From a virus (Duplodnaviria; Caudoviricetes): 64,000 nucleotides of DNA. The notes beneath the pieces were generated by a model, which worked only from the letters and a program-made list of their open reading frames with translations, was not told the origin of the DNA and did not search any database. The DNA lies in IMG/VR virus record IMGVR_UViG_3300013426_000019, positions 32,001 through 96,000 of that record. One strand, given 5' to 3'. The translations under genes were made by a program, and so were the position numbers. The first letter of the stretch is position 1; the number at the start of each line of letters is the position of its first letter. This document shows, piece by piece, positions 1 through 64,000 of the stretch.

Positions 1-224
1 CCTCTGAAGGATTTGATAGTATCTGTAATACCACATTTAAACTCCACAACATCCCCTACCTTAAGAGGCTCTAGTGTCTCTTCGATGAGTAGTTGTCTAG
101 ATGTTATACAAGAGTAAGCCCTGTGAGTTGTCGTCGTATCTTCAAAGACGTAAATGTATGCCTTGTAGTTGTCATTATACTTAGCAGTCTTAACAGTCGC
201 AGTTATAGTTTGGCGTGTGTACAT
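1..224 (-). CDS. hypothetical protein (partial, runs off window start)
   Basis: Open frame from ATG at 224 (MYTRQTITATVKTAKY...) to window edge, preceded by an AAGGA RBS-like sequence; not in ORF track. Confidence 0.6.
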   Translation of the reverse strand, partial: MYTRQTITATVKTAKYNDNYKAYIYVFEDTTTTHRAYSCITSRQLLIEETLEPLKVGDVVEFKCGITDTIKSFR

Positions 225-318
225 ATTATTCTAATCCTTCTTATGTATATATAATAATATATTTAAGCATAAGGGGCAAGAGGATTTGAGGGGCAGGAAG
301 GTATATTAATATATATAT

Positions 319-1068
319 ATGAAGTTTGATGTAAAACCTGCGAATTTTGACCACTCAGAAAAATTGAAAGAATTTAAAAGAACATACAAATTCTTAAGAG
401 AAACTAAAAAACTAGGAGTATCTATCCTTGCAAGGCTTGATTTAAATTTACTAAGTAGCAACAATTCCTCTTCCAAGAATTATATTATAAATGATGAAGC
501 TTTAGATGCGTATGCAAAAAGTACAGGTATAAATTTCTTAGATTTGCTTCGAAGCAATTTTATAAAACCTCAATCCTCTGTTCTTGATTTAGGGGGAAAT
601 TTTGGATATTTTAGTATGGCACTAGCAGAAAGACTTGATTGTGAGTGTTATGTCTTAGATTCTGATCCTTTCGTAATAGAGCTAGGAAAATTAATAAAAC
701 AAGATTGGTTCGACCTTAGTAAAGAAAGATTAGATATAAAATATTTATGCGGAGACGCATTTAAATTGAGTTTAAAAGACAGTGTTGATTATACTATAAT
801 ATCAAATGTTTTTTCCAGTTTCCGAAAGGATTTAGATTTTGGGGATTCACATGGTTTAATTACTTTACCCTTATTATCTCCTAGTATTCTCAAAAATTCT
901 AAGAATTTAATTATTCATTTGCCTAGGAAAAATGAACCTTTAGTCAGAACATATGAATATTACGAAAAGCAAATAGAAGACATAATTCATACCTGGAAAA
1001 TAGCTAAGCCTCAAAGAATAAAAAATTGGATTGTTTTTTATAATCCGAGAGCTTTAATTGTCCGCTAG
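319..1068 (+). CDS. class I SAM-dependent methyltransferase
   Basis: Motif I VLDLGGNFGYFS, acidic motif II YVLDSD, CGDAF. Confidence 0.75.
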   Translation: MKFDVKPANFDHSEKLKEFKRTYKFLRETKKLGVSILARLDLNLLSSNNSSSKNYIINDEALDAYAKSTGINFLDLLRSNFIKPQSSVLDLGGNFGYFSMALAERLDCECYVLDSDPFVIELGKLIKQDWFDLSKERLDIKYLCGDAFKLSLKDSVDYTIISNVFSSFRKDLDFGDSHGLITLPLLSPSILKNSKNLIIHLPRKNEPLVRTYEYYEKQIEDIIHTWKIAKPQRIKNWIVFYNPRALIVR

Positions 1069-1086
1069 CAATTTAGCTTGTTTGAG

Positions 1087-1132
1087 CAAGAAACCCCAAG
1101 AAACCCTTTTGCTTTAGCTAAAGGTTGTTCAC
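1087..1132 (+). mobile_element. collapsed IS200/IS605 end remnant (PATE-like mini element)
   Basis: TTGAG|CAAGAAACCC(x2)TTTTGCTTTAGCTAAAGGTTGTTCAC: the start matches the left end at 27425 and the finish matches the right end at 28913-28940 of the tnpB element. Confidence 0.75.
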
Positions 1133-1250
1133 AAAGATTCTGTAAAAATTTCACGAAAGAGAAAAGAGCTATTCATTTTAAAAAACCAAGAGTTCAACTA
1201 ATATACATATATCATTTTTAGGGGTGTTCTTTCTGGAGAAAGATGTAAAG

Positions 1251-1361
1251 ATGTTTGATAAATATAGAGATTACTTTAAAAATCTGGAGGATGAGAATGA
1301 CTTAGAATTCCAACTTCTTAAGGATGGTAGAAAGTTATATCTACGAAGGGTGTTGAAGTAA
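1251..1361 (+). CDS. possible 36-aa small protein
   Basis: GGAG upstream; MFDKYRDYFKNLEDENDLEFQLLKDGRKLYLRRVLK; below ORF-track cutoff. Confidence 0.3.
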   Translation: MFDKYRDYFKNLEDENDLEFQLLKDGRKLYLRRVLK

Positions 1362-1505
1362 ATTTTTTTAATAGAAAGGACTTATAAGGTGTTCTATAAG
1401 ATAGAAAAGATTAATTGTGTGACCCCTTAAAAAACTTTTTAATCTTTTGATCAAGGAAATAGTCTACAGTCTCTATAAAAAAAAATCACCCTGGAGGACT
1501 TTTAT

Positions 1506-2246
1506 ATGGGAAATACAAGAGACAGCTTAAGGTTAAGTTTATTCAGCAGTCATGATAGTCACAGTAGTCACAGCAGTCACAGCGATCATAGCAGTCACAA
1601 TAGTCATAGTAATCATGCCAACACAGATACCCAGAATTGGGATACTTCTAAGCTAGCAAATATTTCTTTCCCTAGTGCGGATGATACACTTAGTGTACAG
1701 AAATATCAAAATTTAATGAAAAATTTAAATATTATTAGATCCGCAGTAGGATTATCTCAAAGTAGTACCAATGCCTCTGATATTGCGGAGGCTTCAGAGT
1801 ATAATAGATTTAAATTACAATTAAAAAAAGTGACTAAGCAAGGGGTAACAGGAGGCACTTATTACAACGGGTTGTCGGAGGGTGGTACTGATTGGATTGA
1901 TATCCCGGGAGGGGCATCAAGTAAACAATCTTTATTAACAGATGTTCTGGGTTATTCTACTATACAATCTAGAATATTGGATGCTAAAAATAGAGGTATT
2001 CCAGTGCATGCCAGCCATAATAATCATATTGATCATGGTGACCATGGTAGTCATAGCGACCATAGTAGTCATAGTGACCACAGTGACCACAGTAGTCATA
2101 GTAATCACGACAGTCATAGTAGTCACGGCAGTACCGCGGCAAATTCCACATATAATGCATCTATTTATATCTCTAATTTAGGTTCAGATCACGGAAGCCA
2201 ATACTCCACACCTTATAAGAGCTCAGACTCATGCTATAGAACATAA
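1506..2246 (+). CDS. His-Xaa-Ser repeat protein (HxsA-like putative radical SAM substrate)
   Basis: 8 N-terminal and 14 C-terminal H-x-(S/D/N) triplets around a non-repeat core; GGAGG RBS; heads a radical SAM cluster. Confidence 0.8.
   Translation: MGNTRDSLRLSLFSSHDSHSSHSSHSDHSSHNSHSNHANTDTQNWDTSKLANISFPSADDTLSVQKYQNLMKNLNIIRSAVGLSQSSTNASDIAEASEYNRFKLQLKKVTKQGVTGGTYYNGLSEGGTDWIDIPGGASSKQSLLTDVLGYSTIQSRILDAKNRGIPVHASHNNHIDHGDHGSHSDHSSHSDHSDHSSHSNHDSHSSHGSTAANSTYNASIYISNLGSDHGSQYSTPYKSSDSCYRT
1551..1616 (+). repeat. 9-nt period coding repeat (His every third residue), block 1
   Basis: HDS HSS HSS HSD HSS HNS HSN H. Confidence 0.9.
2007..2132 (+). repeat. 9-nt period coding repeat (His every third residue), block 2
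   Basis: HAS HNN HID HGD HGS HSD HSS HSD HSD HSS HSN HDS HSS HGS. Confidence 0.9.
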
Positions 2247-2258
2247 GTATTCATATTT

Positions 2259-3317
2259 ATGAATTTAGGTTTAGGGACTTTACATTTTTCATCTAAAATT
2301 TTGAATTCTTCAGAATTCAGAGAAATGATCCATTATTGTGTTCGAAATAATATAAGTTATTTCGACACTGGATTTTATTATGGGGAAGAACTAACGGAAT
2401 TTGCATTAGGAAAGCAATTATTTAATTTCCCAAGAGAATCTTATGAGATAGCTGTAAAATATATCCTTAATAGAGAGCATTCCCCTGAGGAAATGCTAAG
2501 GATTCAATTTCAGAAATTAAATATATCCTATGCAGACAATTTACTACTACACAATTTAACTGATAAAAATATTTCTTTTTATTTTGATTTTTTGGATTTT
2601 TTAGAGAAGAGTAAAAGAGAGGGCCTAGCAAAGAGAATAGGATTTTCTTCCCATCTATCCCCTCAAAACTTGGAAATTTTCCTAAAAATCAGAAAGTGGG
2701 ATGTAATATACCTTTATTTAAATTGGGTCGATTTTTACTCGAATACGGCCGAGGAAGAATACAAATTATGTGAAAAATACAAAGTCCCTGTTGTTGCTAT
2801 GGGTCCTCTAAGAGGTGGAAGAATATTAACTTTACCTAAAAAATATAGTTTGGAGTTAAAGAGAGTGCATTCCGAGTGGTCTTTGGTGGATTGGTCTCTA
2901 GGTTGGTTTAATTCTTTAAAAAATTGCAACAGAGTGCTTACTGGGGCCCTTTCTATTAAAGAATTACAAGCTAATATAAAAGCCTCTAAAAATAATTTAA
3001 GTTTATCAGATTTAAATCTTCTGAGAGATATTGCTGTAGATTATAAAAAGGAAAAATTAATACCGTGTACCGGTTGTGGATATTGTGAGAATTTTTGCCC
3101 TCAAAAAATAAAGATACCTCTAATAATTAAAAATTACAATAAATTTCTCTACGAGGAGGAGAAAGATCCTCGCTGGCTTCTCTCTTGGATGAAAGAAGAC
3201 TTAGTTTCATCAGATATAAACCTATGTGTTTTCTGTGGCAATTGTGAACAAATATGTCCTCAAAAAATTGATATTCCAAGGAGAATTAAAATAATTGAAT
3301 CTTGTATTAACTGCTAA
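2259..3317 (+). CDS. aldo/keto reductase with C-terminal 2x[4Fe-4S] ferredoxin domain
   Basis: LGLGT, YFDTGFYYG, LLLH, IGFSSH, AMGPLRGG; CTGCGYCENFCP and CVFCGNCEQICP. Confidence 0.9.
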   Translation: MNLGLGTLHFSSKILNSSEFREMIHYCVRNNISYFDTGFYYGEELTEFALGKQLFNFPRESYEIAVKYILNREHSPEEMLRIQFQKLNISYADNLLLHNLTDKNISFYFDFLDFLEKSKREGLAKRIGFSSHLSPQNLEIFLKIRKWDVIYLYLNWVDFYSNTAEEEYKLCEKYKVPVVAMGPLRGGRILTLPKKYSLELKRVHSEWSLVDWSLGWFNSLKNCNRVLTGALSIKELQANIKASKNNLSLSDLNLLRDIAVDYKKEKLIPCTGCGYCENFCPQKIKIPLIIKNYNKFLYEEEKDPRWLLSWMKEDLVSSDINLCVFCGNCEQICPQKIDIPRRIKIIESCINC

Positions 3318-4323
3318 ATGTGATAAGAATTGTAAAAACTGTTTTGCCTCAGAATACAGAAGACAAGAAAACCTTTTAAATAAGGATTTAGATTTATCTT
3401 TTTTAGAAAAAATATCGCCCTGGGACGGAGTATCCTCTCCCGATATAGGTATATTAGGAGGGGAGCCTACCCTAAATTCCTCTTTTTTCTTGATTCTTAA
3501 AAAATTATGGGATTTGGATTATGTTCCTGTGGTTTTTAGTAATTTTTTATTTGAGGATTTTTTCAAAATTAAATTAAATTCTTTTGTTCAGGATAATATC
3601 TCTCAGAAATTAAAATTCCTCGTAAACATAAATGATTTGAAGGGACCACATCTAAGTAGAGTAGTCAAAAATATTAATTTTATTCAAAAAACCCTTGCTT
3701 CTCAGAGGAAACTGAATGAACTATCTCTTTCTTTAACTATAGATCCTGTAAATTTCAATTCTACTTTTAAATATTTATGTGCCTTTTATAAAAAATTAGA
3801 TTTTATGCCTCGTCTTCGAGTAGGGATAGCTCTTCCCTCTGATTCAGAGGATAAATCTCAGTATAAAAAAATTATAAATAATAAAAATTTAGGAAATACT
3901 ATTATAAGCATTCTTCAATGGTCAGAAAGGCATCGTGTGTGTGTTTTTCTCGATTGTGGTATTTACCCCTGTATTTTTTCTTCTGAAGATTTCTCTATTT
4001 TTCAATCTTTTTTCCCAGATTTTAAATTTGGGTGTGGTGATGAACCCGCTTTTGATATTTTTCCTAATGGAAGGTCTATATTCTGTTTTCCTTTAAAAAA
4101 TCAAATTGCAAATTTTCTTTCTTTAAAAAGAAATTCAGATTTTTCTAATTTTTTTGATATAGTAGAAGCAAAAGAGAATTTAAAAAAGCAATTTATAACA
4201 ATGAAAGAAAAATATTCTTGTAAGGAGTGTTTGACATGCTTTTATAGTGATCTCTGTGAAGGAATATGCCCTGCATTCTTAAAAGGTTCTTTAAAAAAGC
4301 CCAAAGAAGCCTACAAAAATTAA
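3295..4323 (+). CDS. radical SAM protein with C-terminal Cys (SPASM/twitch-like) motifs
   Basis: CDKNCKNC, LGGEPT, C-terminal CLTC..DLCEGIC. Confidence 0.9.
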   Translation: MNLVLTAKCDKNCKNCFASEYRRQENLLNKDLDLSFLEKISPWDGVSSPDIGILGGEPTLNSSFFLILKKLWDLDYVPVVFSNFLFEDFFKIKLNSFVQDNISQKLKFLVNINDLKGPHLSRVVKNINFIQKTLASQRKLNELSLSLTIDPVNFNSTFKYLCAFYKKLDFMPRLRVGIALPSDSEDKSQYKKIINNKNLGNTIISILQWSERHRVCVFLDCGIYPCIFSSEDFSIFQSFFPDFKFGCGDEPAFDIFPNGRSIFCFPLKNQIANFLSLKRNSDFSNFFDIVEAKENLKKQFITMKEKYSCKECLTCFYSDLCEGICPAFLKGSLKKPKEAYKN

Positions 4324-4378
4324 AAACAAAATCAAAATAATTATATTATTAATATAAGAGGTAAGGAGATTTAAAATT

Positions 4379-5815
4379 TTGGAGCCTTTATATAAATTTG
4401 AATTTGAAGCTGTCAATATATATTTTTCTGCAGTCTGTAATCTGAGGTGCAGATATTGTTTTCAACCTAAAATAAATGGTATTTCTCAAGAAATAAATAA
4501 AAAAATTGTAAATTGGATTACCTCCGGAAAAATGGAAGAGGATATAATTAAATATTACGGGGTAAATATTAGTGCTCTCTCTCTCTGGGGAGGAGAGCCT
4601 GGTATAAACCTTCCTATATTAGAAGAGAGGTTGGAATTTATTTATAATAAATTCCCTAAATTAGAAACCATACATTATTCCAGTAATATTTCCACAAAGA
4701 AATTAGCGCGCAATTCTGTTAATTTTATAAAAAAAATAGCTTTTTTGAATGAAAAGTTAGGTAAAAAAATCTCAGTATCTTTACAATTTTCAATTGATGG
4801 GCCTCCCGAAATAAATGATTACAACAGAGTTGGCTCAAAAGCAGAAAATATTCTTAATAATATTACCTTTTTATTGGAAGAATTAAAAGATGTTTCACCT
4901 GACTCTTATTCTTTGAATATTAAAGGAACTCAATCCGCGGATAATATTACTTTTCTAATAAAAGACAATAATTTACTTGAATATTATCAATATTTTGATA
5001 AATGGCAATCCCTCTGGCTAAAAATTTTACCTGAAGAAAAAATTCCGAAGGGCTCAACTTTTATCACACTAGTATATCCTGGGAATTTCACCCAGGAGGA
5101 TGGTTTTAATTTTAAAAAGCTGATAGAGCTTCAAAATTCTGAATCTTTTCAAGAAGAATGTGCCTGCAACACCTTTGTAAATTTCGATAACCAAGTAACA
5201 CGCCGTATAAAAGACACCCTTTCGGCTCTCAGGGCTGGTTACTATAGGGAGTATAAGGGGGAGTTATTACGGGTCTGTTCTTGCAGCGCAGGCAAATCCT
5301 GCGGGGGCCTAACCTATGATTCTCAATTTCACCTATGTCAGGCCACCTATATGTTTAATGAGGATATTCTTAATTATATTGAAAAACATAATTTAATTTC
5401 CGAATTTGAGGATAAGCAGGGATTCAGCTTTAGAAGCTTCGACGATCTTATCAAAGATAATATTGTAGTATCCTTTAGCGATGATTTAAAATTGTCAAGA
5501 CTTCTTTATAAGATAAATAATTTTAATTATAATTTATCTCTTAAAGTTCAGTACTTTGAAGTAATTTTATCGGAATTAGCAGCTGCGAATCAAATCAGCA
5601 GATGCTATCTGGACCCTAAGTGGAGAGATTTAGGTGTTGCTTATCTTCTTTTTGGGGGACATGAATGTCCTGTAAATAACATTTGGGAGTTTAGTTCTCC
5701 TTATATAAGAAGCACCTCCCATTTAAAATTGGTTTTTAATGGGGCCTTTGAGTACTATGTAAGTAATCATTATAGAGATATTTTAGGTCTAAACATAAAG
5801 GATATGATAAGATGA
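4379..5815 (+). CDS. radical SAM protein
   Basis: CNLRCRYC, WGGEP, SIDG, CSAG; TTG start after AGGAG. Confidence 0.9.
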   Translation: MEPLYKFEFEAVNIYFSAVCNLRCRYCFQPKINGISQEINKKIVNWITSGKMEEDIIKYYGVNISALSLWGGEPGINLPILEERLEFIYNKFPKLETIHYSSNISTKKLARNSVNFIKKIAFLNEKLGKKISVSLQFSIDGPPEINDYNRVGSKAENILNNITFLLEELKDVSPDSYSLNIKGTQSADNITFLIKDNNLLEYYQYFDKWQSLWLKILPEEKIPKGSTFITLVYPGNFTQEDGFNFKKLIELQNSESFQEECACNTFVNFDNQVTRRIKDTLSALRAGYYREYKGELLRVCSCSAGKSCGGLTYDSQFHLCQATYMFNEDILNYIEKHNLISEFEDKQGFSFRSFDDLIKDNIVVSFSDDLKLSRLLYKINNFNYNLSLKVQYFEVILSELAAANQISRCYLDPKWRDLGVAYLLFGGHECPVNNIWEFSSPYIRSTSHLKLVFNGAFEYYVSNHYRDILGLNIKDMIR

Positions 5816-7197
5816 ATTTCAATTTCATAGAAGAACAGAAAAAACTACTTTATTCTTTTCTAGACATTCACTGCTTCAGGAATTGGAGGATTCCCCCCTC
5901 AAAAAGAACAGGAGAGGAGTATGTAAATCTTTTAGAAATGATGGTTTCGCCCGTATGTAATACTGCTTGCACATATTGTTACATGAAAAATTATGCTGAT
6001 TCTCTATACCCTTGTTTTTATGATAAAAATTCCTTATTAAATAATTGTAAAAAGATTATGACCTGGCTCAAAAAAGAAAATTTTTATCCCTCAAGTATAG
6101 AGATTTTTTCCGGAGAATTTTTCAATTTGCCCTTTTGGAAGGATTATTTACAAATAATTTATGATTCTCTAGAAAAAATGGAGGAGGGTAAAAAAGTACC
6201 AATAGTAATTCCCACCAATGGAACTTTTTTTGATTCTGAGAAAAAAACACAGGAAATACAAGATTATTTTGACAGAGTTTATAAAAAAGGTTTTATTATT
6301 GTTCTATCTCTCTCTGTAGATGGATATTATTTAGATAATGATACACGCCCTTTTAGAGACAAAAGAAGATACACAGAAGATTTTTATGATAGGATGTTTA
6401 GATTTGGGGCTCGTAATTTAATTAAATATCATCCTATGATAGGCGCGAAAGGTATAGAGAGATGGGTAGATAATTTCGATTGGTATGTAGAAAATATTCA
6501 AAAATATTACAAAATTCCAAAAAAAGAAGCCCTTGAAAAATTATACTTATTAGAGGTAAGAAATCCCGACTGGTCTACTAAGGAATTAAAAGATTTTAAA
6601 GTTTTTTTAAATCATATAATTGATGTTTTATTTGAGGGGTGCACATCTCCTGAGGAGAAGTTCAATCTACTTCTCAGCAATACTTTAAATATACTAGCAC
6701 CTCTAGTAGTTACTATAGGAAGAGGCCTCCCCTGCTCTTTTCAGCAGTGTCTAGATTTAAGGGTAGGAGATCTTGCCTTAGTTCAGTGTCATAGAACAGC
6801 ATATAGCGAATTGCTAGGCGGGTATTTTAAAATATCAGATAAAGGAGAATTAGACCTAGACGTGCGCAATGCAAATTCATACATTTTTTCTAATTCTTTT
6901 AATTTTAAACACCTAGCCAAATGCATAGATTGTCCTATTAGCTCTCTTTGTAATGGGCCTTGTTTAGGGTGTAATTATGAGGTTAACAGGGATTTATATA
7001 CTGTAGTGCCTACAGTTTGTGATTTAGAATACACAAAGGCTTTGACTTTAGTTGAAAGGGCGTATCAAGAAGGCTTTTTAGATAGTATTTTAGAAATACA
7101 TTCAAATAGCACCTCCTCTGATTCTGTTTTAAAGAAAAATCAATTATTACACCTTAAAAAATATCTAGAAATTAAAAACACTAAAGGAGATTTTTAA
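5812..7197 (+). CDS. radical SAM/SPASM protein
   Basis: CNTACTYC, PTNGT, SVDG, CHR, CIDC...CNGPCLGC. Confidence 0.9.
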   Translation: MNFNFIEEQKKLLYSFLDIHCFRNWRIPPSKRTGEEYVNLLEMMVSPVCNTACTYCYMKNYADSLYPCFYDKNSLLNNCKKIMTWLKKENFYPSSIEIFSGEFFNLPFWKDYLQIIYDSLEKMEEGKKVPIVIPTNGTFFDSEKKTQEIQDYFDRVYKKGFIIVLSLSVDGYYLDNDTRPFRDKRRYTEDFYDRMFRFGARNLIKYHPMIGAKGIERWVDNFDWYVENIQKYYKIPKKEALEKLYLLEVRNPDWSTKELKDFKVFLNHIIDVLFEGCTSPEEKFNLLLSNTLNILAPLVVTIGRGLPCSFQQCLDLRVGDLALVQCHRTAYSELLGGYFKISDKGELDLDVRNANSYIFSNSFNFKHLAKCIDCPISSLCNGPCLGCNYEVNRDLYTVVPTVCDLEYTKALTLVERAYQEGFLDSILEIHSNSTSSDSVLKKNQLLHLKKYLEIKNTKGDF

Positions 7198-7199
7198 TA

Positions 7200-7703
7200 A
7201 TGTTATTGGATCAAGTAAAAGAATTTATTAATTCAAATAAGAATTTGATAGACGATCTAACTAAGGCTAGACCACAGGGGTATATTTATGCTTTTTTACA
7301 AGAATGCCTCTCATTAATGGAAGGAGGAGATTCCTCAAAAATAGATGAGACCTTTTTACATGAATATAGATATACTGTATTGACTTTTACAGACGTCATT
7401 ATCAAAACAAAAACAACACAATCAGAAAAAATCGTGATAAAAGCAATTGCAAACTTATTATATAATGTCTCTATTAATTATGGCATAACCGAGTGCAGTA
7501 CTGAGCTTAATGCTTTGGTGATACTTTCAGAAGCCTCAAAATCTTTAGAGGATATTTTATATGTATTGATATGTATTTTTAATAAATTAAGTGATAGACT
7601 TTATGAAGAGCCTACGACTAATCTTCTTTCAAGAAAATATTATTTAGAACTAAGTGATTTTTTAGAAGCAAGAAAATCCCATGATGAAAAATATAATATA
7701 TAA
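7200..7703 (+). CDS. hypothetical helical protein in radical SAM cluster
   Basis: ORF with AAGGAG RBS, coupled to upstream gene. Confidence 0.6.
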   Translation: MLLDQVKEFINSNKNLIDDLTKARPQGYIYAFLQECLSLMEGGDSSKIDETFLHEYRYTVLTFTDVIIKTKTTQSEKIVIKAIANLLYNVSINYGITECSTELNALVILSEASKSLEDILYVLICIFNKLSDRLYEEPTTNLLSRKYYLELSDFLEARKSHDEKYNI

Positions 7704-7744
7704 AAGTAACAACAAAACTTAATCATTTTTTAAGGAGTACTTCA

Positions 7745-9016
7745 GTGTTTCAGTGGAGTAATTTAATTATAGTGGCACTCACTCAAAAATGTAATATGAA
7801 CTGTAAATATTGCTATCTTGGAGATAAATCATCCCTTCCCGACACTGAGATGAGTTTTGCCACCTATAAAGTTTTAATAAATCAAATAGCTTTAGATAAG
7901 GTTCAGTTTTTTAAAGAAAAAGGGAAGATTTCCAAATTTCAGGTGCTTCTTCATGGGGGGGAACCTACTCTTATTTCCAAAAATAAATTTGAGAGATTTT
8001 TAGAATATGGAACAAAAGTCTTCAGTGCGTATGGCCTGCCCTTCGAATTTTCAGTGCAAACTAACGGCATTAACTTAGACCGGGATTTATTACAGATATT
8101 TAAAGATTATAACGTCCATTTAGGTATAAGTATAGACGGATGTACTAATAATTTAAGAGATGCCCCTGTTGATCAAAAATTGATTATTAATCATTTAAAT
8201 TTAGCTAAAGAAATGGATGTTAAATTTGGCACAGTAAGTGTATTCACATCATTAGATGATAAAAATTTTTTGGATGAAATTCTAGCTTATAATGGGTGGA
8301 TGTGCATCAAAGTTAATAAAATGGAAGAGTATTATAATAATGGATTAACTCCCTCTCCTGCCCATTATTTTAATAATATATTTCTGCCGTCCTTCAAAGA
8401 TTATATTTCAGGATCTAAATCGAGAATTTATTCTGATTTAGAAAGAATAATAGATGGTTTTTTAATAGATGTTGCTACTTCTCATAGTTATAATACCCAG
8501 AGTACCTGCAAATTTAAGTTTTGTGGAGCAGGAACAAAACTTATAAGTATAATGCCCAGTGGGCTAATGCATATATGTGATCATTGGAGAGGTGATGAAA
8601 CTTTTTACAACGAAAAAGTGCATCAAGTGGGAACTTTTGATTTTCTTACTTTGCAACAATTCAGAGCCTCCCTACGTTGGATTCAAAAATTAAATCCCTT
8701 AATTAAGGAGAAAGGATGTGATAATTGTATTTACTCAATTATATGTTTGCATGAATGTCCCTTATCTAATATAAAGTTAAATGGGAAGTGGGCCCTTGAT
8801 AAAAGGGATTGTGAACTTACTAAGATGATTTATGATTATCTTTGGGAGCATCTTGAGGATTTATTAGAAGGTGTAAGTAAAAGGAAAAATAATATAATTT
8901 CGACCACTGATTTCTCTATATATAAGTTGCATAAAAGATTCCAATTGAGTAAGTATAAAATATCAAAGATTAATCGTAATTCTATTAAAATAGAAAAAGG
9001 CGCAGAGCATGTTTAG
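7745..9016 (+). CDS. radical SAM/SPASM peptide-maturase-like protein
   Basis: CNMNCKYC, HGGEP, QTNG, SIDG, CKFKFCGAG, CDNC..IICLHEC. Confidence 0.92.
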   Translation: MFQWSNLIIVALTQKCNMNCKYCYLGDKSSLPDTEMSFATYKVLINQIALDKVQFFKEKGKISKFQVLLHGGEPTLISKNKFERFLEYGTKVFSAYGLPFEFSVQTNGINLDRDLLQIFKDYNVHLGISIDGCTNNLRDAPVDQKLIINHLNLAKEMDVKFGTVSVFTSLDDKNFLDEILAYNGWMCIKVNKMEEYYNNGLTPSPAHYFNNIFLPSFKDYISGSKSRIYSDLERIIDGFLIDVATSHSYNTQSTCKFKFCGAGTKLISIMPSGLMHICDHWRGDETFYNEKVHQVGTFDFLTLQQFRASLRWIQKLNPLIKEKGCDNCIYSIICLHECPLSNIKLNGKWALDKRDCELTKMIYDYLWEHLEDLLEGVSKRKNNIISTTDFSIYKLHKRFQLSKYKISKINRNSIKIEKGAEHV

Positions 9017-10274
9017 ATTTACAAATTTAATAATTTTCGAATTGACTAGAGATTGTAATCTTAATTGTAAATATTGTTTAATGCAAGAAAAATATAAACA
9101 TAGAGGAGAAATTATTGATTTTGAGCTTTTTAAAAAAATAATTAATAGAATAGCTGAACAAAGAATTTTAAATGGTAAAGATCAAGAAGAATTTCATATA
9201 AATTTTCATGGGGGTGAGTGTACTCTAATAGGAAAATATAATTTTACTAGGTTTTTGGACTATGTGACTAAAACTTACGATGAATTGGGTCTGAATTATA
9301 AATTAGGGATACAGACTAATGGAACTTTATTGGATGAGGAATTCCTTAAGATTTTAAGACATTATAATTTATCTGTTGGTATCAGTTACGATGGTACTGG
9401 GGAGAAAAAGCCTTTACGATATTCCACAGACATTCAAAGTAAACTCGAGGATACTATCAAACTCTGTACCAAAATGAAAGTACCTATTGGTGTATTAGGT
9501 GTTTTATCTAAAAATAATAGTAATAATTTAGTTAAAGACAGTATTTCCCAATTTAAAAAATTAGGTATTTTTTCTAAATATAGTTTTCTTGAGGACTTAC
9601 AAAATCCTTATGATTCTAAAATCGAATTAACAGGAAAACAAATATTCAAAAGAGCATATAAACCTATAATTGATTTTTACATAAAGACTGGAATTAAACT
9701 AGAACAACATACAATAGCTTTAATGACTGACACCTTGACTGATATATTATGCTATCACCCTAGAAGGTATGAGACAGGTTGTTCAGGGTTGATTTGTGGT
9801 GCTGGTATGACCATGATTGCTGTCAGGCCTGATGGTACTATGGGGTACTGCGATAGATATTCTAAAGATTTTAATGAGAATTATATAGAGCACGCTTTAG
9901 ACTATGACTTTTTAGGTCTTCATCAATTGAGCAAAGCTATTAAATTAGTCCAAATAAAGCACAGAATAATTCAAAAAGTAGGTTGTGATACCTGCAGGGC
10001 AAATTATATGTGTGAAAATGGGTGCTTGGCTTTTTATTATTCTAAATTTGGGAAATATGATATTCAAAAGGAACTTATTTGTGATCAATATTTACTTACT
10101 TATGATTATGTAAGAAAAAATTTAGTTAAAATATTATTAAGTAGCATCGACAAACATTTTATTTTACCTGCCGGAATTCATGATATCAAGCCTTATTATG
10201 TAGATTTATTTAAAAATAAATATAAAATTAAATTGACAATAATTGATAATATATTATATATATATAAGGTATAA
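9009..10274 (+). CDS. radical SAM/SPASM peptide-maturase-like protein (paralog of 7745..9016)
   Basis: CNLNCKYC, HGGE, QTNGT, CSGLICGAG, CDTC..YMCENGC. Confidence 0.92.
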   Translation: MFRFTNLIIFELTRDCNLNCKYCLMQEKYKHRGEIIDFELFKKIINRIAEQRILNGKDQEEFHINFHGGECTLIGKYNFTRFLDYVTKTYDELGLNYKLGIQTNGTLLDEEFLKILRHYNLSVGISYDGTGEKKPLRYSTDIQSKLEDTIKLCTKMKVPIGVLGVLSKNNSNNLVKDSISQFKKLGIFSKYSFLEDLQNPYDSKIELTGKQIFKRAYKPIIDFYIKTGIKLEQHTIALMTDTLTDILCYHPRRYETGCSGLICGAGMTMIAVRPDGTMGYCDRYSKDFNENYIEHALDYDFLGLHQLSKAIKLVQIKHRIIQKVGCDTCRANYMCENGCLAFYYSKFGKYDIQKELICDQYLLTYDYVRKNLVKILLSSIDKHFILPAGIHDIKPYYVDLFKNKYKIKLTIIDNILYIYKV

Positions 10275-10284
10275 GGAGCCTCAG

Positions 10285-11865
10285 ATGTTTGATTTAAAAG
10301 TAGGATTTACATGCAATAATAAGTGTATACATTGTGTGGTGGAGGGTAAAAAATCAACTAAGGATTTAACCTTGGAAGAAATTAAAGACATTGTAAATAG
10401 AGTTCCAGAAAGAGAGGGGATTGTACTTACAGGAGGTGAGGTAAGTATAAGAAAAGATTTTTACGATATTGTTAAATATTGTTTTGACAAGGGGCATAAA
10501 GTATGTATACAAACTAATGGTACAGGTTTTACAAAAGAGTTAACAGAAAAAATTGCCCCCTATCTTTCGCAGGTCTTAATAGCTATACATTCTTGCAATG
10601 AGGATATTCATAATAAAATCGTGCAATGTAAGGGTCCTGACTCCATGTATAAAAAAACAATGGAAGGTTTTAAAAATTTAATAGAAGCTGGGGTTAATTT
10701 AGAAACACAGACTGTAATATCCACGTTGAATATAAAGACTTTATATGATACGTATTCCATGATTCAAAAAATGTTGCCAATGTGTTTTATGCATCTGACT
10801 TATCCACACCCTATGGGAGGAGCTTACGACAATCATGAAATAGTATGTCCTAAGTATAGCAATATCAAAAAATATATCCTCCCGATCGTGAGGGATTTTG
10901 GAACAAGACTCGTAGTAGAGGCCATCCCCCCTTGTTATCTGCACCCCTGGTATCAATCCATTGAAATTTTAATGGATTCAGAAATTAAGAGAGGCTCTCT
11001 TTGTCGCAAAGGCTTTGATAAGAGTATTTCTGAATCTAATGAGACTGTACAAGATTATAATAAAAATGATGTAAATTCAAAAAGAAAAGGTCCTCTCTGT
11101 AGTGAATGTGCTTATAACTATGAGTGTATAGGCGTTTGGAAAGAGTATTTAGAATTTTATAGGGATAATTGTGATTTATATCCTGTTGAAGAAATAGATG
11201 ATAATTCTATAAATAGGGTTTATATTAAATTATCCGGGGCTACAGATCAATTCTTGTTGAATCAAATACTGTCCAAATATAAATATGAGGAAATTATTCC
11301 TTATGGAAATTTGAGAAGTAGCTTAAAAACTCTTAATTTTTTTAATTATAAATATATCAGACCTTATGTTTTAACCGAAAAAAATTTATACTTATTAGAG
11401 GAATTTAAAGATATTAATCTCCATATAGAAAAGGATACTCATTTTTTAGATTTTCTTATAAAGAATAATTATAAAAATAATTTTTATGTTGATTTTGATA
11501 TTTTAAATAGAACTTTTGAGGAAGTAGAACCTATTTTGAATAAACTATCACAATTGAATATTGGATATTGTAGAATTTTCCGGAGTAAAGGTGAAAATAT
11601 AGAAGATGGCAAAGAATCTTTTGCTATTTTAAACAAAATTAATAAAATTAGAGATAACTACCCTTATCAAATATTATTTGTGAATGCTCAAAATTGCAAC
11701 TTTGATGAATGTACTTATTTAATTCAAACATTACGTGATGTTTATATTGAAATAACTGACAAAATAATAGAGAATAAAATCGACAGCGATCTGTTTAAAA
11801 CAAAATGTTGCTTGAATTGCACTTTTGATTCTAGGTGTTTTGGTTTTAAAAAAGGAGGACTCTAA
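10285..11865 (+). CDS. radical SAM protein (HxsC-like) with degenerate C-terminal extension
   Basis: DLKVGFTCNNKCIHC, LTGGE, QTNG, IPPC, CSEC..YECIGV; start moved to ATG 10285 after AAGGAG. Confidence 0.88.
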   Translation: MFDLKVGFTCNNKCIHCVVEGKKSTKDLTLEEIKDIVNRVPEREGIVLTGGEVSIRKDFYDIVKYCFDKGHKVCIQTNGTGFTKELTEKIAPYLSQVLIAIHSCNEDIHNKIVQCKGPDSMYKKTMEGFKNLIEAGVNLETQTVISTLNIKTLYDTYSMIQKMLPMCFMHLTYPHPMGGAYDNHEIVCPKYSNIKKYILPIVRDFGTRLVVEAIPPCYLHPWYQSIEILMDSEIKRGSLCRKGFDKSISESNETVQDYNKNDVNSKRKGPLCSECAYNYECIGVWKEYLEFYRDNCDLYPVEEIDDNSINRVYIKLSGATDQFLLNQILSKYKYEEIIPYGNLRSSLKTLNFFNYKYIRPYVLTEKNLYLLEEFKDINLHIEKDTHFLDFLIKNNYKNNFYVDFDILNRTFEEVEPILNKLSQLNIGYCRIFRSKGENIEDGKESFAILNKINKIRDNYPYQILFVNAQNCNFDECTYLIQTLRDVYIEITDKIIENKIDSDLFKTKCCLNCTFDSRCFGFKKGGL

Positions 11866-12449
11866 TGAAAAACATAGGATTGAATAAAACGAGCTGGTCA
11901 GACCCTGAAAAACGGAATTATATTAATTCATGTTTACAGTCAGAAGGAATTATTAGATTTCAGTTTATGCCAAATACATTTTTAAATGTGGTCGAGCATT
12001 TAGAGGATTTAGAAACTTTAGAGCCTCTGCGGGAGATGAATATATATACTCTTTCTCCAAAGGAAGGTAAAAATCAGATTACTGTCAAAAAAGCTTCTGT
12101 AGAACTTAATGTGTTTTTAGGGGAGGGACTTAAAATAAAATCCCCTATCGAAGTAGATTTTTTTACTTTTGTATATATATGTGATGAAATTAACATCCTC
12201 TCTAATTTGATTTCTTTTAAAAAATTATTAAAAGAGTATAATATAGAGGGAAAAATAGAAGGTGACCTTATCTCTCTGGGGGACAGCACTAGATCTGATG
12301 TACTTATTCGCTGTTTCAATTATCACACAACTTCCAATTTACTTAAAACTCTTGTTTTTTGTGATACAAGTAAAATACTCAAAGAGGAGAAGGAACGCAT
12401 ACGATTCAATGAGAATTTATTAGAAATATTAGAAAGAGGAGAAGTTTAA
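11865..12449 (+). CDS. hypothetical protein
   Basis: ORF with GGAGG RBS; positional equivalent of 51135..51824. Confidence 0.6.
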   Translation: MKNIGLNKTSWSDPEKRNYINSCLQSEGIIRFQFMPNTFLNVVEHLEDLETLEPLREMNIYTLSPKEGKNQITVKKASVELNVFLGEGLKIKSPIEVDFFTFVYICDEINILSNLISFKKLLKEYNIEGKIEGDLISLGDSTRSDVLIRCFNYHTTSNLLKTLVFCDTSKILKEEKERIRFNENLLEILERGEV

Positions 12450-12451
12450 TT

Positions 12452-12799
12452 ATGATATATGATATAAATAGATGTAGTCGCTGTGGAAAAAAGTTTGAGG
12501 ATTTAAGGTTATCCATTAGACTGGATATTTTCACTGAGAGGTTAAAAGAAACGGGAGTTTGGGAAGAAATTCCTAACTTAACTCAAGTATCTACAGAAAC
12601 ATTATGCCCCGAATGCTTTGATAGGTTCGTAGATGCCATGGCTTCTCTTAACGTTCCTCATGAGATTCATGAGGAAATGCTAGAAGAAGCTGTAAATGAT
12701 GTCGCAAGTATCTATCCTGTAGAACCTGCCCTAGGAAATTCTCAAGTTTTTCCAGATCAGCCAAAATCCGAAAATAAAATTTCCTTAGTAGAAGACTAA
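12452..12799 (+). CDS. small zinc-finger protein
   Basis: CSRC...CPEC; paralog of 51835..52107. Confidence 0.7.
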   Translation: MIYDINRCSRCGKKFEDLRLSIRLDIFTERLKETGVWEEIPNLTQVSTETLCPECFDRFVDAMASLNVPHEIHEEMLEEAVNDVASIYPVEPALGNSQVFPDQPKSENKISLVED

Positions 12800-12827
12800 G
12801 AATATTTTAAAAGGTATTGATTTATTT

Positions 12828-13832
12828 ATGGAATTTAAATATAAATTATGTGCCTATGCTATTTGTAAAAATGAGTCTCAATTTATTGATAGATGGGTAG
12901 ATTCGATGAGTGAGGCAGATTATATATGTGTATTGGATACAGGCAGCACTGATGACTCTTTTTTAAAATTAAAATTAAGGGGAGTTCATACAGAACAAAG
13001 AATATTTGAACCTTTCGATTTTAGTGTTGCCAGAAATGAATCTTTAAAATTAATCCCTAGTTGGTGTGATCTCGCAATTTGGGTTGATTTAGATGAATAC
13101 ATGGAGCCAGGCTGGCGCTCCATATTAGAAGCAAATTTTTATGGGCTTATGATGGATGTAATAAGGTCTAATCCCATAGAGGACTTTAGCGGCAAACCTT
13201 TAGAAAGGATGGATTCAATATGTTGCCAACGTATTCACAGAGTAAATTATAATAACAGTAAATTAAAATTTGTTAATCCAGTGCATGAAGGCTTAGTAGA
13301 TTTAAATAACTTAAATTATAGAAGTTCCCTTATAAAGGGTCTTAAGTTAATCCACACTCCTGATTATAGCAAAAGCCGTATTTTTTATAAAGATTTAAAG
13401 ATTTCAAAAGAAAAGGCTTCAATCGAGAAAGCTTTAAAAAATAAGGATAATTTAAAGATTTATTTTAAGGGTATAAGAAATTTTATAGATGATTATACTA
13501 ATCCTATAGATCCTAATTGTGATTTATTTAAAGAATATAAAAATGTTATCTGTGACAGATTATTAAAATTAAAAACAGGGTATCCTTTTGCCATTTATCT
13601 TTTGTGCCTATTGAATTTTTTAGAAACAAATCAAATCCCTCGAGATTTAAGTTTTGAGTTATATAAGAGGAGCCCGATTTGGTATTCTAGATTTATATTG
13701 ATTATGTGGGTCTGGAGTGATAAGAACTTGAGGAAAGGGAATCCTAGATACAGGGAAATATATCAATTGATAACCAATAAGGAGCCTTCTTTGCTAGAAA
13801 TAAGCAGGATCCAAAATTACATAGAGGTATGA
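12828..13832 (+). CDS. glycosyltransferase family 2
   Basis: ICKNE, VLDTGSTD, FSVARNESL, DLDE (DxD), VHE. Confidence 0.9.
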   Translation: MEFKYKLCAYAICKNESQFIDRWVDSMSEADYICVLDTGSTDDSFLKLKLRGVHTEQRIFEPFDFSVARNESLKLIPSWCDLAIWVDLDEYMEPGWRSILEANFYGLMMDVIRSNPIEDFSGKPLERMDSICCQRIHRVNYNNSKLKFVNPVHEGLVDLNNLNYRSSLIKGLKLIHTPDYSKSRIFYKDLKISKEKASIEKALKNKDNLKIYFKGIRNFIDDYTNPIDPNCDLFKEYKNVICDRLLKLKTGYPFAIYLLCLLNFLETNQIPRDLSFELYKRSPIWYSRFILIMWVWSDKNLRKGNPRYREIYQLITNKEPSLLEISRIQNYIEV

Positions 13833-13838
13833 ATAATA

Positions 13839-13860
13839 AGGGCTAGTGAGAACTGGCCCT
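13839..13860. terminator. hairpin between convergent genes
   Basis: AGGGCTAG-tgagaa-CTGGCCCT. Confidence 0.55.
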
Positions 13861-13881
13861 CCTATCTACACTTACTACAAC

Positions 13882-15087
13882 TTACAAGCTACCTCTCAAC
13901 ACTCCTGATGCTTTAGTTAGCTTCTTAAGGACTTCAACAACCTCTTGTTCCTCTCTAACGCCTTCTTCAATTAGGTAGTTATAGTCTACCTGGCCTGGTA
14001 TATCTGATTTAGATTGTCGCCTTAGATTACCAAACAGTTGTTTAACCTTAGCCTGGCATAACTTAATAGCGTTATCTCTCTGAGCGAACTCAACATCCCC
14101 AAAGCTATTAGACTTAATACCCCACCACACATTGAACTCCCCCTCGATGTTAGAGTAGATAGTAATATATCTATAAGGTTCGATGTTAGTGATATTACCT
14201 TCATCATCTCTAGTTATTTTAGAACCCTCATAAGGACCTTCGTAGTGTACCCTACGTCTATAGTTAACCAAACCTTGCATTGCAGCATTGTTGAGAAGTA
14301 GGGTATTACTTCTATTAGCACTTCTAAGAGGACTACCAAACACACTAACATCGTTCATACCTTGCCCAATCTCTAGGTAAGGAGATATTTGTGTACTCCA
14401 TATAAGAGGGTTAGTAACATTACTATTAGCAGAGCCTGCTTGCTGCAAAGACAACCCCACAACACCATAGGCATCACTCGGCATATCAACGTTCTGGACG
14501 TTAGTAGTAACATTGACAATCTCGGGTCTAGTATGAGGGCACCACTTAAACATAATCTCGAGTGCAGGTCTAAGTGCAAGTTTACAGATCTCTTCTCTTG
14601 TAAACTCTAACTCCTCCTCTCTTATAAATGGTACACCCATACAAGACATAATAGTCTCATAATCCTCATCAGATATTGTGATGCTATCATTCTTCTCGTA
14701 GAGCTCCTTAAATGGGATGAAGTTAGGATTAACAGGAACATCTTTAAGACCGCTCAGCTCCTTCTTAGTTAAGACAACGTAGAAGTGTGATGATACAATG
14801 TTATTGCCGAATGATATCTCACCATAATCAGAGTCTATAAGTGTAGCATTATTCCAATTGAGGTTACCAATATACTCCTTATCACAATATACGAGACAAC
14901 TTATCAAGGCACTATTAGGATAGCCAGCATCTCCTGCCTCTATTCTATATATCATTCCCTCATTATATATACGGGTTGACTTCTTGATTGTGATTCCACC
15001 TAGAGCTTGCCAAGCATCTCTAATATTAGAGAGAGTAGGAGGATTAGAGAATCTATAACTCCTTAGTATATCGAGCTTAGAACTCAC
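13882..15087 (-). CDS. putative neck/head-completion protein (T4 gp13-like)
   Basis: MGVPFIREEELEFTREEICKLALRPALE resembles the gp13 neck motif; near terminase. Confidence 0.5.
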   Translation of the reverse strand: MSSKLDILRSYRFSNPPTLSNIRDAWQALGGITIKKSTRIYNEGMIYRIEAGDAGYPNSALISCLVYCDKEYIGNLNWNNATLIDSDYGEISFGNNIVSSHFYVVLTKKELSGLKDVPVNPNFIPFKELYEKNDSITISDEDYETIMSCMGVPFIREEELEFTREEICKLALRPALEIMFKWCPHTRPEIVNVTTNVQNVDMPSDAYGVVGLSLQQAGSANSNVTNPLIWSTQISPYLEIGQGMNDVSVFGSPLRSANRSNTLLLNNAAMQGLVNYRRRVHYEGPYEGSKITRDDEGNITNIEPYRYITIYSNIEGEFNVWWGIKSNSFGDVEFAQRDNAIKLCQAKVKQLFGNLRRQSKSDIPGQVDYNYLIEEGVREEQEVVEVLKKLTKASGVLRGSL

Positions 15088-15521
15088 CTAGCTACCTCCT
15101 TCTTGTAAGGGTTATCCCCTATAACTCTAATGGCTGTCTTAATAGGGATAACATACTCTATAACTAAGGATCCCTCCTTAGTATCAATACTAACCTTCTT
15201 GAGATGTGCATCTTCAATAGATAGTGCCTTAGTAAGAGTCTCCGTATCCTCATTGATAGCTTCAATAGGAGCTTCGGGCACCTTAAAGTAACCTACATCA
15301 TATACAATACTACAATGCAGTCCACTCAAACCTTCCTTAATATTAACAAGCTGTGATACGTTAATACTGCTACCCTTAATACCCTCTAAGTCTCCAAGCA
15401 TATCCTTAAGAGTACTCTCAATACGAGGCAAGATAGTATATCTAATAAGGTCACAAGTAGATGGTAACTCTACTGTGGCGAAGTTCTCAAAGTCATTATA
15501 ATTACCAGCTGTAAATGTCAT
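15084..15521 (-). CDS. hypothetical phage protein
   Basis: AGGAG RBS and ACTAATT motif upstream. Confidence 0.65.
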   Translation of the reverse strand: MTFTAGNYNDFENFATVELPSTCDLIRYTILPRIESTLKDMLGDLEGIKGSSINVSQLVNIKEGLSGLHCSIVYDVGYFKVPEAPIEAINEDTETLTKALSIEDAHLKKVSIDTKEGSLVIEYVIPIKTAIRVIGDNPYKKEVAR

Positions 15522-15618
15522 TACACAAACTCCTAGTCACTTAATAATTAGTTGAGGCTTAATAATCACAAATCGCAAGGGGAAGATTAGAGGCTTTGAA
15601 GTGTATATTATATACATT

Positions 15619-15975
15619 ATGACAACATTTAAATTAGACGAAGATACAAAGAAGACAATATTAGAGATAAGCACACTTAGTGGGTATACTCAGAATGTAG
15701 TAAGGGAAGTCTTAGAATACCTCGCCTACTCTTGGGCAATCAAAATTGTAGATAATCCAAACAAGTATGCCCCTCTCAGCGTACCATACTTAGGTACAGT
15801 TAATGTTAAGTACAGGAAGGATGAGATTACACCAGAAGGAGGTATAGACACTCAAGTAGACGTATTGGTGGCCTTAAGTTCAGGGTTCAAGAAGTTGGTA
15901 GGTGACTTACATGATGAGGGATACTCTGAATTGGTGCCTATTATGCAGAAGAAGATCGAATATGCCAGAGAATAA
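15619..15975 (+). CDS. HU/IHF-like DNA-binding protein
   Basis: ILEISTLSGYTQNVVREVL ... VPYLGTVNVKYRK pattern; ATG 15619 preferred. Confidence 0.5.
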   Translation: MTTFKLDEDTKKTILEISTLSGYTQNVVREVLEYLAYSWAIKIVDNPNKYAPLSVPYLGTVNVKYRKDEITPEGGIDTQVDVLVALSSGFKKLVGDLHDEGYSELVPIMQKKIEYARE

Positions 15976-16085
15976 TACCCAACTTAATATTATGCTAAGA
16001 TTGACCACTAATTAAGAGAACAATAATAGTTAATTGTGCCTCCTTATACTATAGGAGGAGATATAATAAGTTAAGAGGGCTTTAG

Positions 16086-16874
16086 ATGGCAAAGAATATT
16101 GAGAAGTTATATTCAGATCTCTTCAAGTTAAGAGACAGTTTAAGTGATATTGTAGATGAAGCTAAGGACATTGCTTCAGATTCAAGGGAATATCCAGGCT
16201 TAATTGGCAACGTACTCTCTGAGCAGATTCAGAAGTACTTCATCCCATCAATTATGGCACTACAGGAAGACACTACAAAGCCAGGAAGCTTAGCAGGTGT
16301 TATTAAGTTCTTAGATGCAGTACCACTTGCATATACAAGAGATAAGGAGATTACATCCCCGACAGATCCAATCATCCCAGAGAATGCAAATATTGAAGCA
16401 CCATCAGGATCATCTATTGTGGATTCTAATACACCTGGAGAAGAGCCTACTGAAGAAGAACCAGTAGCAGCTGAACCAGAGAGTGTAGATGAGTTACCAC
16501 TTAATGCATCATATGCCAAACCAGAAGGTGAAGAGATGAGACCTGTTGAAGAGGTGTCAGCTGAAGAACCTGTTGAACCAATTAGAGACAATGTTGAAGA
16601 GTCTACTAAGAGATCAGCAAATCGCAAGAAGTTAGAGGGTAAGGCTTGTCTATATAGAATCAGTCCCGAAGCAGGCACAGGATATATTGATAAGAACGGT
16701 AAGCTCTATACAGAAGCAGAGTTTGTTGAGAAGGCATCCAGGAGACCAACATTGTTCTTATTTGAGAGTAAGAGAGAGGCTCAGAAGTATATTACAATGA
16801 ACTCAGATTTACTTAATAGTAAGGTAAGTGAGAGCTGCAAGGACAAGGTCTTGTACACAAGTAAGAGTCTATAA
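16086..16874 (+). CDS. hypothetical acidic protein, possible head-internal protein
   Basis: Pro/Glu-rich linker, xxES motifs, ACTAATT upstream. Confidence 0.55.
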   Translation: MAKNIEKLYSDLFKLRDSLSDIVDEAKDIASDSREYPGLIGNVLSEQIQKYFIPSIMALQEDTTKPGSLAGVIKFLDAVPLAYTRDKEITSPTDPIIPENANIEAPSGSSIVDSNTPGEEPTEEEPVAAEPESVDELPLNASYAKPEGEEMRPVEEVSAEEPVEPIRDNVEESTKRSANRKKLEGKACLYRISPEAGTGYIDKNGKLYTEAEFVEKASRRPTLFLFESKREAQKYITMNSDLLNSKVSESCKDKVLYTSKSL

Positions 16875-16895
16875 TAATTATATAATTATTATATA

Positions 16896-16918
16896 AGGGA
16901 GGTTATTAAGACCTCCCT
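16896..16918. terminator. bidirectional terminator hairpin
   Basis: AGGGAGGT-tattaag-ACCTCCCT between convergent genes. Confidence 0.65.
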
Positions 16919-16922
16919 GTTA

Positions 16923-18347
16923 TTATAATCTAAATCCATTAAGAGCCATAAACTTCTTAAGTTGTTCAGTGGAGCGTTGCCTATTACTCTCTTTAAGGTT
17001 AGCAGGTAGAGTCTGAACGCTCTTAGGATCCCAATTAACTTGGGCAACGGGGTACTCCTTAGAACATAATTCAACTACGGCGGCAACGGAGTCACTAACG
17101 TCCTTACCGTAGTAACCAATGTATGAACTATCCCAATTAGGGTCTCCTGTTAGAACCTGTGCAGCCGAAGAGTCATGATCTATCTTAACGCCTTCAGACT
17201 TAGCTCTATGTACAATATACAAACTCTTAAGATTGTTCTTCAGGAAGATGTTCTTACCTGCAACAATCTTACGGCGGTTCATTAGAGATATTAAGTTAAG
17301 ATAAGGACCTGTAGTTCTATCTACACTCAAGTTCTCAACTTCAAACTTATCCCTCTTAAGATTCTGCACAGTAACAGCACTTTGGAATCTATCGAAGCTA
17401 ACCTTTGTAATATTGATATTACCCTTACTTCTAAGGTCCCTTATAAACTCCTCAATAGCTGCTAAGTTAACTCTCTCCTTACCCGGTACAATTGCAATAG
17501 TGAAGTCTACTACATATATAAGCTCATCTGAATCTCTATCCCTTTCTACATGAGCCATAGATATAGATGTAACGTCTGTAACTTCAGATTGGTCAACACT
17601 TATACATCTTGATAAGTAAGGTAGATAGTAGTACTCATAACGACCAGCCTTATTAATGAAGAAGGTATCCTTTATTTGACTCCATATTAACTCTTTAGGA
17701 CTGGCGCTTGCGGGTGCAGATATATTAAGATATATGTTCCTGAGGTTATTATCAAACATATCTTCGATTATATTATAATCTGTAATAAGACTATCAGCAG
17801 CACCTGCAGGTATACCCCCAAAGTCCTTAAGTGACTTAATTAAGTCATCTTCAAAGTAACTTCTTAACTTACCATCAGGGCCCTTAGAAGGTACCTCAAT
17901 AATCTTAGACCTATCAGCTGTAGGATCTTGCAACATAGGATCTAGAGGATCTAGTATACGGGGAGGTTGCCCCTTACCACCTGTAAATATCTTGAAGGTA
18001 TCATGGTTCTTGAAGTCTTGCTCATATTCTTTAGGATTCCACTGCCATACAGATCCCTTAACAACATAATAATTAGGGTCCTTAGATGCTTCATACCATA
18101 TCCAACTCTCTAGCGGAGAGGTGAGGCTGTTAGGTGATGAGTCAAGGATACTTACACCATAATAGTTACCCTTCATACGTGAGTAGATACGACCCTTTGT
18201 ATCGTTGTAGATGCGGAGGATGTAGTCATCAGAGTTATGAGTGATAAGGCCATTAGCTAGAGCGAACAGACCATCGGGATTATCTACCGTTATACATTTC
18301 TGAGGTATTTTTTCTCCTACTTTTTTAATACTCTTTACTTTAGGCAT
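16923..18347 (-). CDS. terL: terminase large subunit, C-terminal part, with N-terminal split-intein C fragment
   Basis: MPKVKSIKKVG...CITV...LITHN|S, then ILDSSP coupling motif, nuclease ISVDQS, VSFDRFQS, KDVSDSV; GGAG RBS before ATG 18347. Confidence 0.85.
   Translation of the reverse strand: MPKVKSIKKVGEKIPQKCITVDNPDGLFALANGLITHNSDDYILRIYNDTKGRIYSRMKGNYYGVSILDSSPNSLTSPLESWIWYEASKDPNYYVVKGSVWQWNPKEYEQDFKNHDTFKIFTGGKGQPPRILDPLDPMLQDPTADRSKIIEVPSKGPDGKLRSYFEDDLIKSLKDFGGIPAGAADSLITDYNIIEDMFDNNLRNIYLNISAPASASPKELIWSQIKDTFFINKAGRYEYYYLPYLSRCISVDQSEVTDVTSISMAHVERDRDSDELIYVVDFTIAIVPGKERVNLAAIEEFIRDLRSKGNINITKVSFDRFQSAVTVQNLKRDKFEVENLSVDRTTGPYLNLISLMNRRKIVAGKNIFLKNNLKSLYIVHRAKSEGVKIDHDSSAAQVLTGDPNWDSSYIGYYGKDVSDSVAAVVELCSKEYPVAQVNWDPKSVQTLPANLKESNRQRSTEQLKKFMALNGFRL
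18234..18347 (-). other. split intein C-fragment (38 aa)
   Basis: Block F QKCITVDNPDGLFAL, block G NGLITHN followed by Ser+1. Confidence 0.9.
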
Positions 18348-20406
18348 TTTTTCTCCATATATATTTTTTAGATCCTGCACCCCAAATCGTGAACAACATA
18401 CTCTCTTCGAGCTGCTTTCTCTTTTTAGGGTTTCTATTTACTTTGTGCTCAGACTTGTCCACGTAGAACTTATCAGGGCCAGTATATCCTATAAGCTTCA
18501 TTCCCAATGCTTCGTAACCCTTACCATCGAACTTATTGTAGTCACAATAGGAGAACACGGCGTCGGGATTATATTCCCTTACAAACGCCTTGAACAATTT
18601 AGATACCCCACCTACAACCTGGTTGTTACTTCCCGGACATCCTCTTATAATTTCCCAATCGTTCTCGCCCTTAAGATTTCGATTATACTTACATTTCGAG
18701 AAGGACATGAGCTGTTGCAATTCATTATTATAGTATAAGCCGTATGTTACTTCAGCATTTCTATGTCCTTGCAAGTGGTTCTTTTCATTGAAGGCCTTAG
18801 CTTCTTTATTATCTATTTTCCTTACTTCACATTTTCTAGCCCCTATTTTGGAGTAGCCACAACCCAAGGCTATTCTTATAAGGGACTCTAATTTTTCTCT
18901 CATATATTTCCACTCACACTCATAGATATGTATTAGCCTTATTCCATACTCTTCACATATCTTAGATTTTGTTTCGTGGTATTTCTTCTCTTTATTTTCA
19001 GAGCAGTGCCAGAAGTCACCATTATATTCTATTGCAACCTTTTTCTCAGGTATATACATATCAAGTTCATAGGTATAAGGTTTCAAGATATTCCTTACAT
19101 TTTCCAGAACCTCTCCTTTATACACACTCTTAATGAACTCGAGTATTTCTTTCTCTGTGTGTGATACATTACTATGGCCTATTCTATAATATTCTTTAAT
19201 TTGAGGCAAGTATTCATTAGACACAAAGCAATAGGATTTACTTTTTAAGAGGGGTAGATCTAATTTAAGCCAGCCCTGCCCATATTTTTCTATTAGAGTA
19301 GTTAATCTAGTGCAGTTGTTTTCTTTCTCAAAGATTTCAGCTTTTCTATCTATTGTTGCTTTCATCCTCTCAGCATGACCTTCTCTTTGGCTTATATTAT
19401 CTTCTACACCATATTTTTCTCTGATAGTGTTTTTAATTTTCTGCTTAACTTGTTCATTTTTAAGGGGCGACGTCGACCCATATTTTTCAAGGCAAGTCTT
19501 TTCTCTTTTTTCTTTGCTTATCTTATTAGCCAATTCTAGAGATCCATATTTTTCAATTTTAGTAGCTTTGGTTTTTTCTTGTATTTCAGCCCAATAGTTA
19601 GGATTCTCTTCTAAGTTTTGCTTCATAGTTTCAGCTACTTTCGCCTTGAACTCAGGTACATCCATTACATTGTCAACGCCATATTTATCCAGCAGAGTTT
19701 GTTTTATTTTTTCATTGGCTACTTCATAGGCATTTTCTAGAGACCCATATTTTCCAATTTTAGTAGCTTTAGATTTTTCATTTCTATTTTTCCAGAAGTC
19801 AGGGTTCTCTTCTAGTTTTTGTTTTATGGTTTCTTGTCTCTTTTCTATTGTACCAGGTATATCTGTTACCTTTTCTACACCATATTTTTCTGTAATAGTA
19901 TTTTTGAGATTATTATTCATAATAGCATAGGCATTTTTTAGAGATCCATATTTCTCTATCTTTGTCGCCTCAGCTTTCTTTTTTCTATTTTCCCAGAACT
20001 GTGAGTCTTTTTCAGCTGATTTTTTCTTGATGTTTTCTCGAGCAATCTTTAGTTGGCTGGGGTTGGTTATATTATCCCAATCTTCATCAGGATATTTTTC
20101 CCTAAGAGTATTCATCTGCTTTTGATATCTGATTTTATTTGCATTTTCTAGAGATCCATATTTCTCTATTTGAGTAGCTATTCTTTTTTTATTTTTCTCT
20201 TCCCTGAACGTCTTATATTCTTCAGGATGCTTATCCCAATACGCCTTTTGTTCTTGCGCTTTCCTTTGCTGTATAATAGATCTATTCTTTTTAAGCAATT
20301 CTTGATTTGTCTTCTTGCACTCTGAGCATATACAGAGGAGAGGATCTTTTTCGTAAGTACTCTTATTTTCTTTTCCACATACTATGCAATTATATCTATA
20401 TATCAT
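18340..20406 (-). CDS. free-standing homing endonuclease (Vsr/PD-(D/E)XK-like) with N-terminal Zn finger and EKYG repeats
   Basis: SHTEKEI, ELDMYIPEKKVAIEYNGDFWH, IRLIHIYECEW; repeated TKIEKYGSL/EKYGV units; lies between the intein halves. Confidence 0.8.
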   Translation of the reverse strand: MIYRYNCIVCGKENKSTYEKDPLLCICSECKKTNQELLKKNRSIIQQRKAQEQKAYWDKHPEEYKTFREEKNKKRIATQIEKYGSLENANKIRYQKQMNTLREKYPDEDWDNITNPSQLKIARENIKKKSAEKDSQFWENRKKKAEATKIEKYGSLKNAYAIMNNNLKNTITEKYGVEKVTDIPGTIEKRQETIKQKLEENPDFWKNRNEKSKATKIGKYGSLENAYEVANEKIKQTLLDKYGVDNVMDVPEFKAKVAETMKQNLEENPNYWAEIQEKTKATKIEKYGSLELANKISKEKREKTCLEKYGSTSPLKNEQVKQKIKNTIREKYGVEDNISQREGHAERMKATIDRKAEIFEKENNCTRLTTLIEKYGQGWLKLDLPLLKSKSYCFVSNEYLPQIKEYYRIGHSNVSHTEKEILEFIKSVYKGEVLENVRNILKPYTYELDMYIPEKKVAIEYNGDFWHCSENKEKKYHETKSKICEEYGIRLIHIYECEWKYMREKLESLIRIALGCGYSKIGARKCEVRKIDNKEAKAFNEKNHLQGHRNAEVTYGLYYNNELQQLMSFSKCKYNRNLKGENDWEIIRGCPGSNNQVVGGVSKLFKAFVREYNPDAVFSYCDYNKFDGKGYEALGMKLIGYTGPDKFYVDKSEHKVNRNPKKRKQLEESMLFTIWGAGSKKYIWRKNA

Positions 20407-20475
20407 ACTATAATTAGTATAACAACTTGCTACTAGGACTGAGTATAATAGGTGGTCTTATATTTAGAGAAGCAC

Positions 20476-20787
20476 TCAATTTTCAATTTGAGGTATGTCG
20501 AACTCTATTTCGGGGTGGTCTATCATATATTGGGTTGTTACTACCTCGTCGTGGTATATGTTGTTTTCATCCCAATATGTTACTCTCCACTTATGATTGG
20601 CATTACACCTAACAGTTCGGCCGTCTTCTACCTCTATCTCATATAAGTCATCTTCACCCTGCCAAGGTATATTGATTACTTCGGTCTCACCGCAATAAGG
20701 GTGCAGTAACTTATCCCCTACTCGAACATCTCTCATAGATTTAAGTGTACTATCAGCCATAACAACTTGCTCATTTAAGTCTAGGGC
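20476..20787 (-). other. split intein N-fragment (103 aa, Ala1)
   Basis: Block A ALDLNEQVVMADS, VRVGDKL, block B GRTVRCNANHKW. Confidence 0.9.
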
Positions 20788-21582
20788 CTTACCCGCATCT
20801 TTGAAGAATGCTAGTTCGCTCAAAGCGGCACTGATGATAGACAAACCTAATAACGCTTGTACCGAAGATGCTATCTTAATAGCTACGCCTGAATCGAACA
20901 TTAACTCCGAGTCAGGATCAGCAGTAGTGTAGTATAACTTGTCTACAGTAGATCTCTTGTCATATTCCGCTCTGAGTTCCTTCATAGCCTCCTTACGATT
21001 AACCTTCTCGAAGTAAGGGGAAGCGCTCATTATATTTAAGTAAGGGGCTAGCAGCAATTCTCTCGACTTTTTAATAGAGTAAGATATTAGGACCTGGGCT
21101 AGTAGTGTGGCAGGAGATAACCCAAAGTACTTATAGGGATCTCTCATAAGGGATACGTTGACTGTTATGTATAACTCTATTAAGGTGGAGAGGAACGATT
21201 TACCCCAGCTAATATGAGGATATAGCACCAAGTTCCTCGCCCTCTGAGTAGGATCCATAAACTGCAAGAACACATCTCTAATTCTAGGATATATTGTCTT
21301 AGCGGTAGGACCTAGGTACTTCTCAGACAGGAACTCTTCCGGAGTAGGGGGTTTATCCCTGAAGTTAATTCTCCAGGAATCCTTAATAAGATTAGCCTTC
21401 TCCTGCTCAGTCAAACCATCGCGCTGTACAATGAAGTTAAGAGCGGTTTTAATAGCGTTGAGATCAAGATTCATCCCCTCAAACATTTTAAGAGCGTAAG
21501 GATCTCCAGCGGCTAAGTCTTTATACAAGTCGGCTGCATTATTCAAGTCTTTAGGATTATTTACAAGTTCATTTGAATTCAT
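20476..21582 (-). CDS. terL: terminase large subunit, N-terminal ATPase part, with split-intein N fragment
   Basis: PPTPEEFL..YLG, Walker A HISWGKS, Walker B-like AALSE; intein begins after GK|A; ATG 21582 preferred. Confidence 0.85.
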   Translation of the reverse strand: MNSNELVNNPKDLNNAADLYKDLAAGDPYALKMFEGMNLDLNAIKTALNFIVQRDGLTEQEKANLIKDSWRINFRDKPPTPEEFLSEKYLGPTAKTIYPRIRDVFLQFMDPTQRARNLVLYPHISWGKSFLSTLIELYITVNVSLMRDPYKYFGLSPATLLAQVLISYSIKKSRELLLAPYLNIMSASPYFEKVNRKEAMKELRAEYDKRSTVDKLYYTTADPDSELMFDSGVAIKIASSVQALLGLSIISAALSELAFFKDAGKALDLNEQVVMADSTLKSMRDVRVGDKLLHPYCGETEVINIPWQGEDDLYEIEVEDGRTVRCNANHKWRVTYWDENNIYHDEVVTTQYMIDHPEIEFDIPQIEN

Positions 21583-21733
21583 GTCTATTATTAACTTAGT
21601 TACATTACACAACTAATTAAGCAGACCTACAAATAGGCCCTTCACAATTAATATAGAGGTCTTAATAACTGTTTATATTATAATTATAAGTGAACCGAAG
21701 GGAATTTACACAATATATTATAGGAGATTTCAA

Positions 21734-23071
21734 ATGAACGGAATCAAGACAAACAAGCCTCTCAATGAAGAGGAACTCACAGAGCAGCCAGCACTTGAGA
21801 CACAGCCACAGCCAGTGCCAGCTACACCAGATGAGGTATCACAGGCCCAGGATGTCCCAGTAGAGGATGTACCAGCTGAAGAACTGGCAGATGAACCAGC
21901 AGCAACAAGTGCAATGTTTACGCCACCTGCTGAAGGATACGTACCAGCTGGTTGGGTTAAGATTGAAGATTTAGCATCAGCAGTAGCACAGGTTACAGGA
22001 GATCTTGAGGCTGCATCAACAGCACCAGATGTTCAGCCATCAGCTATTGCAGACACAGAAGCAACAATTCCAGCAGCAGTAGAAGAACCAGAAGAGGAGC
22101 CACTTGTACAGGAATCTGTCAAGTCTAACAAGGGTACACTCAACGAGGTCAAGGCCAATGTCAGGGATCACAAGTTTGCCTTTCTAATTTGTGATGGTAA
22201 TGGTGCCGCATCTAGAGGAGGTGAACCAGATTACTTCTACACATCAGAATGCGTTGCTAAGGATCTCAAATCAGCACTTCTATTGATTCTTCCGGACATG
22301 CTAGGCTATGACCCTGAAGACGATTTAGGTGAAGATCTTGTGGACATGACAGGAGATGAACTCTTATCCACATATTCTGAAGAGGTTGATTTAGGAGATG
22401 GTTCTCCTTGGATTGAAGCAGTTATGCAGGACAACAAAGTCATTGCTGACATGGGTGTTATTGATTCCATGATTGGTGACGAAGATTACAGATTTGACAT
22501 TGATCCAGCTGATGCTGAACTCTGGGGCATTGAACTCCCTGATTACGATGATGACGATGACGATGAAGAGTTTGATGAGTCAGTTAAGAGATCATCCAAG
22601 AAGTATAATCGCAAAGCCTCTAAAGACTTTGATACAATGGTAGAACGCATCAACAACAAGGGACATCGTTTTAATACAATGGCAGAGAGTATCAACAGAG
22701 CAATTTCAACCAGAGCAATTAGAGAGCGCTATGAAGGCTATCTACCTGCAGGCTCAGAACACTTTGCAAACGACGACGATCTAGTACAGACATATACAGA
22801 GTCTGCAGCTTCTAGAAGAAGAGCTATTAGAGACTTCAGAGAGTCTCTCAAGGCTAAGAGATCTTCAAATCTTAGAGGCAGACGCATCGAAGATGTTGCT
22901 GAACCAGAAGTCACAGTAGACCCAAGATTTAAGGAGGCACTTAAGAGTTCTTCCAGAATTGAGGAGTCAATCAATACTGATTCCAAGTCCTGGAGTGCTA
23001 ACAAATTCCAGGAGAAGGCTGAAGACAAGCTATCTTGGAAGGAGCTACTTGCTAAGGGCTTCTTAGGCTAA
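21734..23071 (+). CDS. acidic protein, putative prohead scaffold/internal head protein
   Basis: Highly acidic, many xxES motifs, ACTAATT and AGGAG upstream, divergent from terL. Confidence 0.45.
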   Translation: MNGIKTNKPLNEEELTEQPALETQPQPVPATPDEVSQAQDVPVEDVPAEELADEPAATSAMFTPPAEGYVPAGWVKIEDLASAVAQVTGDLEAASTAPDVQPSAIADTEATIPAAVEEPEEEPLVQESVKSNKGTLNEVKANVRDHKFAFLICDGNGAASRGGEPDYFYTSECVAKDLKSALLLILPDMLGYDPEDDLGEDLVDMTGDELLSTYSEEVDLGDGSPWIEAVMQDNKVIADMGVIDSMIGDEDYRFDIDPADAELWGIELPDYDDDDDDEEFDESVKRSSKKYNRKASKDFDTMVERINNKGHRFNTMAESINRAISTRAIRERYEGYLPAGSEHFANDDDLVQTYTESAASRRRAIRDFRESLKAKRSSNLRGRRIEDVAEPEVTVDPRFKEALKSSSRIEESINTDSKSWSANKFQEKAEDKLSWKELLAKGFLG

Positions 23072-23092
23072 GTCTTTAAGATGCAATAATAT

Positions 23093-23114
23093 AGGGGAAG
23101 TTAACACTTCCCCC
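23093..23114. terminator. Rho-independent terminator
   Basis: GGGGAAG-ttaaca-CTTCCCC followed by T-rich tail. Confidence 0.7.
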
Positions 23115-23172
23115 TTTTCTATTCTTTGCTATAATAGCGATTATATTGAGTATACGCGACTTTGCTTGTGGT

Positions 23173-23895
23173 TTAATAATTATTGTTATATTCAAACGAT
23201 AGAGACCCGTTAGTCTCAGATATTGTTACATTACCTATTTGGACGGTGCCTGCTTTTAATTTATTAACTGTTACATTATTATTCTTTATAGACACAGCCC
23301 CTTCAATAGCCAAGTCACCTTTAAGTTGCTTAGAACCTTTCAAGATTTGAGCACCCGTAGTAACGACACCATAAGTAGATTCAGATGCAACAGGGATAGT
23401 TATATGAGCTTGGTGGTTATTACCGGCATCTGTAGAGTCTACATGTTCTCCTGTCCCCGATAATTTAAGACCTCTTACAATCTCTGAAGTATCGTTTGCC
23501 ACGCCAGCATCTTTAGTATCCAAGTTGGTACCTAACTTAATAACACCTGGAGTATTATTTGTAGCTTCTTCGAGCATACCTTCAAAGACATCCCAATACT
23601 CATACCAGTTATCTGATTTTATTGCAGCAGTTATATCCTTTTTACATACAACGTTACAACCAGCATACACAGATACGGGTCTATTACTGTCTGCAGTATC
23701 CTTAACACCATTAATAATATTATATACATCACCCTGCTTAGCACTTGTAAGAGCCATAAGCTCAGCCCACGTCTTATTACCTTTAACATGATAGACGTTA
23801 CCGAGCATTTTAATTCTATCGCTAAGTTTTCTATATACTGTATTTAGACCATCTAAGGTTACTACTGGAGATAATTTATTACTCATTAATTTCAA
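23173..23895 (-). CDS. fibre-like virion protein
   Basis: TLDGLNTVYRKL N-terminal motif, AKQGDVYNI, ATNNTPGVIK/ASESTYGVV fibre repeats. Confidence 0.55.
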   Translation of the reverse strand: MKLMSNKLSPVVTLDGLNTVYRKLSDRIKMLGNVYHVKGNKTWAELMALTSAKQGDVYNIINGVKDTADSNRPVSVYAGCNVVCKKDITAAIKSDNWYEYWDVFEGMLEEATNNTPGVIKLGTNLDTKDAGVANDTSEIVRGLKLSGTGEHVDSTDAGNNHQAHITIPVASESTYGVVTTGAQILKGSKQLKGDLAIEGAVSIKNNNVTVNKLKAGTVQIGNVTISETNGSLSFEYNNNY

Positions 23896-23916
23896 GTCTC
23901 CTCTACAGTAATTAGT

Positions 23917-25743
23917 TCAGATTACGTCATTTGAGTAGGGTACAGGATCACAAGTTTCAGTACAATTGAAGATTTGTTTCCATTGCTCCTGACTCAGGAA
24001 CTCCTTACTTACCAGGCCTTTAACAAGAGCTCCTTTATTCTTCAGGGATTTATCCAACAGGACATCCAAGCTTTTATCATAGAGTAGTATATAAGACGTA
24101 AAGTTATTCTTCTGCCCTATTCTATAAGCCCTAGCAGTGCTCTGATCATAAGTAGTATAATCGAAGGTACGCTCAACATATACTTGATAGGTAGCTTCGG
24201 TTATAGTTACAGAGGTATTGAGACATATAATATTAGCTATTAGGATTTGATGCTTCTTATCCTTCTTGAACTCCTCGATAAGCTTGAATCTCTCTTCCTG
24301 AGGTGTCTCCCCAGTTATTACAATAGGATTATATTGAGCATATCTCTTAGCCATATTATTTATAGAGGTAGGGTGGATTGCCCATATAATACCTTTCTCT
24401 TTAGGGTGGTCTTCTATTATAGCATCTATAGCTTCTAATTTAGCTAGGCTGGCATCCTTAAACTTGTTAACCATAAGATTGAACGACATATCAAACTTAT
24501 CCTCATGTTTTAAGAGGAGTTTAGGGGCATCTACACTTAACATCATATAAGGGAACCTTGTTACAATATCCTTAACAGTGTGTTGCTGCGCAAGGTCATT
24601 AACAACCATCGTTTCATATATAGCCCGGTGCTCTTTAGTCATTGGAATGTAGAGTCTCTTCTCTATATATTCAGGGAGTTCAACCAAGTCGCTTGTTTTG
24701 TAGTAGTTGCCATAAGATTTCAAGAACCTCTGATTCTGCTTCTCAACTTCATCTCTCTTCCACTCTCTAATCGCATATCTACTATAGTAAGTACCTATAT
24801 TAGCTAACTTATCCAGCCACTCTGAGTAGGATAGATTCCAGACAAGCGCAGGATCTAAGATCTTGAACTGAGTATACTCTTTTTCTACCTTATCTGCGGG
24901 GGTACCACTGAACTCGTAGCGATACTTGAACTCAGGGGCGTGGAGTGTTACAAGGTGGCTCTGCTGGGATTTAGGATTAGCAACATTGTGACTCTCATCT
25001 AAGATTAACATTAGAGGCTGACCATTTGACCACTCTTTAAGAGGCAGGAACGGTTTGCGAGGCTTCTCAGACGTTACCTTCTTAATTTGCTTATAGTAGT
25101 TACCTATAAGGCGGTAGGAGTTGTAGCTCGTCACTACAATATTAGCCTCTTTATGGTCGAACACATCTCTACAATTCTTATTACCTATAATAACTTCTTC
25201 GTCTTTAAGATCTTTAATGAACTTGAAGAGTTCGTGATACAGGTTAAGTACACCTACATTAGATGTAACTAGGACAACCTTACTACAATCATGATATTTT
25301 AAGAGTCTATGAGCAATTAAGGCCGATGCAACGTAGGATTTACCACTTCCCATGCCCCAATAGTAGGCATAGCAGGATCTATTGATACCCATACTTATAC
25401 CTAAGTGCTGGAACTTCTCATTGGGACTCTTACCTTCAATAGGCTTGAAGTTCATAAGACTATAGTCAGGGATACGTCTAGTAGATTCTATAATTTGGGT
25501 AGACTTAACCTCTAAGAGTTTGTCTAGTTCTGCTTTGTTGACATTATCCTCTATAACATCTATATCTTCCAAGACACTCTTAACTTCTTCATACTTATAA
25601 GGAGCCAGAGTCCAGGTCTTAGAGGACTTGTCCCACTTAGCACCTTCTTGTTTTAGAAGTTTAAGAGCCTGGCTGAACGACGCGTTTGTTAGACCTGTTA
25701 AGTCAATGTCTATGTTCTTATTCTTTATGTCTATTTTGATCAT
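23917..25743 (-). CDS. SNF2-family helicase/ATPase
   Basis: GMGSGKS, LILDESH, SGTP, QSTARAYRIGQ. Confidence 0.92.
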   Translation of the reverse strand: MIKIDIKNKNIDIDLTGLTNASFSQALKLLKQEGAKWDKSSKTWTLAPYKYEEVKSVLEDIDVIEDNVNKAELDKLLEVKSTQIIESTRRIPDYSLMNFKPIEGKSPNEKFQHLGISMGINRSCYAYYWGMGSGKSYVASALIAHRLLKYHDCSKVVLVTSNVGVLNLYHELFKFIKDLKDEEVIIGNKNCRDVFDHKEANIVVTSYNSYRLIGNYYKQIKKVTSEKPRKPFLPLKEWSNGQPLMLILDESHNVANPKSQQSHLVTLHAPEFKYRYEFSGTPADKVEKEYTQFKILDPALVWNLSYSEWLDKLANIGTYYSRYAIREWKRDEVEKQNQRFLKSYGNYYKTSDLVELPEYIEKRLYIPMTKEHRAIYETMVVNDLAQQHTVKDIVTRFPYMMLSVDAPKLLLKHEDKFDMSFNLMVNKFKDASLAKLEAIDAIIEDHPKEKGIIWAIHPTSINNMAKRYAQYNPIVITGETPQEERFKLIEEFKKDKKHQILIANIICLNTSVTITEATYQVYVERTFDYTTYDQSTARAYRIGQKNNFTSYILLYDKSLDVLLDKSLKNKGALVKGLVSKEFLSQEQWKQIFNCTETCDPVPYSNDVI

Positions 25744-25793
25744 ATAATTATATTATAAGGAGGAGAGGCTTGATCAAACCCTCATTTAACTCC

Positions 25794-26648
25794 TTACTTA
25801 TCCATTACTGTGTATTTTGTTCTGAAGTGGTAGCATTGCTGGGAGCTTGTCCACTTAAAGTCTGTACCTGCATCGAACGTTAAGATCTTACAATTTTTGG
25901 TCTCACCTTCTATAATACCATCTAGCTCACCCTTAAGTGATATCCTAAGATTCTTAGCACTTATGATCCTACCTACTCTACGTGTTACATTGTCTATAAT
26001 ATTATCATACTTCTTATCAGCCCTGACTGTCAACATATTAGATACAAGCTTCTTATAACTATTTAAGTTATGATCAGCCTTATCCCAGATTTCATCAATC
26101 TCACCATATCTAGATTCATATCTTCTCTGCGCTGTGTTCATCGCCTCTTCTTTTAACTTTAATTTAGCCTTAATATCCTTATCAGATACACCTGCGTTGT
26201 AGTCCTCAAATCTACCTTCATTGAAGTATTCTCTATAAGCTTCTTCAGCAGCTTCTACAGTTTGTGCGGCGAGCTTTTTATCATTAGATTTAAGTTCATC
26301 TATGTAGTAGTTTAAGCATCTCTCTTTCCAAGTATCTAAGAACTCTGCAATTGGTTTAATATCTCGGACTGTCTTCTGTATATTTTCAAGCTGCGTATAA
26401 TATTTATTTAGAGTACCCTGCGCTGTGACTAGATCCTGTGATGCGATTCTATAGTCCCACTCGAGGTTTTCGATTCTTATCTTAATGCTACGATTATTAG
26501 GGTCACTCTTAAGCTGATATCTGAGCTCATTGATCTCTTTAGATTTCTTCGCAATCTTAGCTTCCAGTTTAGACGCCTTAGCTTCTAATTTTTCAATTCT
26601 TACATTTAATTCTTCGGCTGTTAGCATACTTGGTATCTCCTTATCCAC
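25794..26648 (-). CDS. hypothetical coiled-coil phage protein
   Basis: N-terminal coiled coil; C-terminal GELDGIIEG...AG...QCYHFR; TTGACA promoter upstream. Confidence 0.65.
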   Translation of the reverse strand: MDKEIPSMLTAEELNVRIEKLEAKASKLEAKIAKKSKEINELRYQLKSDPNNRSIKIRIENLEWDYRIASQDLVTAQGTLNKYYTQLENIQKTVRDIKPIAEFLDTWKERCLNYYIDELKSNDKKLAAQTVEAAEEAYREYFNEGRFEDYNAGVSDKDIKAKLKLKEEAMNTAQRRYESRYGEIDEIWDKADHNLNSYKKLVSNMLTVRADKKYDNIIDNVTRRVGRIISAKNLRISLKGELDGIIEGETKNCKILTFDAGTDFKWTSSQQCYHFRTKYTVMDK

Positions 26649-26762
26649 ATCTATATATTATATTATATATGACAATTTGTCAAGCCTTATAAGGTAGATT
26701 TTTTAATTTATTTTTTTCACTTTTAGGTTGATATTTTACTGTAAGGGGGTTATATTATATAC

Positions 26763-27317
26763 ATGAACAACGATAAGATAACAATGACAATTGGTGCAAG
26801 TATTATTCTTAACAAGGTTTTGACTTTGATCTTATTTACAGATCCTACTCCAGGCAAGACAGTTGAGCGTGTTTTACCATTCTCGGTTAAGTATTGTCTT
26901 CAGAGAGCGAAGAGCCAGGTTGAGAAGGATTGTGCCACATTTGAGCAGCGCAAGGCTGATCTAATTAAGAGGCTTGGAGTTCCGCAGGAGAACGATCCTA
27001 ATACAATTGCAGTGCCTGAAGATAAGATGGCAGAGTACAAGGACGATCTCCTTAAGATCTTACAGGAGCAAGTAGAACATCAGTTCCTCAAGCTCAAGCC
27101 ACAGGATGTTCTAAGCATAGATGTAGAGGGTCTATCAGTAGAGGAGGTAAGCTTATTTATGGCACTTCTTATTGATGACGCTGAACTCACAGAGGAGTTA
27201 GGTGGTTCTACAACACCTACAGATAGTGCAGATACAACTGCGCAGGATTCCAAGGTTACAACCGCTGAGCCTCCAGAGGGCGTCACTGAACCTTCATCAA
27301 CCTCCACCACTAATTAA
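26763..27317 (+). CDS. hypothetical protein (DUF1617-like), paralog of 29903..30577
   Basis: LPFSVKYCL...RKADLIKRLG vs LPLSLQYKL...RIRLLMKYG. Confidence 0.55.
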   Translation: MNNDKITMTIGASIILNKVLTLILFTDPTPGKTVERVLPFSVKYCLQRAKSQVEKDCATFEQRKADLIKRLGVPQENDPNTIAVPEDKMAEYKDDLLKILQEQVEHQFLKLKPQDVLSIDVEGLSVEEVSLFMALLIDDAELTEELGGSTTPTDSADTTAQDSKVTTAEPPEGVTEPSSTSTTN

Positions 27318-27372
27318 GGAGTATTGTAAGAGTGTTTTGAACACCTTCAACAATAATCCTCCTTTTTTCTTT

Positions 27373-27404
27373 GAGGCGTCTCTTCTCCCTGATAAGACGC
27401 CTCT
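27373..27404 (+). terminator. terminator hairpin
   Basis: GAGGCGTCT...AGACGCCTC followed by T-run. Confidence 0.6.
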
Positions 27405-27424
27405 CTTTTTTAGAGGGTTTTGAG

Positions 27425-28940
27425 CAAGAAACCCTTCTGCTTCAGCTGAGGGATGAATTGCTCTAAAAGGTTTTTTAACTCCTTTTAAATCTCTTCCACT
27501 AATTATAATATAAAAAACAGGATACTTTAGAAGTACCAATTCTAAAATATCCCTAAACAAAAACCAAACTAGTAAGGAGTTTGATTAATGTCTGATAAAA
27601 TTAGTATAATCCACAAATCTTTAAAAATTAGACTCTATCCTACTGAAGATCAAAAAATACTCCTCAATAAAACATTTGGTTGTTGTAGATTACTCTATAA
27701 TGAGAGATTGTCTGAACATATCGAATGGTACAATGCAAACAAAGACTTATCTAAAGATCAGCGTTCAAAATTCAAAGGTAAACTACCTAAACAACTTCGA
27801 GAAGAGAAATATGAATTTTTAAGCGAGGTAATTGCAGAGCCATTAATCAATGCTCAGCGAAATTGTGAGCAAGCATTCAGTAACTTCTTTAAGTCCATAA
27901 CTAAGCAAAGAAAAGGCAAAAAAGTAGGATATCCTAAGTTTAAATCTAAAAAACAACATAGAGATAGCTTCACGATCTATATGCTAACTCCTCGCTGTTT
28001 AGATTGGGAACACAGATTAATTACAATACCAAAACTTAAACAAGTCAAATTTAGACATGCTGAAGATAAGTCAAATAAATGGATTGATTGGTTTAAGGAA
28101 GCTACTACTAGAAGCATAACAATTTCTAAAAATGCATGTGGGGAATATTGGTGTTCAATCTTGTTTGAAAAGGAACAAGATGTTTATTCAACGATTAAGT
28201 TAGACAAAGCTATAGGTTTAGACTTTAGTCCTAATTCATTATATATAAATAATTTAAATGAAGAAGCTTCAAACTTCAAAAAAGCCAAGCAAGAAAATAT
28301 AAAGAAACTAACAAAACTACAAAGGAATCTAATGAGAAAACAAAAAGATTCAAAGAATCGGGAAAAAGCGAGAATCAAGCTAGCTCGATTTGAGAATCAT
28401 ATTGCAAACATTAGAAAAGATTACAGAGAGAAGGAAACTTTGAGATTAGTTCAAACTTACGATGTAATTGGAATCGAAGATCTTAACCTTCAAGGTATGA
28501 TGAGGTTCAGTCACAATGCTAAAAATTATATTGACACTAGTTGGTATTCATTCGTAACAAGACTTGAACAAAAAGCTATATTCAATAATTGCTTAGTGAT
28601 TAAGTCAGATAGGTTCTATCCTTCTAGTAAAACCTGCAATCATTGTGGTTATGTTAATAATGAGCTAACATTGAGAGATCGAACATGGATTTGTCCAAAA
28701 TGTGGAACAGAGGTAGTTCGAGATCAAAATGCTGCTCAAAATCTAAAAGAAAACGCAATTAAAATCCTAGTTGATGAGATAAAATCAACTCTACTCTTGG
28801 AACAAGAGAAAGTTATGTCTATGGAGGATATGGAAGTAGAGATCTGCAACTCAGAAATCTGTGGAATATCCTGTGAAGTAGAAAGTCAGAATAGTGATGT
28901 TCGGAAAAGAAGCCTTTTGCTTTAGCTCAAGGTTGTTCAC
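27425..28940 (+). mobile_element. IS200/IS605-family (IS1341-like) TnpB-only element
   Basis: Left-end hairpin CAAGAAACCCTTCTGCTTCAGCTGAGGG, right-end hairpin ending GGTTGTTCAC, tnpB, no tnpA; left boundary approximate. Confidence 0.8.
27588..28925 (+). CDS. tnpB: RNA-guided endonuclease TnpB
   Basis: KIRLYPT..Q..L..TFGCCR.LYN, GYPKFKSK, RuvC GLD / IEDL / RDQNAA, Zn finger CNHC/CPKC. Confidence 0.95.
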   Translation: MSDKISIIHKSLKIRLYPTEDQKILLNKTFGCCRLLYNERLSEHIEWYNANKDLSKDQRSKFKGKLPKQLREEKYEFLSEVIAEPLINAQRNCEQAFSNFFKSITKQRKGKKVGYPKFKSKKQHRDSFTIYMLTPRCLDWEHRLITIPKLKQVKFRHAEDKSNKWIDWFKEATTRSITISKNACGEYWCSILFEKEQDVYSTIKLDKAIGLDFSPNSLYINNLNEEASNFKKAKQENIKKLTKLQRNLMRKQKDSKNREKARIKLARFENHIANIRKDYREKETLRLVQTYDVIGIEDLNLQGMMRFSHNAKNYIDTSWYSFVTRLEQKAIFNNCLVIKSDRFYPSSKTCNHCGYVNNELTLRDRTWICPKCGTEVVRDQNAAQNLKENAIKILVDEIKSTLLLEQEKVMSMEDMEVEICNSEICGISCEVESQNSDVRKRSLLL

Positions 28941-28960
28941 GGTTGATTAATTCCACTAAT
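28780..28960 (+). ncRNA. predicted omegaRNA (reRNA) overlapping tnpB 3' end; guide begins at 28941
   Basis: Established TnpB architecture; tnpB tail is conserved with the second copy up to TTCAC; 5' boundary is a guess. Confidence 0.5.
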
Positions 28961-28983
28961 TGAGTAGCGAGGATTATTAGTAG

Positions 28984-29406
28984 ATGTTATACTCTACCCC
29001 TAAGAATATATTACAAGAGAGACTTAACAACATATTAGACCACCACGAAGAGACCATTATATCGGACCTGGTCAAGTTAAGTCTACTTAAGCGAGCTGAG
29101 AAGAACTCAGATGAGCTGGTCTTTTCAGAGATATACAATCTACTTGGCTTAGAGGACTTCACAAGCTTAATAACACTAACAGATGGCAAGACAATCACCT
29201 TCCCAACCAAGGAGGAGTTTGAGGATGCTCTGATGATAGTTATAGCCTACTATTACAGGACAGTAGAACAGAGGTCCTGGGATGAGATCAAGGATCTATT
29301 AGGCATACAAGATCTCAACTCAGTTAAGCTAGGTATACAAGCAGGACAATATGAGCGGTTCCTTCAGAAGATGATTAAGAGGTACAACCCTCTAGGAGGT
29401 GAGTAA
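28984..29406 (+). CDS. putative Mor-like/HTH DNA-binding protein
   Basis: LLGLEDFTSLITLTDGKTITFPT and C-terminal SWDEIKDLLG. Confidence 0.45.
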   Translation: MLYSTPKNILQERLNNILDHHEETIISDLVKLSLLKRAEKNSDELVFSEIYNLLGLEDFTSLITLTDGKTITFPTKEEFEDALMIVIAYYYRTVEQRSWDEIKDLLGIQDLNSVKLGIQAGQYERFLQKMIKRYNPLGGE

Positions 29407-29906
29407 TGGACAAGTACGGGGATGTAAGTACCTTAGTTAAGATTAAGGACAACCTACCAACAGCTGAGCTTAAGGCAGATTCAGTACGCATACACAATCC
29501 TTCAGCAGAAGTCAAGTCAGCTCTCAAGGACTTTGCGGTTACGAGGCTTGAGAAGGTCAAGGATGATATAAGCTTTGAGGATACCATTAAGGACACAATA
29601 GCTTTGAGGATGCCTGAAGCAACCTTTGAGGAGCTATTAAGGTTATTAGCCATAACCTCAGCAGCCAACAATAAGATGACGGAGACACTTGCTAACATGT
29701 TCCAGTCACAGAACTCCGATAAGACTATTATAGAGCGCTTAGAGGACAGAGGAACCGAGAATGCAGCCGCTCAGTTATATGCAAGTACCAACAACAAGAA
29801 TGACATACAAGCCTTAACATACTTAAGTATGATACTAGGCAAGGCACAAACACAAGGATTACAAGATCACACAATAGAGACCCAAGCCGAGGAGGTTAAG
29901 GAGTGA
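29406..29906 (+). CDS. hypothetical protein
   Basis: Translationally coupled ORF with GGAGG RBS. Confidence 0.65.
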   Translation: MDKYGDVSTLVKIKDNLPTAELKADSVRIHNPSAEVKSALKDFAVTRLEKVKDDISFEDTIKDTIALRMPEATFEELLRLLAITSAANNKMTETLANMFQSQNSDKTIIERLEDRGTENAAAQLYASTNNKNDIQALTYLSMILGKAQTQGLQDHTIETQAEEVKE

Positions 29907-30577
29907 AGTTAACAGAGGAGTTGAAGTTATCTATGGGCGTAGAGATCCTAATATTAGGGATCCTAGACAAGATACTTAACATACACAAGGTAGGATCAAA
30001 CGGTGAGGGCATAGTTGAACCTCGTGAACTACCCTTAAGTTTACAATACAAGCTTAATTGCAACAAGATATTATTAGAGAATGATTATAATAAGTTTGAT
30101 GAGGCTCGAATAAGGCTCTTAATGAAGTATGGTATAGCCAATAAGGATATAGTAAGTGTAGATCCTAGCAAGCTAGCAGAGTATCAAGAGGAGCTTAATA
30201 AGTTGCTAGACACTGAGACAATACACTATGTAACCAAACTATCCTCTGAGGACTTTGAAGATCTGTCTAAGGATATAAGGACATCAATATCAACAGAGGA
30301 GTTTAAGGTGCTATTAGACTATCTAGTAGAGGATACAGACTTACAAGCAGCATATGCTAAGAGCATCCACTTCAATCTAACAGCCCCTAAAACGGAGGAG
30401 CCTCAGGAGGAGATTACTAAGTCTGAAGAATCCAGGCCTAAGGCAACAAAGAAGAGTACATCCAAGGCTAAGGCATCTGAGGTGGTTGTAGAGATCAAGG
30501 ATAGTAAGAGAAGCAAAGTCAACACAATAGACAAGCCTAAGAACAAGAGAACAGTTAAGAGTACTAAGAAGGTATAA
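29903..30577 (+). CDS. hypothetical protein (DUF1617-like) with basic tail
   Basis: Similar to 26763..27317; Lys-rich C-terminus. Confidence 0.55.
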   Translation: MKLTEELKLSMGVEILILGILDKILNIHKVGSNGEGIVEPRELPLSLQYKLNCNKILLENDYNKFDEARIRLLMKYGIANKDIVSVDPSKLAEYQEELNKLLDTETIHYVTKLSSEDFEDLSKDIRTSISTEEFKVLLDYLVEDTDLQAAYAKSIHFNLTAPKTEEPQEEITKSEESRPKATKKSTSKAKASEVVVEIKDSKRSKVNTIDKPKNKRTVKSTKKV

Positions 30578-30780
30578 GGGACCATAAAGGTCGGGCGTTT
30601 GAAGATACTAATTATAATAGGTAGGGGAGCTTATAGACTCCCCTTAATTTAAAGGATCAATAGTGATAAGGGTTTAAGATTACAAATAGATTACATAAAC
30701 CGTTAACGCCCTCCCCACTAATTGTAATATAATAAGAGGCTTCTTCGAGAAGCTTGTAACGTTACAAGGAGAATATTATA

Positions 30781-32082
30781 ATGCCAGAGAATCGAACATA
30801 TCTTGACCGGGCCGGCTTGATAGAACTCGTTAAACAAATCAAAGCTTACTACTCAGCTACTAATAACGATGGTAGAGTAGCTTATGCCACAGCAGCAGGA
30901 ACAGCTACTAAGGCAGGAGCTCTTGCAGAACCACATACATTCCAGGTATCAGGAGATGCAACAGCTACAGCAGTATCCTTTGATGGTTCACAGAATGTAG
31001 ACCTCAAGGTCACAATTGCAAATGCCTCTACAACTGCCAAAGGCTTAATGTCAAAGGAAGACAAAGTCAAGTTAGATGGTCTTGCTAACATTAAGAGTGT
31101 AGGAGACAAGTTAGCTGTTAGTGAAGAAGGACAGTTAACTGTTGATCTCAGCACTTATGCAACTAAGGATGATATTACAGCTGTCTTCAAGTTCAAGGGA
31201 TCAGTAGAAGATGCAGCTTCTCTCCCAACAGGTGCAACAGTAGGTGATGTCTATCATGTTATGGATACTCACTCTGAGTATGTATGGGTTGATGGTAATG
31301 CAGACGATCCTAACACAGCGCATCAGGTAGCTCACTGGGAAGAATTAGGTCTATCCACAAGCTTGGCGGGCTATGCCTCACAAGCCTGGGTTACAGACAA
31401 CTTTATTGGGAAGACTGAAAAGATTGCTGTATCAAGAATTGAAGGTCTTGATGATCATATTAAGGGTGTTAAGGTTGACGCAGCAGTAACTGCAGATAAG
31501 GTTGCTCATGCTCTTACTGTTGTTGGCCCTGGCAATAGCACAGAGCATACTTATGATGGTAGTGAAGCTCTTAAAGTTGACCTCAGTTCAATTGCAACTT
31601 CTGCATCTGTTGAAGCAAAGGCTGACAAGCTAACAGCAGCAGCTAGTGGCCACATCCTAGTAGGTGCAGCAGATGGTAACCTCGCAGATTCAGGAGTAGC
31701 AGCAACACAGTTAAGTGGTGGTACAATCACAGCTGGTAAAGATGTCGCCGCCACAGATGGAAGACTTGTTACAGGTACAGTTGTCAAGGCGTATGTTGAC
31801 AAGCAGGTTGGTGATACTAAGAGCGCAGCAGAAGCAGCAATTACAGCAGCTATCAACAATCTTGACGTAGCAGATGTAACAGGAGATTACCTCACAGTAG
31901 TTGGCCAGACAGATGGTAAGATCCATGCAACAGCTGGAACTAAAGGTACAATCGCAGCAGAGTCAACAGGCTTAGTTGATGGTAAGACAGTCTATGCAGC
32001 CATTGCAAGTCTTGACACGGCCGTAGGTAAAATCCCAACAGCAGACATTGCAGGTATTGTAGCAGGTACAACTACGGAATAA
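30781..32082 (+). CDS. fibre-like virion protein
   Basis: YLDRAGL N-terminus, ASTTAKGLMSKEDKVKLDG fibre repeat, FKFKGSV..GDVY module, Ala/Thr rich. Confidence 0.7.
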   Translation: MPENRTYLDRAGLIELVKQIKAYYSATNNDGRVAYATAAGTATKAGALAEPHTFQVSGDATATAVSFDGSQNVDLKVTIANASTTAKGLMSKEDKVKLDGLANIKSVGDKLAVSEEGQLTVDLSTYATKDDITAVFKFKGSVEDAASLPTGATVGDVYHVMDTHSEYVWVDGNADDPNTAHQVAHWEELGLSTSLAGYASQAWVTDNFIGKTEKIAVSRIEGLDDHIKGVKVDAAVTADKVAHALTVVGPGNSTEHTYDGSEALKVDLSSIATSASVEAKADKLTAAASGHILVGAADGNLADSGVAATQLSGGTITAGKDVAATDGRLVTGTVVKAYVDKQVGDTKSAAEAAITAAINNLDVADVTGDYLTVVGQTDGKIHATAGTKGTIAAESTGLVDGKTVYAAIASLDTAVGKIPTADIAGIVAGTTTE

Positions 32083-32110
32083 TCTTAGTGACTTAAGGTT
32101 AAGATAACTA

Positions 32111-32132
32111 AGGCCCTTCAAATGAGGGGCCT
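32111..32132 (+). terminator. terminator hairpin
   Basis: AGGCCCTTC-aaat-GAGGGGCCT. Confidence 0.6.
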
Positions 32133-32170
32133 ATTGTTATGGTCACGTAAACAAACTAATTGCTATAGAG

Positions 32171-33670
32171 GTGAACTCAGTGGCAAACAATTACCATTAT
32201 CTAGGACAAGACAGCCTAGCCCGACTATGGGACAATATAAAGGAATATTACAGTAGTGACATAAACTCCATACACATAGGAGACAACACAACAGCCACTA
32301 CAAGAGACATATACTTAGAGGGCACAGACAACATAGCCACAACCAAATACGTCAAGGACTTAGTACTAGACACCCTAACAGGAGGACTAGCAGCAATACC
32401 TGTAGTAGATGTAGAGGTTAATGGTGGATCGGTGTTAGACAATAGAGTAGCCAAAGTAGACATCCCAATAACGGCGATAAATGTCAAAGAGGGCAAGGTA
32501 GTAGTCAACAATAGAACAGCCTACATTACACTACCAGTAACAGACATACGAGTTAAGGGTGAATCAATAGTACAGGATGGCGTAGCTACAATAGAGTATC
32601 CTGATGCCCCAATACAAAGTATAAGTGTCAATGGTAACAAGCTAGAGGTAGTAGACAGCAATGTCAACGTAGTAGTACCTGCAATAAGTGTAGCAGGGAG
32701 TATAAAGGAACCCACAGACAATATCATAGACATAACAATCTCAGACTTAGGAGCAGTAACAGAAGAGGAGTTAGGGACCTTAAGCAAGAAGGTAGACAAT
32801 ATAGGGGCCCAACTAACACAACAAGCACTTAAAGATACAGCCTTAGAAGACTCCCTAAACGTCCAAACAGACAAACTGCAGACACTAACAGACAAGTTCG
32901 GCGTGGCAGAGGGTCGACTTAACTCACTAGCGACATCAATAGGCAAACCTAGTGGCTTAGCAACATTAGGTGCAGACGGCAAACTTACAGGGAATCAGAT
33001 GCCTGATACACCTTATAAAGTATACAACACACAATCCGACTTGCCTGATCCTGGAGAATCTGGTATAATATATGTTGTCAAGGATAGTAGTAAGTTACTA
33101 ACCTGGAATGGAGAGAGCTATGCGCCGTTAGAGGGTAGGGATGAAGAGGCAGACAAAGCCATAAAGGATCACTTAGCTGATTACGACAATCCTCATAAGG
33201 TTACCAAGGATCAGGTAGGCTTAGACTTAGTAGACAACACAGCCGACTTAGACAAACCAATAAGTAGGGCTACACAAGAGGAGCTAGACAATAAGATAAA
33301 TATAACAGATGTAGTTGACTCTCTAGTAAGTCCGAGCAAAGACAAGCCTCTCAGCGCATATCAAGGAAGGGTCTTAAATGGTAAGATATCAGATACATCT
33401 AAACTTATAGAGAGCTTAGGATCTGTACTAAGGTTTAAGGGTGTACTACACAGCTTAGATGAGCTAAGAGCAGTTAAGGATCCTGAACAAGGTGATGCTT
33501 ATCAGATAAGGATAATTAATGATGATGGTACAGAGCAAGACGACAGCGGAGTGGTATATGCCTTCAATGGTAATGCATGGGTAGCTATATCGGTATCAAT
33601 ATCAGACATATCTGCTTCGATAGCAAGTACAGAAGAAGTATATCAAATAATAGAGAACTACGGAGGTTAA
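32171..33670 (+). CDS. fibre-like virion protein
   Basis: VxVNG beta repeats, GLATLGADGK, NPHKVTKDQVGL..VDNTAD..KPIS, PLSAYQGRVL motifs. Confidence 0.75.
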   Translation: MNSVANNYHYLGQDSLARLWDNIKEYYSSDINSIHIGDNTTATTRDIYLEGTDNIATTKYVKDLVLDTLTGGLAAIPVVDVEVNGGSVLDNRVAKVDIPITAINVKEGKVVVNNRTAYITLPVTDIRVKGESIVQDGVATIEYPDAPIQSISVNGNKLEVVDSNVNVVVPAISVAGSIKEPTDNIIDITISDLGAVTEEELGTLSKKVDNIGAQLTQQALKDTALEDSLNVQTDKLQTLTDKFGVAEGRLNSLATSIGKPSGLATLGADGKLTGNQMPDTPYKVYNTQSDLPDPGESGIIYVVKDSSKLLTWNGESYAPLEGRDEEADKAIKDHLADYDNPHKVTKDQVGLDLVDNTADLDKPISRATQEELDNKINITDVVDSLVSPSKDKPLSAYQGRVLNGKISDTSKLIESLGSVLRFKGVLHSLDELRAVKDPEQGDAYQIRIINDDGTEQDDSGVVYAFNGNAWVAISVSISDISASIASTEEVYQIIENYGG

Positions 33671-33681
33671 GGTTAACATAA

Positions 33682-36600
33682 ATGGACAAGGTACTAGGAT
33701 TAGAAGGTGCGCAGATACTATATGATGACAACCGTAAGAGAGTAGAGGATGTTAGGAAGGATCTTCAGAACATTGATAATCTTAAGGTAGACGGCGCCAG
33801 AGTATCAGAAGATGGCAAATACTTATACTTAACATCTCATGATGAAGATGTAGCAGGTCCTTACGGTCCCTTCAGTGGAGGTGGTGGGGGTGGTGGAGGC
33901 TCCGACAATGAAGCTAAACTTACAGTTATAAACCAATCAGGAGACATGCCGACAGCGGTACCTACAGGTGGCAAGTACGTTATCAAGTTATACTGGACCT
34001 CTATAGAGCAGGACATGCCAACGGGGTCAGGTACTATTGAAATTAAGGTCAACAAGGAGACTAAAGTATCGGGCAATATACCTCAAGGAGAGTATCAGAT
34101 TGACTTAATGCAATACCTAATAGTAGGTGACAACAGTATTAAGATTACAATATCAGATATCTATGAGAATGCTAGAACTGTTGCGTTCAGCGTTAGGGTA
34201 GTATCATATAGCTTAGTTGGTTCAGACAGCTTCGACCCTTCGCAGGCTTACAATAGTGCAATACCGTTCTCCTTCACAGCTAGAGGTGAAGGTACCAAGA
34301 CTATGCACTTCTTGATAGATGACAAAGAAGTCTTAACTAAGAACATAACATCAGCCAATAGAGAAGATACAGTTGAGCTGCCTAAACAATCGCATGGTGT
34401 GCACAGATTAGTTGCGTACTTCACAACAATGTTAAGTGGGGAGACTATAACATCCAACTCACTAAGTTACGACCTTATATGTTATGAAGAGGATAATCCA
34501 GCAACAATCATAGCATCATCATTGACAGATATTGAGGTTGACCAATATAGTACAATAAGCATACCCTACTACGTCTTCAATGCTCTACACAGTACAGTAG
34601 ATGTTGAGTATCTTATAAATGGTGAGGTAGTATCAACACTTACCAACGTAAGTAGATCACTGCAGACCTGGGTTAGAAGAGCTGAAGATGCCGGTGCTTA
34701 TACATATACAATAAGATCAGGTAGTGCATCTAAGGACTTCAAGGTATCTATAACTAAGCTCAACGTAGATATCTCAGCTGAGACAAGTGGTCTATCATTA
34801 CACTTAAGCTCTGAAGGTAGATCCAACAATGAGGAGCCTACTAAGAGGAGTACTTGGGAGTATGAGGGTATTAAGGCTCAGTTCAGAGGGTTCAATTGGA
34901 ACTCAGACGGTTGGGTACTAGACAATGAAGGCCACACTGTATTGAGAGCCAAGGACGATGCTAGAGTTGTTATACCATATCACCCATTCGGTACGTCTAG
35001 TGGCGACATTAAGTCAACAGGTAAGACCTTAGAGTTTGAGTTCGCCACAAGCAGTGTCTTCGATTACGATACACCTATTATAAGTTGCTTAAGTGGTGGC
35101 AAGGGGTTCCAGATTACAGCTCAACAAGCGTTGTTTGCCTCTAACGTTAGCTCCTTAAAGACACAGTATAAAGAGAATGAGCATGTTAGAATCTCGTTTG
35201 TTATTAACAATATAAGTAACAACAGACTCATATACTGCTACATTAATGGTATTATATCTGGCCTTATAACATACCCTGTTACTGATATATTCTATCAGAA
35301 CCCTGAAGTAGATATAACAATAGGCTCAGCAGATGCAGTCGTAGATGTCTACAGAATTAGAATATATGACAGAGCTCTAAGCAGGTTCCAGGTTGTAAAT
35401 AACTGGATTGCAGATATGCAGGATGGTGCTAAGTTACTTGAAGAGTATAGGCGCAATACAATATACGACGACAATGATAACTTATCTCTTGATCTAATTA
35501 AGACACACCTACCTACTCTACCTTATATAGTAGTATACACGGATGAGGTAACAGACAAGAAGGGTAACTTGGTAGGGCACTTACCTACCTACAAAGGAGA
35601 GAAGTTACTAGTAAGTGGCTATTATGTAGACCCAGTTAATCCTCAAAACTCCTTCAGTTGGAAGAACGGAGAGATAGACGTACAGGGTACCTCATCACAG
35701 GCATATCCTATTAAGAACTTCAAACTTAAGATCAAACGAGCAGATACTTATGAGGACGAGACAACTCGTAAGCCTACAGACTGCTCCGGGTTCATTATGA
35801 CTCAATTATCTGAAGAAGAAGGTAAGGAACATACAGAGAAGAAGTATCCTCTAAGAGGTTATGATGAGAGTGGCAAAGCCTTATCCATTAAGGAGAACAC
35901 GTTTGTCTTCAAGGCAGACTACGCATCTTCTGAAGGTTGTAACAACGTCGAGTTAGTAAGGTTCTACAACGATGTATGTACACAATATGTATATCCAACA
36001 CCCCCACAGCAGAAGGATAAGAAGATCCGTCAAGGCATAGACGGCTTCCCAATGGTATGGTTTGAGGTTAAGGGTGGCGAAGTTAAGTTTATAGGTAAGT
36101 ACAACTTCAACAACCACAAAGGTACAGAAGATACATATGGCCTAAGCTATGGAGGTGAGACCTTTGAAGAGACAGCAGAGAGTGATTATTATAGATCAAT
36201 AGTAGGTGCACCTGATGAATCTTGGGAAGTTACAGATAATAACAATCTTATAACATTGTGGAGAAGAGTAGCGGGAGATGCTACTAAGACGACTATAACA
36301 GACTCTGCGGGCAGACCTACAACTTATGATGTATATATCTCAGGAGATAACTTTGAGTTAGTTAAGACAAGATCTCTGGAAGCTATATACTTAGGTAGCA
36401 GTAGTAGCATAGATAAGAACGAGTATCCTAAGTACACTACATGGGCAACTGAATGGCAGAAGACTTATACAGACCTAAACAGCTGGATTACAGGCTACGC
36501 CCTGACAAGTATATATGATGCAGGTGAAGGATTAGACGATGAGACTAAAGCTCAGCGAGACCTTATAATACTCACAATGAAGAAGGATATAAGAGACTTG

Positions 36601-39600
36601 TTCAGTCTTACTGAAGTAAGTTCTCCAATAAGCCCTGAAGAAGATATGCTAGGTGAGTGGGGTAAAGGTGAAGCGGTAGCACATGCCTTTGAGGTCAGAT
36701 TCCCAGGAGAATGGTACGATGCCCACACAGAGGGTCAGCCTGAAGTAGTTAAGGTAGATAGGTTTGTTGCCTTGCAGAAGTGGGTAGTATCTACAGATCC
36801 TAATAAAGTAACAAATGAGAAGTTAGAGAAGCCAGTAACTTACGCGGGCACAACTTACGACGTAGATAACGAAGCCTATAGATTAGCTAAGTTCAAGAAT
36901 GAGTTAGGCTTATACTTCGATATTGAAGATACCTTGTTCTATTATATATACACAGAGTTGTTCCTGATGATTGACTCTCGTGTCAAGAACTCATTCCCAA
37001 CATACTACTCAATCAATCATGATGTTCAGGCCTTTGAAGCTACCACAGGAGAACCTCTATATGAGGAATGTGGTAAGAAGGATGTAATTGAAGAAGGTAA
37101 GTCCTACTTCAAATACACAGAGTCAGAAGACGGCAATGTAACATATGAGCCATTTGAAGGCAATATAGGAGATAGCGCAGTAGACAGCGATGGTAACAAG
37201 CTCTACACTTATATGATGACTCAAGCGGAGACTCTGGATAAGAATGGTTGGCCACTAGGTAGATGGTGTTGGTTGCCGTATGATATGGATACTGGTATAG
37301 GTATCAATAACGAAGGATTACTTGTCTTCGATTACAGCTTAGAAGATACTGAAGCCTTAATAGGTGATAGAGTAGTCAAGATAGGAACACCAGGCAGTGA
37401 AGATGGCGTACCTGTATTCAATGGTGCATCCTCGGTACTGTGGAATAATGTCAGGAAGTGCTTCTCAAGTGAGATAGCCGATAGATATGTAACACTGCGA
37501 GGCGGTGCTATGTTCAATTATGACACTATTGAGAAGAGATACGAAGATCACCAGTATATGTGGCCTGCAGCAATCTTCAACGAAGATGCATATTATAAGT
37601 ATATCCTACCACTCCTAACAACAGGTGAAGACAGATTAGGTATGTGCTTAGGATCTAAAGAGCAACAGCGCAAGTGGTGGATGTTCAATAGATTCAGGTT
37701 CTTGGATAGTAAGTACGTAGCAGGCGATGCAGTCAACAGTAGAATCAGCTTCAGAGTTAACGACTTAGCAGGAGACAAGACAATCAGAATCACACCTTAC
37801 ATAGACCTCTACGTTAAGGTTAAGCAAGGTGAGGCCTGGGAATCTACCCCTACTAAGGTATACAGAAACAAAGAGTTACCCGTATATATCAACGTACCAG
37901 AAGCAGGAGACACTGAAGCCTACATATACTCAGCTGATCAGATTAAGGAGATCAAGGGTCTTAACCAGAGCCTACATATAAGTACACTGGATATCTCTAA
38001 GGCAGTTAACCTACAACATCTAGACGTGTCCTCTACAGATAGTGTTAAGGGTAATACAACACTAGCACAGCTAGCAGTGGGAGCTAATACACTACTTAGA
38101 AGTATAGATGCCCGCAATTGCAGAGTATTAGGGGATATATCTCAGAAATACTTCACAACAGTAGTAGACTTATCTCAGTGTGAACAATTAGAAGAGGCCT
38201 ACTTCAATGGTACTAAGTTAGCAACAGTTATGTTACCTGAAGGAGGCAGACTTAGAACAGTATATCTACCATCCTCGATAACAACACTCAACATTGAGAA
38301 CCAGGGTAAGATCAAAGATATACAGATCCTAGACTTTGATGGTAATTGGGATACATCTAACATTGAGACTCTTATTATAGACAACGTCAATACTGAGGTG
38401 CAGTTAATAGCCCTAGATATTATACATACTCTAAAGTCAGGCAGCTTTGTTAAGTTCAGAGGGTTCGATATAACCTTAGACTCTAAAGATAAGTTCACAG
38501 AGTTCATAGATAAGTTGTTTGAGTTGAGAGGTGAAGGTGGTACAGATGTTAATGTTGCAAATATCCAGGGTACAATACATCTCAAGACAACTGAAGTAAT
38601 TGACTATGCTTACTACAAGAGAACAATAGATAGATTCAAGGACCTTATAATAGATGCAGAAGTAGCTAAGACAGTGCAGTTCTACAACTACGACGGCACA
38701 GTTAAGCTAGATACTCAGGTATCAACAGATAACTCAGCTGCTACAGGAAGAGTAGAGTACAAAGGTGAAGCACCAACCAAGCCAGATACAGTTAAAATAC
38801 ACTATGTCTTCGACGGCTGGACCTTAACTCCAGGTGGTGCCTTGGAGGAAGATATCCTAGATAATATAACAGGAGATCTTATAGTATATGCTCACTTCAA
38901 GGAGATCCCAATATATTATGTCAACTTCTACAACTATGATGGTACAGTTAAATACCACACAGGTTACACTTATGATGTGGGAGATGTTGAATATAAAGGA
39001 GATAAACCTGCGTATAACGATGAGAAGTTTGGAACAGTAGAGTTTATGGGCTGGGGCACTGTAAAGTATGGTAGTGCAAATCTAATCTATGAATCTGGCA
39101 AGATTAGAGGCGTAGATAGAGACATCGAAGCTTATGCCATAATGAACTGGCCAATTATATCGTTTGAGGTAACCAAGAACCCCGACAGGCTTAACTATTG
39201 GCCTCGCAAAGAGGAGAATGGCGAGGTACTATATGAAGGTGACTACATAGACTTAGAAGGCATAGAGGTAACATCTGTTAAGTCAACTCCTAGTGGTAAT
39301 CAAGAAGCTCAACTATTGTCTTACGATTATGAGCCTAAAACAAGACTTACCACGGATAATCACACCATTACAATATCTACTAGAGGTAGAATAGAGGGTG
39401 CTGACACAACAATAGAGAGAACTCTCAATATTGGCCTAGCAGTAAGCAGCAGACTCATGAGGGAGGCTGACAGATCCGTGTTCTTCTTAGAGGATGATTG
39501 GGATCCAGAAGGCATGGAGGTTGAATATACCTTCGATAACAGTGAGACTGAGTTAGTCCACATACCTGCTAAGACTGAAGGAGTATGCAGTTGGGTACCT

Positions 39601-40788
39601 GAGAAGATCACTGAGGTAGGCTGGAAGGGCATAGAGGTTAACTACAAAGGCTTCAAGACAATGACAAGGGCATTTGGCGTTAAGAACATAGGTAATCTTA
39701 ATGAGACGGATTGGGAGACAATCTCAGCTGTATCTCAGGCAGGTCTAGCAGCTAACTGGTGGAGTATTGGCGACACCAAGACAGTGTACCTTAAGGCGCC
39801 TAATGAGATAGGTTACAAAGAGACAACAGCCTGGCAAGGAGGGCTCAACACCTACAGGATTATAGCGTTCGATCATAACATGGATGTAGAGAGTCCTAAT
39901 AGACACACCATCACCTTTGCATTAGCAACAAGTTCAATGGACGTATACGACTATACGATAGTAGATAAGTTACCTGATAAGTTAGAAGGGGAGGAGGGGT
40001 CTAGAAAGACGTATGCAATATCCAAGGATGAGATAGGACAGTACTACGACTTATATTATTATAATAACAGCACAGAGTTCGAGGTATCTAAACACTATAT
40101 AGGTAGAGCAGAGTGCTTGAGTGGATATAATGGCAAGAAGATCATGAGAGTAGAGTTAGAGGTAGCTCATGCAGGGGGTATGATGTCTACACCTAATGAT
40201 GGTAGTGAATACAGTGGTGTTAAGTATAGCTGGGGTAAGGGATGTAATCTCAGAGAGATATGCAAGAAGTACCCTGAAGCGATGCCTAAGGATATGCAAG
40301 CAGTCCTCATAGATGTAGTTAAGAGTCAGAGAGACACGGCGCTTGAAGAGTATCCTTGGCCATTAGATGCAGCATCCTCTAATCGTTGGGACTTCAGCAC
40401 TAAGATAAGAACCCAGTATGACAGGGTATATATAGCAAGTTGGATGGAGTTAACAGGTTCTGGTAGGAGTAATCTAATGTCAGCAACACCTCCTGGACTA
40501 ACAACAATACAGGGGGCAGATGAGTCCGAATGTTGCAAGCAGTTTGAGTACTACAAGAACGGGGGTTCTACTCTGAGACTTAAGTTCGGCCAGTTAGGTA
40601 CTACAGTATATGCAACGTCTTACCCAACTAGATCTTATGAAGCGTTCAGATGGATACCAGCTTATCTGTCTACACCAGAATACTTCTCAAATTACTATGC
40701 TTGGGTAGGTTATGATGGCGACTTACAGAACTATATATGGTCAACAACAGATGCGACTGCTCCGTTTGTGCCAATCTATACTGTATAA
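33682..40788 (+). CDS. giant virion/tail protein with Ig-like, LamG-like, CotH-kinase-like, LRR-like and DUF6273-like regions
   Basis: DVYRIRIYDRALS (LamG-like); QGTSSQAYPIKNFK, IDSRVKN, PYDMDT (CotH-like); FYNYDGTV..FDGW repeats; WETISAVS..IGDTKTV..IIAFDH. Confidence 0.7.
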   Translation: MDKVLGLEGAQILYDDNRKRVEDVRKDLQNIDNLKVDGARVSEDGKYLYLTSHDEDVAGPYGPFSGGGGGGGGSDNEAKLTVINQSGDMPTAVPTGGKYVIKLYWTSIEQDMPTGSGTIEIKVNKETKVSGNIPQGEYQIDLMQYLIVGDNSIKITISDIYENARTVAFSVRVVSYSLVGSDSFDPSQAYNSAIPFSFTARGEGTKTMHFLIDDKEVLTKNITSANREDTVELPKQSHGVHRLVAYFTTMLSGETITSNSLSYDLICYEEDNPATIIASSLTDIEVDQYSTISIPYYVFNALHSTVDVEYLINGEVVSTLTNVSRSLQTWVRRAEDAGAYTYTIRSGSASKDFKVSITKLNVDISAETSGLSLHLSSEGRSNNEEPTKRSTWEYEGIKAQFRGFNWNSDGWVLDNEGHTVLRAKDDARVVIPYHPFGTSSGDIKSTGKTLEFEFATSSVFDYDTPIISCLSGGKGFQITAQQALFASNVSSLKTQYKENEHVRISFVINNISNNRLIYCYINGIISGLITYPVTDIFYQNPEVDITIGSADAVVDVYRIRIYDRALSRFQVVNNWIADMQDGAKLLEEYRRNTIYDDNDNLSLDLIKTHLPTLPYIVVYTDEVTDKKGNLVGHLPTYKGEKLLVSGYYVDPVNPQNSFSWKNGEIDVQGTSSQAYPIKNFKLKIKRADTYEDETTRKPTDCSGFIMTQLSEEEGKEHTEKKYPLRGYDESGKALSIKENTFVFKADYASSEGCNNVELVRFYNDVCTQYVYPTPPQQKDKKIRQGIDGFPMVWFEVKGGEVKFIGKYNFNNHKGTEDTYGLSYGGETFEETAESDYYRSIVGAPDESWEVTDNNNLITLWRRVAGDATKTTITDSAGRPTTYDVYISGDNFELVKTRSLEAIYLGSSSSIDKNEYPKYTTWATEWQKTYTDLNSWITGYALTSIYDAGEGLDDETKAQRDLIILTMKKDIRDLFSLTEVSSPISPEEDMLGEWGKGEAVAHAFEVRFPGEWYDAHTEGQPEVVKVDRFVALQKWVVSTDPNKVTNEKLEKPVTYAGTTYDVDNEAYRLAKFKNELGLYFDIEDTLFYYIYTELFLMIDSRVKNSFPTYYSINHDVQAFEATTGEPLYEECGKKDVIEEGKSYFKYTESEDGNVTYEPFEGNIGDSAVDSDGNKLYTYMMTQAETLDKNGWPLGRWCWLPYDMDTGIGINNEGLLVFDYSLEDTEALIGDRVVKIGTPGSEDGVPVFNGASSVLWNNVRKCFSSEIADRYVTLRGGAMFNYDTIEKRYEDHQYMWPAAIFNEDAYYKYILPLLTTGEDRLGMCLGSKEQQRKWWMFNRFRFLDSKYVAGDAVNSRISFRVNDLAGDKTIRITPYIDLYVKVKQGEAWESTPTKVYRNKELPVYINVPEAGDTEAYIYSADQIKEIKGLNQSLHISTLDISKAVNLQHLDVSSTDSVKGNTTLAQLAVGANTLLRSIDARNCRVLGDISQKYFTTVVDLSQCEQLEEAYFNGTKLATVMLPEGGRLRTVYLPSSITTLNIENQGKIKDIQILDFDGNWDTSNIETLIIDNVNTEVQLIALDIIHTLKSGSFVKFRGFDITLDSKDKFTEFIDKLFELRGEGGTDVNVANIQGTIHLKTTEVIDYAYYKRTIDRFKDLIIDAEVAKTVQFYNYDGTVKLDTQVSTDNSAATGRVEYKGEAPTKPDTVKIHYVFDGWTLTPGGALEEDILDNITGDLIVYAHFKEIPIYYVNFYNYDGTVKYHTGYTYDVGDVEYKGDKPAYNDEKFGTVEFMGWGTVKYGSANLIYESGKIRGVDRDIEAYAIMNWPIISFEVTKNPDRLNYWPRKEENGEVLYEGDYIDLEGIEVTSVKSTPSGNQEAQLLSYDYEPKTRLTTDNHTITISTRGRIEGADTTIERTLNIGLAVSSRLMREADRSVFFLEDDWDPEGMEVEYTFDNSETELVHIPAKTEGVCSWVPEKITEVGWKGIEVNYKGFKTMTRAFGVKNIGNLNETDWETISAVSQAGLAANWWSIGDTKTVYLKAPNEIGYKETTAWQGGLNTYRIIAFDHNMDVESPNRHTITFALATSSMDVYDYTIVDKLPDKLEGEEGSRKTYAISKDEIGQYYDLYYYNNSTEFEVSKHYIGRAECLSGYNGKKIMRVELEVAHAGGMMSTPNDGSEYSGVKYSWGKGCNLREICKKYPEAMPKDMQAVLIDVVKSQRDTALEEYPWPLDAASSNRWDFSTKIRTQYDRVYIASWMELTGSGRSNLMSATPPGLTTIQGADESECCKQFEYYKNGGSTLRLKFGQLGTTVYATSYPTRSYEAFRWIPAYLSTPEYFSNYYAWVGYDGDLQNYIWSTTDATAPFVPIYTV

Positions 40789-40803
40789 GAGGAGAAGAGA
40801 TTA

Positions 40804-41265
40804 ATGGACTATTATATATGTGTCAAGACTTATGAAGGTAGGGATCTAACGGGCAAGAAGGTTACAATACCAATTGGTTCGAGATTAGAGGCTAAGGGAG
40901 ACTTCCTGTATTGGGAGTCTATCCCCCTATGTACCTGGCGAAGTGACGTAGCTAAGAAGAACTTTGTGTGGGATGATAACTTCGAGTTAAGGGTATGGTA
41001 TCAGAATACAATCCTAGATGGAGACAGAGTAAGGACCTGGATTGAGAGGGTACCTAACTACGATGATAAGGGTAGAATTATAGGTACAAGAGAGGTTATA
41101 ATGCATGGCCCTTATAAACCAGAAGAGGTACTCTATATTAAAGAGCATTACCCTGACTTGGTACAGGCCGGTGAGGTTATAAACTACAGTGATGGGTTCT
41201 ACAAAGCTAGTATAGATAGATTAGAATCATTGGCTGAATATTGCAAGAGTATTGTGAACACTTAA
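40804..41265 (+). CDS. hypothetical protein
   Basis: ORF with GAGGAG RBS after the giant tail gene. Confidence 0.65.
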   Translation: MDYYICVKTYEGRDLTGKKVTIPIGSRLEAKGDFLYWESIPLCTWRSDVAKKNFVWDDNFELRVWYQNTILDGDRVRTWIERVPNYDDKGRIIGTREVIMHGPYKPEEVLYIKEHYPDLVQAGEVINYSDGFYKASIDRLESLAEYCKSIVNT

Positions 41266-41477
41266 GGTTATATTAGATAATAGAAGATGCAAGTGAGGAG
41301 GTCATACTCTCTGTCTTAAAATAGAGGGGACCTCTTAACCACACTAATTAAATGAATAAATCTTGGACGATATTGCCTTAAGTTAAAGTGAATCAATTAT
41401 GTTAAGTTTGGGAGGCTCTAAGATTAAATAAGGAGCCTCTTAGTTATTAAAGCAATATCATTAGGGAGATAAAAAAA

Positions 41478-44400
41478 GTGGCAATACCAGGCGAAGATAT
41501 ATATAAGTTCAATCCAACATCGCGCCAATATCTAGACAGAGAAGGCTTAATAGAATATACAAGTAAAATAAAGAGCAAGATTGCAGAGGATATTACAGCC
41601 GATCTTGGGAAGAAGATAACAGCGGAATCTGAAGCTCGTGCTGCAGGAGATAGTGCTCTACAACAGAGTATAAACAATCTGCCTGCTAAAGCCTACTCTA
41701 AAATAACAGCTGTATCAGGATCTACAACCACAGCCGTAGAAGCTTCGGGCAAGGATAGTGAATTAAAGTTAAAAGCTGGAAGTAATGTAGCCTTAGGCGT
41801 AGATACAACCAATAAAACAATCACAATCAATGCCACTGATACAAAATATGTCGCAGCCACTACTAGTGCTCCTGGCTTAATGTCTAAAGAGGACAAGGTT
41901 AAGTTAGATGGTATTGCTACTAATGCTAATAAGTACACCTTACTTCCTGCAACATCAGATGCACTAGGCGGTGTAATGGTTCTTGCTAACTCTGGAATAG
42001 AATTAGCTCCAGACGGTAAAATCAGCCTTACTAAAGATAAGTTAGTGCAGATGATAGGTGCCTTCGCAGGAGCAACAGCATCTACAGCAGGACAAGTAGG
42101 TCTTGTACCAGCACCTGCCAAAGGAAGTACAAGCTTATACTTAAAGAGTGATGGTACCTGGGGGACACCTACTAACACAGTATATACCCACCCAAATTCA
42201 GGAGTAAAAGAGGGTACATATAGATCAGTAACAGTTAATGCACAAGGACACGTAATAGAAGGTACTAATCCTACAACACTTGATAAGTATGGTATTACTG
42301 ATGCCAAGATAGTAAGTGGTACTATAACATTAGGTACAGCCACAATTACCCCTCTAACAAGTAGCAGTGTTACGGCCACAAACAATACTGCAAGTTGGGG
42401 AAGTGCTGTAGTAGTAGGCAAGGTAGGAAGCACTGACCTCAAGTTCATAATGCCTGCTAAAGTAGCAGCGTCTATTATAGATGGCACGCTTGCCGATGCG
42501 CAGATACCTAAGCTTGCACTAGGTAAAATAAATTCTGGGGCCATAGCTCTAACAGGCGGTGCTATAGGTACTCAAAATCTCAGCGGCAGTAATAGTGTAT
42601 CTATAAATGTATCAGAAGTTAAAGAAGGATACTTAACTTGGGGAGGTAAGAACCTCATGGGCGGCTTCGGTCCTATAGATGCAGCTATGATCCCAACCTT
42701 AGGGGCTAACAGACTAGAAGCTTGTAAGGCTGCTGGTATTACAGTAGAGTATTCAAGAGATGGAGGTTCTACTTGGACTGATTATGGGCTGAGTGATATA
42801 GAAAAGAGAAGGCTCTTAGGTTCTTATAGTTCTTCTATTAAGGTGGGCAAGGCTACTAATAGCGACCAGTATAAGGCAAATTATCAAGTAAGAGTAACTT
42901 TAGATACATCGAAGTGTGGTGTATATACAAATTTAAATAAATTTGCAATATATATATCCACAGGAGGAATGCCAGGGACTTACTGCACCATAGAGGCCGC
43001 ACCTAAGGCAAGTCCAACAGCTTGGGAAGTTAAAGTTAATAAACAAGCAATATCTGGTTGGAGTGGTTGGAATATAATAAATACACCTACAATTACTACT
43101 ACTAATGGTTCCTCTTATTATGGTTGGATAAGGTTTACCTTTGGGGGCACTGGAGTAAATACCACACATCCTGAACAGGGCTTGAGTATCTTCAATATTC
43201 TGGGCTTCGGGGGTGTAGGATGGGCTACGCCATCTACATGTGCAAAATACGGGGTACCTTATAAGTATTACGCTGTAGATGCTTCTAGTGAGCCTACAAC
43301 AGAGTTCTCGGGACCAGTAAAGGTATCCAACCTCTCAGCTACAACTGTTACCACTACAACTGTCATAGGCTCCTTAGGTAGTTCAGATGGCACCATGAAG
43401 ATCTACGCCGAAAAGAATAATGAGCTTAACTTCGGTGGAAATAATGTTGGAAATAATACCATCTTCTTCGGTTTTAGAGCTAAAGACTCCAAAGCAATAC
43501 CTGCTAAGTTCGTTATGGGGGGAACCTCAGGAACAGCAGAAGTAGTAGCTACTAAGTTCACGGGTGCTCTAAATGGCAATGCAACAACGGCGACAGCCTT
43601 AACCTCTAAAGGTATAGGATCTGAAATACAACCTGTATACTTCGATGCAAACGGTAAACCTGTAGCTATAAGTTATACAATAGAAAAGAGCGTACCTTCA
43701 GGTGCGGTGTTTACGGATACCCACTTCACAACAGGATTAGTAACAAGTAACTCTGCAACGGGAACATCTAATGCAGCTGCTACTGATGGCAATGTATACC
43801 TCAACTTAAAGGATAACTCTACAATCCGTAACTCCCATAAGATTATAGGAAGTGGGGCAACCACCGTAACTAGTGATGCTAGTGGCACAATCACTATTGC
43901 ATCAACTAATACAACATACTCCGCAAGTACCGGAATATCCCTTAGTGGTACTACCTTCAGTAACTCAGGTGTTAGAGCTATCAACCCAGGCTCTGCTAAT
44001 GGTACTATATCAGTTAATACTAATGGTACTGTAGCAGATGTAGCAGTAAAGGGCCTAGGCACAGCCGCCTATGAAGCAAAAACAGCCTTCGCTCTTGCAG
44101 ACCACTCACATAGTAATTACGCCTCCTCAGTTAAAACAACAGGAACAGGAAATGCCATTACAACTATCACTCAGAGTGGAAATGAAATAACTGCAACCAA
44201 AGGCTCTACGTTCTTGACATCACATCAAGATATAAGTGGCAAAGCCAATCTCAGCGGGGCCACCTTTACGGGTGCTGTCGCTATTACGAATACTACAGCC
44301 AGCTCCAGCACAACTACAGGTGCTCTTAGAGTATCAGGAGGTATTGGCGCTCAGGGATCTATTTATGGGGCAAGGGTCTACAATGCAGTTTGGAATGACT

Positions 44401-44804
44401 TAGCAGACTGTATCCCTGTAGATGATGATGTAGAATTAGAACCAGGAAGGTGTTATTGCTTCAATGGCACAAACTACCACAAGTCCAATAAATACTTAGC
44501 AGACGGCATAATAGGAATCCACTCTGATACTTACGGCATGCATATGGGAGCCAAGCAAGGCGTTAAACAAATGGATGTTGCAGTAGCTGGGTTTGTTCTT
44601 GCATATGTAGACCAGGAATATCCAGTAGGTACTCCTCTGACATGTGGGCCAGATGGTATGTTGGTTAAAATAGAGAGAGAAGATAAGATTGAGTATCCTG
44701 AAAAAATTATAGCTACATACTGGAAAAAAGAAACAGAGGAATACTGGGGAAGTGAAACTCAAAAAGTCAAAGTTAATGGTAGAAAGTGGGTTAAGATAAA
44801 GTAA
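41478..44804 (+). CDS. tail fibre protein
   Basis: YLDREGL N-terminus, GLMSKEDKVKLDGI, AGLVPAP-like, VTVNAQGHV, TTGALRVSGGIG, C-terminal YNAVWNDLAD chaperone-type domain. Confidence 0.8.
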   Translation: MAIPGEDIYKFNPTSRQYLDREGLIEYTSKIKSKIAEDITADLGKKITAESEARAAGDSALQQSINNLPAKAYSKITAVSGSTTTAVEASGKDSELKLKAGSNVALGVDTTNKTITINATDTKYVAATTSAPGLMSKEDKVKLDGIATNANKYTLLPATSDALGGVMVLANSGIELAPDGKISLTKDKLVQMIGAFAGATASTAGQVGLVPAPAKGSTSLYLKSDGTWGTPTNTVYTHPNSGVKEGTYRSVTVNAQGHVIEGTNPTTLDKYGITDAKIVSGTITLGTATITPLTSSSVTATNNTASWGSAVVVGKVGSTDLKFIMPAKVAASIIDGTLADAQIPKLALGKINSGAIALTGGAIGTQNLSGSNSVSINVSEVKEGYLTWGGKNLMGGFGPIDAAMIPTLGANRLEACKAAGITVEYSRDGGSTWTDYGLSDIEKRRLLGSYSSSIKVGKATNSDQYKANYQVRVTLDTSKCGVYTNLNKFAIYISTGGMPGTYCTIEAAPKASPTAWEVKVNKQAISGWSGWNIINTPTITTTNGSSYYGWIRFTFGGTGVNTTHPEQGLSIFNILGFGGVGWATPSTCAKYGVPYKYYAVDASSEPTTEFSGPVKVSNLSATTVTTTTVIGSLGSSDGTMKIYAEKNNELNFGGNNVGNNTIFFGFRAKDSKAIPAKFVMGGTSGTAEVVATKFTGALNGNATTATALTSKGIGSEIQPVYFDANGKPVAISYTIEKSVPSGAVFTDTHFTTGLVTSNSATGTSNAAATDGNVYLNLKDNSTIRNSHKIIGSGATTVTSDASGTITIASTNTTYSASTGISLSGTTFSNSGVRAINPGSANGTISVNTNGTVADVAVKGLGTAAYEAKTAFALADHSHSNYASSVKTTGTGNAITTITQSGNEITATKGSTFLTSHQDISGKANLSGATFTGAVAITNTTASSSTTTGALRVSGGIGAQGSIYGARVYNAVWNDLADCIPVDDDVELEPGRCYCFNGTNYHKSNKYLADGIIGIHSDTYGMHMGAKQGVKQMDVAVAGFVLAYVDQEYPVGTPLTCGPDGMLVKIEREDKIEYPEKIIATYWKKETEEYWGSETQKVKVNGRKWVKIK

Positions 44805-44826
44805 GGAGTTCTTATCTTAAAAAAAA

Positions 44827-46337
44827 GTGAACTACTCTTCAGCTAAAGACTGAAGAGCTTCTTTTCAAAGCATCACCACTTTGATTTTCTACTTCGTAGG
44901 ATACTCCACAAATCTCTGAGTTACAAAGATTTATTTCCATATCCTCCATAGACATGACTTCTTGCTGTTCCAGCAATAGAGTTGATTTTAAATCATCAAC
45001 TAGGATTCTAATTGCGTTTTCTTTTAAATTTTGAGCCGCATTTTGATCGCGTATGATTTTTGTTCCACATTCCGGACAAATCCAAACTCGATCTTTTAAT
45101 GTTAGCTCTTTATTAACGTAACCACAATGATTACAAGTTTTACTTGAAGGATAGAACCTATCAGATTTAATCACAAGACAATTATTAAACTTAGCTTTTT
45201 GCTCAAGTCTAGTTACAAATGTATACCAACTAGTATCTACATAATTTTTGGCATTATGACTGAACTTCATCATACCTCGAAGGTTAAGATCTTCAATTCC
45301 AATTACATCGTAATTCTGAACTAATCTTAAAGTTTCTTTCTCCCTGTAATCTTTTCTAATATTAGCAATATGATTCTCAAATCGAGCAAGCTTGATTCTC
45401 GCTTTTTCTCTATTTTTTGAATCTTTTTGTTTTCTTGCTAATCTTCGTTGTAGTCTTGTTAATTTTCTATTGTTTTCTTGTTTGGCTTTTTTGAAGTTTG
45501 GAGCTTCCTCATTTAAATCATTTATATATAACGAATTAGGACTGAAGTCTAAGCCGATTGCTTTATCTAACTTAATCGTTGAATAAACATCTTGTTCTTT
45601 TTCAAACAAGATTGAACACCAGTATTCCCCACAGGCATTTTTGGAGATAGTCATGTGTTTTGGAATAGCTTCTTTGAACCAACTTATCCATTTTTTAGAT
45701 TTATCTTCAGCGTGTCTAAATCTGACTTGCTTAAGTTTGGGAATAGTTACCAGCCTATGATCCCAATCTAGACAATTTTTAGGAAGCATGAAAAGTGAAA
45801 AGCTGTCCTTGTGTTGCTTCTTAGATTTGAATTTTGGAAAACCTACTTTCTTGCCTTTTCTTTGTTTGGTTATAGATTTAAAGAAGTTGCTGAATGCTTG
45901 TTCACAGTTTCTTTGACTTTGAATCAAAGGTTCAGCTATAGCATCACTTAAGAACTCATACTTCTCTTCTCTAAGTTGTTTTGGAAGTTTGCCTTTGAAT
46001 TTGTTTCTTTGATCTTTAGGCAAATCTTTGTTTGCATTGTACCACTCAATATGTTCAGCCAATCTTTCATTATAGAGTAATCTACAACAACCAAACGTTT
46101 TATTTAGGAGAATTTTTTGATTTTCGTCAGGATATAGTCTGATTTTTAAAGACCTATGAATTATACTAATTTTATCAGACATTGATCAAACTCCTTACTA
46201 GTTTGGTTTTTGTTTGGGGATATTTTAGAACTGCAATTCTAGAATATCCTGTTTTTATTTTTATACTATAATTAGTGACCAGGGTTTAAAAGGTTGAAAT
46301 CGCTGCATCCCTTAGACTAAAGACCTAAGAGTTTTAG
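44827..46337 (-). mobile_element. second IS200/IS605-family TnpB-only element
   Basis: Right end (minus strand) AAGAAGCTCTTCAGTCTTTAGCTGAAGAGTAGTTCAC; left-end hairpin CTCTTAGGTCTTTAGTCTAAGGGATG; left boundary approximate. Confidence 0.78.
44839..46182 (-). CDS. tnpB: RNA-guided endonuclease TnpB (close paralog of 27588..28925)
   Basis: Same motifs, RuvC D-E-D intact. Confidence 0.95.
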   Translation of the reverse strand: MSDKISIIHRSLKIRLYPDENQKILLNKTFGCCRLLYNERLAEHIEWYNANKDLPKDQRNKFKGKLPKQLREEKYEFLSDAIAEPLIQSQRNCEQAFSNFFKSITKQRKGKKVGFPKFKSKKQHKDSFSLFMLPKNCLDWDHRLVTIPKLKQVRFRHAEDKSKKWISWFKEAIPKHMTISKNACGEYWCSILFEKEQDVYSTIKLDKAIGLDFSPNSLYINDLNEEAPNFKKAKQENNRKLTRLQRRLARKQKDSKNREKARIKLARFENHIANIRKDYREKETLRLVQNYDVIGIEDLNLRGMMKFSHNAKNYVDTSWYTFVTRLEQKAKFNNCLVIKSDRFYPSSKTCNHCGYVNKELTLKDRVWICPECGTKIIRDQNAAQNLKENAIRILVDDLKSTLLLEQQEVMSMEDMEINLCNSEICGVSYEVENQSGDALKRSSSVFS

Positions 46338-46483
46338 CGATTTGGGTTTTTATAAAATTATGTTGTATTAAATGCTTGACCTTATCTACAAAATAGAGTA
46401 ATATATAGATGTAAATAAGGAAAAAGCAAATTATATCAAAAAAAAAATGCGACTTATTATATAGTTCAGAATCTTATAAGGAG

Positions 46484-46987
46484 ATGAATAATAAAATGTC
46501 AGATTGGAAAACAGACAGAAGAAAAGCAGGAAAAGCAGCAGGTACAGAGGCCTGGAATGCACAGGTAGATCTTATTAATTTAGATGAGACAGCAAGACAG
46601 TTAGGTTATGCTCTTGCAGATAAGTACGGCTTCGGCGCCGGCAGTGAGGAAGGGTTACTTCTTGCAGGTTATGCATTGAGTGTTATTGGGGGCTATGATC
46701 TTGGTGAGTTCTCTAAAGATAAGGTGACCAAAGCAAATCAGATCTTCAACTCTATGGATAAAGCAGATGTCAAAAACTTCAAAGATGCTCTTAATAATCT
46801 CAAGGTTCAGCATGATGCTGCCTATGAAGTCTACAAACCAAAGGCAGCTAGACAGTTCTCCATGCAGGACTTCAATAAGGCTCTTGGATCAATTAAAAAA
46901 GGTCTCGATAGACTTGGGCTTACCGCTGACGAAGCAGAGGATGCCCTTGATAAAATTATAGATATCTTGGATACTTACTTAGACTAA
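46484..46987 (+). CDS. hypothetical protein (tandem paralog 1)
   Basis: MSDWKTDRRKA; TTGACC..TAATAT promoter-like sequence upstream. Confidence 0.7.
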   Translation: MNNKMSDWKTDRRKAGKAAGTEAWNAQVDLINLDETARQLGYALADKYGFGAGSEEGLLLAGYALSVIGGYDLGEFSKDKVTKANQIFNSMDKADVKNFKDALNNLKVQHDAAYEVYKPKAARQFSMQDFNKALGSIKKGLDRLGLTADEAEDALDKIIDILDTYLD

Positions 46988-47012
46988 AGACAAGGCGAGG
47001 ACAAATAGAGAA

Positions 47013-47531
47013 ATGTCAGACTGGAAGGCTAATAGAAGAAAAGCAGTAACTGCCCTAACAAAAGCTGGAAGATATGGATACAGCTTTGCTTACGGTAAAG
47101 CATGCAAAGCTTATGGTCTGGCAAATGCCCTTGCCTATAAATATGGTTATAAAGGTGAAAGTGTACCAGGAAGTAAGAGAACAGAACGAGAGATCCTGGC
47201 AGACTACGTAACCTCTATAATATATGAGAGGCCTCTTGAAAATGACCCTATCAACAATCCCAATAAAGGTGAAAGGTTAAATAAAATCTTTGAGTCTATG
47301 GATCCTGAAGATGTTAAGGACTTCAAAGAGGAACTTAAAGAGCTCAAAAAGGACTATGATGAAGGCTATACCGAATACAAGGTAAAGATAGGCAAAAGAG
47401 ATGTTATGGCTAACTTCAATAAAGCTATAAGTGCTATAACAAAGGGTCTAGAAGGATTAGATATAGAGGAAACACGGAAAGTAAGCGTAATGGATGAGAT
47501 CTCAAATATCTTAGAAGGCTTACTAAATTAG
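47013..47531 (+). CDS. hypothetical protein (tandem paralog 2)
   Basis: MSDWKANRRKA; shares ALA.KYG, IF.SMD..DVK.FK, FNKA..I.KGL with upstream gene. Confidence 0.7.
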   Translation: MSDWKANRRKAVTALTKAGRYGYSFAYGKACKAYGLANALAYKYGYKGESVPGSKRTEREILADYVTSIIYERPLENDPINNPNKGERLNKIFESMDPEDVKDFKEELKELKKDYDEGYTEYKVKIGKRDVMANFNKAISAITKGLEGLDIEETRKVSVMDEISNILEGLLN

Positions 47532-47793
47532 AGAGGGGGTTGTTCATGATAAAACATGGGAACTCATTGATGAAGATAGAGGTATCCTTGCTGAATAAGT
47601 ATAGCGCTTAGAAGAGCTTGAAAAAATCTATTGAAATATAGTGAAAACTTCAAGACCTAAGGTTATACTATATATGATCAAGGAAGAAAGGAGGGGTTGG
47701 TTCTTCAGATTCTAGAAGATGAAGAGGAGTCAACCCATTGTTAGTTAAATTAGGAATAAGGTATGTTAGGAGGGGAGGGCTTATGCCTGGATT

Positions 47794-48873
47794 ATGTTGA
47801 GAGGATTAGAAAATCTTAAAATAAGATTCAAGTTAAAGCTGCATGCTTCGAGCTTCTTTTTATTTCCTAGAAAAAATAATATTATAACCAATATTATTAA
47901 TCTCCCTAAAAATATAGAAAATTTAAATGCCTCTAGAAATAAAGTTACTATTGAATTAAATTTAAAGTGCAATGCAAATTGTATTTTTTGCAGCAGAGAT
48001 GCTTCGGGGGCTAATAGAGGCTTTTCCTTAAGTTTTGAAGAAGTAAAGAATATTATTGAGACTTCTAAAAGATCAGGCACGCGCATGATAGAATTTACAG
48101 GAGGTGAGGCCCTTTTAGATTCTCTTCTGCCAGATTATTTAGATTACACTCATGAATTGGGAATGCAGACTCAGCTCATTACAAATACCCTTGGATTTAG
48201 CAATCCTATTTTATGCGAGCGACTTTTACCTAAATTAGATTCAATTGAAATGTCTGTACCTTGCGTTAATGAAAATACTTATAATAAATTGACAGGAAAA
48301 AAAGCATATTTTCAATTAATAACTGCTTTAAATAATATTAAAAAATCAGATTGCCAAAAGCAAGTATTTATAATAGCCCTTAAAAGTAATCTTCCTTATT
48401 TACTAGATACCCTGGAATTTTTTAAAGATTTTAGAAATTTAAACTACATATCTATAGTGTATCCTTTATTAGAGGGAAGAATGCATTCTCTTTTTGATGA
48501 ATATCTCTCTTTTTCGGAATTCAGATTTTATATTATACCTTTTTTAAAAAGAGCAAAAGATCTAGGTATTAATATAGTAGGAAGTAAGATACCTCTGTGT
48601 GCTTTTTTTCCTTATGAAAATTTTATTTTTATAAATTCAAAAGAATTTCCTTATAAAAAAAAAGTTATACGTAAATATAAAAATGAACATGTATGCGCTT
48701 ATAGGGAAGAAAATCTACTAGACGATCGAGTAAAATATTTAGAATGTAAAGAATGTATATATAAAGATTCTTGTTTAGGGGTTATAGGCGAGTATAAAAT
48801 TCTTTTTAAAAAAATAGATCCTATTACGCGAGAAAAAAATGAAAATAGATCAAAATATTTTTCAAAATTCTGA
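47794..48873 (+). CDS. radical SAM protein
   Basis: ELNLKCNANCIFCSR, FTGGEALLD, IPLC, CKEC..DSCLGV; start uncertain. Confidence 0.88.
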   Translation: MLRGLENLKIRFKLKLHASSFFLFPRKNNIITNIINLPKNIENLNASRNKVTIELNLKCNANCIFCSRDASGANRGFSLSFEEVKNIIETSKRSGTRMIEFTGGEALLDSLLPDYLDYTHELGMQTQLITNTLGFSNPILCERLLPKLDSIEMSVPCVNENTYNKLTGKKAYFQLITALNNIKKSDCQKQVFIIALKSNLPYLLDTLEFFKDFRNLNYISIVYPLLEGRMHSLFDEYLSFSEFRFYIIPFLKRAKDLGINIVGSKIPLCAFFPYENFIFINSKEFPYKKKVIRKYKNEHVCAYREENLLDDRVKYLECKECIYKDSCLGVIGEYKILFKKIDPITREKNENRSKYFSKF

Positions 48874-49837
48874 TTTTAAATCAATTTACAGCAGGGTGTA
48901 CAATGCTGAGAGTTTAGAAATAGGTACTCTTGAGCTAAATCTCAGGTGCAATCTTTCCTGCATCTTTTGCAGCCGAGAAGCCCATGTTTTTAAAAAAAGT
49001 GAGAATTTAATTCTTCCTGAAATTTTATCTTTTATTGAAAATAAAGACATTATAGTGTTTTGTGGGGGCGAGGCCCTGTTAGATTCTAGACTTCCTTATT
49101 TATTAGAGTATTGTAAAAAAACAGGAAAAAAGACCGCCTTAATATCAAATGGCATTCCTTTTTCAGATCCTAAAATTTGCAAAAGTATTTTAGAAAATTT
49201 GGATTTTCTTACTTTGTCTGTTACCTCCGTAGATTCTAAAATTTATAATTTTATGACGGATTCCAATCAATTTTCTCTTTTTCAAAAAGGTCTTGAAAAT
49301 ATAATGAAGGACCCTCATGAGAAAAATTTACATAAAAGTATAAATATAGTATTATTGAATTCAAATATAAACTATTTGCAAGATATTCCTTTATTTTTCG
49401 AGAAATTAGGAATGCATTCAGTTTTTCTCTACTCTCTTTTATACCCTATATATTTAGGTCGTCTATTAGACTTCCCTCAGGAATTTCCTAATCCAACTTC
49501 GGAAATTTTTCAAAAAAATTTAATGAATTTATGTAATCTTTTAAAGTCAAAAAATAAAATAATTAGATTTGAAAATATGTCGAGCTGTTTTATCCCAGAA
49601 ATAGACGCGGATTTTGTGGATTCCGAAGAAAATTACGGCAAACACTCTTTTTATTTAAAAAAAATTAATAATAAATTGATATCCTACACTAGAGATAGTA
49701 TTGTTGGAACTTATAAAAAGTCTTTTCGGTGTGAGTCCTGTTTGAAAAAAAATTATTGCAGAGGTTTACCGGAAGTAGCAAAAATATTATTTGAAAATAA
49801 AATTACCCCCTTCAAGAGGGGCAATAAGGAAAAATAA
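48839..49837 (+). CDS. radical SAM protein (paralog of 47794..48873)
   Basis: ELNLRCNLSCIFCSR, CGGEALLD, CESC..NYCRGL. Confidence 0.88.
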   Translation: MKIDQNIFQNSDFKSIYSRVYNAESLEIGTLELNLRCNLSCIFCSREAHVFKKSENLILPEILSFIENKDIIVFCGGEALLDSRLPYLLEYCKKTGKKTALISNGIPFSDPKICKSILENLDFLTLSVTSVDSKIYNFMTDSNQFSLFQKGLENIMKDPHEKNLHKSINIVLLNSNINYLQDIPLFFEKLGMHSVFLYSLLYPIYLGRLLDFPQEFPNPTSEIFQKNLMNLCNLLKSKNKIIRFENMSSCFIPEIDADFVDSEENYGKHSFYLKKINNKLISYTRDSIVGTYKKSFRCESCLKKNYCRGLPEVAKILFENKITPFKRGNKEK

Positions 49838-51109
49838 ATGTATAGTTTAAAACTAGGTTCTGCTTGCAACAATGACTGCATTCATTGTAATGTAAATTCA
49901 GAAGATAATATTGAAAATTTAATTTTTGAGGAAATTCGGGAGATAGTTGATGATATTCCTCAAGGGGAAATAATTTGTCTAGAAGGAGGGGAACCAACTC
50001 TAAGAGAAGACTTTTTTGATATAGTAGAGTATTGTGGTTTAAAAGGGCATAAAATAATACTCCAAACCAACGGCACGGGCCTCACGGAAGAAATCACCCA
50101 AAAAATAAAGCCTTTTGTAAAAAAAGTATATATATCTATATATTCTTCTAATTCTTATATTCATAATTTAATTACTAGAACTCATAATGAAAAAAGTACA
50201 TTTGAAAAAACAATACAAGCCTTAAAAAATCTCTATAGGTATTCTATTCCATTCAATACGCAAACAGTTATTTCTAAAATTAATATGGCTTCTTTATATG
50301 ATACTTTCTCCTTTATTCAAAAAGAATGCCCTGGTATTTTTATGTGTCTCACTTATCCTCATCCTATTAAAAATATTTGGGAAAATAAAATTTTAACATG
50401 TGTTTCTTTTAAGGAATTGAAGCCCTTTATTCAGCCTTGCTTCAGAGATTTCGGTCCTTTTTTAATAGTAGAGTCAATTCCTCCCTGTTATATATTTCCT
50501 TTTTATCAAAATATAGGATATAATTTAGACGCTATTATTAAAAATAAACTTTTAAAAAACGAGAATTACTATAAATATGGGGATGTAGAAAAATATCCAG
50601 TTAAAAACTTTAATTTTAAAAGAAAGGGCCCTAAATGTGTGGACTGCTTTTATTTTGAGGAATGTCTAGGTGTTTGGAAAGAATATGTAGATTTGTATAG
50701 ATTACATTTCGATCTTTTTCCTATAGATATAAAAACCCCCTGGAATATTTCTTTGGATAATTTTCTACAACTTGAGATAGATGATTTTTCTTATGAGGAT
50801 ATAAAAAAGATCCTAGAAAATAATAAAAATTATAAGCCTGTTTTAATTAAGATTAAAGATTTTTCAAAAAATCTTTCAATTAAATTGAATAGGGCAAAAG
50901 CAATATCTCAGATAGTAGACAATTATTCTTTCCCAATATCTTTTTTAGATATCCCTAAATGTTATTTAGAGCCCTTTACTGGAGTAATCAACACTTATCA
51001 AAAAAATTTTGAAAAAAATTCAGACAAATGTAAAAATTGCAATTTTAGAAAGGAGTGCTTTGGCTTTGATTTCAAATTAATTGATTCCAAGATGAAGGAT
51101 TGGAAATGA
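49838..51109 (+). CDS. radical SAM protein (paralog of 10285..11865)
   Basis: CNNDCIHC, GGEPT, QTNGTG, LTYPHP, IPPCY, KRKGPKC..C...ECLGVWKEY. Confidence 0.9.
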   Translation: MYSLKLGSACNNDCIHCNVNSEDNIENLIFEEIREIVDDIPQGEIICLEGGEPTLREDFFDIVEYCGLKGHKIILQTNGTGLTEEITQKIKPFVKKVYISIYSSNSYIHNLITRTHNEKSTFEKTIQALKNLYRYSIPFNTQTVISKINMASLYDTFSFIQKECPGIFMCLTYPHPIKNIWENKILTCVSFKELKPFIQPCFRDFGPFLIVESIPPCYIFPFYQNIGYNLDAIIKNKLLKNENYYKYGDVEKYPVKNFNFKRKGPKCVDCFYFEECLGVWKEYVDLYRLHFDLFPIDIKTPWNISLDNFLQLEIDDFSYEDIKKILENNKNYKPVLIKIKDFSKNLSIKLNRAKAISQIVDNYSFPISFLDIPKCYLEPFTGVINTYQKNFEKNSDKCKNCNFRKECFGFDFKLIDSKMKDWK

Positions 51110-51134
51110 AGCTATCTTAAAATAGGAGTGAAAA

Positions 51135-51824
51135 ATGCTAAGAATTTCTTTAGAAAAAGGTGAGGAAGGGTTTGAAATCTTAAAAAATTCTTTAATTGAG
51201 GACAGAGAATCTTTTTTAGAAAATAATTTTATAAAAAATAGAAAAGATATAATCACATTGATTCTTTTGGATAGAAATGTTATTTTTGAAAGGGTTCCTG
51301 AAAAAAGTAGCTCTTTTATAAAAGATAATATTTTCTGGATTAAAGCTCAGTACCCCGCTGTGCTTTCTTCTTCCCTTGCAGGAAGATATGAAAAGCCTTC
51401 TTTATTTCCAAAAGGAGAATTTCTTATAAGTTATTTTCGCTCTTTCACCTCTGAATCCCTTGCTAAAAGGGACTGGATTATTAATGAAATTCCTTATGCT
51501 CTTATTAATTCTATTTTAAAATTAAAAGGAAATGAGGAGTATAAAAATATTCAGTTAAGGGGGCATACAGTTCTCTATAAAAATAAAAAAGTTTTAGCAG
51601 AAGAAACTTTTTATAATTCTTCTTCAGTATTTTTTGATTGTCAGATTCATCTAGATTGGAATCAGGAAAGTTGGGATATTTATGATAAATATTGTAGTGA
51701 ATTTAAAAGTGCATATGAAAAGGGAAATCTTTTATCTTTATTAAATATTTCCAGAGAAGAATTTTTAAAAGTTTTTATATCCGAATTGGAAAATTTGGAA
51801 TATTTTATTAAAATAATGGAGTGA
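51135..51824 (+). CDS. hypothetical protein, possibly remote lipoate/biotin-ligase fold
   Basis: GHTVLYKNKKVLAE weakly resembles the NDIL.NGKK.G motif. Confidence 0.35.
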   Translation: MLRISLEKGEEGFEILKNSLIEDRESFLENNFIKNRKDIITLILLDRNVIFERVPEKSSSFIKDNIFWIKAQYPAVLSSSLAGRYEKPSLFPKGEFLISYFRSFTSESLAKRDWIINEIPYALINSILKLKGNEEYKNIQLRGHTVLYKNKKVLAEETFYNSSSVFFDCQIHLDWNQESWDIYDKYCSEFKSAYEKGNLLSLLNISREEFLKVFISELENLEYFIKIME

Positions 51825-51834
51825 ATTAAATTTT

Positions 51835-52107
51835 ATGGATGAAATTTGTACACGATGCGGAAAAAAGATAGAAAATACAAAAATAGAAATTAATTTAGGC
51901 TTTTCTGTTTTTAAAAGAGAAAATAATGTTTGGGGATTGTCTTTGGATCTTAATCAAAAATCTGTTGAAATTTTATGTGCAAATTGTTTTGATAATTTTT
52001 GCAATACTTTATTTATTAAAAATAATAATGAATTTTTAAAGAATTTTAATACATCTAAAAAAAATAAAGATCCTGTTGAAATTGACGGAAATGTGGACTA
52101 TAACTAG
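51835..52107 (+). CDS. small zinc-finger protein
   Basis: CTRCGKK...LCANCFD. Confidence 0.7.
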   Translation: MDEICTRCGKKIENTKIEINLGFSVFKRENNVWGLSLDLNQKSVEILCANCFDNFCNTLFIKNNNEFLKNFNTSKKNKDPVEIDGNVDYN

Positions 52108-52130
52108 TTAATTTTTTTAACAGACTTAAG

Positions 52131-52166
52131 CAAGAAATCCCTTTGCTTTAGTCAAAGGTTATTCAC
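52131..52166 (+). mobile_element. collapsed IS200/IS605 end remnant (36 bp)
   Basis: TTAAG|CAAGAAATCCCTTTGCTTTAGTCAAAGGTTATTCAC. Confidence 0.7.
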
Positions 52167-52210
52167 ACTAAAGATTAAGTCTTAAAAATTTTGAAGGAGG
52201 GTTTTAAGTA

Positions 52211-53077
52211 ATGTTTGAATTTTTAACAGACACAGGATCTGAAATAGATAATTACCTTAGAGAATCCTTAAATATAGGCCTTCTCAGGACGGGTGTTACT
52301 TTAAAAACAAGAGAGATCTTTTCAGATGCGAATTGGGATAATGTAAATGCTTTTGAATTTTTCAAAGATTTAGAAGAGGGCGTAGTAAGCATATATCAGC
52401 CCGCAATGAATTACTGGAAAGATATTGTAGAAGAGATATTTAAGAAGGGTAAAGACGTATTATTTTTAGGTATGTCCTCCAGATTTACAGGGGGAATCAA
52501 AAATCTTAACATTATTAAAATGCTTCTGAGTCCTATTTATCCTGACAGAAAATTAGTAATTTTGGACTCAGGGCTTGTTGCAGGAGGCGAGAAATGTCTA
52601 GTATTAGCTGTAGCAGAGTATTTAAAGGATAAAAGAGAAGAAGATGTAGAAAAAATAGCCTCTGAAATAAAAATCAAGTTTTTAGGCAGAGGAATAACTT
52701 ATTGGATTTTAGATTCTTTAAAATTCTATATGAAGGCTAATAGAGGTTTAGATTCTTTTAAAGATTTGAATATTCCTAAAGGTTATCCTATAATAAAATC
52801 TGAGAATGGCAGCTTTTTTTTAAAAGGATTATTTAATTCAAAAGAAGATGCTTTGGAAGCACTAATAGGGGATATAAAACTCTCATCTATAGAGACTTTG
52901 GAGTTTACTTACTCTCCGGACTGGGATTTAAAAAAGATAAGAGAAGTAGTAAATCAGCTGGAATCTAATTTAAATATTATTATTAATCATAATATTACTT
53001 ATCAGAGCCCGTCAGTTACTGCTGTAACAGGGCCTTATTCTTATAGTATAGGAGTTTTAAAAAATGTTACTTTTTAA
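52211..53077 (+). CDS. DegV family fatty-acid-binding protein (FakB-like)
   Basis: LTDTGS, QP, MSSRFTG, VILDS, SPSVTAVTGP; 288 aa. Confidence 0.8.
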   Translation: MFEFLTDTGSEIDNYLRESLNIGLLRTGVTLKTREIFSDANWDNVNAFEFFKDLEEGVVSIYQPAMNYWKDIVEEIFKKGKDVLFLGMSSRFTGGIKNLNIIKMLLSPIYPDRKLVILDSGLVAGGEKCLVLAVAEYLKDKREEDVEKIASEIKIKFLGRGITYWILDSLKFYMKANRGLDSFKDLNIPKGYPIIKSENGSFFLKGLFNSKEDALEALIGDIKLSSIETLEFTYSPDWDLKKIREVVNQLESNLNIIINHNITYQSPSVTAVTGPYSYSIGVLKNVTF

Positions 53078-53154
53078 TGAAGCTTTTAAATCTTGTTAAA
53101 AAACCTCTAATCCTTAGAAGATCAAAGGGTATTCTTTTTTTAATACTTCCTTAT

Positions 53155-53161
53155 ACTAATT
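53155..53161 (+). promoter_or_regulatory. ACTAATT putative phage late-promoter motif upstream of the Cys-repeat operon
   Basis: Same heptamer precedes structural genes (16007, 21612, 30717, 32155, 41343; minus strand 15546, 20412, 23910). Confidence 0.55.
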
Positions 53162-53241
53162 ATATATAATAAGTCAACATAATATTTCTTATGTAAATAA
53201 TTAATTTTGGTAATTGACATCTAATTTAGGAAGGATATAAT

Positions 53242-53517
53242 ATGAAGGATACAAATATTGAATTGTCTGCAGAAGACAGACAAGATATAAATCTGTCTTT
53301 AGAGGTTATTAATACCGCAGAATTTGAATTGAGGAATATATCGGGATTTGAGAATCTCAAAGAAGAAGAAGTACGAAATATTTACCAAGGGGCTTGTGAT
53401 GCCCTGATAGAAGGGAGAGTAATGCTACATCTTCTTCGCCAAGAATTTGTAAAAAAATATAATATTCCATATGATTTTATTTCCATCGATGGTCATATTT
53501 ATTTACAAGAGGATTAA
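53242..53517 (+). CDS. CXXX-repeat modification system accessory protein-like
   Basis: ~90 aa, LSAEDRQDI...IYQ...KKYN...IYL pattern and position recall the small TIGR04116-type partner. Confidence 0.45.
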   Translation: MKDTNIELSAEDRQDINLSLEVINTAEFELRNISGFENLKEEEVRNIYQGACDALIEGRVMLHLLRQEFVKKYNIPYDFISIDGHIYLQED

Positions 53518-53520
53518 ATA

Positions 53521-54537
53521 ATGGCGGTTATCCCTGACAATCAAAATTTTTTATCTACAGACAAGAATACCCCCCTAAAGGAAGCACAATTAAAATCTTT
53601 ACTAGCACAAGCTATTACAGCGAGAGCTAAAAGAGGTTGGACTACTTCTGAAGACAGTATCAGTCTCTATACTCATAGGGTGTCCCTTTCTCAGATGAAT
53701 GATATGTCAAACGTTATTATTGACAAGTCATCCGATCAGCATATTCCTTATAGTAGTTCACCTTATCCTAAAGCAATTTCCTCAGGGTCGAAAGTTTTTG
53801 CTAAAGCTACAGATTATAATGAATTGCAACAAGCAGTAAATGATATATCTAATAATATTATGTGCGAAGGTTGTAGTAATACTTGTTATGCAAGCTGTGC
53901 AAATTCTTGTGCTTCAAGTTGCACTAGTACTTGTGTTAATTTATGTACAGATAATTGTGGCTCTTCCTGCACAGACACTTGTAACAGCATAAGTTGTAAT
54001 AATGCAAATTGTTCTGCGGCTAATTGTTCTTCGGTAGCTTGTACAAAAACCAACTGCTCCTCAGGAAGTTGTTCTTTCGGTGCTTGTAATGCCTCGGGAT
54101 GTGATAAAGGCTCTTGCGAGAATGGTTCATGTCATCAAAGTTCTTGTGAGAGATCAGGATGCAACTATGATAGTTGTGATTCTACTTCCTGTGATTCTGG
54201 TTCTTGTGATACAGGCTCTTGTAGTCAGAAGACATGCAGCGATTCCGGGTGTAGTAAAGATACATGTGGCAAGGCCACCTGTTCTAGTGGGGCCTGCAAC
54301 GGTGGTGAATGCAATTCAGGAGCTTGCGCGAGAAGTGGCTGCGACGCTTCTAATTGTTCCACGGATAGTTGTGATGACGCAGACTGCAATGCGGACCCTT
54401 GCAGCAATAATACATGCAATAGCACGGGCTGCAGCCACGATAGCTGCTCTAATAACACTTGTGACTCTGATGATTGTAGCACTGCCACTTGTTACAGCGG
54501 GGATTGCAATGGTGGATCTATGAATAAATCACATTAA
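53521..54537 (+). CDS. Cys-repeat protein (CXXX then CXXXX), putative radical SAM substrate
   Basis: ~114-aa non-repeat N-terminus, then 46 Cys with strict periodicity. Confidence 0.85.
   Translation: MAVIPDNQNFLSTDKNTPLKEAQLKSLLAQAITARAKRGWTTSEDSISLYTHRVSLSQMNDMSNVIIDKSSDQHIPYSSSPYPKAISSGSKVFAKATDYNELQQAVNDISNNIMCEGCSNTCYASCANSCASSCTSTCVNLCTDNCGSSCTDTCNSISCNNANCSAANCSSVACTKTNCSSGSCSFGACNASGCDKGSCENGSCHQSSCERSGCNYDSCDSTSCDSGSCDTGSCSQKTCSDSGCSKDTCGKATCSSGACNGGECNSGACARSGCDASNCSTDSCDDADCNADPCSNNTCNSTGCSHDSCSNNTCDSDDCSTATCYSGDCNGGSMNKSH
53863..54509 (+). repeat. Cys-periodic coding repeat (12-nt then 15-nt period)
   Basis: 9 CXXX intervals followed by 35 CXXXX intervals. Confidence 0.9.
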
Positions 54538-54551
54538 AGGAGATTTTTAAA

Positions 54552-54746
54552 ATGGGTATATGCTCAGGATGCTGGGGAAATTGCAATAAGGGCTGTTCTG
54601 GTGATTGTAATAATAAATGTATTTCCACTTGCACCGGATCTTGTGTAGGATCATGTTCAGGATTATGTGAAAATACATGTACAGATACCTGTATTAATAC
54701 TTCTAAAAATGATACTCGTATTACTTCTTTTGTCGTAAAATTTTAA
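54552..54746 (+). CDS. CXXX-repeat peptide (12 Cys), putative RiPP precursor
   Basis: MGICSGCWGNCNKGCSGDC...; AAGGAG RBS; directly upstream of radical SAM gene. Confidence 0.85.
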   Translation: MGICSGCWGNCNKGCSGDCNNKCISTCTGSCVGSCSGLCENTCTDTCINTSKNDTRITSFVVKF

Positions 54747-54755
54747 GGGGTTTAA

Positions 54756-55940
54756 ATGATTAAAAAATGGAATGCCTTTAGTGGTTATAATATAACAATC
54801 AATACTACTGAAGATTGTAATTTAAGATGCAAATATTGTTACGAGATATATAAAAAACCTGGAAATATAGATCTTAATACAGCTAAGAAATTTATAGATT
54901 TTATTTTCGATGATCCCGACCCTACCAATATAAAAGATGAAAGGCCAGATGCTTATGATGGATTGATTTTAGACTTAATTGGGGGTGACGCCCTAATGAA
55001 TGCTGATATTTTAGATGATATTTTTAAATATGTAAATACTCGTTGGGCTTTAAGTGATAAATTCAAAAAACATGGTTGGAGATCCTCAATATCTTCAAAT
55101 GGTACGCTATTCTACAAAAAGGAAGTTCGAGATTTTTGTGAAAAATGGCAAGACCACTTAAGTTTAGGGGTGTCAATTGATGGTTGTCCCACTATTCATA
55201 ATAAGAATAGAATATTTTGTGATGGTAGGGGGAGTATGTCTACTATTCTAGAGTGGTGGCCCTGGTATAGAAAAATATTCCCCGTAAATTCTTTAGAGAC
55301 AAAGGCAACTTGCAATAAAGACTCTATTCCTTATTTATATGAATCTTTGAAATGGATGCATGAGGAATTAGGGTTAAGATGGATTAATCAGAATTTTATT
55401 GGGGAAAACATGGATCTCATCGAAAAGGATCTTCAAGAATTAGACAAACAACTTGAAAAGTGCTGTGATTATTGTTTAAAACATAAAGAAGATCTTTATT
55501 GGTCAATTCTAGGAGAGAGATTCCAATTTCCACGCAATGAAAAATATGATTCTACCTTTGCTACTGCAAGTTGTGGAGCAGGACAGATGCCCGCTTGTTC
55601 TATTAAAGGTGATTTATATCCTTGTTTTAGATGGCTGCCTCAATCTCAGGGGGATAAATTTGCAAAATATAAAATTGGAAATATCCATGGTAAATTAAAT
55701 AAAAACCTCTTTAAGGAGGTCAGAACTTTAGCAAGGGCTTCTAATTGCACAAAGGAAAATAAATGCTTAGAATGTGAGTATTCTTCAGCTTGTGTTTGGT
55801 GTGTAGCTGGCTCTTTCGCAGAGTATGATGATTTTATTAGACAAACTCATATATGTGAGGTAACAAAACTCCAATGTAAATGGGCAAAAATTTATGTAGA
55901 GAAATTAAAGGAGAGTTTAAATGAAAATACAAAAGTTTGA
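54756..55940 (+). CDS. radical SAM/SPASM peptide maturase (CXXX-repeat target type)
   Basis: TEDCNLRCKYCY, IGGD, SSNGT, SIDG..HNKNR, CGAG, YPCFR, CLEC...CVWC. Confidence 0.88.
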   Translation: MIKKWNAFSGYNITINTTEDCNLRCKYCYEIYKKPGNIDLNTAKKFIDFIFDDPDPTNIKDERPDAYDGLILDLIGGDALMNADILDDIFKYVNTRWALSDKFKKHGWRSSISSNGTLFYKKEVRDFCEKWQDHLSLGVSIDGCPTIHNKNRIFCDGRGSMSTILEWWPWYRKIFPVNSLETKATCNKDSIPYLYESLKWMHEELGLRWINQNFIGENMDLIEKDLQELDKQLEKCCDYCLKHKEDLYWSILGERFQFPRNEKYDSTFATASCGAGQMPACSIKGDLYPCFRWLPQSQGDKFAKYKIGNIHGKLNKNLFKEVRTLARASNCTKENKCLECEYSSACVWCVAGSFAEYDDFIRQTHICEVTKLQCKWAKIYVEKLKESLNENTKV

Positions 55941-56325
55941 GGGAATGATAGGGCCTTGCGGAATATTTGATGATAGTCTAGGTATGACTAATGATGAAGT
56001 TCCTGTTTCCTTAGAAAATAATGTTTATAGTGACGCTATGAACTTAGATGGATGTAATTATACCGCCCTATTATTAGATTCTTTAGATTTAAATCTCCTT
56101 AGACCTAATTTAAGATCCTACATAAGGAATGCTATTTTAAATAAGGCGCAGACTTCTTTTGTATATGGTGAACTCTTACGCCCTTTCAATAAAGCCTGTA
56201 AAGAACTGGGGATTGAATGTAACCCTCACATTACCCCTGATGGAATATTTATTAATATGGAAGATTATTTTACTTGGCAGAAATTATATTTCCATCATCC
56301 AACAAAAAGTGAAAAGAGAGCTTAA
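55921..56325 (+). CDS. hypothetical protein in Cys-repeat operon
   Basis: Overlapping ORF, AGGAG RBS. Confidence 0.6.
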   Translation: MKIQKFEGMIGPCGIFDDSLGMTNDEVPVSLENNVYSDAMNLDGCNYTALLLDSLDLNLLRPNLRSYIRNAILNKAQTSFVYGELLRPFNKACKELGIECNPHITPDGIFINMEDYFTWQKLYFHHPTKSEKRA

Positions 56326-56333
56326 ATTAAAAT

Positions 56334-56621
56334 ATGGAAGAAATAAGTGAAAAAAAAGAAATTACTAAAGAGTATCTAATATTTTTGTATTCAAAATTAA
56401 AAAAAGAATTGAATGAAGCTTTTCAAAGTTTCCAGGAAAATTTAAAAGCTGAAGATATAAGAGAATTAAATACTAAAGTAGCAGACATACAATCCAGGGC
56501 TCGATTATTAATTATGTTTATAATTTCTAATTGTGAATTAGATAATTTATCTACCACTATAGCTAATGTTAAAAAATGGCAAGAGGAAATTACTTGTGAG
56601 CAGCTATTTTCTCAGAATTAA
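56334..56621 (+). CDS. hypothetical protein
   Basis: ORF closing the AT-rich operon. Confidence 0.55.
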   Translation: MEEISEKKEITKEYLIFLYSKLKKELNEAFQSFQENLKAEDIRELNTKVADIQSRARLLIMFIISNCELDNLSTTIANVKKWQEEITCEQLFSQN

Positions 56622-56667
56622 TTTTTAATGTTTTAGAGGAGCTTTGGAGCTCCTCTTTATATTATAT

Positions 56668-57489
56668 ATGGAGGCCGTTGGTATGCATTACTTAACATCC
56701 ATTCTCGACAAGCTCAAAGAGCATGAAGTACAACTCAATAACATAAACGTCTTTCCTATAGCAGACAAGGATACCGGAACCAACCTCTTCAAGACCTTAA
56801 ATGTAGAGGTAGATGCCACTAACTTCAGAGACTTCCTATTCAAGTTATCTGACAAGGTTCTTTACTCAGCCAGGGGCTCCAGTGGCAACATACTAGCACT
56901 ATACCTCCTTGGCCTCAAGGAGAACTACAATGATAACATAGTAGAGACCTGTAGGGGCGCAGCCCAGTTTACATGGAACACGATGTATGAGCCTCAAGAG
57001 GGTACGATACTCACAGCCATGAAGGCCTATCCAACAATCTTTGAAGGCCCTAAACAATACATAGGAGACTTCTACAACAACGTTTTAGATTGCCTTATGA
57101 GAGGACCAGACTTACTACCTATTTTAAAGCAGCACAACACAATAGACTCAGGAACCTTAGGGTTTACATACATCTTACAAGGACTATATGAGGCCATAGT
57201 AGGCGAATCCTTACCAACACCAGAACTCACTTTATCCCCTGTAGATACCTCAATCACACCGGAAGAGAAGACTTACTGTGTAGAGTTATTACTAGAGGGC
57301 AACCACAAGGAGGAGCTAGGATTCCTTAAAGATTATGGTGATGAGTTGATAATCCTCACCTTAAACAACGAAGCCACCAAGCTCCACATACACACAGACA
57401 ATTATCAAGAGGTTATACGTAGAGTAGAAGGGGTGGCACAAATTAAGGCCACAAAGGTAGACAACATGAAGGAACAAGGCAAGGCTTGA
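56668..57489 (+). CDS. DAK2-domain fatty acid kinase catalytic subunit (FakA-like, short)
   Basis: LNNINVFPIADKDTGTNL, ARGSSGNIL, EGTILT, DSG, YCVE, KLHIHT; start 56668 or 56683. Confidence 0.88.
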   Translation: MEAVGMHYLTSILDKLKEHEVQLNNINVFPIADKDTGTNLFKTLNVEVDATNFRDFLFKLSDKVLYSARGSSGNILALYLLGLKENYNDNIVETCRGAAQFTWNTMYEPQEGTILTAMKAYPTIFEGPKQYIGDFYNNVLDCLMRGPDLLPILKQHNTIDSGTLGFTYILQGLYEAIVGESLPTPELTLSPVDTSITPEEKTYCVELLLEGNHKEELGFLKDYGDELIILTLNNEATKLHIHTDNYQEVIRRVEGVAQIKATKVDNMKEQGKA

Positions 57490-57534
57490 CAATTTTAAGG
57501 TGTTGTAATATAATTATATTAGAGAGGTGATATA

Positions 57535-58294
57535 GTGAGCAAAGCAAAGACCCTAACTAACTTAGAGCCTCAGCACAATACATGGATGCGAGAGTATCAG
57601 CGACTCTTATATGAGGAGAGAAGATTCGATGAGGGCTCGCTCAACACTATTATGACTCAAAGCAAGAAGGGTATGATAATTATATCAACAGGGCGAAGTT
57701 CTGTCAATAGTAGTATCCCTGGGAACGACTTATCTGAAGAGTTTGAAGCATGGTGTTACAAGACAAAGAGAAGACCTAACAAAGCATCCGAAGATAAATA
57801 TTTAGAGGAGAGGAATGCTCAAGCCGATAGAGAACTTAAAGAGGAATTGAAGAGCGGTGATAACCCTTATGTATATATACCTGTATATGGTGCTTACAAA
57901 GGCAAGGATGAAGTAGTAGATGAGAGTGAGAAGTCTTACATAATCTTCAACTCCTACAATCGTTATAAGGGTAAACAAGGATCCTGGGAAGACTTATATG
58001 AGAGAGCATTAGAGTGGTGTATTAAGTATAAGCAGGACTCTGTCTTTGTGCAACCTCCCAACCAACCCCCCCTATTATGCAAACCAACAAGGCCAAAGGA
58101 TAAGCAAGAGTAGTTCAGGGAAGTTCAAGTTCAATGTTGAGAGTGAGACATACTTCACAACTATTAAGAGGAAGAAGTCTGCTCCTAACTTCACAGCAGA
58201 TATTATATTTGAGAACTATATAAGAAGGGATCTACCAGCATCTCTAATTGATAAGATGAGGAGAACACAATATGGGGAACTTTGGAAGTTATGA
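57535..58294 (+). pseudogene. hypothetical phage protein split by +1 frameshift in a C7 run
   Basis: ...QPPNQ CCC CCC C TAT TAT: removing one C joins 57535..58113 to 58046..58294. Confidence 0.65.
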
Positions 58295-58358
58295 CACTCA
58301 AAAACTTCTAAAAATGTTATGCTTTTTAAAAAATAGAGACGGGGAGTAGTATACAACA

Positions 58359-58646
58359 ATGGAACCATACAGCCTAACAATACACAACTTAACCTTCAAC
58401 ATAGAGCTAACCTCTGAAGAGAGTAGGTTTGACTTACAGACATTAACTATATACTTAAACAGGGATTTACCTATACAGAATAAGAGATATAATCTAACAC
58501 AAGGGATTACGCGTGCCTACTTACTAGCTACGGGACACGACTTCCAGGATACCTTCACATTAGATCAACTCTGCGCTATTGTAGCATCCTTAGGTGATGA
58601 GATCCTCAGTGAAGTAGACAATGCTATCATGTACTTCGAGCAATAG
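58359..58646 (+). CDS. small ImmA/IrrE-like fold protein lacking HExxH
   Basis: TIYLNRDLPIQNKRYNLTQGITRAYL (QG..R where HE..H is expected). Confidence 0.4.
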   Translation: MEPYSLTIHNLTFNIELTSEESRFDLQTLTIYLNRDLPIQNKRYNLTQGITRAYLLATGHDFQDTFTLDQLCAIVASLGDEILSEVDNAIMYFEQ

Positions 58647-58658
58647 AGGTTAATTGAG

Positions 58659-59549
58659 TTGCGTAAATTCAGACCTCCTAAACCTCCAAGAGTCAACCAT
58701 AAACCTGACACTTCCTTAATACAGCACGGCACAAGTAAGGAGGAGTTAGATCTCCACAAGACTATCAATCTCCTAATACCAGGGATTAGAACCATTAAGG
58801 GTGACAGGGCAGTATTAGAGGGTAGGGAGATAGACATATATATACCCAAATATAGATTAGGAGTAGAGTACGACGGCCTAGCATATCACTCAGAAGGCAA
58901 GACCCAAGACTATCATCTCTGGAAGACTATAACAGCAGCCAAGAAGAGGGTGAGGATTATACACATATGGTCAGACCTGTGGACCAATCGAAGAGCTCAA
59001 GTTGTAGACTTCTTAAGTAAGGTATTAGGCAGGACAACGATATTACCTTACAGCGAGTGTACTATTGGTGAAGTAAGTGCAGCTGAGGGTAGTAAGTTCC
59101 TCAATGCAACACACATCACGGGCTGTGATCCAAGAGCACGGGTATTTATAGGTATATATTACAAGAACTATCTAATAACAGTGGCATCATTTACAAGGGA
59201 TGAGACAAGCTGGACATATCTTCAGAAGGCGGATAGAGCCACATGTTGTATAGAGGACGACTTAGCACACATATTTGAGTATATAAGGGCTCACTACAAT
59301 GTTGTGACCTTTAGAGCTACTATAGATAGGTCCCTATTTGATGGCAGTGATTTAAGGCAACTTGGTTTTAGAGTAACAGAGTGTACCCCTCCCAATGCCC
59401 ATTGGACTCAGAATTACAAGTCTCGAGTACTACAGGAGGGATACACAGATGATCAGATGATAAGCAAGGGATATCATAGATTCTATGATTGTGGTGAACT
59501 TATATTAGAGTGGTGTCCTATTATTCAAAGAAGTAATCCCAAGTCTTAG
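58659..59549 (+). CDS. Vsr/PD-(D/E)XK-like homing endonuclease homolog
   Basis: EIDIYIPKYRLGVEYDGLAYHS, IIHIWSDLW, YDCG; homologous to C-terminal half of 18340..20406. Confidence 0.7.
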   Translation: MRKFRPPKPPRVNHKPDTSLIQHGTSKEELDLHKTINLLIPGIRTIKGDRAVLEGREIDIYIPKYRLGVEYDGLAYHSEGKTQDYHLWKTITAAKKRVRIIHIWSDLWTNRRAQVVDFLSKVLGRTTILPYSECTIGEVSAAEGSKFLNATHITGCDPRARVFIGIYYKNYLITVASFTRDETSWTYLQKADRATCCIEDDLAHIFEYIRAHYNVVTFRATIDRSLFDGSDLRQLGFRVTECTPPNAHWTQNYKSRVLQEGYTDDQMISKGYHRFYDCGELILEWCPIIQRSNPKS

Positions 59550-60015
59550 TAACACTAGCATCAGGATCAGACATCCACTCATAAGCTATCATATCAACGC
59601 TATCGGAGTTCATCATACAACTGCACCAATAATCAGCCAAGCACATAGCTAGTACTACATAGTAGTCATAATCAGTGAAGGTGCTATTAAGTTCAGGTGC
59701 TGAGAACCCTTGCTGCATTGCATGGTCTCTTGCTGTACTATAAGCTCTTTGGACCCTAGATCTAGCTTCACTAGGTGTTATACCTTCGAGTAGTTCATGC
59801 ATAGATTTAGTAGCAGGTACCATATGATCTATTACATACTTAGAGGTAGTCTCATCGAAGTGTTTATCATTGAATATGCCACACTGTCTTATGATTTCCT
59901 TTTCGACAACTTCAGGCATATCTTTATGTAGTCTATCTAGTAAGCGCGACATAGATTCTACAGAGCATTTCATTTTAGGACTATTTAGATCTACAATTTC
60001 TATATATTTTGTCAT
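59521..60015 (-). CDS. hypothetical protein
   Basis: HFDE...YD.YV.L.M..AD...W..DPD...K.W.YF pattern; last gene of minus-strand cassette. Confidence 0.65.
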   Translation of the reverse strand: MTKYIEIVDLNSPKMKCSVESMSRLLDRLHKDMPEVVEKEIIRQCGIFNDKHFDETTSKYVIDHMVPATKSMHELLEGITPSEARSRVQRAYSTARDHAMQQGFSAPELNSTFTDYDYYVVLAMCLADYWCSCMMNSDSVDMIAYEWMSDPDASVTKTWDYFFE

Positions 60016-60038
60016 TTTTAGGATTTTCCTTTTACATT

Positions 60039-60392
60039 TTAATAGATGCCCGCTACAGTACCCTTAATTAATTTATACAGTGTTTCTATATCTTTTGAAG
60101 ATAAGGTGAGCGATCCTATAATAGGTACAGGCTGATTTATAGGTCCAACCTTTTCAGCTATTTCGTGGAACGTATCATACAAACCATCTAGTTCGATATT
60201 ATTATTCTCATCTAAGTATCCACTACTCATTAAGGTTGTTCTATTCTTATTTATATAATCCTTAGCTGTTGGCGCAAAGATTCTAACCGCAGCAGGTATG
60301 CACCATTTTCTCCAGTCATCTATTTTAGGACATAATTCTTGCACAGCGAACGCATATGCACCATCTTCGAAGTTCTTTATACTTACTTTCAT
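60039..60392 (-). CDS. hypothetical protein
   Basis: ORF with AGGAG RBS. Confidence 0.65.
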   Translation of the reverse strand: MKVSIKNFEDGAYAFAVQELCPKIDDWRKWCIPAAVRIFAPTAKDYINKNRTTLMSSGYLDENNNIELDGLYDTFHEIAEKVGPINQPVPIIGSLTLSSKDIETLYKLIKGTVAGIY

Positions 60393-60481
60393 TCTTAATT
60401 AATCTCCTAGTAGCGGGTTTATTATTCTTTAATCATAAGAGGAGGTGTTAGCTCCTCTTATTTTTCCTTCTAGACTTTTTC

Positions 60482-60997
60482 TTAAGTCGTTGAACCTGTT
60501 GTTGTTGAGGTTGGATTGGTCCAGCTATTGTATAGGGGCATTGGATTTGGACAAACATTACCAGATGGGATAACCATTTTAGTTAGACTCTGTAACTGAG
60601 CAACCTGACCCTGTAAGCATCCAATATTAGCAGTATTTGTAGCATTATATACAGCCTGCTGAGTGAACTTATTATTATAATCTGCTTCGAACTGTCTTCT
60701 CCAAGTATCGAAGTAAGTATAGATCTCCAATCCTTTTTGATCGACTGCCTTCTCTGCTTTTCCTAATGCGATTTCCTGTTCAAGTTTAGCAATCTGCATA
60801 TCCTTAGCAGAGTCATATCTTGTAACATATTCATCTTCTGCATGAAGAGGTGTGCCATTAACCATCCCTCTGCCTCCAAACATATTACCTAAGCCATTAA
60901 GTAGATTAGGACCTAATACCCCAAGACCTGTTCCAATTGCACCTAATGTAACACCGAGATTACCTTTGCCATTACTAGCATAATTAATTTCTGCCAT
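60482..60997 (-). CDS. hypothetical protein with Gly-zipper-like N-terminus and coiled coil
   Basis: YASNGKGNLGVTLGAIGTGLGVL; QQAVYNAT. Confidence 0.7.
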   Translation of the reverse strand: MAEINYASNGKGNLGVTLGAIGTGLGVLGPNLLNGLGNMFGGRGMVNGTPLHAEDEYVTRYDSAKDMQIAKLEQEIALGKAEKAVDQKGLEIYTYFDTWRRQFEADYNNKFTQQAVYNATNTANIGCLQGQVAQLQSLTKMVIPSGNVCPNPMPLYNSWTNPTSTTTGSTT

Positions 60998-61216
60998 TTT
61001 CTTCCTTTCTCCTTTAGAGTTTCTCGTAGAGATTCTATTTCTCCCTTCTAGCTAGCTATTACTTCTCTCTACATTATATTTGGTCTTTTTTGGATCCTAG
61101 ATAGTGGCATGTGTTTTTATTTTTGTTTTAAGTTTGTGTTAGATTTATTTAAGTATTGTTTTAATTTTGCAACATTGTTGATTTAAGAACACCTCATTTT
61201 CAGAGGTGTTTATATT

Positions 61217-61474
61217 CTATACAGGGTAATCTATTAACTTTAGGTAATTCCAGAGTCTCTTAGCAACTCTTTCCTTATTATAGTTGAACTGACTTATTGA
61301 CATATTTAAGGTGTTGGCTATCTCTGCTATACCTTTCATATCATAGATGTAGGCAGTGATAGCATACGTCTCTCTATCAGACATTTCACATTCAATGCAT
61401 AATCTTCTTAATTCAACTTTAGGTAGGTATCGTATACTTCTTATAAACTCTTTAAGATCGAAGTTTTCTGACAT
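61217..61474 (-). CDS. sigma-region-4-like HTH protein
   Basis: MSDRE...GIAEIANTLNMS; ATG at MSENF preferred. Confidence 0.6.
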   Translation of the reverse strand: MSENFDLKEFIRSIRYLPKVELRRLCIECEMSDRETYAITAYIYDMKGIAEIANTLNMSISQFNYNKERVAKRLWNYLKLIDYPV

Positions 61475-61880
61475 ATTTCTCGTATTTTTGCGCAAACTTT
61501 TCCCTTAGTTTTGCGATATTTAGGTAGTTTAACTTTTTCACTTTGCATTTAAGGTTCTTTAATATAGCACAATATATACAAGTCGGAGCATCAATAGTAA
61601 GTCCTCCTAATACTATCTCAGTGATTCTTCATTTGTTTTTCTTGAGTTTTACTCTTCTCCCCTATTATTATTAGTGCTATTTAAGCCACCTCAACCCTAT
61701 GATTTTAAGCTGTTTTTAAGACTTTTTCTCAATTAATTTTCAAGGATTATTCAATTAAGAGTTAGGGTGTCTATTATCTTTTGTTTTGCATTTTAACAAT
61801 TTAAGAACTTCTTGAAGATCCTCTGAGGCCAACACTAGCGTGGCCTCTTCTATTATTCTTTTCATTTTTCTTTGACTCAT

Positions 61881-62456
61881 TTAACTATTTCCTCCCCATC
61901 CTACAATTTCACTTCCATCAAGATACTCATAGTGTAACATTAACTCCAAGCCATCTGCTGTTGCCAGAGTATTACTTAGTACTGCTTTAGGTATGAGGAC
62001 AATTACACCAGATGATTCTTCAAGCCCTATAAACCCTACAATTCTAATCTCGTCAGGACGGCATTCCCCATTATTCAGGCTAGTTAAGGTTTTGCGTCTA
62101 ATCCACTTGCCTCTCAGTTTATCCCTTACTTCCTTCTTGGATAAGTTGAGAGCTCTACCCTCACCTCTATCTATAATTATAGCAGCTACGCAGTGGGTAT
62201 GTTTGGAGCGCTCCACCTCATTATCTTTGTATGCATTCTCTACTACGCAGAAGGGAGAGTACTCTCCTAAGCTTAAGTCAGTGTTCACATGTTTAAGGGT
62301 ATGCCTGTAGACATCTCTGTCGGAGTAACTATTATTAGCCATAGACAACAACTCAGCAACATCATCAGAGGCAAAGACTGTTGTACCTATAGCGTCTTTA
62401 AGCCTATAATCCAGAGGGTTGAGTATGACGTCATTATAAGTATATTTATATCTCAT
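61881..62456 (-). CDS. hypothetical phage protein
   Basis: C-terminal LNLS...R.KL..KW...I.GF...EL...YEYLDGS shared with 62453..62719. Confidence 0.65.
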   Translation of the reverse strand: MRYKYTYNDVILNPLDYRLKDAIGTTVFASDDVAELLSMANNSYSDRDVYRHTLKHVNTDLSLGEYSPFCVVENAYKDNEVERSKHTHCVAAIIIDRGEGRALNLSKKEVRDKLRGKWIRRKTLTSLNNGECRPDEIRIVGFIGLEESSGVIVLIPKAVLSNTLATADGLELMLHYEYLDGSEIVGWGGNS

Positions 62457-62719
62457 TCGCTTAGAACCTTCTTACCTATAGTTGAACCATCTAGGAACGT
62501 ACAGGCATTGAACAACTCCTCTGCGGTATAGTACTCTTCATTGCCTAACAGGACTCTTACGTCCTCCTTGGCTTCATCGTTCTCGTAGACTATATCATAA
62601 GTGAATCCTATTATCATATATTCACTATTACTTGCTTTAAGCTTAACCCACTCCTTATCCTTTAAGTACTTCCTATCTACAGGACTACTTAAGTCCAGTG
62701 CTACCCAATTGTTCTTCAT
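62453..62719 (-). CDS. hypothetical phage protein
   Basis: GGAGG RBS; paralogous to C-terminus of downstream gene. Confidence 0.65.
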   Translation of the reverse strand: MKNNWVALDLSSPVDRKYLKDKEWVKLKASNSEYMIIGFTYDIVYENDEAKEDVRVLLGNEEYYTAEELFNACTFLDGSTIGKKVLSE

Positions 62720-62730
62720 CCTATTCCTCC

Positions 62731-63096
62731 TTAATGTAGGTTATATACTTCTAAGGGCTTACCACCCCACTTACCTCTTGATGTATAGTAGGGGCAAGGC
62801 TTAATGATCATTGTGTCTCCTATTAGGTTGTAAGTTACAGCCTTAACGGGTCCAATCTTAACAGGCTTCTTGTCTCTATATAGTGGTTGGCAATGTTGAG
62901 GAGCATTGAAGTAATGGGGACCTTCTAGGCCATCATCGTAAGTTGTAATACACTCAATCTCTTGAACCTTAACCCTCTTAGCTGTGTAACCCTCAACAGA
63001 GTAGAACTTATACCCCAGAATCTCCGAGTCATATGTAAACTTGGCTGCTATAATAGATCCTTTAGATAATAATCCTTCAGATACCCGCGCTGTCAT
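62731..63096 (-). CDS. hypothetical phage protein
   Basis: AAGGAG RBS and TTGACC..TATTAT promoter. Confidence 0.65.
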   Translation of the reverse strand: MTARVSEGLLSKGSIIAAKFTYDSEILGYKFYSVEGYTAKRVKVQEIECITTYDDGLEGPHYFNAPQHCQPLYRDKKPVKIGPVKAVTYNLIGDTMIIKPCPYYTSRGKWGGKPLEVYNLH

Positions 63097-63188
63097 ATTA
63101 TATGATCTCCTTATCTATATATATATAATATAATATTTGGGGAGTAAGGTCAACCCCTGGGTTGATATTATTATAAGAGAGGTACACT

Positions 63189-63341
63189 ATGAAGAGTGTT
63201 GCAGCGGAGGTATTGATGGAGTTGCTTAATCGAGGAGGGGGTAGAGTAGAGGAAGACGAACTTAGGGATCTCATAGATCTTAAGAGGCAAGAACTTAACT
63301 TAGAACTTAACACAAACCCACTTGAATCTTCTAAGCATTGA
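63189..63341 (+). CDS. 50-aa hypothetical protein
   Basis: GAGG RBS; MKSVAAEVLMELLNRGGG...; not in ORF track. Confidence 0.45.
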   Translation: MKSVAAEVLMELLNRGGGRVEEDELRDLIDLKRQELNLELNTNPLESSKH

Positions 63342-63356
63342 GGTTATATTATAGAT

Positions 63357-64000
63357 ATGTGCAGTACAGTAAGAAGAGAGTTTATAATGTGTCGTAATTG
63401 CCCACAGCGAACACAAGGCAAACCATCTAACATACCAGATGGTTATTATTATGATACCCTTAATGGAGTACAGATCCTTAAAGAGTGTTCTTGTCATATT
63501 AAGTGGCGCAAGGCTAACGAAGTATACTATAAGTTAATCAATGCTAACCTTAAGGATAATCCTTATGGCTTTGAGGATTATAAGGGCACAAAGAGCCTAG
63601 AGGATGTAAGAGCTTTAGAGTATGTGTCTCAACACTTCGACAAGTTCCTAACTCGTAAGATGATATACCTATATGGTCCTAATGGCACCCAGAAGACTTC
63701 TATGTCGCAGGTCTTAGGTAAGTCCTTAATCGAGCAGGGTTATAAGGTGCAGTATATCTTAATGCAGGAACTTCTCAATAACCTTATGCCTGACTTCGAT
63801 GAGACAGATAATGATAAGAAGGCAGTCATTAAAAGGTATATGGAGACTGATCTCCTAATCATAGATGAAGCCTTCGATAAGAGTAAGGTGACTTTGTATA
63901 ACTCAGGCTATCAGATCCCGTTCCTAGATAACTTCTTGAGAACACGCTTCGAGATCAATAAAGGTTCTATATTGTTTATAAGTAATAAGAAGCCCGAAGA
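63357..64000 (+). CDS. DnaC/IstB-like AAA+ ATPase (helicase loader), partial
   Basis: Own translation: CRNC...ECSC Zn motif, YLYGPNGTQKT (variant Walker A), LLIIDE, ISN; open to window end. Confidence 0.8.
   Translation, partial: MCSTVRREFIMCRNCPQRTQGKPSNIPDGYYYDTLNGVQILKECSCHIKWRKANEVYYKLINANLKDNPYGFEDYKGTKSLEDVRALEYVSQHFDKFLTRKMIYLYGPNGTQKTSMSQVLGKSLIEQGYKVQYILMQELLNNLMPDFDETDNDKKAVIKRYMETDLLIIDEAFDKSKVTLYNSGYQIPFLDNFLRTRFEINKGSILFISNKKPE

Follow-up and report, generated by a model that had tools for sequence, protein, structure and literature searches.

Two sets of putative radical-SAM protein-maturation genes in an uncultured jumbo phage, one of them probably serving a tail-associated Cys-repeat protein

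What does a phage do with ten radical-SAM genes and with proteins in which His or Cys recurs at fixed intervals? The window analysed here, a stretch of 64,000 nucleotides, lies entirely within an IMG/VR phage record of 158.8 kb, and its source is an uncultured jumbo phage of ~220 kb. An earlier note on this DNA had listed ten ORFs with a CxxxCxxC motif, and all ten carry it at the starts named there. When the phage's own record was searched in six frames, nine passed the Radical_SAM Pfam cut-off. The tenth, at 3295, is weak (18–19 bits) and combines the motif with a SPASM-like C-terminal Cys cluster. The genes form two islands, and we consider it somewhat better than an even chance that these are two protein-maturation kits, the product of kit 2 being tail-associated and kit 1 being a His-repeat analogue.

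The Cys operon of island 2 and the genes that follow it are these:

53155..53161, + strand: promoter-like ACTAATT motif at the head of the Cys operon, upstream of 53242
53242..53517, + strand: 91-aa helper of a TIGR04116-related family; in 12 other loci a homologue directly precedes the Cys target
53521..54537, + strand: 338-aa target, an N-domain of ~115 aa (three strand-plus-helix units, AF2) followed by 46 periodic Cys (from the Cys gaps)
54552..54746, + strand: second target of 64 aa with 12 Cys spaced by 4 (Cys gaps), without N-domain
54756..55940, + strand: radical SAM/SPASM maturase, phage clade of the CXXX-repeat-target family
55921..56621, + strand: two ORFs (134 and 95 aa) that accompany the operon within this clade, 88–93% identical in the relatives L009 and L010; no family match
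56644..57489, + strand: DAK2 plus FakA-middle-domain protein, truncated FakA-like (YloV 143 bits; Dak2 and FakA-like_M domains)

The motif had been reported ahead of this operon, and it is indeed found there. Eleven of its 18 copies in the window are intergenic, although non-coding DNA makes up only 6.1% of the window (binomial P ~1e-9). Because of this enrichment we regard ACTAATT as a real promoter-like element. Intergenic copies also occur at the tail-fibre-like and baseplate-like genes 30781, 32171 and 41478, and synteny with L010 starts at 53152.

The maturase, which has more than 500 homologues, matches TIGR04115 with 217.6 bits (E 3e-64), under the equivalog cut-off of 350, and the PapB model with 146 bits. 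Its closest solved structure is CteB (5WGG, E 2.5e-31), with the alignment beginning at CteB residue 101. TIGR04116 is matched by three of 13 helper-family members (E 4.9e-8); the window's own helper gave no match to that model, and neither it nor the 338-aa target has a direct NCBIfam match. The 64-aa target reaches 19.4 bits with TIGR04117 and 17.6 bits with TIGR04114, both under the cut-offs. Judged by sequence, genes 53242–55940 are best classed as a phage-type version of the catalogued, uncharacterised CXXX-repeat system (TIGR04114/5/6). A canonical TIGR04115 system may also be clearly bacterial, its precursor being 99 aa long and having a Tat-like signal (by eye). Since such systems with short exported precursors exist, the phage type is a sub-clade and not the whole CXXX family.

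The three proposed substrates are exactly periodic, as had been claimed. In the 53521–54537 protein, the 46 Cys are separated by one gap of 3, nine of 4 and 35 of 5 residues; in the 54552–54746 peptide, the 12 Cys show one gap of 3 and ten of 4; and in the 1506–2246 protein of island 1, seven His gaps of 3 are followed by one of 131 and 13 more of 3. Recent slippage is not the source of the Cys spacing, because the 53521 gene contains only two short repeats of 15 bp each at the DNA level. The N-domain of the 338-aa target is conserved (24 synonymous versus 7 non-synonymous codon differences), whereas its spacers change rapidly and show indels of 5 and 10 residues, with the Cys kept. Repeat number in Cys targets varies in 5- or 10-residue units. 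The 64-aa ORF differs from its L009 counterpart, in the coding frame, by 14 synonymous and 6 non-synonymous codons. The Cys repeat unit shows no conserved single acceptor residue. AF2 models the N-domain with pLDDT 60–84 and the Cys region below 40, and fold searches with the N-domain gave nothing above background. The proposal that His and Cys substrates share a common scaffold is suggestive only.

Where else does the cassette occur? We fetched 13 viral and 19 bacterial-genome loci with relatives of the maturase. A Cys-periodic protein of 190–540 aa is encoded directly upstream in 12 of the 13 and 16 of the 19, mostly with an N-domain of ~100–115 aa, and the helper ORF is present in 12 loci. 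The typable neighbours are tail, tail-fibre or baseplate genes. For example, in L017, L028 and L030 a tail protein (phrog_3267) is followed by a protein of 1105–1163 aa and then the cassette, the ORFs overlapping or almost touching. The neighbour is a protein matching a host-specificity PHROG in L020 and a 1925-aa tail fibre in L036. In L042 the cassette has a baseplate gene on one side and an endolysin on the other, and in L021 it lies 2–3 kb upstream of baseplate wedge genes. SPN3US and Erwinia jumbo phages have Cxxx ORFs at the corresponding place: two or three of them, in tandem and without annotation, directly follow a 'virion structural protein' and precede two radical-SAM genes. A 2368-aa protein of the window and L039 both match phrog_9915. 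We found no publication describing a phage tail Cys-repeat cassette.

Both islands had been placed inside a morphogenesis region. This fits island 2, which follows tail-fibre-like and baseplate-like genes, but not island 1, which lies between a split terminase region (in the window) and replication-type genes (on the other side, as seen in the collinear relatives L046 and L047). Because the Cys cassette recurs in tail, baseplate or fibre modules, and does so in many phages and prophages unrelated to one another, a product associated with the particle is favoured over an antibiotic that is secreted, as had been proposed for the locus as a whole; for the His-repeat island there is no such synteny. 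A virion location of the Cys product is thus supported by synteny, short of proof.

In the reading we prefer, the Cys cassette probably staples a tail-associated protein. The 54756 enzyme and the 91-aa helper would act on the Cys arrays of both targets, the 338-aa protein and the 64-aa peptide. Judging from characterised relatives, the enzyme would most likely convert Cys thiols into intramolecular S–C thioether bridges to neighbouring small polar residues. A flexible tract rich in Ser, Asn, Asp, Gly and Thr may in this way become a covalently stapled, protease-resistant rod. The product would stay unexported, and its N-terminal helical domain probably anchors it in or on the tail or baseplate apparatus.

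Upstream of the operon lies a further block:

47794..48873, + strand: HxsC/MoaA-like radical SAM (Radical_SAM 54.6 bits; 85% identical in L009)
48839..49837, + strand: HxsC-like radical SAM, paralogue of 47794 (Radical_SAM 45.5 bits; 32% identical to 47794)
49838..51109, + strand: HxsC/AhbD-like radical SAM, paralogue of 10243 (Radical_SAM 75 bits)
51135..52107, + strand: 229-aa ORF and 90-aa zinc-ribbon ORF, the latter a paralogue of 12452; no family match
52211..53077, + strand: DegV (FakB-like) fatty-acid-binding protein (DegV 63.7 bits)

The DegV protein is only 35% identical to the L009 copy, whereas its flanks show ~85% nucleotide identity; the DegV allele has been swapped among relatives. 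The block 47794–53077 as a whole may be a swappable tailoring cassette.

Kit 1 (319–13832) consists of the following genes:

319..1068, + strand: SAM-dependent methyltransferase-like ORF, 249 aa (Methyltransf_11 23.5 bits, cut-off 21.2, a marginal pass)
1506..2246, + strand: His-x-(S/D/N) repeat protein, 246 aa, candidate island 1 substrate (His gaps)
2259..3317, + strand: aldo/keto reductase with a fused 2x[4Fe-4S] ferredoxin domain (Aldo_ket_red 89.2 bits, Fer4_9 36.6 bits)
3295..4323, + strand: divergent radical SAM with SPASM-like C-terminal Cys cluster (CDKNCKNC at residue 9; Cys 309/312/315/321/325)
4379..5815, + strand: radical SAM, twitch-like (Radical_SAM 33.3 bits; N_Twi_rSAM 59 bits, under cut-off)
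5812..7197, + strand: radical SAM/SPASM (Radical_SAM 31.8 bits in the genome search and 28.5 bits with hmmscan; full-length PapB match at 49 bits)
7200..7703, + strand: 167-aa ORF kept in L046 and L047; no Pfam or NCBIfam match
7745..9016, + strand: radical SAM/SPASM, paralogue of 9009 (Radical_SAM 51 bits)
9009..10274, + strand: radical SAM/SPASM, paralogue of 7745 (HMM matches, pairwise identity)
10243..11865, + strand: HxsC/AhbD-like radical SAM with C-terminal extension, paralogue of 49838 (Radical_SAM 69.6 bits)
11865..12449, + strand: 194-aa ORF; no Pfam match
12452..12799, + strand: zinc-ribbon protein, 41% identical to its paralogue 51835 in the 51135..52107 block
12828..13832, + strand: putative GT2-like glycosyltransferase (by-eye N-terminal motif only)

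The 246-aa protein has 8 N-terminal and 14 C-terminal His triplets around a core of ~130 aa. Its HxsA/HxsA4 matches are weak and far under the cut-offs, and libraries of 5.8 and 1.8 billion proteins yielded only three relatives. The models with which the 7745 protein scores best are those of anSME and of peptide maturases, HxsB and cyclophane-forming enzymes among them, all under cut-offs (PapB 94, anSME 84, YhhB 73, HxsB 59.5 bits), and is 28% identical to the 9009 protein. The 10243 protein scores 82 bits with AhbD and 74.8 bits with HxsC (cut-off 267.9), and is 46% identical to 49838. The 3295 protein stays under both the Radical_SAM (19 bits) and SPASM (20.8 bits) cut-offs. No HXS family cut-off was passed by the His island. 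As for the tailoring enzymes named earlier, the Fe-S aldo/keto reductase is clear, the methyltransferase marginal, and the GT2 ORF has no Pfam or NCBIfam match; a similar motif, again by eye, occurs in two ORFs directly upstream of the L014 Cys cassette.

Gene order is kept in L046 and L047, including the reductase; the methyltransferase ORF is variable (in L046, not in L047). A separate 201-kb viral contig, L053, carries homologues of 10243, 9009 (44% identical), 3295 and the zinc ribbon; the latter also occurs in L010 and recurs beside HxsC-like radical-SAM genes. The His island and its six radical-SAM genes occur only in this phage clade, and no identified tail genes adjoin the island in this phage. 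Kit 1 may be a clade-restricted analogue built around the His-x-Ser/Asp/Asn repeat protein. Radical-SAM enzymes forming His-based cyclophanes are documented (PMC11499958), and the SPASM paralogues 7745 and 9009 are plausible makers of His cyclophane links that span three residues. Further steps would fall to the remaining four radical-SAM enzymes, the methyltransferase, the possible glycosyltransferase and the Fe-S reductase, which may donate electrons or carry out redox tailoring.

Bacterial HxsA-D is a proven anti-phage system in which two radical-SAM enzymes mature an HxS-repeat effector that blocks DNA entry (PMC13128918). Superinfection exclusion is for this reason a serious rival for island 1: matured His- and/or Cys-repeat proteins would stay in the infected cell envelope and keep out the DNA of competing phages. 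In island 1, radical-SAM genes of the SPASM type and HxsC-like ones do accompany an HxS-repeat protein, and both islands are compositionally foreign (GC 28–31% versus 39% in the core). The slot after tail-fibre genes is, moreover, a classic place for prophage cargo genes. However, every Hxs model scores far under its cut-off, HMM searches of island 1 found no peptidoglycan-binding domain, signal peptide or HxsD, and PADLOC gave only generic viperin-like radical-SAM similarity. The explanation is weaker still for the Cys cassette, which in SPN3US-like jumbo phages directly follows the annotated virion structural protein and in small phages lies on the same strand as the tail genes and closely packed with them. 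Taken for the locus as a whole, we consider it unlikely, though with a real chance.

The N-domain could alternatively be a long leader, as in NHLP/Nif11-type precursors, recognised by helper and maturase. The modified Cys or His core would then be released when the cell lyses, or be cut loose by a protease of the host, and would act as an antimicrobial, as a signal or by chelating metal. Elsewhere the maturase family is linked to the maturation of peptides, the helper is a relative of TIGR04116, a canonical bacterial member has a short precursor, and the 64-aa target of the same operon lacks an N-domain. Against this, the targets reach 190–540 aa with up to 92 Cys, and their arrangement next to tail genes is conserved. 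As noted earlier, HMM searches detected no exporter or peptidase in either island, and none was present in any phage locus inspected; HMM and structure-profile searches of the window proteins also found no signal peptide or RRE domain. A released product of this kind has, in our view, a rather small chance.

We find it improbable that the Cys and His arrays are not radical-SAM substrates and merely chelate Fe-S, Zn, Cu or Ni like metallothioneins or metal-storage proteins, supplying the phage's Fe-S enzymes or buffering metals. The composition fits, and ten Fe-S enzymes require clusters, but the matches of the target profile to vanadium-binding and copper-storage proteins are not significant (E 0.016 to 0.9), and the strict target-helper-maturase adjacency across more than 25 loci argues for enzyme-substrate pairing. 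Mis-assembled host DNA or non-coding low-complexity sequence, to which the low island GC and the likewise open opposite strand of the Cys genes might point, is largely refuted by the same islands and junctions in four independent assemblies (L009, L010, L046 and L047, 71–88% nucleotide identity), the synonymous bias and a Cys phase unbroken over 224 codons without DNA-level repeats, and has a negligible chance.

Compared with known systems, the stapling proposed for the Cys cassette has its closest parallels in CteB, which forms thioethers, PapB and QhpD, the nearest characterised relatives of the 54756 SPASM enzyme and the basis of the thioether analogy. For kit 1, bacterial HXS is the only characterised conceptual relative, and its effector is exported and defensive (PMC13128918).

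The earlier note had read the periodic proteins of the two islands as parts of the phage particle. For the Cys cassette of island 2 (53242–55940), which encodes a helper (53242, 91 aa), a 338-aa target (53521), a 64-aa peptide (54552) and a SPASM maturase (54756), this interpretation is partly supported, in that synteny with tail, baseplate and fibre genes across many lineages favours a tail-associated, enzymatically modified protein as its product. An alignment-based maturase scan yielded 13 viral and 19 bacterial-genome loci. A Cys-periodic ORF (190–540 aa, 21–92 Cys) lies directly upstream of the maturase gene in 12 of the viral and 16 of the bacterial-genome loci, and those without one are cut at a contig end or are very distant relatives. 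Most targets have an N-terminal domain of about 100–115 aa followed by (Cxxx)n, and many end in a C(A/S)NSxRxG-like tail. In 12 loci a helper ORF of 87–119 aa stands before the target; some of these helpers carry a CxxC zinc ribbon at the N-terminus. No match came from a scan of viral contigs with the single maturase protein, from a word search with the N-domain (the N-terminal ~115 aa of the target), or from tblastn of the N-domains of this phage and of locus L022 against GenBank phages. The cassette was found in the following neighbourhoods:

L017, L028 and L030 (Sphaerochaeta-type prophages): after a tail protein (phrog_3267, E 2e-58) and a 1105–1163 aa protein, with ORFs that overlap or abut
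L020: after an 849-aa protein with a host-specificity PHROG match
L036: adjoining a 1925-aa collagen-like tail fibre
L042: between a baseplate protein and an endolysin, with a maturase above the TIGR04115 cut-off
L021 (388-kb megaphage): 2–3 kb upstream of gp25-like and gp6-like baseplate wedge genes
L039: after a protein that has phrog_9915 in common with the 2368-aa protein of the window

The baseplate protein of L042 also matches phrog_9915. Between the cassette and the wedge genes of the megaphage (7511–9574) we noticed ORFs that by eye resemble KdsA, KdsB and transaldolase, which hints at sugar decoration. A 253-kb contig (L012; 9677–10042 and 11272–13509) encodes a target on each side of the maturase, one of 281 aa upstream and a Cxxx one of 121 aa downstream, as well as a 330-aa Cys-rich protein beside a second radical-SAM gene on the other strand, with S-AdoMet lyase genes nearby. 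Several targets per locus seem to be common.

The same module is present in Salmonella phage SPN3US (L048, NC_027402), where 6001–7030 holds three tandem Cxxx ORFs of 130, 134 and 68 aa at 6001–6393, 6404–6808 and 6824–7030, each with an N-terminus of about 50 aa before the Cxxx repeats. An annotated virion structural protein directly precedes them; two radical-SAM genes and a DUF4376 protein follow. Their N-terminal part is conserved in 48 records of SPN3US-like and Erwinia jumbo phages (in Erwinia phage Huxley, L011, the Cxxx ORF is 3119–3508). Most of these records leave the ORFs unannotated or call them on another frame or strand; SPN3US RefSeq gp100 (locus 6477–6812) and Huxley gp177 seem to be such wrong-frame or wrong-strand calls. 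The best-scoring canonical TIGR04115 gene that we inspected (L052, 639 bits) is bacterial: its neighbour is a Cxxx precursor of 99 aa that by eye has a Tat-like signal, and there are no phage genes around it. In the taxonomic class to which the L043 genome belongs, 1 of 301 genomes sampled contained a family member. Given the tail setting in phages, this bacterial setting and this rarity, the phage type seems to be a separate use of a family that is sporadic and mobile.

The CXXX-repeat modification system has been defined by comparative genomics only; its parts are TIGR04114/TIGR04117 targets, a TIGR04115 radical-SAM/SPASM maturase, a TIGR04116 helper and the Pfam family PF27846. The model searches proposed in the earlier note (TIGR03977–03979, TIGR04114–04116, SPASM) placed the operon near this system, with scores under the curated thresholds. 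TIGR04115 is the best model for 54756 (217.6 bits, E 3.4e-64), below the equivalog cut-off of 350, which the more distant relatives in L042 and L043 pass (457 and 405 bits). The helper 53242 has no direct TIGR04116 match, and 3 of 13 aligned members of its family do match (best E 4.9e-8). The 64-aa peptide reaches 17.6 bits against a cut-off of 20 for TIGR04114 and 19.4 against 50 for TIGR04117; the 338-aa target matches neither model, and the ESM Atlas ties it to PF27846 clusters. The Hxs models, too, stayed below their cut-offs. In 54756, the cysteines of the motif CNLRCKYC at residue 21 and the SPASM cysteines 337/340/346/349 are invariant across 35 homologues; more than 500 homologues were found at E <1e-10, many on contigs of 180–390 kb.

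The spacing in all three periodic proteins (His every third residue, Cys every fourth or fifth, Cys every fourth) is exactly as first described, and DNA slippage is not its source. There are 10 intervals of four in the 64-aa protein and 9 in the 338-aa protein. The latter also has 35 Cys intervals of five, despite the low scores with CefB, the maturase model for Cys at every fifth residue (NF038107; 47.7 bits for 54756 and 34.6 for 4379, cut-off 600). A model of the Cys protein gave no hit above background among PDB representatives (Z ≤5.5) and none at E <1 in BFVD, and a shape search of the ESM Atlas returned its own kind only, a viral PF27846 cluster. The solved structure closest to 54756 is CteB (PDB 5WGG), which aligns only from CteB residue 101, so the phage maturase has no N-terminal RRE domain; the separate helper may stand in for it. 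Complex prediction for maturase, N-domain and helper scored 0.00, which counts neither for nor against binding.

How the operon evolves was seen from relatives of the phage. Its IMG/VR record is linear, 158,768 bp long and an estimated 74% complete, and the window covers bases 32001–96000; the near-collinear ENA contig L009 (221 kb) suggests a full genome of about 220 kb. A helicase gene and several of the following features, namely the terminase, the tail-fibre-like gene and the 2368-aa protein, identify it as a phage:

20476–21612 and 16923–18380, minus strand: large terminase, split into two ORFs with an HNH/homing-endonuclease ORF in between
18340–20406: this HNH/homing-endonuclease ORF, 688 aa (phrog_3339, E 9e-94)
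27588–28925, plus strand: first transposase ORF, 445 aa (phrog_506, E 7e-90)
32171–33670: tail-fibre-like protein
33682–40788: 2368-aa protein (phrog_14959, phrog_24896, phrog_9915)
44839–46182, minus strand: second transposase ORF, 447 aa, with ends near-identical to the first copy
52211–53077: DegV (FakB-like) gene, bracketing the Cys operon together with the next feature
56644–57489: truncated DAK2/FakA-like gene

Mis-assembly of the islands was rejected. Their GC content is 30.6% and 28.0%, against 39.3% in the core. Megablast of the window against GenBank phages found a 50-bp transposase-related match only. The second transposase copy (~44827–46373) is missing from the collinear L009 and is therefore probably a recent insertion. 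Between this insertion and island 2 stand two tandem paralogous ORFs (46484–46987, 167 aa; 47013–47531, 172 aa) that are 35% identical, belong to no known family and are conserved in L009.

The Cys operon had been described as lying behind the motif ACTAATT, and the motif at 53155 does head it. This is a genuine intergenic element: 11 of its 18 copies are intergenic in a window that is 6.1% non-coding (P ~1e-9), and it precedes the genes at 28984, 30781, 32171 and 41478, among others. The synteny with relative L010 begins exactly at this promoter motif (53152). Upstream of it, L010 has another tailoring block with radical-SAM, GT2, GT8 and DegV genes, and in L014 the two ORFs directly upstream of the cassette share, by eye, the N-terminal motif of 12828. 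Judged from these arrangements, the Cys operon is the stable unit and the tailoring block exchangeable. Between this phage and L009 the DegV alleles are only 35% identical, against ~85% for the flanking DNA, which suggests cassette replacement. Relative to L009, codon differences in the N-domain are synonymous in 24 cases and non-synonymous in 7. An ungapped comparison of the Cys region gives 66 and 86, respectively, and this region also has indels that are 5, 10 or more residues long. All cysteines remain in phase, and the spacers, in which S, T, N, G and D prevail, have no invariant position. This pattern fits a structure in which only the spacing of the cysteines would matter.

The ten radical-SAM genes counted from the sequence hold up: all ten ORFs have CxxxCxxC, and nine pass the Radical_SAM cut-off in a six-frame search of the phage's own record, the exception being 3295, which scores weakly and has a SPASM-like Cys cluster in addition to the motif. 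C-terminal Cys patterns sort them into three groups:

3295, 5812, 7745, 9009 and 54756: SPASM-type
10243, 47794, 48839 and 49838: HxsC-like with CxxCx5C
4379: twitch-like

The paralogue pairs 10243/49838 and 12452/51835 show that both islands share a sub-module of an HxsC-like radical-SAM gene and a zinc-ribbon gene. An eleventh radical-SAM ORF lies outside the window (record 119621–119905, in a 263-aa open frame, 50 bits). PADLOC returned generic viperin-like radical-SAM similarity only. As for the proposed tailoring enzymes, the HMM evidence is firm for the Fe-S aldo/keto reductase and marginal for the methyltransferase; 12828 was not accepted as an established glycosyltransferase, since its GT2 assignment has no HMM support. 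HMM scans of the islands detected no peptidase or exporter family, in line with the absence claimed earlier.

Island 1 (319–13832) is confined to this phage clade. In libraries of 5.8 and 1.8 billion proteins, its HxS protein (1506–2246, 246 aa) has three relatives in all, with the same architecture; the third match of the profile search with the HxS core (its middle part), P0124 of 1380 aa, proved to be a repetitive junk ORF. Tblastn of the core against GenBank phages gave no match, and none of 7 genomes from the phylum of the L038 genome contained island-1 enzymes. The gene order is kept in two related phages. A different viral contig of 201 kb (L053) has homologues of 10243 (43%), 9009 (44% and 34%), 3295 (28%) and the zinc ribbon, beside ORFs that are fibre-like by eye only. 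Its 244-aa ORF, by eye a candidate HxS-type substrate, was discarded because it did no better than shuffles in HMM tests. A 156-aa ORF preceding the L053 island has a single match among GenBank phages, in a human faecal phage (MT835573.1, 14370–17525), ~1.7 kb from a CXXX-type maturase homologue, and by this proximity the protein may be another companion of radical-SAM kits.

The enzymes 7745 and 9009 match the YhhB, XyeB, AmcB and FxsB models at 57–83 bits, none reaching its cut-off. Since they resemble cyclophane maturases, and the three-residue cyclophane ('triceptide') maturases HaaB and HtkB link His (PMC11499958), we infer that they might form cyclophanes between His and residue i+2. For this island, inter-phage conflict may equally be the purpose: the bacterial HXS system blocks DNA entry, which makes exclusion of rival phages a real alternative to a role in the particle.

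A scaffold common to the two large substrates had also been proposed. BLASTP of the 1506 and 53521 proteins found low-complexity matches only, and the single hhalign match joins the first helix of each (E 0.026, probability 1.9%). An HMM of 17 Cys N-domains, by comparison, scored four HxS cores at 6.7–13.9 bits; the 9.7 bits of the core in this phage were reached by 4 of 1000 shuffles. In the ESM Atlas both queries have the same top cluster (113 aa, 102 members, mostly viral) and share several structure-based clusters, among them viral Peptidase_S74, fn3 (one annotated 58% viral, one annotated mostly bacterial) and bacterial Big_7. AF2 predicted three strand-plus-helix units for the Cys N-domain (pLDDT 60–84) and, at low confidence, two for the HxS core; the whole HxS protein has a mean pLDDT of 40, too low for a fold search. 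We regard common ancestry of the two scaffolds as likely, short of established. The link to S74 and fn3, if real, would fit an anchor domain of fibre-type proteins, as far as these low-confidence models can be read.

A wider reading, to which we give somewhat less than an even chance, is that tailed phages ranging in size from prophages of 40 kb to megaphages of 390 kb employ dedicated radical-SAM enzymes that cross-link the repeat tracts of tail-associated proteins in the host cytoplasm, which would yield an enzymatically stapled virion material. The tracts would be Cys and, in this clade, also His. The substrates would be modular, with a common N-terminal docking or anchor domain and interchangeable repeat 'business ends', and the accessory cassettes (extra radical-SAM enzymes, glycosyltransferases, a fatty-acid kinase pair) swapped among close relatives would vary the surface chemistry of the fibre. 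Four features set the window apart: both kits occur in it, which brings the enzymes to ten; its Cys array at spacing 5 is long; its HxS protein is restricted to the clade and possibly has a shared scaffold; and a FakB/FakA-like pair comes with the swappable tailoring block. Our literature search found no paper describing the Cys cassette in phage tails or these kits. To our knowledge, cross-linking by radical-SAM enzymes has been described for small secreted peptides and a few enzyme subunits, and not for virus particles. Should the Cys- and His-repeat proteins belong to the virion, they would represent a new covalent reinforcement or surface chemistry of phage tails. This could affect host recognition, the stability of particles in anaerobic guts and sediments, and the engineering of phages, and the CXXX-repeat family (TIGR04114–6, PF27846) would gain a biological role. 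A direct test is possible, since the module also occurs, in ORFs missed by current annotations, in SPN3US-like phages of Salmonella and Erwinia that are in culture, such as SPN3US itself and the Erwinia phages Huxley and Asesino. The His island raises a second question, namely whether phages carry an HXS-like system as well and, if they do, whether it serves their own particle or acts against rivals.

Among known systems, the definition of ranthipeptide and sactipeptide RiPP clusters (a maturase with an N-terminal RRE leader-binding domain, a short precursor, and a protease or exporter) does not fit the window: the alignment to CteB begins at residue 101 of that enzyme, and no protease or exporter family was found. 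In triceptides the pattern recurs every three residues and starts with an aromatic one. The substrate here shares this signature and 7745 and 9009 match such maturases moderately, but no model reaches its cut-off, the substrate has 246 aa and 22 units, and the link is predicted.

In the anti-phage system HXS (HxsD-HxsB-HxsC-HxsA; Li et al., Nat Commun 2026, PMC13128918), HxsA is matured by radical-SAM enzymes and blocks the entry of DNA. Island 1 likewise encodes a tandem His-x-Ser protein with SPASM-type and HxsC-type enzymes, and its product would be a matured protein, not a small peptide. However, the scores are far lower than the cut-offs: 26.3 against 121.65 bits for HxsA (TIGR03979, 1506), at best 59.5 against 370 for HxsB (TIGR03978, 7745) and 74.8 against 267.9 for HxsC (TIGR03977, 10243), while 7200 has no HxsD match (11865 and 12452 were scanned against Pfam only). 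Island 1 also differs in having six radical-SAM genes instead of two, 22 repeats in two blocks instead of five, no export signal and no Pfam domain in the 1506 protein, peptidoglycan-binding included, a gene order other than D-B-C-A, and a phage as its carrier.

With the thioether-forming maturases CteB (for SCIFF), PapB and QhpD the Cys maturase shares the SPASM architecture and homology across the whole catalytic core, and those enzymes place several Cys-based cross-links in one substrate. QhpD forms links between Cys and Asp/Glu within a protein subunit, QhpC, and thereby offers a precedent for products that are proteins and not natural products. PapB is the maturase of freyrasin (PMC12373016); its model gives 54756 146 bits (cut-off 340), and the phage enzyme differs from PapB and CteB in lacking the RRE domain at the N-terminus. 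The 46 candidate sites of the target far exceed any characterised substrate, and the chemistry here is predicted.

The canonical member of the CXXX-repeat system, L052, has a short precursor with a Tat-like signal (by eye) in a non-phage setting, whereas the version studied here scores below the curated cut-offs, has no signal peptide, stands in phage tail modules and adds to a folded-looking N-domain 35 units at spacing 5. Its operon likewise joins a maturase that has TIGR04115 as its best model, targets with Cys at each fourth position, and a putative helper from a family of which some members reach TIGR04116.

Follow-up and report, generated by a model that had tools for sequence, protein, structure and literature searches.

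A His-x-Ser double-array protein heading a radical SAM operon in a large uncultured phage: an apparent distant analogue of the HXS system

The maturation of His-x-Ser proteins by radical SAM (rSAM) enzymes has been studied in a single case, the bacterial HXS system (PMC13128918). This is an antiphage system of E. coli and Klebsiella that blocks the entry of phage DNA (Li et al., Nat Commun 2026, PMC13128918). Its HxsA protein is processed at the N-terminus and gains +8 Da in one HxS repeat, and both steps require HxsB, HxsC and HxsD (PMC13128918). HxsA also needs a signal peptide and a peptidoglycan-binding domain, and its repeats are described as basic and DNA-binding (PMC13128918). Iron is bound by HxH motifs in phage fibres, T4 gp37 among them (PMC11705849).

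We have analyzed a 64,000-nt stretch of DNA (the window) from an IMG/VR virus record, of which it covers bases 32001-96000; the record has 158,768 bp and an estimated completeness of 74%. All positions given below without a locus prefix are those of the window. The sequencing runs listed for the source are four DNA runs from one study, with no RNA run among them. The window codes for a split terminase, a helicase, TnpB elements and very large fibre-like ORFs, and the source is a large uncultured phage. An earlier reading of this DNA, made from the sequence alone, had omitted the phage origin, together with the tail-fibre setting of the relatives and the second gene cassette described below. 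A six-frame search of the record gave 11 Radical_SAM matches, with six in the operon of the His-x-Ser protein, four in the second cassette (46484-57489) and one outside the window (G000:C1:119621-119905). Here we compare the operon and its repeat protein with HXS and with the other systems that they resemble. The features are collected in Table 1.

Table 1. Features of the window, with their positions and the basis of each assignment, followed by the related loci (L numbers)
Feature or locus	Position	Strand	Basis or remarks
P0001, His-x-Ser double-array protein, putative rSAM substrate	1506..2246	+	246 aa; translation and homologues
P0001 N-terminal array	1551..1622	+	8 H-x-x triplets, residues 16-39
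P0001 C-terminal array	2007..2132	+	14 H-x-x triplets, residues 168-209
Aldo/keto reductase fused to 2x[4Fe-4S] ferredoxin domain	2259..3317	+	Aldo_ket_red 89 bits, Fer4_9
Accessory rSAM, divergent	3295..4323	+	CxxxCxxC at residue 9, SPASM-like C-terminal Cys cluster
Accessory rSAM, twitch-like	4379..5815	+	CxxxCxxC
Accessory rSAM/SPASM	5812..7197	+	homologue upstream in L005
167-aa protein, no family match	7200..7703	+	weak relative in L005
rSAM-A, SPASM type, no N-terminal extension	7745..9016	+	present in most related loci
rSAM-B, SPASM type	9009..10274	+	conserved in all related loci
rSAM-C, AhbD/HxsC-like core and 220-aa Cys-rich extension	10243..11865	+	conserved in all related loci
194-aa protein, no family match	11865..12449	+	family searches
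Four-Cys zinc-ribbon protein, small conserved partner	12452..12799	+	homologues across loci
Glycosyltransferase-like, last operon gene	12828..13832	+	51% homologue in L013
Three further rSAMs (47794, 48839, 49838)	47794..51109	+	clade-III homologues share an operon with a His-x-Ser gene
229-aa protein (homologue of L015/L024 operon member) and DegV-family protein	51135..53077	+	homologues
CxxxC-repeat protein and CXXX-repeat-type rSAM maturase	53521..55940	+	profile and Cys pattern
FakA-like protein (Dak2 and FakA-like_M)	56644..57489	+	pairs with DegV inside the L024 operon
L002, L004			operon as in the window
L005			repeat gene, 44% identity, between 161-aa gene and rSAM-A, not operon head
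L008/L009			299-aa protein; arrays of 10, 15 and 9 triplets; array from residue 3
L010, L011, L012, L015, L024			N-terminal array only; 12-17 triplets in complete genes; from residue 3
L014			protein split between two ORFs (92 aa and 156 aa); 11 and 26 triplets in the arrays
L013			arrays of 5 and 6 triplets
L025			enzyme set as in L013; contig ends before any repeat gene

The repeat protein

All but one of the 23 histidine residues of P0001 lie within its two arrays, at positions 16, 19 and so on to 37, and 168, 171 and so on to 207, with a strict period of three. The arrays are separated by a non-repetitive core of 128 aa, and the second is followed by a C-terminal tail of 37 aa that contains the only Cys of the protein. 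The ATG start codon lies eight bases 3' of GGAGGA. The sequence-only reading had described 8 + 14 H-x-(S/D/N) triplets around a core of ~130 aa, with 15 residues ahead of the first His and thus little room for a leader. The translation agrees with it on the arrays and on the 15 residues, and the point about the leader is strengthened, as the array starts at residue 3 in several relatives.

At the DNA level the arrays are a loose 9/18/27-nt repeat only, with 63-90% matches. In homologues with 44-72% identity the number of repeats varies (5-8 and 10-14), while the phase of the His residues is constant. The His pattern is therefore selected at the level of the protein, and is not due to chance. 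Among 13 array-bearing proteins the first position of the triplet is always His and the third is Ser in 67%, while the second is free. The arrays of P0001 are neutral to acidic (HSD, HGD, HID) and have no basic residues. Its N-terminus is polar, with no hydrophobic stretch or signal peptide. Scans of P0001 and of its core against Pfam, PHROGs and PADLOC gave no family. An AlphaFold2 model calculated from a 5-sequence alignment was unusable (pLDDT 39), and the Atlas structural neighbours (Peptidase_S74, fn3 and Flg_new) derive from a model with a pLDDT of 0.42 and are leads only.

The core had been proposed to serve in recognition or assembly. This is plausible, as the sole motif common to the clades is a helix located ~25-50 residues after the N-terminal array, at the same offset in each (hhalign E 2e-4 to 3e-3, probability <50%). 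The C-termini of several His-x-Ser proteins hold Cys-Tyr motifs (DSCY, TDCY repeats, CDC), and these may be a second site of modification. The unrelated protein P0008 (182 aa, membrane-anchored and HxsA3-like) also ends in a motif of this type.

P0001 has the tandem His-Xaa-Ser repeats by which HXS is recognized, as 8 + 14 phased triplets. However, it falls below threshold against both HxsA (TIGR03979, 26.3 bits, cut-off 121.65) and HxsA4 (NF038313, 34.6 bits, cut-off 55, E 2.6e-8). It resembles the HxsA3 proteins P0006-P0009 only within the repeat.

The operon and its enzymes

The operon comprises 13 co-directional genes from 1506 to 13832 that overlap or are separated by gaps of ≤55 nt, and the gene for P0001 comes first. 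It has replication genes on one side and the terminase on the other. Its counterpart in each of the two closest relatives lies 3' of genes for a primase, a 5'-3' exonuclease and a phosphoesterase. Generic scans for promoters and terminators gave background levels, and a promoter motif from other parts of the same genome is not found upstream of it. The earlier description of six radical SAM genes headed by the repeat gene holds, with CxxxCxxC in all six products (3295, 4379, 5812, 7745, 9009 and 10243). Five of these passed the Pfam Radical_SAM cut-off in the six-frame search, and 3295 reached 18-19 bits only. An enzyme previously placed at 10285 is indeed an rSAM, but the coordinate has to be corrected: its ORF is 10243-11865, with a TTG start.

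The SPASM enzymes 7745 and 9009 are paralogues with 28% identity, each having a full set of SPASM Cys residues. Their top NCBIfam matches are PapB, anaerobic sulfatase maturase, YhhB, DynA and QhpD, at 70-96 bits against cut-offs of 340-450. The core of 10243 (residues 15-319) matches AhbD at 82.2 bits and HxsC at 74.8 bits. Every curated family cut-off is missed, and the chemistry of the enzymes can therefore not be read from homology. The ferredoxin part of the reductase encoded at 2259 has two CxxCxxCxxxC motifs, and the gene is kept in close relatives only; we infer that this protein probably feeds electrons to the rSAM clusters. A protein identical to the Zn ribbon 12452 is encoded on a 234-kb contig. 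The model of 12452 has a pLDDT of 76 (>90 over ~residues 10-60), and Foldseek found no match to it in the PDB at E<=0.001. An Atlas search with the Zn ribbon was uninformative. No protease, transporter or exporter, or signal peptide was found in the operon.

The sequence-only reading had linked the locus to HxsB and HxsC. The scores fall well short of that: 7745 reaches 59.5 bits against HxsB (TIGR03978, cut-off 370, E 2.5e-16), and 10243 reaches 74.8 bits against HxsC (TIGR03977, cut-off 267.9, E 5e-21), no better than its match to AhbD. The alignment of 7745 starts only at position 81 of the HxsB profile, so that it lacks the N-terminal extension of HxsB. HxsD (TIGR03976, the LLNDYxLRE protein) had no match at E<=1 in six frames of the 159-kb record. 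With the cut-offs for HxsA, HxsB and HxsC all missed and HxsD absent, the phage system is HXS-like in parts but is not a member of HXS.

The resemblance nevertheless raises the possibility that the phage uses an HXS-type block to DNA entry, the matured protein being a superinfection-exclusion or host-takeover effector directed against competing phage DNA. The parts are of the same kinds as in the characterized system (PMC13128918), with a repeat protein of HxS type, rSAMs of SPASM and HxsC-like types and a small partner, and phages often carry exclusion genes. Yet P0001 has neither the signal peptide nor the peptidoglycan-binding domain that HxsA needs, and its neutral to acidic arrays differ from the basic DNA-binding repeats of HxsA. 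The PADLOC scan matched generic rSAM similarity only, and the relatives lie in fibre modules, one of them with a fibre chaperone domain. We consider such a block distinctly unlikely.

A relationship to the triceptide maturases would fit the period of the arrays. Against the XyeB, YhhB, GrrM and FxsB models, 7745/9009 gave 63, 83, 55 and 57 bits, below the respective cut-offs of 450, 445, 310 and 370. The triceptide-type cross-link from His to the X+2 residue that the sequence-only reading proposed for the arrays is a hypothesis only. Alternatively, P0001 could be a classical RiPP precursor, whose arrays would be cross-linked in a triceptide-like manner and then excised as small secreted peptides or a metallophore. 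Clusters with multiple rSAMs and repeat precursors are typical of RiPP pathways, and 7745 and 9009 match cyclophane and ranthipeptide maturases with E 1e-15 to 1e-27. But the operon has no protease or exporter, there is no leader and the array of relatives begins at residue 3. Moreover conservation extends to the 128-aa core and the C-terminal tail, a fibre chaperone domain forms part of one family member, and all the triceptide cut-offs are missed by a wide margin. Excision of small peptides is thus very improbable.

Related loci and the link to the enzymes

The family is rare. Only four homologues turned up when 5.8 billion proteins were searched, by a word-indexed method, with the whole of P0001, and an exhaustive phmmer search of 1.8 billion representatives with its core gave family members and P0010, and nothing else. 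P0010 is a tail-fibre-like protein of 2474 aa with 35 x 69-aa repeats. Its E value of 7.5e-29 is inflated by the near-identical repeats; a single unit gives 8 bits to P0001 and nothing to other family members, and it is a weak lead only. Further loci were reached by searching with rSAM-A and with the Zn ribbon, to give about a dozen related loci, each on an uncultured metagenome contig. IMG/VR and GTDB genomes searched with the family and with the Zn ribbon contained no relatives. GenBank phages had no relatives of P0001 or the Zn ribbon, and rSAM matches at 24-25% only.

In all 11 distinct loci with enough flanking sequence, a protein with His at every third position is found together with homologues of 9009, 10243 and 12452; the L012 contig stops short of the position of the Zn ribbon. 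Across these loci the identity of the enzymes to those of the window ranges from about 25% to 84%. A homologue of 7745 is present in most, a clear orthologue being missing from L013, L014 and L025. The remaining rSAMs differ from locus to locus, as do the reductase and the small proteins. The smallest form is that of L013, with the repeat protein, a C-like rSAM of ~310 aa, a B-like SPASM rSAM of ~410 aa and the Zn ribbon. L013 is tied to the family by its enzymes and array architecture, and not by the core. The association of the repeat protein with rSAMs proposed earlier is borne out, in that none of the 11 informative loci has the repeat gene without rSAM neighbours. So in large part is the choice of 7745, 9009 and 10243 as the key enzymes: 9009- and 10243-like proteins are found everywhere, and 7745 in most loci.

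The position of the repeat gene within the operon is not fixed, since it is first in the window and in mid-operon in L005. This points to a functional linkage, not an accidental one. Adjacency conserved through deep divergence, taken with this change of gene position, indicates that the His-x-Ser protein is very probably a substrate of the conserved phage rSAM set.

Could the arrays act without modification, as a metal ladder or as a store or chaperone, for example of iron for the 11 rSAMs, which would then have another substrate? Twenty-two His residues with neighbouring Ser/Asp would bind metal, and HxH motifs hold iron in T4 gp37 and other fibres (PMC11705849). The Fe-S demand of this phage is unusually high, and the neighbouring DegV, FakA-like and glycosyltransferase genes hint that the substrates may not be proteins. 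However, SPASM enzymes accompany the repeat gene at every locus, and these are nearest to anSME, PapB and QhpD, which act on proteins or peptides. HxsA provides a precedent for an rSAM-dependent change inside an HxS repeat (PMC13128918), and the period of three is unlike the HxH of the known fibre iron sites. Unmodified arrays therefore seem unlikely to us.

Fibre context, the second cassette and known systems

Relatives are placed among fibre genes by three independent lines of observation. Peptidase_S74 is an auto-cleaving fibre chaperone, and the repeat protein of L013 (L013:2321-3418) has a match to it of 33.2 bits (cut-off 22) directly after the second array. This protein also matches tail-protein PHROGs. 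As the array directly precedes the chaperone domain, it would form the C-terminal end of a mature trimeric fibre. In L014 the repeat gene is 3' of the gene for a 987-aa protein with tail-fibre PHROG matches (E 2.5e-20), and in L012, L013, L015 and L024 it is 3' of two fibre-like genes whose products have in common a C-terminal domain that weakly matches Peptidase_G2. If P0001 is a substrate, a fibre-type structural role would be its best-supported function. The chances of this are only about even, because P0001 has no recognized fibre domain, Peptidase_S74 is found neither in P0001 nor anywhere in the 159-kb phage record, and the operon is outside the fibre module. A literature search found no paper that joins radical SAM, tail fibre, phage, post-translational modification and virion.

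The second cassette lies just 3' of the large fibre-like genes (30781-44804) and a TnpB insertion. The ORF at 33682-40788 (2368 aa) has a Gly run near its N-terminus and, around residue 1700, repeats that resemble those of Listeria-Bacteroides (Flg_new) type. Its product probably serves as the main fibre or in host recognition. This ORF, the GGAGG ribosome sites and the DegV/FakA genes together may point to a host of Bacillota type. Relatives of TnpB were sought in GTDB as a clue to the host, and none was found.

The cassette opens with two tandem paralogues of ~170 aa (46484-47531, 35% identical), which have only a weak DUF7399 match. Its rSAM 49838 is a 46% paralogue of 10243. The CxxxC-repeat protein has 338 aa, with 46 Cys residues at a period of 4-5 following an N-terminal domain of ~110 aa, and its neighbouring CXXX-type maturase (54756-55940) scores 217.6 bits against TIGR04115 (E 3e-64, cut-off 350). 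No paper was found in a literature search for 'CXXX repeat' and 'radical SAM' together. Alignment of the His-x-Ser family with the Cxxx-repeat protein by hhalign gave the helix motif only, with a probability of 2%, and homology was rejected. In a language-model search the named cluster nearest to the repeat protein was the Cxxx-repeat target (0.82), which is a lead only.

Components of the two cassettes are brought together in relatives. L015 and L024 have the homologues of the rSAMs of the second cassette, the 229-aa protein and DegV in one operon with the His-x-Ser gene, rSAM-A, rSAM-B and the Zn ribbon. The L024 contig extends further, and has a FakA-like gene in the same operon, with DegV/FakA after the Zn ribbon (L024:10313-11991). 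L013 combines the His-x-Ser module with a glycosyltransferase (51% to 12828), YcaO, a Cys-repeat protein and its maturase (32% and 52% homologous to the pair in the window) and DegV. Since they are joined in the operons of relatives, the window's two cassettes probably belong to a single, larger modification system. The DegV (FakB-like) protein of the window is at 52211-53077, and the presence of DegV and FakA-like genes suggests that the pathway may include a kinase or ligand-binding step.

Two further observations concern these operons. The ~229-aa protein is conserved, at 51135-51824 of the window, L005:6215-6925 and L015:9307-9990. The L005 member has a weak precomputed match to LplA-B_cat (lipoate/biotin ligase-like), and no family emerged when the window and L015 copies were scanned directly against Pfam. 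The YcaO protein of L013 (L013:7685-9463) is a cyclodehydratase (145 bits) located between the His-x-Ser and Cys-repeat modules, and is thus a RiPP-type enzyme in a fibre gene cluster.

The anatomy of the repeat protein, the conserved association of its gene and the fibre context of the relatives incline us, on balance, towards the view that P0001 is the dedicated substrate of a phage-borne rSAM protein-maturation system, and that the product is probably a fibre-type virion or fibre-associated component. The conserved engine would be the paralogous SPASM pair 7745/9009, the HxsC/AhbD-like 10243 and the zinc-ribbon partner 12452. Three more rSAMs, the NAD(P)H-type reductase-ferredoxin as probable electron feed and the glycosyltransferase would be the parts that vary from phage to phage. 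In the absence of a leader, the enzymes probably dock on the helix that follows the N-terminal array, and they would modify the His-x-Ser arrays. The product would remain a protein, most likely a small fibre-type component of the virion or one associated with the fibre. Its modified histidine ladders would form stiff segments that may bind metal, much as might be envisaged for the cysteine-ladder protein of the second cassette.

A bolder extension, which we regard as possible but doubtful, is that in large phages rSAMs turn the His ladders (and in the sister cassette the Cys ladders) of fibre-type virion proteins into covalently cross-linked, metal-holding rods, a modification of the virion without experimental precedent. 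The bacterial HXS system would then be an offshoot or mimic of such a phage module.

Any mass change on P0001 should be large and easily mapped, since the protein has 22 target motifs but no leader, and is encoded alongside its own enzymes and a partner that apparently feeds electrons. With 11 rSAM matches and two repeat targets, the genome would make a compact system for such work. If the product is part of a virion fibre, phages would be modifying their particles with RiPP-type chemistry, and bacterial HXS would gain a counterpart on the phage side.

Four known systems provide the closest comparisons. Phage fibres such as the T4 gp37 tip share with the family the presence of histidine ladders in fibre proteins, but their iron sites are single HxH pairs that undergo no enzymatic maturation (PMC11705849), whereas the phage family has long His tracts of period three and dedicated rSAMs. 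The CXXX-repeat rSAM system (TIGR04115) has a similarly long ladder of evenly spaced reactive residues and a dedicated SPASM enzyme, and a putative example is encoded in the same phage and, beside the His-x-Ser module, in L013. It differs in its period (4-5 for Cys compared with 3 for His) and in the clade of its maturase (54756 compared with 7745/9009). The triceptide maturases XyeB, GrrM/OscB, YhhB and FxsB are SPASM rSAMs that act on repeated three-residue motifs with an aromatic residue first, which the H-x-S period fits. Yet the scores are 50-83 bits against cut-offs of 310-450, and the phage substrate is a 246-aa protein without a leader.

HXS (TIGR03979/78/77/76) is similar in having a tandem His-x-Ser protein, a SPASM rSAM, a shorter rSAM of HxsC/AhbD type and a small partner, and in a product that remains a protein and not a small peptide. 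The minimal phage form, in L013 and for the enzymes alone in L025, mirrors the HxsA/HxsC/HxsB/HxsD layout. In contrast to HXS, the present system is encoded by a phage, with 22 repeats in two arrays rather than five. Its repeat protein lacks the signal peptide and the peptidoglycan-binding domain, and has acidic to neutral arrays where those of HxsA are basic. It has two SPASM paralogues that lack the N-terminal extension of HxsB, and a Zn ribbon in place of HxsD. There are up to six rSAMs in the operon (11 in the genome), with a reductase-ferredoxin and a glycosyltransferase, and the relatives are in a tail-fibre context. Judged by its sequences, the system is a distant, much enlarged and phage-borne analogue of HXS, with a new substrate architecture.

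Follow-up and report, generated by a model that had tools for sequence, protein, structure and literature searches.

A conserved N-terminal domain of phage Cys-repeat proteins and its limited predicted likeness to the core of a phage His-repeat protein

The window analysed here, a whole stretch of 64,000 nt from an uncultured phage (~215 kb, 30-40% GC, rich in anaerobe-type enzymes), codes for two repeat proteins, one with a His residue at every third position of its repeats (P0001) and one with Cys repeats (P0002). Their genes are located in two separate low-GC gene islands (Table 1). Are the non-repeat regions of these two proteins built on a common scaffold? The preliminary description of the locus proposed so, on the basis of two pairs of motifs aligned by eye. 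These were taken to reveal a two-helix carrier or virion-docking module onto which different modifiable repeats are grafted, i.e. a swappable cassette.

Table 1. Coordinates of the features in the window
Feature	Position	Strand	Basis or remark
P0001, His-every-third repeat protein, 246 aa	1506..2246	+	translation
P0001 non-repeat core, residues 38-172, supposed scaffold region	1617..2021	+	AF2, pLDDT 43.5
Motif 1 in P0001, residues 61-82	1686..1751	+	predicted helix (AF2)
Motif 2 in P0001, residues 94-109	1785..1832	+	predicted beta hairpin (AF2)
Genes 3' of P0001	2259..11865	+	Pfam, NCBIfam
Aldo-keto reductase with two fused 4Fe-4S motifs	2259..3317	+	Pfam, NCBIfam
Radical SAM gene	3295..4323	+	Pfam, NCBIfam
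Radical SAM gene	4379..5815	+	Pfam, NCBIfam
Radical SAM gene	5812..7197	+	Pfam, NCBIfam
167-aa ORF without match	7200..7703	+	Pfam, NCBIfam
Radical SAM gene, best HxsB match	7745..9016	+	59.5 bits, cut-off 370
Radical SAM gene	9009..10274	+	Pfam, NCBIfam
Radical SAM gene, best HxsC match	10243..11865	+	74.8 bits, cut-off 267.9
Small accessory protein, 91 aa, immediately 5' of P0002	53242..53517	+	homologues, same position
P0002, Cys-repeat protein, 338 aa	53521..54537	+	translation
P0002 Cys-free N-domain, residues 1-114	53521..53862	+	~105-aa phage domain family
Motif 1 in P0002, residues 18-39, N-domain helix 1	53572..53637	+	
Motif 2 in P0002, residues 94-109, last N-domain helix	53800..53847	+	
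64-aa Cys-repeat peptide without N-domain	54552..54746	+	weak TIGR04117, TIGR04114 matches
Radical SAM/SPASM maturase, CXXX-repeat-target type	54756..55940	+	TIGR04115 E 3.4e-64

The motifs themselves are present in both proteins where they had been placed: TLSVQKYQNLMKNLNIIRSAVG begins at residue 61 and AEASEYNRFKLQLKKV at residue 94 of P0001, and PLKEAQLKSLLAQAITARAKRG begins at residue 18 and AKATDYNELQQAVNDI at residue 94 of P0002. Their likeness did not withstand comparison with shuffled sequences. The first pair has four identities and a BLOSUM62 score of 9, and a better 22-mer was found in 1000/1000 shuffles; the second, also with four identities, has a score of 26 that was reached by 25% of shuffles. 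Smith-Waterman alignment of the two non-repeat regions gave a score of 32, shuffled sequences averaging 30.6 (p = 0.35), the restriction to the structurally implied offsets 38-50 gave p=0.45, and BLASTP between the two proteins aligned only their His and Cys repeats (E > 2). Since the two motifs are separated by 33 residues in P0001 and by 76 in P0002 (offsets 43 and 0), the pairs do not belong to a single ungapped, or nearly ungapped, alignment. As for the two helices, the proposal was half right: the AF2 models (pLDDT 49 for P0002 and 43.5 for P0001) give the succession helix, beta hairpin, spacer, helix in both regions, and the AEASEYN...KKV stretch of P0001, supposed to be helical, is modelled as a beta strand. 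The by-eye matches are a chance outcome for two amphipathic, S/N/Q-rich helices.

In P0001, a 15-aa N-terminus is followed by 8 H-x-x triplets, the 135-aa core, ~14 further H-x-x triplets and a conserved C-terminal tail. The core is thus flanked on both sides by His-x-x blocks and not placed ahead of one block. Its predicted elements, in protein numbering, are a helix (64-80), three strands (93-99, 102-110 and 118-122) and two further helices (140-148 and 151-163). Just two homologues of P0001 (84% and 77% identity) were found in 5.8 billion proteins searched, and the 135-residue core, known from three members in all, is an orphan for which searches of Pfam, PHROG and PDB returned nothing. The enzymes encoded downstream, HxsB/HxsC-like and cyclophane-type radical SAM proteins, form a set different from that of P0002.

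The P0002 cassette lies outside the tail module in the window. The ladder of P0002 is mostly Cys-every-fifth, and the whole protein has no match in Pfam, NCBIfam or PHROG. TIGR04115 is by far the best family for the maturase of this cassette at 217.6 bits, although this is below the cut-off of 350; the enzyme also has a PapB-like match (E 1.3e-42) and 133 relatives in IMG/VR. The 91-aa accessory protein has a homologue at the same position in locus L005 (E 1.6e-14); one round of profile searching added others, likewise in this position, in L006, L011 and L028. The size and position of its ORF are kept in related phages, and its product has no NCBIfam match at E <= 0.001, TIGR04116 included. 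The 64-aa peptide resembles the repeats of P0002 (tblastn E 8.9e-6) and reaches 17.6 bits against TIGR04114 (cut-off 20).

Judged by sequence comparison, residues 1-114 of P0002 are a member of a real, previously uncatalogued family of Cys-free domains, which we defined (alignment A5) as the ~105 Cys-free residues just before the first Cys run. This N-domain heads ~60 Cys-repeat ORFs adjoining related maturases in 80 IMG/VR loci, the first Cys run beginning at residue 97-118. Its N-terminal helix usually ends in RR or RG and is followed by an aromatic residue and then by a strand or hairpin segment that contains proline; a variable spacer leads to the last helix. In the P0002 model, the elements are a helix at 21-37, strands at 47-54 and 61-68 and a helix at 99-111. 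A CXXX-type radical SAM/SPASM maturase invariably accompanies the domain, and a small protein of ~90-100 aa usually does so too. Residues 9-114 of P0002 score 52 bits (E 3.6e-18) against the family profile that includes P0002, and only 1.9 bits against a profile built without P0002 and P0006, a 125-aa, repeat-free, stand-alone homologue of its N-domain (E 4.6e-8). L005, L006 and L007 align to the P0002 N-domain over its full length. Two sub-families, A and B, are linked weakly (hhalign P 0.0024) despite their common architecture and genomic context. The N-domain has no match in our copies of Pfam, PHROGs v4 and PDB sequences. The records of related jumbo phages (88-100% complete) each have a single copy of the domain and no P0001-like gene.

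The profile search of 4406 ORFs retrieved Cys-repeat proteins only, plus a 111-aa protein made of the domain alone (L070), and no fusion to His repeats. What stands of the proposed common carrier is a distinct, conserved module on the Cys-repeat protein. That the His-repeat protein bears the same module is not supported: every sequence and profile test came out at chance or close to it. Because all N-domains found are on Cys-repeat proteins or stand alone, the cassette is not shown to be swappable. N-domain genes are often found among baseplate-wedge and tail-fibre genes (PHROG E 7e-67, 8e-53, 4e-24, 3e-52), and tail-fibre-like ORFs occur near the N-domain protein of L004; a virion link of the Cys-protein module is therefore plausible. 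The anticipated connection to virion proteins was found in this gene context, on the Cys side, and not in PHROG or PDB matches, of which neither region has any.

No significant profile-profile match links the two regions. hhalign of the P0001 region with that of P0002 gave a Prob of 0.2%, and further comparisons of the P0001 core with the N-domain gave P values of 0.015, 0.12 and 0.19 in three different registers. The core scored 5.1 and 5.8 bits (range 4-6) against the N-domain profiles, short of a family match. These scores were reached by 47/3000 and 30/3000 shuffles (1.0-1.6%), the reversed core had 1.5 bits on the first profile and 7.2 on the second (real 5.8), and among the ORFs of its own genome P0001 ranked 8th (of 317) and 3rd (of 307). 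This negative result is weak evidence, because the N-domain fold diverges past sequence detection, as its barely linked sub-families indicate.

The structural comparisons gave a mixed picture. Fold searches with the low-confidence models of P0001 and P0002 (Foldseek, VIA-align) returned nothing above noise. In ESM-Atlas, the feature cluster ranked first, that of a 113-aa viral hypothetical protein, is the same for the two non-repeat regions (scores 0.94 and 0.91), and five structural-neighbour clusters are common to both (TM(query) ~0.6-0.67), the neighbours including phage proteins with fn3, Ig or Peptidase_S74 domains. The AF2 maps nearly superimpose: both show a 17-residue helix, which a loop of 9 or 12 residues separates from two strands, and both end in a helix that follows a spacer of ~30 residues. 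In these low-confidence models, the agreement occurs at an offset of ~+43, which suits motif 1 and not motif 2, and hhalign of P0001 with sub-family A likewise chose the register of the motif 1 pairing. The likeness of the P0001 core to the N-domain is limited to the predicted order of secondary-structure elements and to common language-model neighbours.

In Methanococcus voltae, the SPASM radical SAM enzyme CrpC installs thioether (ranthionine) links in a Cys-repeat protein, the N-terminal non-repeat domain of CrpA aids binding of the CrpC maturase, and CrpA and CrpB have a common N-terminus followed by different repeat bodies (PMC13692751). This one characterised precedent suggests that N-terminal domains such as that of P0002 matter for enzyme engagement. 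By analogy with CrpA, the N-domain would be a 'handle' through which the maturase is presented with the Cys ladder, in which it would then put thioether cross-links. The gene neighbourhoods suggest that the domain may also anchor the finished ladder on the tail or baseplate. Both systems combine a large Cys-repeat protein, rather than a short peptide, with a SPASM radical SAM enzyme. However, CrpC belongs to another maturase family (the window's maturase scores only 29 bits vs TIGR04463) and has a predicted RRE domain that the window's maturase apparently lacks, and the Crp setting is archaeal and cellular, whereas that of P0002 is a phage.

We consider it somewhat better than even that P0001 and P0002 are two separate radical-SAM-target repeat proteins, each in its own low-GC island, with a Cys handle that is real and a common scaffold that is not demonstrable. 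That one small alpha/beta domain (helix, hairpin, spacer, helix) is present in both proteins, diverged too far to be recognised by sequence, with Cys or His repeats attached to it and a role in virion docking or oligomerisation, is a genuine possibility, though short of even. With an offset of ~+43, helix 64-80 of P0001 would correspond to 21-37 of P0002 and 140-163 to 99-111, and the motif 1 pairing would therefore hold while that of motif 2 would fail. The ESM-Atlas clusters, identical by features and by structure, the agreement of the AF2 maps and the register chosen by hhalign against sub-family A all argue for such a domain; the phage neighbours with fn3, Ig and Peptidase_S74 domains would suit a reusable N-terminal module. 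It is unlikely that both proteins are tail or baseplate components of the virion on one ancient alpha/beta docking domain with differing modifiable ladders grafted onto it, the Cys ladders being stapled into thioethers and the His ladders modified by HxsC-like or cyclophane-type enzymes. If this were true, a single kind of carrier would bear two orthogonal radical-SAM chemistries with which the phage customises its particle.

The N-domain might instead be purely a long leader, recognised by the maturase and the accessory protein and without any structural function in the virion, which we regard as rather unlikely. Such a role is consistent with the strict association of the N-domain with a single maturase family and a small accessory protein, and with the contribution of the CrpA N-terminal domain to CrpC engagement. 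A separate recognition partner is plausible because the window's maturase, whose TIGR04115 match begins at residue 12, has no N-terminal extension. The His-repeat protein, being served by other enzymes, would then have no reason to share the domain. As in ranthipeptides such as PapA/PapB and SCIFF CteA/CteB, with their leaders and RRE recognition, an unmodified N-terminal part would precede a modified, Cys-rich C-terminal part, and the maturase resembles PapB. In contrast to those peptides, the phage 'leader' has the size of a folded domain (~105 residues), the products are 176-540 aa long and encoded amid virion genes, and the phage cassettes examined show no sign of a protease or exporter. 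Against a pure leader role, the cassettes also contain Cys-only proteins that lack the N-domain, namely the 64-aa ORF of the window and the 265-aa ORFs of the L057 group, proteins consisting of the N-domain only occur (P0006, L070), and the baseplate and tail-fibre genes around it point to a structural fate. Lastly, P0001 could be a phage-borne relative of the anti-phage HXS system (HxsA-D; TIGR03976-03979) that radical SAM enzymes mature and that serves to keep out competing phages (superinfection exclusion), in which case it would be neither a virion nor a carrier protein and its core would be unrelated to tail proteins. HXS was shown experimentally to block phage DNA entry (PMC13128918), and P0001 has His-x-Ser repeats, weak HxsA4 (34.6 bits, cut-off 55) and HxsA (TIGR03979; 26.3 bits, cut-off 121.65) matches, and HxsB/HxsC/HxsC4-like radical SAM genes nearby. 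Nevertheless, we find this quite unlikely: all Hxs matches of the island are far under the curated NCBIfam cut-offs, and no HxsD match was seen in searches that were not aimed at HxsD. HxsA itself has a processed N-terminus, is exported to the periplasm and carries a peptidoglycan-binding domain. By inspection, the N-terminus of P0001 is neither hydrophobic nor signal-like and basic repeats are absent, and Pfam found no domain in the protein, peptidoglycan-binding included. P0001 has 22 triplets in two blocks around a unique 135-aa core vs five in HxsA, and its island has six radical SAM genes vs two in HXS. Finally, 99.7% of HXS systems are in Pseudomonadota, whereas the genes here lie in a phage of 30-40% GC that is rich in anaerobe-type enzymes.

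A single carrier domain for both proteins, if true, would mean modular display of different enzyme-made chemistries on the virion and a new principle of particle maturation, which the tests made here do not establish. The smaller, established result is a conserved handle of ~105 residues on phage Cys-ladder substrates of radical SAM maturases. Residues 1-114 of P0002 provide a concrete construct boundary for studying how a RiPP-type enzyme recognises a full-size protein, and the same boundary bears on whether the Cys-ladder product is mounted on the tail.

The CXXX-repeat systems are computationally defined in NCBIfam, with TIGR04114 for the repeat, TIGR04115 for the maturase and TIGR04116 for the accessory protein. 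As in those systems, a Cys-repeat protein is found here beside a SPASM enzyme and a small accessory ORF. In contrast with them, the maturase falls under the TIGR04115 cut-off, P0002 with its different Cys spacing has no TIGR04114 match, the accessory ORF has none to TIGR04116, and the phage substrates bear the 105-aa N-domain and belong to tail or baseplate clusters. In L003, a probably bacterial example, a twin-arginine-like signal stands in place of the N-domain.

We examined two motif pairs that had been aligned by eye between the His-repeat protein P0001 and the Cys-repeat protein P0002, and from which the preliminary description had derived a cryptic two-helix scaffold shared by both, with swappable repeat cassettes. 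The quoted strings are present in both proteins, at residues 61 and 94 of P0001 and residues 18 and 94 of P0002. The first pair has a BLOSUM62 score of 9, and when the P0002 region was shuffled 1000 times, a better 22-mer turned up every time; the score of the second pair, 26, was attained by 25% of the shuffles. The first pair requires an offset of 43 residues and the second an offset of 0, and hence they are incompatible with one simple alignment. Gapped local alignment of the non-repeat regions (hereafter the P0001 core and the P0002 N-domain) gave a score of 32, with an average of 30.6 for shuffles (sd 5.5; p = 0.35), and alignment restricted to offsets of 38-50 residues gave 21 vs an average of 21.1 (p = 0.45). 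BLASTP matched only the His repeats with the Cys repeats, with E > 2. Judged from sequence, the motif similarity is no greater than chance.

We next turn to the relatives of each protein. P0001 is an orphan. A word-indexed search of 5.8 billion proteins returned two homologues (84% and 77% identity), and no relatives were found in IMG/VR, in INPHARED (tblastn with the core) or in the JGI metagenomes (two scans). A locus search of IMG/VR with P0001 gave no related loci, and a scan of IMG/VR for DNA encoding a His at every third residue returned mainly off-frame repeats and no P0001-like core. Such a core is also absent from the small His-x-Ser or His-x-x repeat ORFs of two IMG/VR contigs, L125 and L180 (Table).

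The N-domain of P0002 gave no match as a sequence in the word-indexed search, and as a profile retrieved only P0006. This stand-alone 125-aa protein is homologous to residues 1-116 of P0002 (exhaustive HMMER search with these residues; E 4.6e-8; aligned residues 4-113). That search gave three matches in all, including P0007, which is weak, and P0005, a 5126-aa protein that we rejected as an artefact of 19 identical repeats at 3.7 bits each. Its first rank, obtained by adding up matches to copies of a 271-residue repeat that appear identical, is a warning on summed-domain E-values. Neither tblastn searches of INPHARED phages with three N-domain queries nor IMG/VR locus searches with P0002, a single maturase or the alignment A1 yielded relatives. 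The best family of the P0002 maturase is TIGR04115 (CXXX-repeat target; E 3.4e-64), with 217.6 bits, below the cut-off of 350; the P0002 and maturase genes are separated by one that encodes a 64-aa Cys peptide. When three aligned maturases were used as the query, IMG/VR yielded 133 relatives, and 80 loci were kept.

These loci contain approximately 60 Cys-repeat ORFs whose first Cys run starts at residue 97-118, preceded by a Cys-free domain, and these domains align with each other. The first helix roughly follows h-x-A-E-x-F-x-x-L-K-x-x-V-K-x-E-x-x-R-R, with an RGW ending in the sub-family of jumbo phages to which P0002 belongs. After this helix come an aromatic residue, the motif P-x-x-G-x-x-I-x-x-E-H-x-x-K-x-x-x-P-L, a variable spacer and then the final helix. 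The family has no match in Pfam, PHROG or PDB sequences and, on the basis of these searches, is new relative to them. Among 4406 ORFs, its profile matched Cys-repeat proteins only, plus one domain-only ORF (in L070). A conserved cassette unites the maturase and the N-domain-Cys protein with a small protein of ~90-100 aa, which has 91 aa in the window. In several loci (the L057 and L012 groups, L045, L006 and L004; PHROG E 7e-67, 8e-53, 3e-52, 6e-18 and 4e-24), the cassette lies directly among baseplate-wedge and tail-fibre genes.

Variants of this layout were also observed. The L057-type contigs, which form a large group from gut-type phages, encode two substrates directly behind baseplate wedge genes, and only the first has an N-domain. 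In L003, a twin-arginine-like signal replaces the phage N-domain; this contig may come from a bacterium and not from a phage. The tail-fibre-like protein of L004 has an N-terminal helix, I-x-A-D-x-I-N-x-L-K-x-x-I-x-A-I-E, of the tail-protein type to which the preliminary description likened the motifs, and the N-domain profile has no match there.

Does P0001 share this domain? Profile-profile comparison with shallow profiles gave an hhalign probability of 0.2%. Against two deep family profiles the P0001 core scored 5.1 and 5.8 bits, values reached by 47 and 30 of 3000 shuffles, and the reversed core scored 1.5 and 7.2 bits, respectively. Within its own genome, P0001 ranked 8th of 317 and 3rd of 307 ORFs by these profiles. 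The hhalign P values were 0.015 with all family members, 0.12 with sub-family A and 0.19 with sub-family B, in a different register each time. In related jumbo phages with a completeness of 88-100%, the N-domain occurs once, on the Cys protein, and a P0001-like gene is absent. Neither non-repeat region had a meaningful match in Pfam, PHROGs or NCBIfam at E values of up to 10, and no PDB sequence was matched by phmmer or hmmsearch at an E value below 0.06. Among the PDB matches, the Robo3 fn3 domain (E 0.39) and BrxC (E 0.065) are noise, and DHX15 covers the His/Ser low-complexity part. Sequence and distribution of the N-domain thus say no to a shared module in P0001, as far as such data can tell. 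The proposed carrier or docking module holds for P0002, with its conserved N-domain and cassette, but is not supported for P0001, whose sequence and profile tests are at or close to chance.

Predicted structures are less clear-cut. In the ESM Atlas, both regions have one and the same best-scoring feature cluster (113 aa; 102 mostly viral members; scores 0.94 and 0.91) and five structural-neighbour clusters in common, with TM(query) of 0.59-0.67: that 113-aa cluster, a 206-aa Peptidase_S74, 607-aa and 784-aa fn3 and a 507-aa Big_7 cluster. These neighbours and Robo3 prompted us to consider an fn3 or Ig fold of the N-domain, which was rejected since AlphaFold2 and the family motifs place helices at both ends. 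AlphaFold2 with shallow alignments gave poor models of both regions, and fold searches with them returned only noise. Their low-confidence secondary-structure maps nearly coincide, with P0001 strand E118-122 falling within a ~29-residue stretch equivalent to the P0002 spacer. The implied offset of ~+43 fits the first motif pairing but contradicts the second, because the P0001 stretch AEASEYN...KKV would be a hairpin. Sub-families A and B are themselves linked at a P value of only 0.0024 by hhalign despite their common architecture and genomic context, and a common fold is therefore not strongly contradicted by the negative sequence comparisons of P0001. We regard a shared fold of the two regions as possible but rather doubtful, and the claimed common scaffold is not demonstrated.

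The maturase and the small protein occur together with the N-domain, and tail genes often surround the cassette. We propose that the N-domain would serve as a handle for the maturase and perhaps also as a virion anchor, and that the maturase would staple the Cys ladder through thioethers. Of the experimental precedents, the best is CrpA/CrpC, in which a SPASM radical SAM enzyme introduces ranthionine links into a large Cys-repeat protein whose N-terminal domain aids enzyme engagement; CrpA and CrpB have a common N-terminus followed by different repeat bodies (PMC13692751). Our literature search found no publications on phage versions of such Cys-ladder/radical SAM maturase proteins. A role of the N-domain purely as a leader is less likely, because the cassettes also contain Cys-only proteins without it, and some proteins have nothing but the domain. 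The link to the virion is made plausible by the baseplate and tail-fibre loci, but in the window the P0002 cassette is in an island ~9 kb away from the structural block. As for P0001, its repeats have a weak similarity to HxsA and HxsA4, and several adjoining enzymes weakly resemble HxsB, HxsC, HxsC4 or cyclophane-forming maturases, all below curated cut-offs. That P0001 might be the phage's own counterpart of the HXS defence system (PMC13128918) is a minority view, because, judged by inspection and by Pfam, it has neither the signal nor the basic repeats of HxsA, nor its peptidoglycan-binding domain.

Table. Coordinates of the features discussed (window positions unless a locus is named)
Feature	Location	Strand	Remarks
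P0001, His-repeat protein	1506..2246	+	246 aa; core, residues 38-172
P0001 predicted elements	H64-80, E93-99, E102-110, E118-122, H140-163		AlphaFold2, pLDDT 43.5
Radical SAM island	3295..11865		GC 0.29-0.32 at 1-12 kb
Transposase	27588..28925	+	445 aa; phrog_506, E 7e-90
Tail-fibre-like genes and 2368-aa virion-type gene	30.8-44.8 kb		
Transposase	44839..46182	-	447 aa; phrog_506, E 7e-94
Radical SAM island	47794..55940		GC 0.28-0.34 at 48-56 kb
DegV/FakB-like protein	52211..53077		TIGR00762, E 5e-16
Small accessory protein	53242..53517		
P0002, Cys-repeat protein	53521..54537	+	338 aa; N-domain, residues 1-114
P0002 predicted elements	H21-37, E47-54, E61-68, 30-residue spacer, H99-111		AlphaFold2, pLDDT 49
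Radical SAM/SPASM maturase	54756..55940	+	
DAK2/FakA-like protein	56644..57489		Pfam E 4e-11 and 9e-9
L125, His-repeat ORF	3593..3922		109 aa; signal-like N-terminus, (SHA)n tail
L180, two tandem ORFs	2074..2825		~100 aa each; HDS/HDL/HNL triplets
L057, first substrate	3237..3767		176 aa; N-domain and short Cys ladder; layout recurs in ~25 IMG/VR loci
L057, second substrate	3777..4574		265 aa; Cys ladder from residue 5
L003 (MT837480.1), Cys-repeat protein	2222..2746		174 aa; SRREFFK... signal; beside related maturase
L004 (MT835573.1), tail-fibre-like protein	2352..3461		Immediately upstream of Cys-repeat gene

The source record is 158.8 kb long and 74% complete according to CheckV, which corresponds to a phage of ~215 kb. 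The window contains 10 radical SAM genes split over two low-GC islands; the structural block has a GC content of ~0.40. Six of these genes lie after the His-repeat ORF, and the Cys-repeat ORF has three before it and one after it. Several of the 10 show weak similarity to HxsB, HxsC, HxsC4, PapB or cyclophane maturases, every one below the family cut-off. The two transposase genes, in inverted orientation, bracket the block of tail-fibre and large virion protein genes (~29-45 kb). Finally, the DegV/FakB-like and DAK2/FakA-like genes are located on either side of the Cys-repeat cassette, and they may represent a fatty-acid kinase pair adjoining a protein-modification module.

Follow-up and report, generated by a model that had tools for sequence, protein, structure and literature searches.

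An operon for a cysteine-repeat protein in a jumbo phage, probably making an enzyme-stapled virion rod of variable length

What does a phage make with a protein carrying 46 regularly spaced cysteines and a radical SAM (rSAM) enzyme encoded almost next to it? The six genes at 53242-56621, read as one operon, come from a giant (jumbo) uncultured phage (IMG/VR virus record IMGVR_UViG_3300013426_000019, 158,768 bases, about 74% complete). Coordinates are those of the window, that is, the whole 64,000-nucleotide stretch analyzed, corresponding to record positions 32,001-96,000. Related loci are designated L001 to L064, L015 being the relative at 95% identity. The features of the locus are as follows.

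53158-53241, plus strand: promoter-like AT-rich intergenic leader, which precedes the operon's first gene (RBS GGAAGG)
53242-53517, plus strand: accessory protein of 91 aa (a hairpin of two long helices, with a strand N-terminal and a beta-hairpin C-terminal to it)
53521-54537, plus strand: 338-aa Cys-ladder protein, with 46 Cys between residues 115 and 329
53521-53862, plus strand: its nonrepetitive, roughly three-helix N-terminal domain, residues 1-114
53863-53982, plus strand: its head block, CX2 followed by nine CX3, Cys115-Cys154, by gap count
53980-54507, plus strand: its body, a hypervariable array of 35 CX4 pentads, Cys154-Cys329, by gap count
54552-54746, plus strand: 64-aa candidate second substrate, with 12 Cys between residues 4 and 47 (gaps 2, 3x10)
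54756-55940, plus strand: 394-aa radical SAM/SPASM maturase, which belongs distantly to the CXXX-repeat-target clade
55921-56325, plus strand: 134-aa protein, kept 3' of the maturase in the CX4 subclade
56334-56621, plus strand: 95-aa protein, the operon's last gene
56635-56656, plus strand: terminator-like hairpin with a 9-bp stem that closes the operon (pattern match only)

The original prediction had described the spacing of the 46 cysteines as one CxxC, nine CXXX and 35 CXXXX intervals, and counting the gaps established exactly this anatomy (2, 3x9, 4x35). Equal gaps follow each other up to 35 times; when these 215 residues were shuffled 20,000 times, the longest run averaged 2.6 and reached 8 at most. 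As had also been claimed, the spacers consist of small polar residues (S 48, N 22, D 20, G 19, T 19, A 17), and they are nearly devoid of hydrophobic ones. In the CX3 block of the head, S or T occupies position 3 in 70% of the units. The units had furthermore been said to lack identity at the nucleotide level, which is essentially right: the 35 15-nt units have a mean pairwise identity of 0.44, the spacers alone reach 0.34 compared to 0.255 expected from composition, each of the 35 units is unique and serine is encoded by all six of its codons. TRF reported just two short arrays in the large gene, with a 15-nt period and 2.2-2.4 copies, and one in the small gene, with a 12-nt period and 2.8 copies.

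Comparison with L015 established how the three parts of the protein are conserved. The N-terminal domain has a pN of 0.033, and the CX3 head is 97% identical at the amino acid level (pN 0.011, pS saturated). In the CX4 body, the spacers are 64% identical (pN 0.25) and there are two indels of 10 residues each, that is, of two whole units. Despite this spacer divergence, all 46 Cys positions (46/46) are the same in L015, which bears out the proposal of selection on spacing rather than recent slippage. The N-terminal domain is conserved in all relatives (alignment A2) and also occurs as a stand-alone protein (P0002, 125 aa, 34% identity). AF2 placed its helices at residues 21-37, 56-67 and 96-110 (pLDDT 50-73), and its shape was matched by viral clusters in the Atlas, with PF27846 in 53% of the members. 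The CX4 body, with a pLDDT of about 30, is a repeat without a confident fold. No NCBIfam model matched the 338-aa protein at E <= 0.01, and no PHROG or Pfam structural family was found for it; judged by eye and without a predictor, neither a signal peptide nor a membrane segment was apparent.

The 64-aa peptide, predicted to be a leaderless 12-Cys peptide with a C-terminal tail, proved to be a real and conserved gene. It is preceded by an RBS (AAGGAG), its cysteines start at residue 4, and it ends in a Cys-free tail of 17 residues. Orthologues of 64-67 aa are present in L015, L009/L010, L018, L062 and L063, and the tail motif C-I-N-[TS]-S is conserved among them. Its matches to the known CXXX-repeat targets are weak and both below threshold (TIGR04117, 19.4 bits, cutoff 50; TIGR04114, 17.6 bits, cutoff 20).

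By sequence, 54756-55940 is a member of the radical SAM/SPASM subfamily. The best family is TIGR04115 (217.6 bits, E = 3.4e-64, model positions 3-354 of 359), a score below the 350-bit cutoff that leads the next family by 71 bits. Lower-scoring families are PapB (NF047865, 146.2 bits, cutoff 340) and QhpD (TIGR03906, 76.1 bits); phrog_1802 (5.3e-38), PF04055 and PF13353 match as well. The CX3CX2C cluster motif (C21, C25 and C28) is shared without exception by 18 homologues, as are the SPASM cysteines C273, C290, C337, C340, C346, C349 and C367; for C331 and C353, conservation among them is at least 90%. The spacing is G285-x4-C290 and C337-x2-C340-x5-C346-x2-C349. In the PDB, CteB (5WGG) matches best: residues 15-372 of the phage enzyme align with residues 101-440 of the chain. 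The enzyme lacks an N-terminal RRE: its rSAM motif already lies at residues 21-28, and the alignment begins after the RRE of CteB. This absence fits substrates whose cysteines start at residue 4 or lie behind a folded domain.

The original prediction had called the maturase dedicated, and by synteny it is the partner of the Cys-repeat gene. Eleven relatives were retrieved by identity (L009, L010, L011, L013, L015, L016, L017, L018, L062, L063 and L064), and in every one the two genes adjoin each other. Among IMG/VR loci with at least 38% identity (n = 10), a Cys-repeat gene was found in 8 of the 9 that could be tested, and at 25-29% identity (L029-L034) in 5 of 6; loci below this range are mostly devoid of one. 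At E <= 1e-10, the maturase has 526 relatives, many of them on contigs of 180-390 kb. A CX3 head, a long CX4 body and a CX3 peptide recur in every relative whose maturase is at least 62% identical. This architecture is kept in L009, L018, L062, L063 and L064, with about 15 to 72 pentads, and heads of 6-10 CX3 units are present in L009, L018, L062 and L064. More distant phages interleave CX3, CX2, CX4 and CX5 in one repeat beside one maturase.

We then turned to the three remaining proteins. The 91-aa protein is confidently modeled (AF2 pLDDT 95.2), and the shapes closest to it come from viral hypothetical clusters (TM 0.73-0.81) and an FlgN-like fold (0.66); searches of the PDB and NCBIfam gave no match. 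The cassette comes with a homologue of 84-100 aa in L008, L009, L011, L013, L015, L016, L017, L018, L062 and L064, in most cases encoded immediately 5' of the Cys-repeat gene, and the closer homologues carry KKYNIPYxF...G.I. In size and gene position, the protein equals TIGR04116, the small partner of CXXX-repeat systems. By hhalign, its family aligned in register with a true TIGR04116 member, but with E = 0.17, and the TIGR04116 HMM matched nothing in the 159-kb record nor in nine homologues of the 91-aa protein. We regard the 91-aa protein as a candidate chaperone or adaptor. The 134-aa protein has orthologues of 126-138 aa in L015, L009/L010, L018, L062, L063 and L064 (27% identity to the L018 copy), and family, feature and fold searches gave no lead. 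Genes of 72-95 aa occupy the position of the 95-aa gene in L015, L009, L018, L062, L063 and L064, and family searches with the 95-aa protein gave no match.

The closest known arrangement is the CXXX-repeat system, which comprises targets (TIGR04114/04117 and Pfam PF27846), an rSAM enzyme (TIGR04115), TIGR04119 ("CXXX_matur") and the small partner TIGR04116. It is defined bioinformatically, and we found no biochemical study of the system or of TIGR04115 members in the literature. As in this system, TIGR04115 is the best family for the phage maturase, cysteines recur every four residues in the CX3 parts of the substrates, the substrate adjoins the enzyme, and a partner of about 90 aa lies alongside. 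Unlike in this system, the main phage substrate is a two-domain protein of 338 aa whose main array is CX4 and not CX3. Moreover, no TAT signal was seen by eye, and the genes belong to a jumbo phage, whereas the bacterial counterpart is a Bacteroidota-type locus that also encodes TatA and TatC. The canonical locus L001 encodes a TIGR04115 member (630 bits), a TIGR04119 member (235 bits) and a TAT-signal CXXX protein; the maturase of the phage locus L002 scores 300.6 bits to TIGR04115. TIGR04119 had no match at E <= 0.01 across the 158,768 bases of our record, which is about 74% complete.

PapB, the second-best family, is a SPASM enzyme that acts on tandem CX3 motifs; its product on PapA (freyrasin) is described in PMC9413430 and PMC12373016 as a string of small thioether rings. 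However, PapB depends on an acidic acceptor at position +4 from the Cys and on a leader docked on an RRE, neither N-terminal RRE nor leader being present here. In the phage CX3 units, position +4 is taken by the following Cys, and Asp or Glu occurs in only 36% of the CX4 units, so Cys-X3-Asp chemistry of the PapB type cannot apply as such. We therefore rejected PapB-type ranthipeptide maturation, given the score of 146.2 bits against a cutoff of 340, the lack of the acidic motif pattern and the lack of an N-terminal RRE.

Further parallels come from enzymes that act on whole proteins. The SPASM enzyme CrpC installs thioethers on CrpA, a 28.8-kDa Cys-repeat protein of Methanococcus voltae (PMC13692751). 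Like the 338-aa protein, CrpA is large, with an N-terminal recognition part and a C-terminal Cys-repeat region, and its cluster encodes a paralogous second protein. In contrast, CrpC (TIGR04463) carries an RRE, the CrpA repeats are 17 residues long with C-X-X-Q/D, and the system is archaeal and cellular, not viral; the phage maturase reaches only 29 bits to TIGR04463. QhpD, the third-best family, matures the quinohemoprotein amine dehydrogenase gamma subunit (QhpC) and thus also acts on a protein subunit. Both QhpD and CteB, whose substrate is SCIFF, form intramolecular Cys thioethers, but only three or four of them, at irregular positions and with Asp/Glu (QhpD) or Thr (CteB) as acceptors; CteB moreover has an N-terminal RRE, which the phage enzyme lacks. 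The CX4 periodicity resembles, going by the family name and as a pattern only, that of CefA/CefB (Cys-every-fifth, NF038107). CefB membership was rejected, the score being 47.7 bits compared to a cutoff of 600 and covering only residues 12-166, the generic N-terminal rSAM core. What is new here is the uninterrupted CX4 pentad array and the register switch after a conserved CX3 head.

We consider it somewhat better than an even bet that the locus as a whole is a phage-borne variant of the CXXX-repeat system, in which one maturase acts on two substrates to give a thioether-stapled, probable virion rod. Most likely, a single leader-independent maturase cross-links both substrates, that is, one SPASM-type rSAM enzyme without an RRE of its own would act on two leaderless substrates encoded upstream. 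We infer the thioether chemistry from the enzyme family, by analogy with PapB, QhpD and CteB, the characterized members among its nearest families, which all form Cys thioethers, and with CrpC, whose substrate is a whole protein. Cross-links to nearby residues would involve many of the evenly spaced cysteines, the probable acceptors being for the most part Ser, Thr and further small residues in preference to Asp or Glu. Stapled in this way, the hydrophilic chain would form a stiff rod that does not respond to redox state. As chaperone or adaptor, the 91-aa alpha-hairpin protein would stand in for the RRE, perhaps together with those of 134 and 95 aa. The product is probably a virion component, such as a fiber or stalk, for which the N-terminal domain would be the anchor; its CX4 length and surface differ between phage strains.

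For the virion role, the argument is drawn from more distant relatives, because the cassette of the CX4 subclade adjoins replication-type genes or rSAM islands outside the tail genes. In L031, a tail-fiber protein (phrog_2631, 2.7e-32) ends in a CX3 repeat that matches phrog_6085, and in L016 the N-terminal domain and a CX3 repeat are joined to three CHB_HEX_C/Fn3_assoc Ig-like domains. L017 has the gene of a collagen-like protein (1147 aa) on one side and a GP7 baseplate gene on the other, and L002 lies among tail-fiber-like genes. These fusions and neighbors argue against the idea that the matured protein is instead an intracellular or envelope-directed effector, for instance in superinfection exclusion or host manipulation, an alternative that we consider unlikely. 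The position of the CX4-subclade cassette away from tail genes would agree with it, as would the fast-evolving CX4 spacers, which would suit a conflict protein. Furthermore, the phage has a His-Xaa-Ser repeat protein with six rSAM genes, and the bacterial HXS defense keeps phage DNA from entering by means of a repeat-bearing effector that rSAM enzymes mature (PMC13128918). On the other hand, the rSAMs of the window all fall below the HxsB and HxsC cutoffs, and the 338-aa protein shows, by eye, no signal peptide or membrane segment. Quite unlikely, in our view, is that the arrays are free of covalent cross-links and bind metal or iron-sulfur clusters, either like a metallothionein or as a scaffold or reservoir for the rSAM enzymes of the phage, the adjacent rSAM having another or a minor role. 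In favor of this, the record contains 11 rSAM domains, implying a high Fe-S demand, hydrophobic residues are nearly absent from the small, polar spacers, and AF2 gives no fold without a cofactor. In L008, an N-terminal-domain homologue is followed by the start of what resembles a cysteine desulfurase gene, going by an 11-residue N-terminal motif. However, no cysteine desulfurase was found in our record, strict CX3 or CX4 periodicity is not a known cluster-binding pattern, and a reservoir is hard to reconcile with fiber-domain fusions. Moreover, the synteny of enzyme and repeat spans hundreds of contigs, and the characterized members of the enzyme's clade cross-link Cys.

The original prediction had further proposed that the two registers may be read by different enzymes; 54756-55940 would then take one and an upstream rSAM (47794-51109) the other. 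This found no support, and we rate it as very unlikely: just one TIGR04115-type enzyme was found in the window, and the next-best rSAM matches it only partially, with 26% identity. The registers are indeed under very different constraints, and three more rSAM genes lie 2-6 kb upstream, both in the window and in L015. However, these are MoaA-, HxsC- or AhbD-like, with their closest paralogues in a His-repeat island, and L018, L062 and L064 have both registers and a single rSAM on contigs of 6-14 kb. The phage of L009 does have two paralogous maturases (49% identical), but the second has its own, separate Cys-rich cassette, and the mixed arrays of distant relatives lie beside one maturase. Finally, the cysteines might stay free or form disulfides after release from the cell, the rSAM gene being a neighbor without any substrate relationship. 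Disulfide-stabilized, Cys-rich extracellular repeats are common in biology, and the literature searched yields no biochemical evidence for any TIGR04115 member. Nevertheless, this is highly improbable: co-occurrence with the maturase is near-universal inside the clade and lost outside it, tight translational spacing ties the operon genes together, and this low-GC, presumably gut-type phage would assemble inside a probably anaerobic host, whose reducing cytoplasm does not allow disulfides to form.

We thus favor the reading that the operon probably builds an enzyme-stapled rod of variable length for the virus particle. It is set in an rSAM-rich island, about 8 kb past the fiber-like genes at 30781-44804, with a TnpB gene and rSAM genes in between. 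A gap of 164 nt separates the DegV gene from the operon's first gene. Within it, a TTGACA-16-TATAAT sequence (12/12) at 53214-53241 matches the promoter consensus and may act as a promoter, and a variant of TTATATTATATA, a motif recurrent in the phage, lies at 53161-53172. The exact TTATATTATATA motif is found at 56657-56668, directly after the terminator-like hairpin.

The span 53242-56621 singled out in the original prediction corresponds to an apparent operon of six closely spaced genes on the + strand. Its components, together with the flanking and fibre-like features, are as follows:

Ahead of the operon, 164 nt: AT-rich gap with promoter-like elements (sequence pattern)
53242-53517, + strand: 91-aa accessory protein
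53521-54537, + strand: 338-aa protein with an N-domain (residues 1-114), a CX3 head (Cys115-Cys154) and a CX4 body (Cys154-Cys329)
54552-54746, + strand: 64-aa peptide
54756-55940, + strand: maturase, a radical SAM/SPASM enzyme
55921-56325, + strand: 134-aa protein
56334-56621, + strand: 95-aa protein
56635-56656: 9-bp hairpin ending the operon; a copy of TTATATTATATA, a motif that recurs in this phage, comes after it
30781-44804: fibre-like genes; tail-fibre repeats occur among them, and one 2368-aa product matches phrog_14959
58659-59549: homing endonuclease

In the 338-aa protein, residues 115 to 329 include 46 Cys, separated by one gap of 2, nine gaps of 3 and 35 gaps of 4 without a break, and the 64-aa peptide has 12 Cys between residues 4 and 47 (one gap of 2, ten of 3) followed by a Cys-free tail. 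The longest equal-gap run is 35 in the large protein; when the repeat region was shuffled 20,000 times, the longest run averaged 2.6 and was at most 8. The claim that such an array does not stem from recent slippage was borne out by four measures. Indeed, TRF detected only two 15-nt arrays of 2.2-2.4 copies each in the large gene, no two of the 35 pentad units were identical, nucleotide identity among their spacers was 0.34 versus 0.255 expected from composition, and all six Ser codons were present in the array. Over 266 pentads, no spacer position was strongly conserved; Ser or Thr was present in 89% of them and Asp or Glu in 36%, Pro was nearly absent and hydrophobic residues were rare. In the CX3 units, Ser or Thr occupied the position preceding the next Cys in approximately 70%.

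We compared the two registers with those of L015, a related locus whose maturase is 95% identical. The CX3 head showed a pN of 0.011 and 97% amino acid identity with saturated synonymous sites, the N-domain a pN of 0.033 and the neighbouring genes a pN of 0.009-0.056, versus a pN of 0.25 and 64% amino acid identity in the CX4 spacers. All 46 Cys positions were the same in the two proteins, which differ by two 10-residue indels of exactly two pentads each. Judged by its low pN, the CX3 head behaves as expected of a specific element for recognition or structure. The variable spacers, two-pentad indels and retained cysteines make the CX4 body look like a module of variable length that is constrained in its period alone.

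Eleven related loci were retrieved by exact protein look-up. The accessory protein, the N-domain/Cys-repeat protein and the maturase were found in all 11; small downstream proteins were usual and a small Cys peptide was often present. Loci with maturases at least 62% identical shared the same design, in which 6-10 CX3 units make up the head and a long CX4 array forms the body.

Cysteine content of the large protein in the window and in related loci (locus; Cys; CX4 units)
Window and L015; 46; 35
L009; 34; 15, with breaks
L062; 62; 53
L064; 78; 68
L018; 83; 72
L063 (partial); at least 24; at least 23

Each intact region examined (L015, L009/L010, L018, L062 and L063) also encoded a CX3 peptide of 64-67 aa that closes with C-I-N-[TS]-S and a tail. 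In relatives at 48-58% identity, the array was CX3 with occasional CX2, CX4 and CX5; the CX4 body is a derived trait, belonging to a single subclade. A search for related loci with a single maturase sequence returned none, and a maturase alignment as query returned IMG/VR loci. At 38% identity or above, 8 of the 9 testable IMG/VR loci had a same-strand Cys-repeat ORF within 2.4 kb, as did 5 of 6 at 25-29% identity (L029-L034); radical SAM loci of lower identity mostly had none. This co-occurrence across loci makes the enzyme-substrate pairing well supported.

Among NCBIfam models, the maturase ranked highest with TIGR04115, the radical SAM family of the CXXX-repeat system (217.6 bits; cut-off 350), followed by PapB (146.2) and QhpD (76.1), with all others lower. 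CteB was the sole PDB sequence match, query residues 15-372 aligning with CteB 101-440. Since the alignment begins at CteB residue 101, the N-terminal RRE of CteB has no counterpart in the maturase, whose CX3CX2C motif starts as early as residue 21. Its cluster and SPASM cysteines were invariant or nearly so in 18 homologues. The family is large but unnamed: 526 relatives were recovered at E <= 1e-10, about 120 of them at about 50% identity or above, and many lie on contigs of 180-390 kb. Approximately 66 GenBank phage records, most of them from jumbo phages of Erwinia and Salmonella, matched at less than 30% identity.

As a canonical counterpart, we analyzed MT837480 (L001), which encodes a TAT-signal CXXX-repeat protein, TIGR04115 (630 bits), TIGR04119 (235 bits) and TIGR04116 (105 bits), as well as ORFs judged TatA- and TatC-like from their sequence. 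This 6.8-kb record is labelled Bacteriophage sp. and contains a complete canonical bacterial CXXX system; its DNA looks bacterial rather than phage. The L001 target carries the TAT signal; by eye, none is apparent in the 338-aa protein of the window. The window covers bases 32001-96000 of an IMG/VR virus record of 158,768 bases, estimated to be 74% complete, which points to a phage of roughly 200 kb; TIGR04119 and TIGR04116 were not detected in these 158,768 bases.

The 91-aa protein has the same size and gene position as TIGR04116. Alignment of its family with one TIGR04116 member by hhalign was not significant (E = 0.17), and homology was not demonstrable. AF2 modelled the family with a pLDDT of 95.2 as a strand leading into a helical hairpin and then a beta-hairpin; this strand-helix-helix-hairpin topology led us to reject an RRE-type (PqqD/RRE-type) winged-helix fold. 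Foldseek gave no PDB match for the model at E <= 0.001, and the nearest shapes were viral hypothetical proteins and FlgN-type chaperones. A complex prediction pairing the 91-aa protein and the N-domain (residues 1-130) scored 0.10, the mark being 0.32, and counts neither for nor against an interaction. For the N-domain, a word-based homology search gave no match and exhaustive phmmer gave one genuine homologue (P0002); two further matches (P0001 and P0003) were rejected because many weak internal-repeat matches had inflated their scores. We had the impression that an h-x-A-x-x-h-N-x-L... motif is shared by the N-domain, the His-repeat protein of the window and the Cys protein of the related locus L002; BLASTP of the N-domain against either protein was not significant. 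An Atlas search with the 134-aa protein gave no lead. Viral clusters similar to the N-domain, at 101-113 aa, are also listed in the Atlas. A 609-base contig (L008) encodes a homologue of the 91-aa protein followed by a 125-aa N-domain-only protein lacking the Cys repeat, and its next ORF starts with an 11-residue N-terminal motif that we take to be cysteine-desulfurase-like.

The characterised relatives of the maturase, PapB, QhpD and CteB, all form Cys thioethers. Because of this, and given the precedent of a SPASM enzyme that makes thioethers on a 28.8-kDa Cys-repeat protein (2026 study, PMC13692751), we infer that both substrates are serially thioether-cross-linked by the single maturase. 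Acidic residues are too sparse, and Cys occupies position +4 of the CX3 units, so that the acceptor rule must differ from that of PapB; Ser, Thr or other small residues would be candidate acceptors. The idea that the two registers are read by different enzymes found no support. The upstream radical SAM trio (47794-51109) is MoaA-, HxsC- or AhbD-like, and the His-repeat island holds its closest paralogue (46% identity). A pentapeptide-repeat (Rfr-type) beta-helix would be compatible with the small residues two positions ahead of Cys in the CX4 body. However, this fold had neither a Pfam match nor AF2 support and is speculative; AF2 on the entire 338-aa protein gave no usable fold (pLDDT 40.7 overall, about 30 over the repeat).

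Returning to cross-linking by a single maturase, a structural (virion) role is suggested by relatives rather than by the window's own protein. In L031, a tail-fibre protein carries a CX3 repeat at its end beside a related radical SAM gene, and in L016 one protein combines the N-domain, the repeat and three Ig-like CHB_HEX_C/Fn3_assoc domains. The L017 cassette has a collagen-like fibre gene on one side and a baseplate gene on the other, and that of L002 lies among tail-fibre-like genes. A tentative reading, which we regard as rather unlikely, is that the CX4 pentad array forms an undescribed kind of protein rod, stapled by one leader-independent radical SAM enzyme and serving as a phage fibre or stalk. 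The enzyme would begin at the conserved CX3 head and proceed along the chain, introducing tens of thioether staples (about 45 in the window, up to about 80 in relatives), and the resulting "thioether ladder" would be hydrophilic and resistant to both proteases and redox changes. Gain or loss of whole pentads would set its length and its surface would diversify fast, with the free 64-aa CX3 peptide as a second, co-assembling component. Jumbo phages of anaerobes would use such a fibre or stalk instead of disulfide- or collagen-type stabilisation.

The families involved exist as NCBIfam, Pfam and PHROG entries, and we found no description of this chemistry or phage system in the literature on CXXX repeats, radical SAM/SPASM enzymes, tail fibres, jumbo phages and SPN3US. 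New are the unbroken pentad array, which in relatives reaches 72 units, the conserved switch from CX3 to CX4, whose two parts evolve under opposite regimes, the additional free CX3 peptide with a C-terminal tail, and the absence of the canonical partners from the record. If the cross-linking is true, the number of modified sites per polypeptide (about 45-80) would far exceed that of any other single RiPP-type radical SAM substrate, and this would be a rare use of RiPP-type chemistry for a virus structural protein, not a small natural product. The system raises the questions of how a SPASM enzyme without an RRE recognizes a periodic substrate and moves along it, whether the substrate alone dictates ring size (CX3 or CX4), and what the actual activity is of the TIGR04115 family, which is catalogued in the database and for which we found no paper. 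Experiments are feasible given the 526 relatives and a related cassette in cultured Erwinia and Salmonella jumbo phages, and leader-independent stapling of simple C-x-x-x(-x) repeats could serve peptide engineering.

Several Cys-repeat genes were covered by other gene calls. In Erwinia phage vB_EamM_Huxley (L003, NC_031127), two unannotated 129-130-aa CX3/CX2 Cys-repeat ORFs (2119-2508 and 2518-2910, + strand) have good RBSs, are paralogous to the annotated gp175 and lie upstream of two radical SAM genes, gp173 and gp172. Opposite them, the other strand has the annotated genes gp177 and gp176, which are rich in P, E and Q and resemble shadow ORFs. This cultured, tractable phage thus carries a related cassette that is probably mis-annotated. 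Similarly, the ORFs called at L064 1590-3119, L063 3-374 and L015 8784-8985 are V/I/L-rich or run on the opposite strand over Cys-repeat genes, and the small peptide was missed. Because of this frequent mis-framing, Cys-repeat proteins are probably missing or under-represented in protein databases and phage proteome searches. The L009/L010 phage encodes a second maturase paralogue (L009 10413-11612, - strand; 49% identical to that of the window) with small genes of its own whose sizes match the set of the related locus L011 (8203-9848), which includes a 121-aa, 23-Cys protein; the L009/L010 phage thus appears to have two separate cassettes.

The record contains 11 radical-SAM domains, 10 of them in the window, arranged as two islands. 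The operon occupies the second, between a DegV (FakB-like) gene (52211-53077) and a Dak2/FakA-middle-domain gene (56644-57489), which bracket it in the window and L015 and are absent beside the cassette in other relatives; they are thus not core cassette genes. Two perfect (12/12) matches to the sigma-70 promoter consensus (TTGACA-16/17-TATAAT), at 53214-53241 and 57486-57514, stand immediately ahead of genes. The former ends one base ahead of the ATG of the 91-aa gene and may be a coincidence or drive a downstream start. TnpB/IS605 OrfB genes in opposite orientation (27588-28925, + strand; 44839-46182, - strand) flank a higher-GC fibre-like block (28984-44804).

The other island (1506-13832) encodes a 246-aa protein that carries a His-Xaa-(Ser/Asp/Asn) repeat tract at each end. 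Next come an Fe-S aldo/keto-reductase-like gene and six radical SAM genes (3295, 4379, 5812, 7745, 9009 and 10243). None of the six reached an NCBIfam cut-off, and HxsB/HxsC matches amounted to only 60-75 bits. In bacteria, the HXS system has been published as a defence against phages (PMC13128918); here an HxS-type protein lies on phage DNA. The two islands share a paralogous trio (10243-12799 and 49838-52107), made up of radical SAM proteins at 46% identity, proteins of about 200 aa, and small CxxC zinc-ribbon-like proteins at 41% identity; further paralogues are 7745/9009 (28%) and 47794/48839 (32%).
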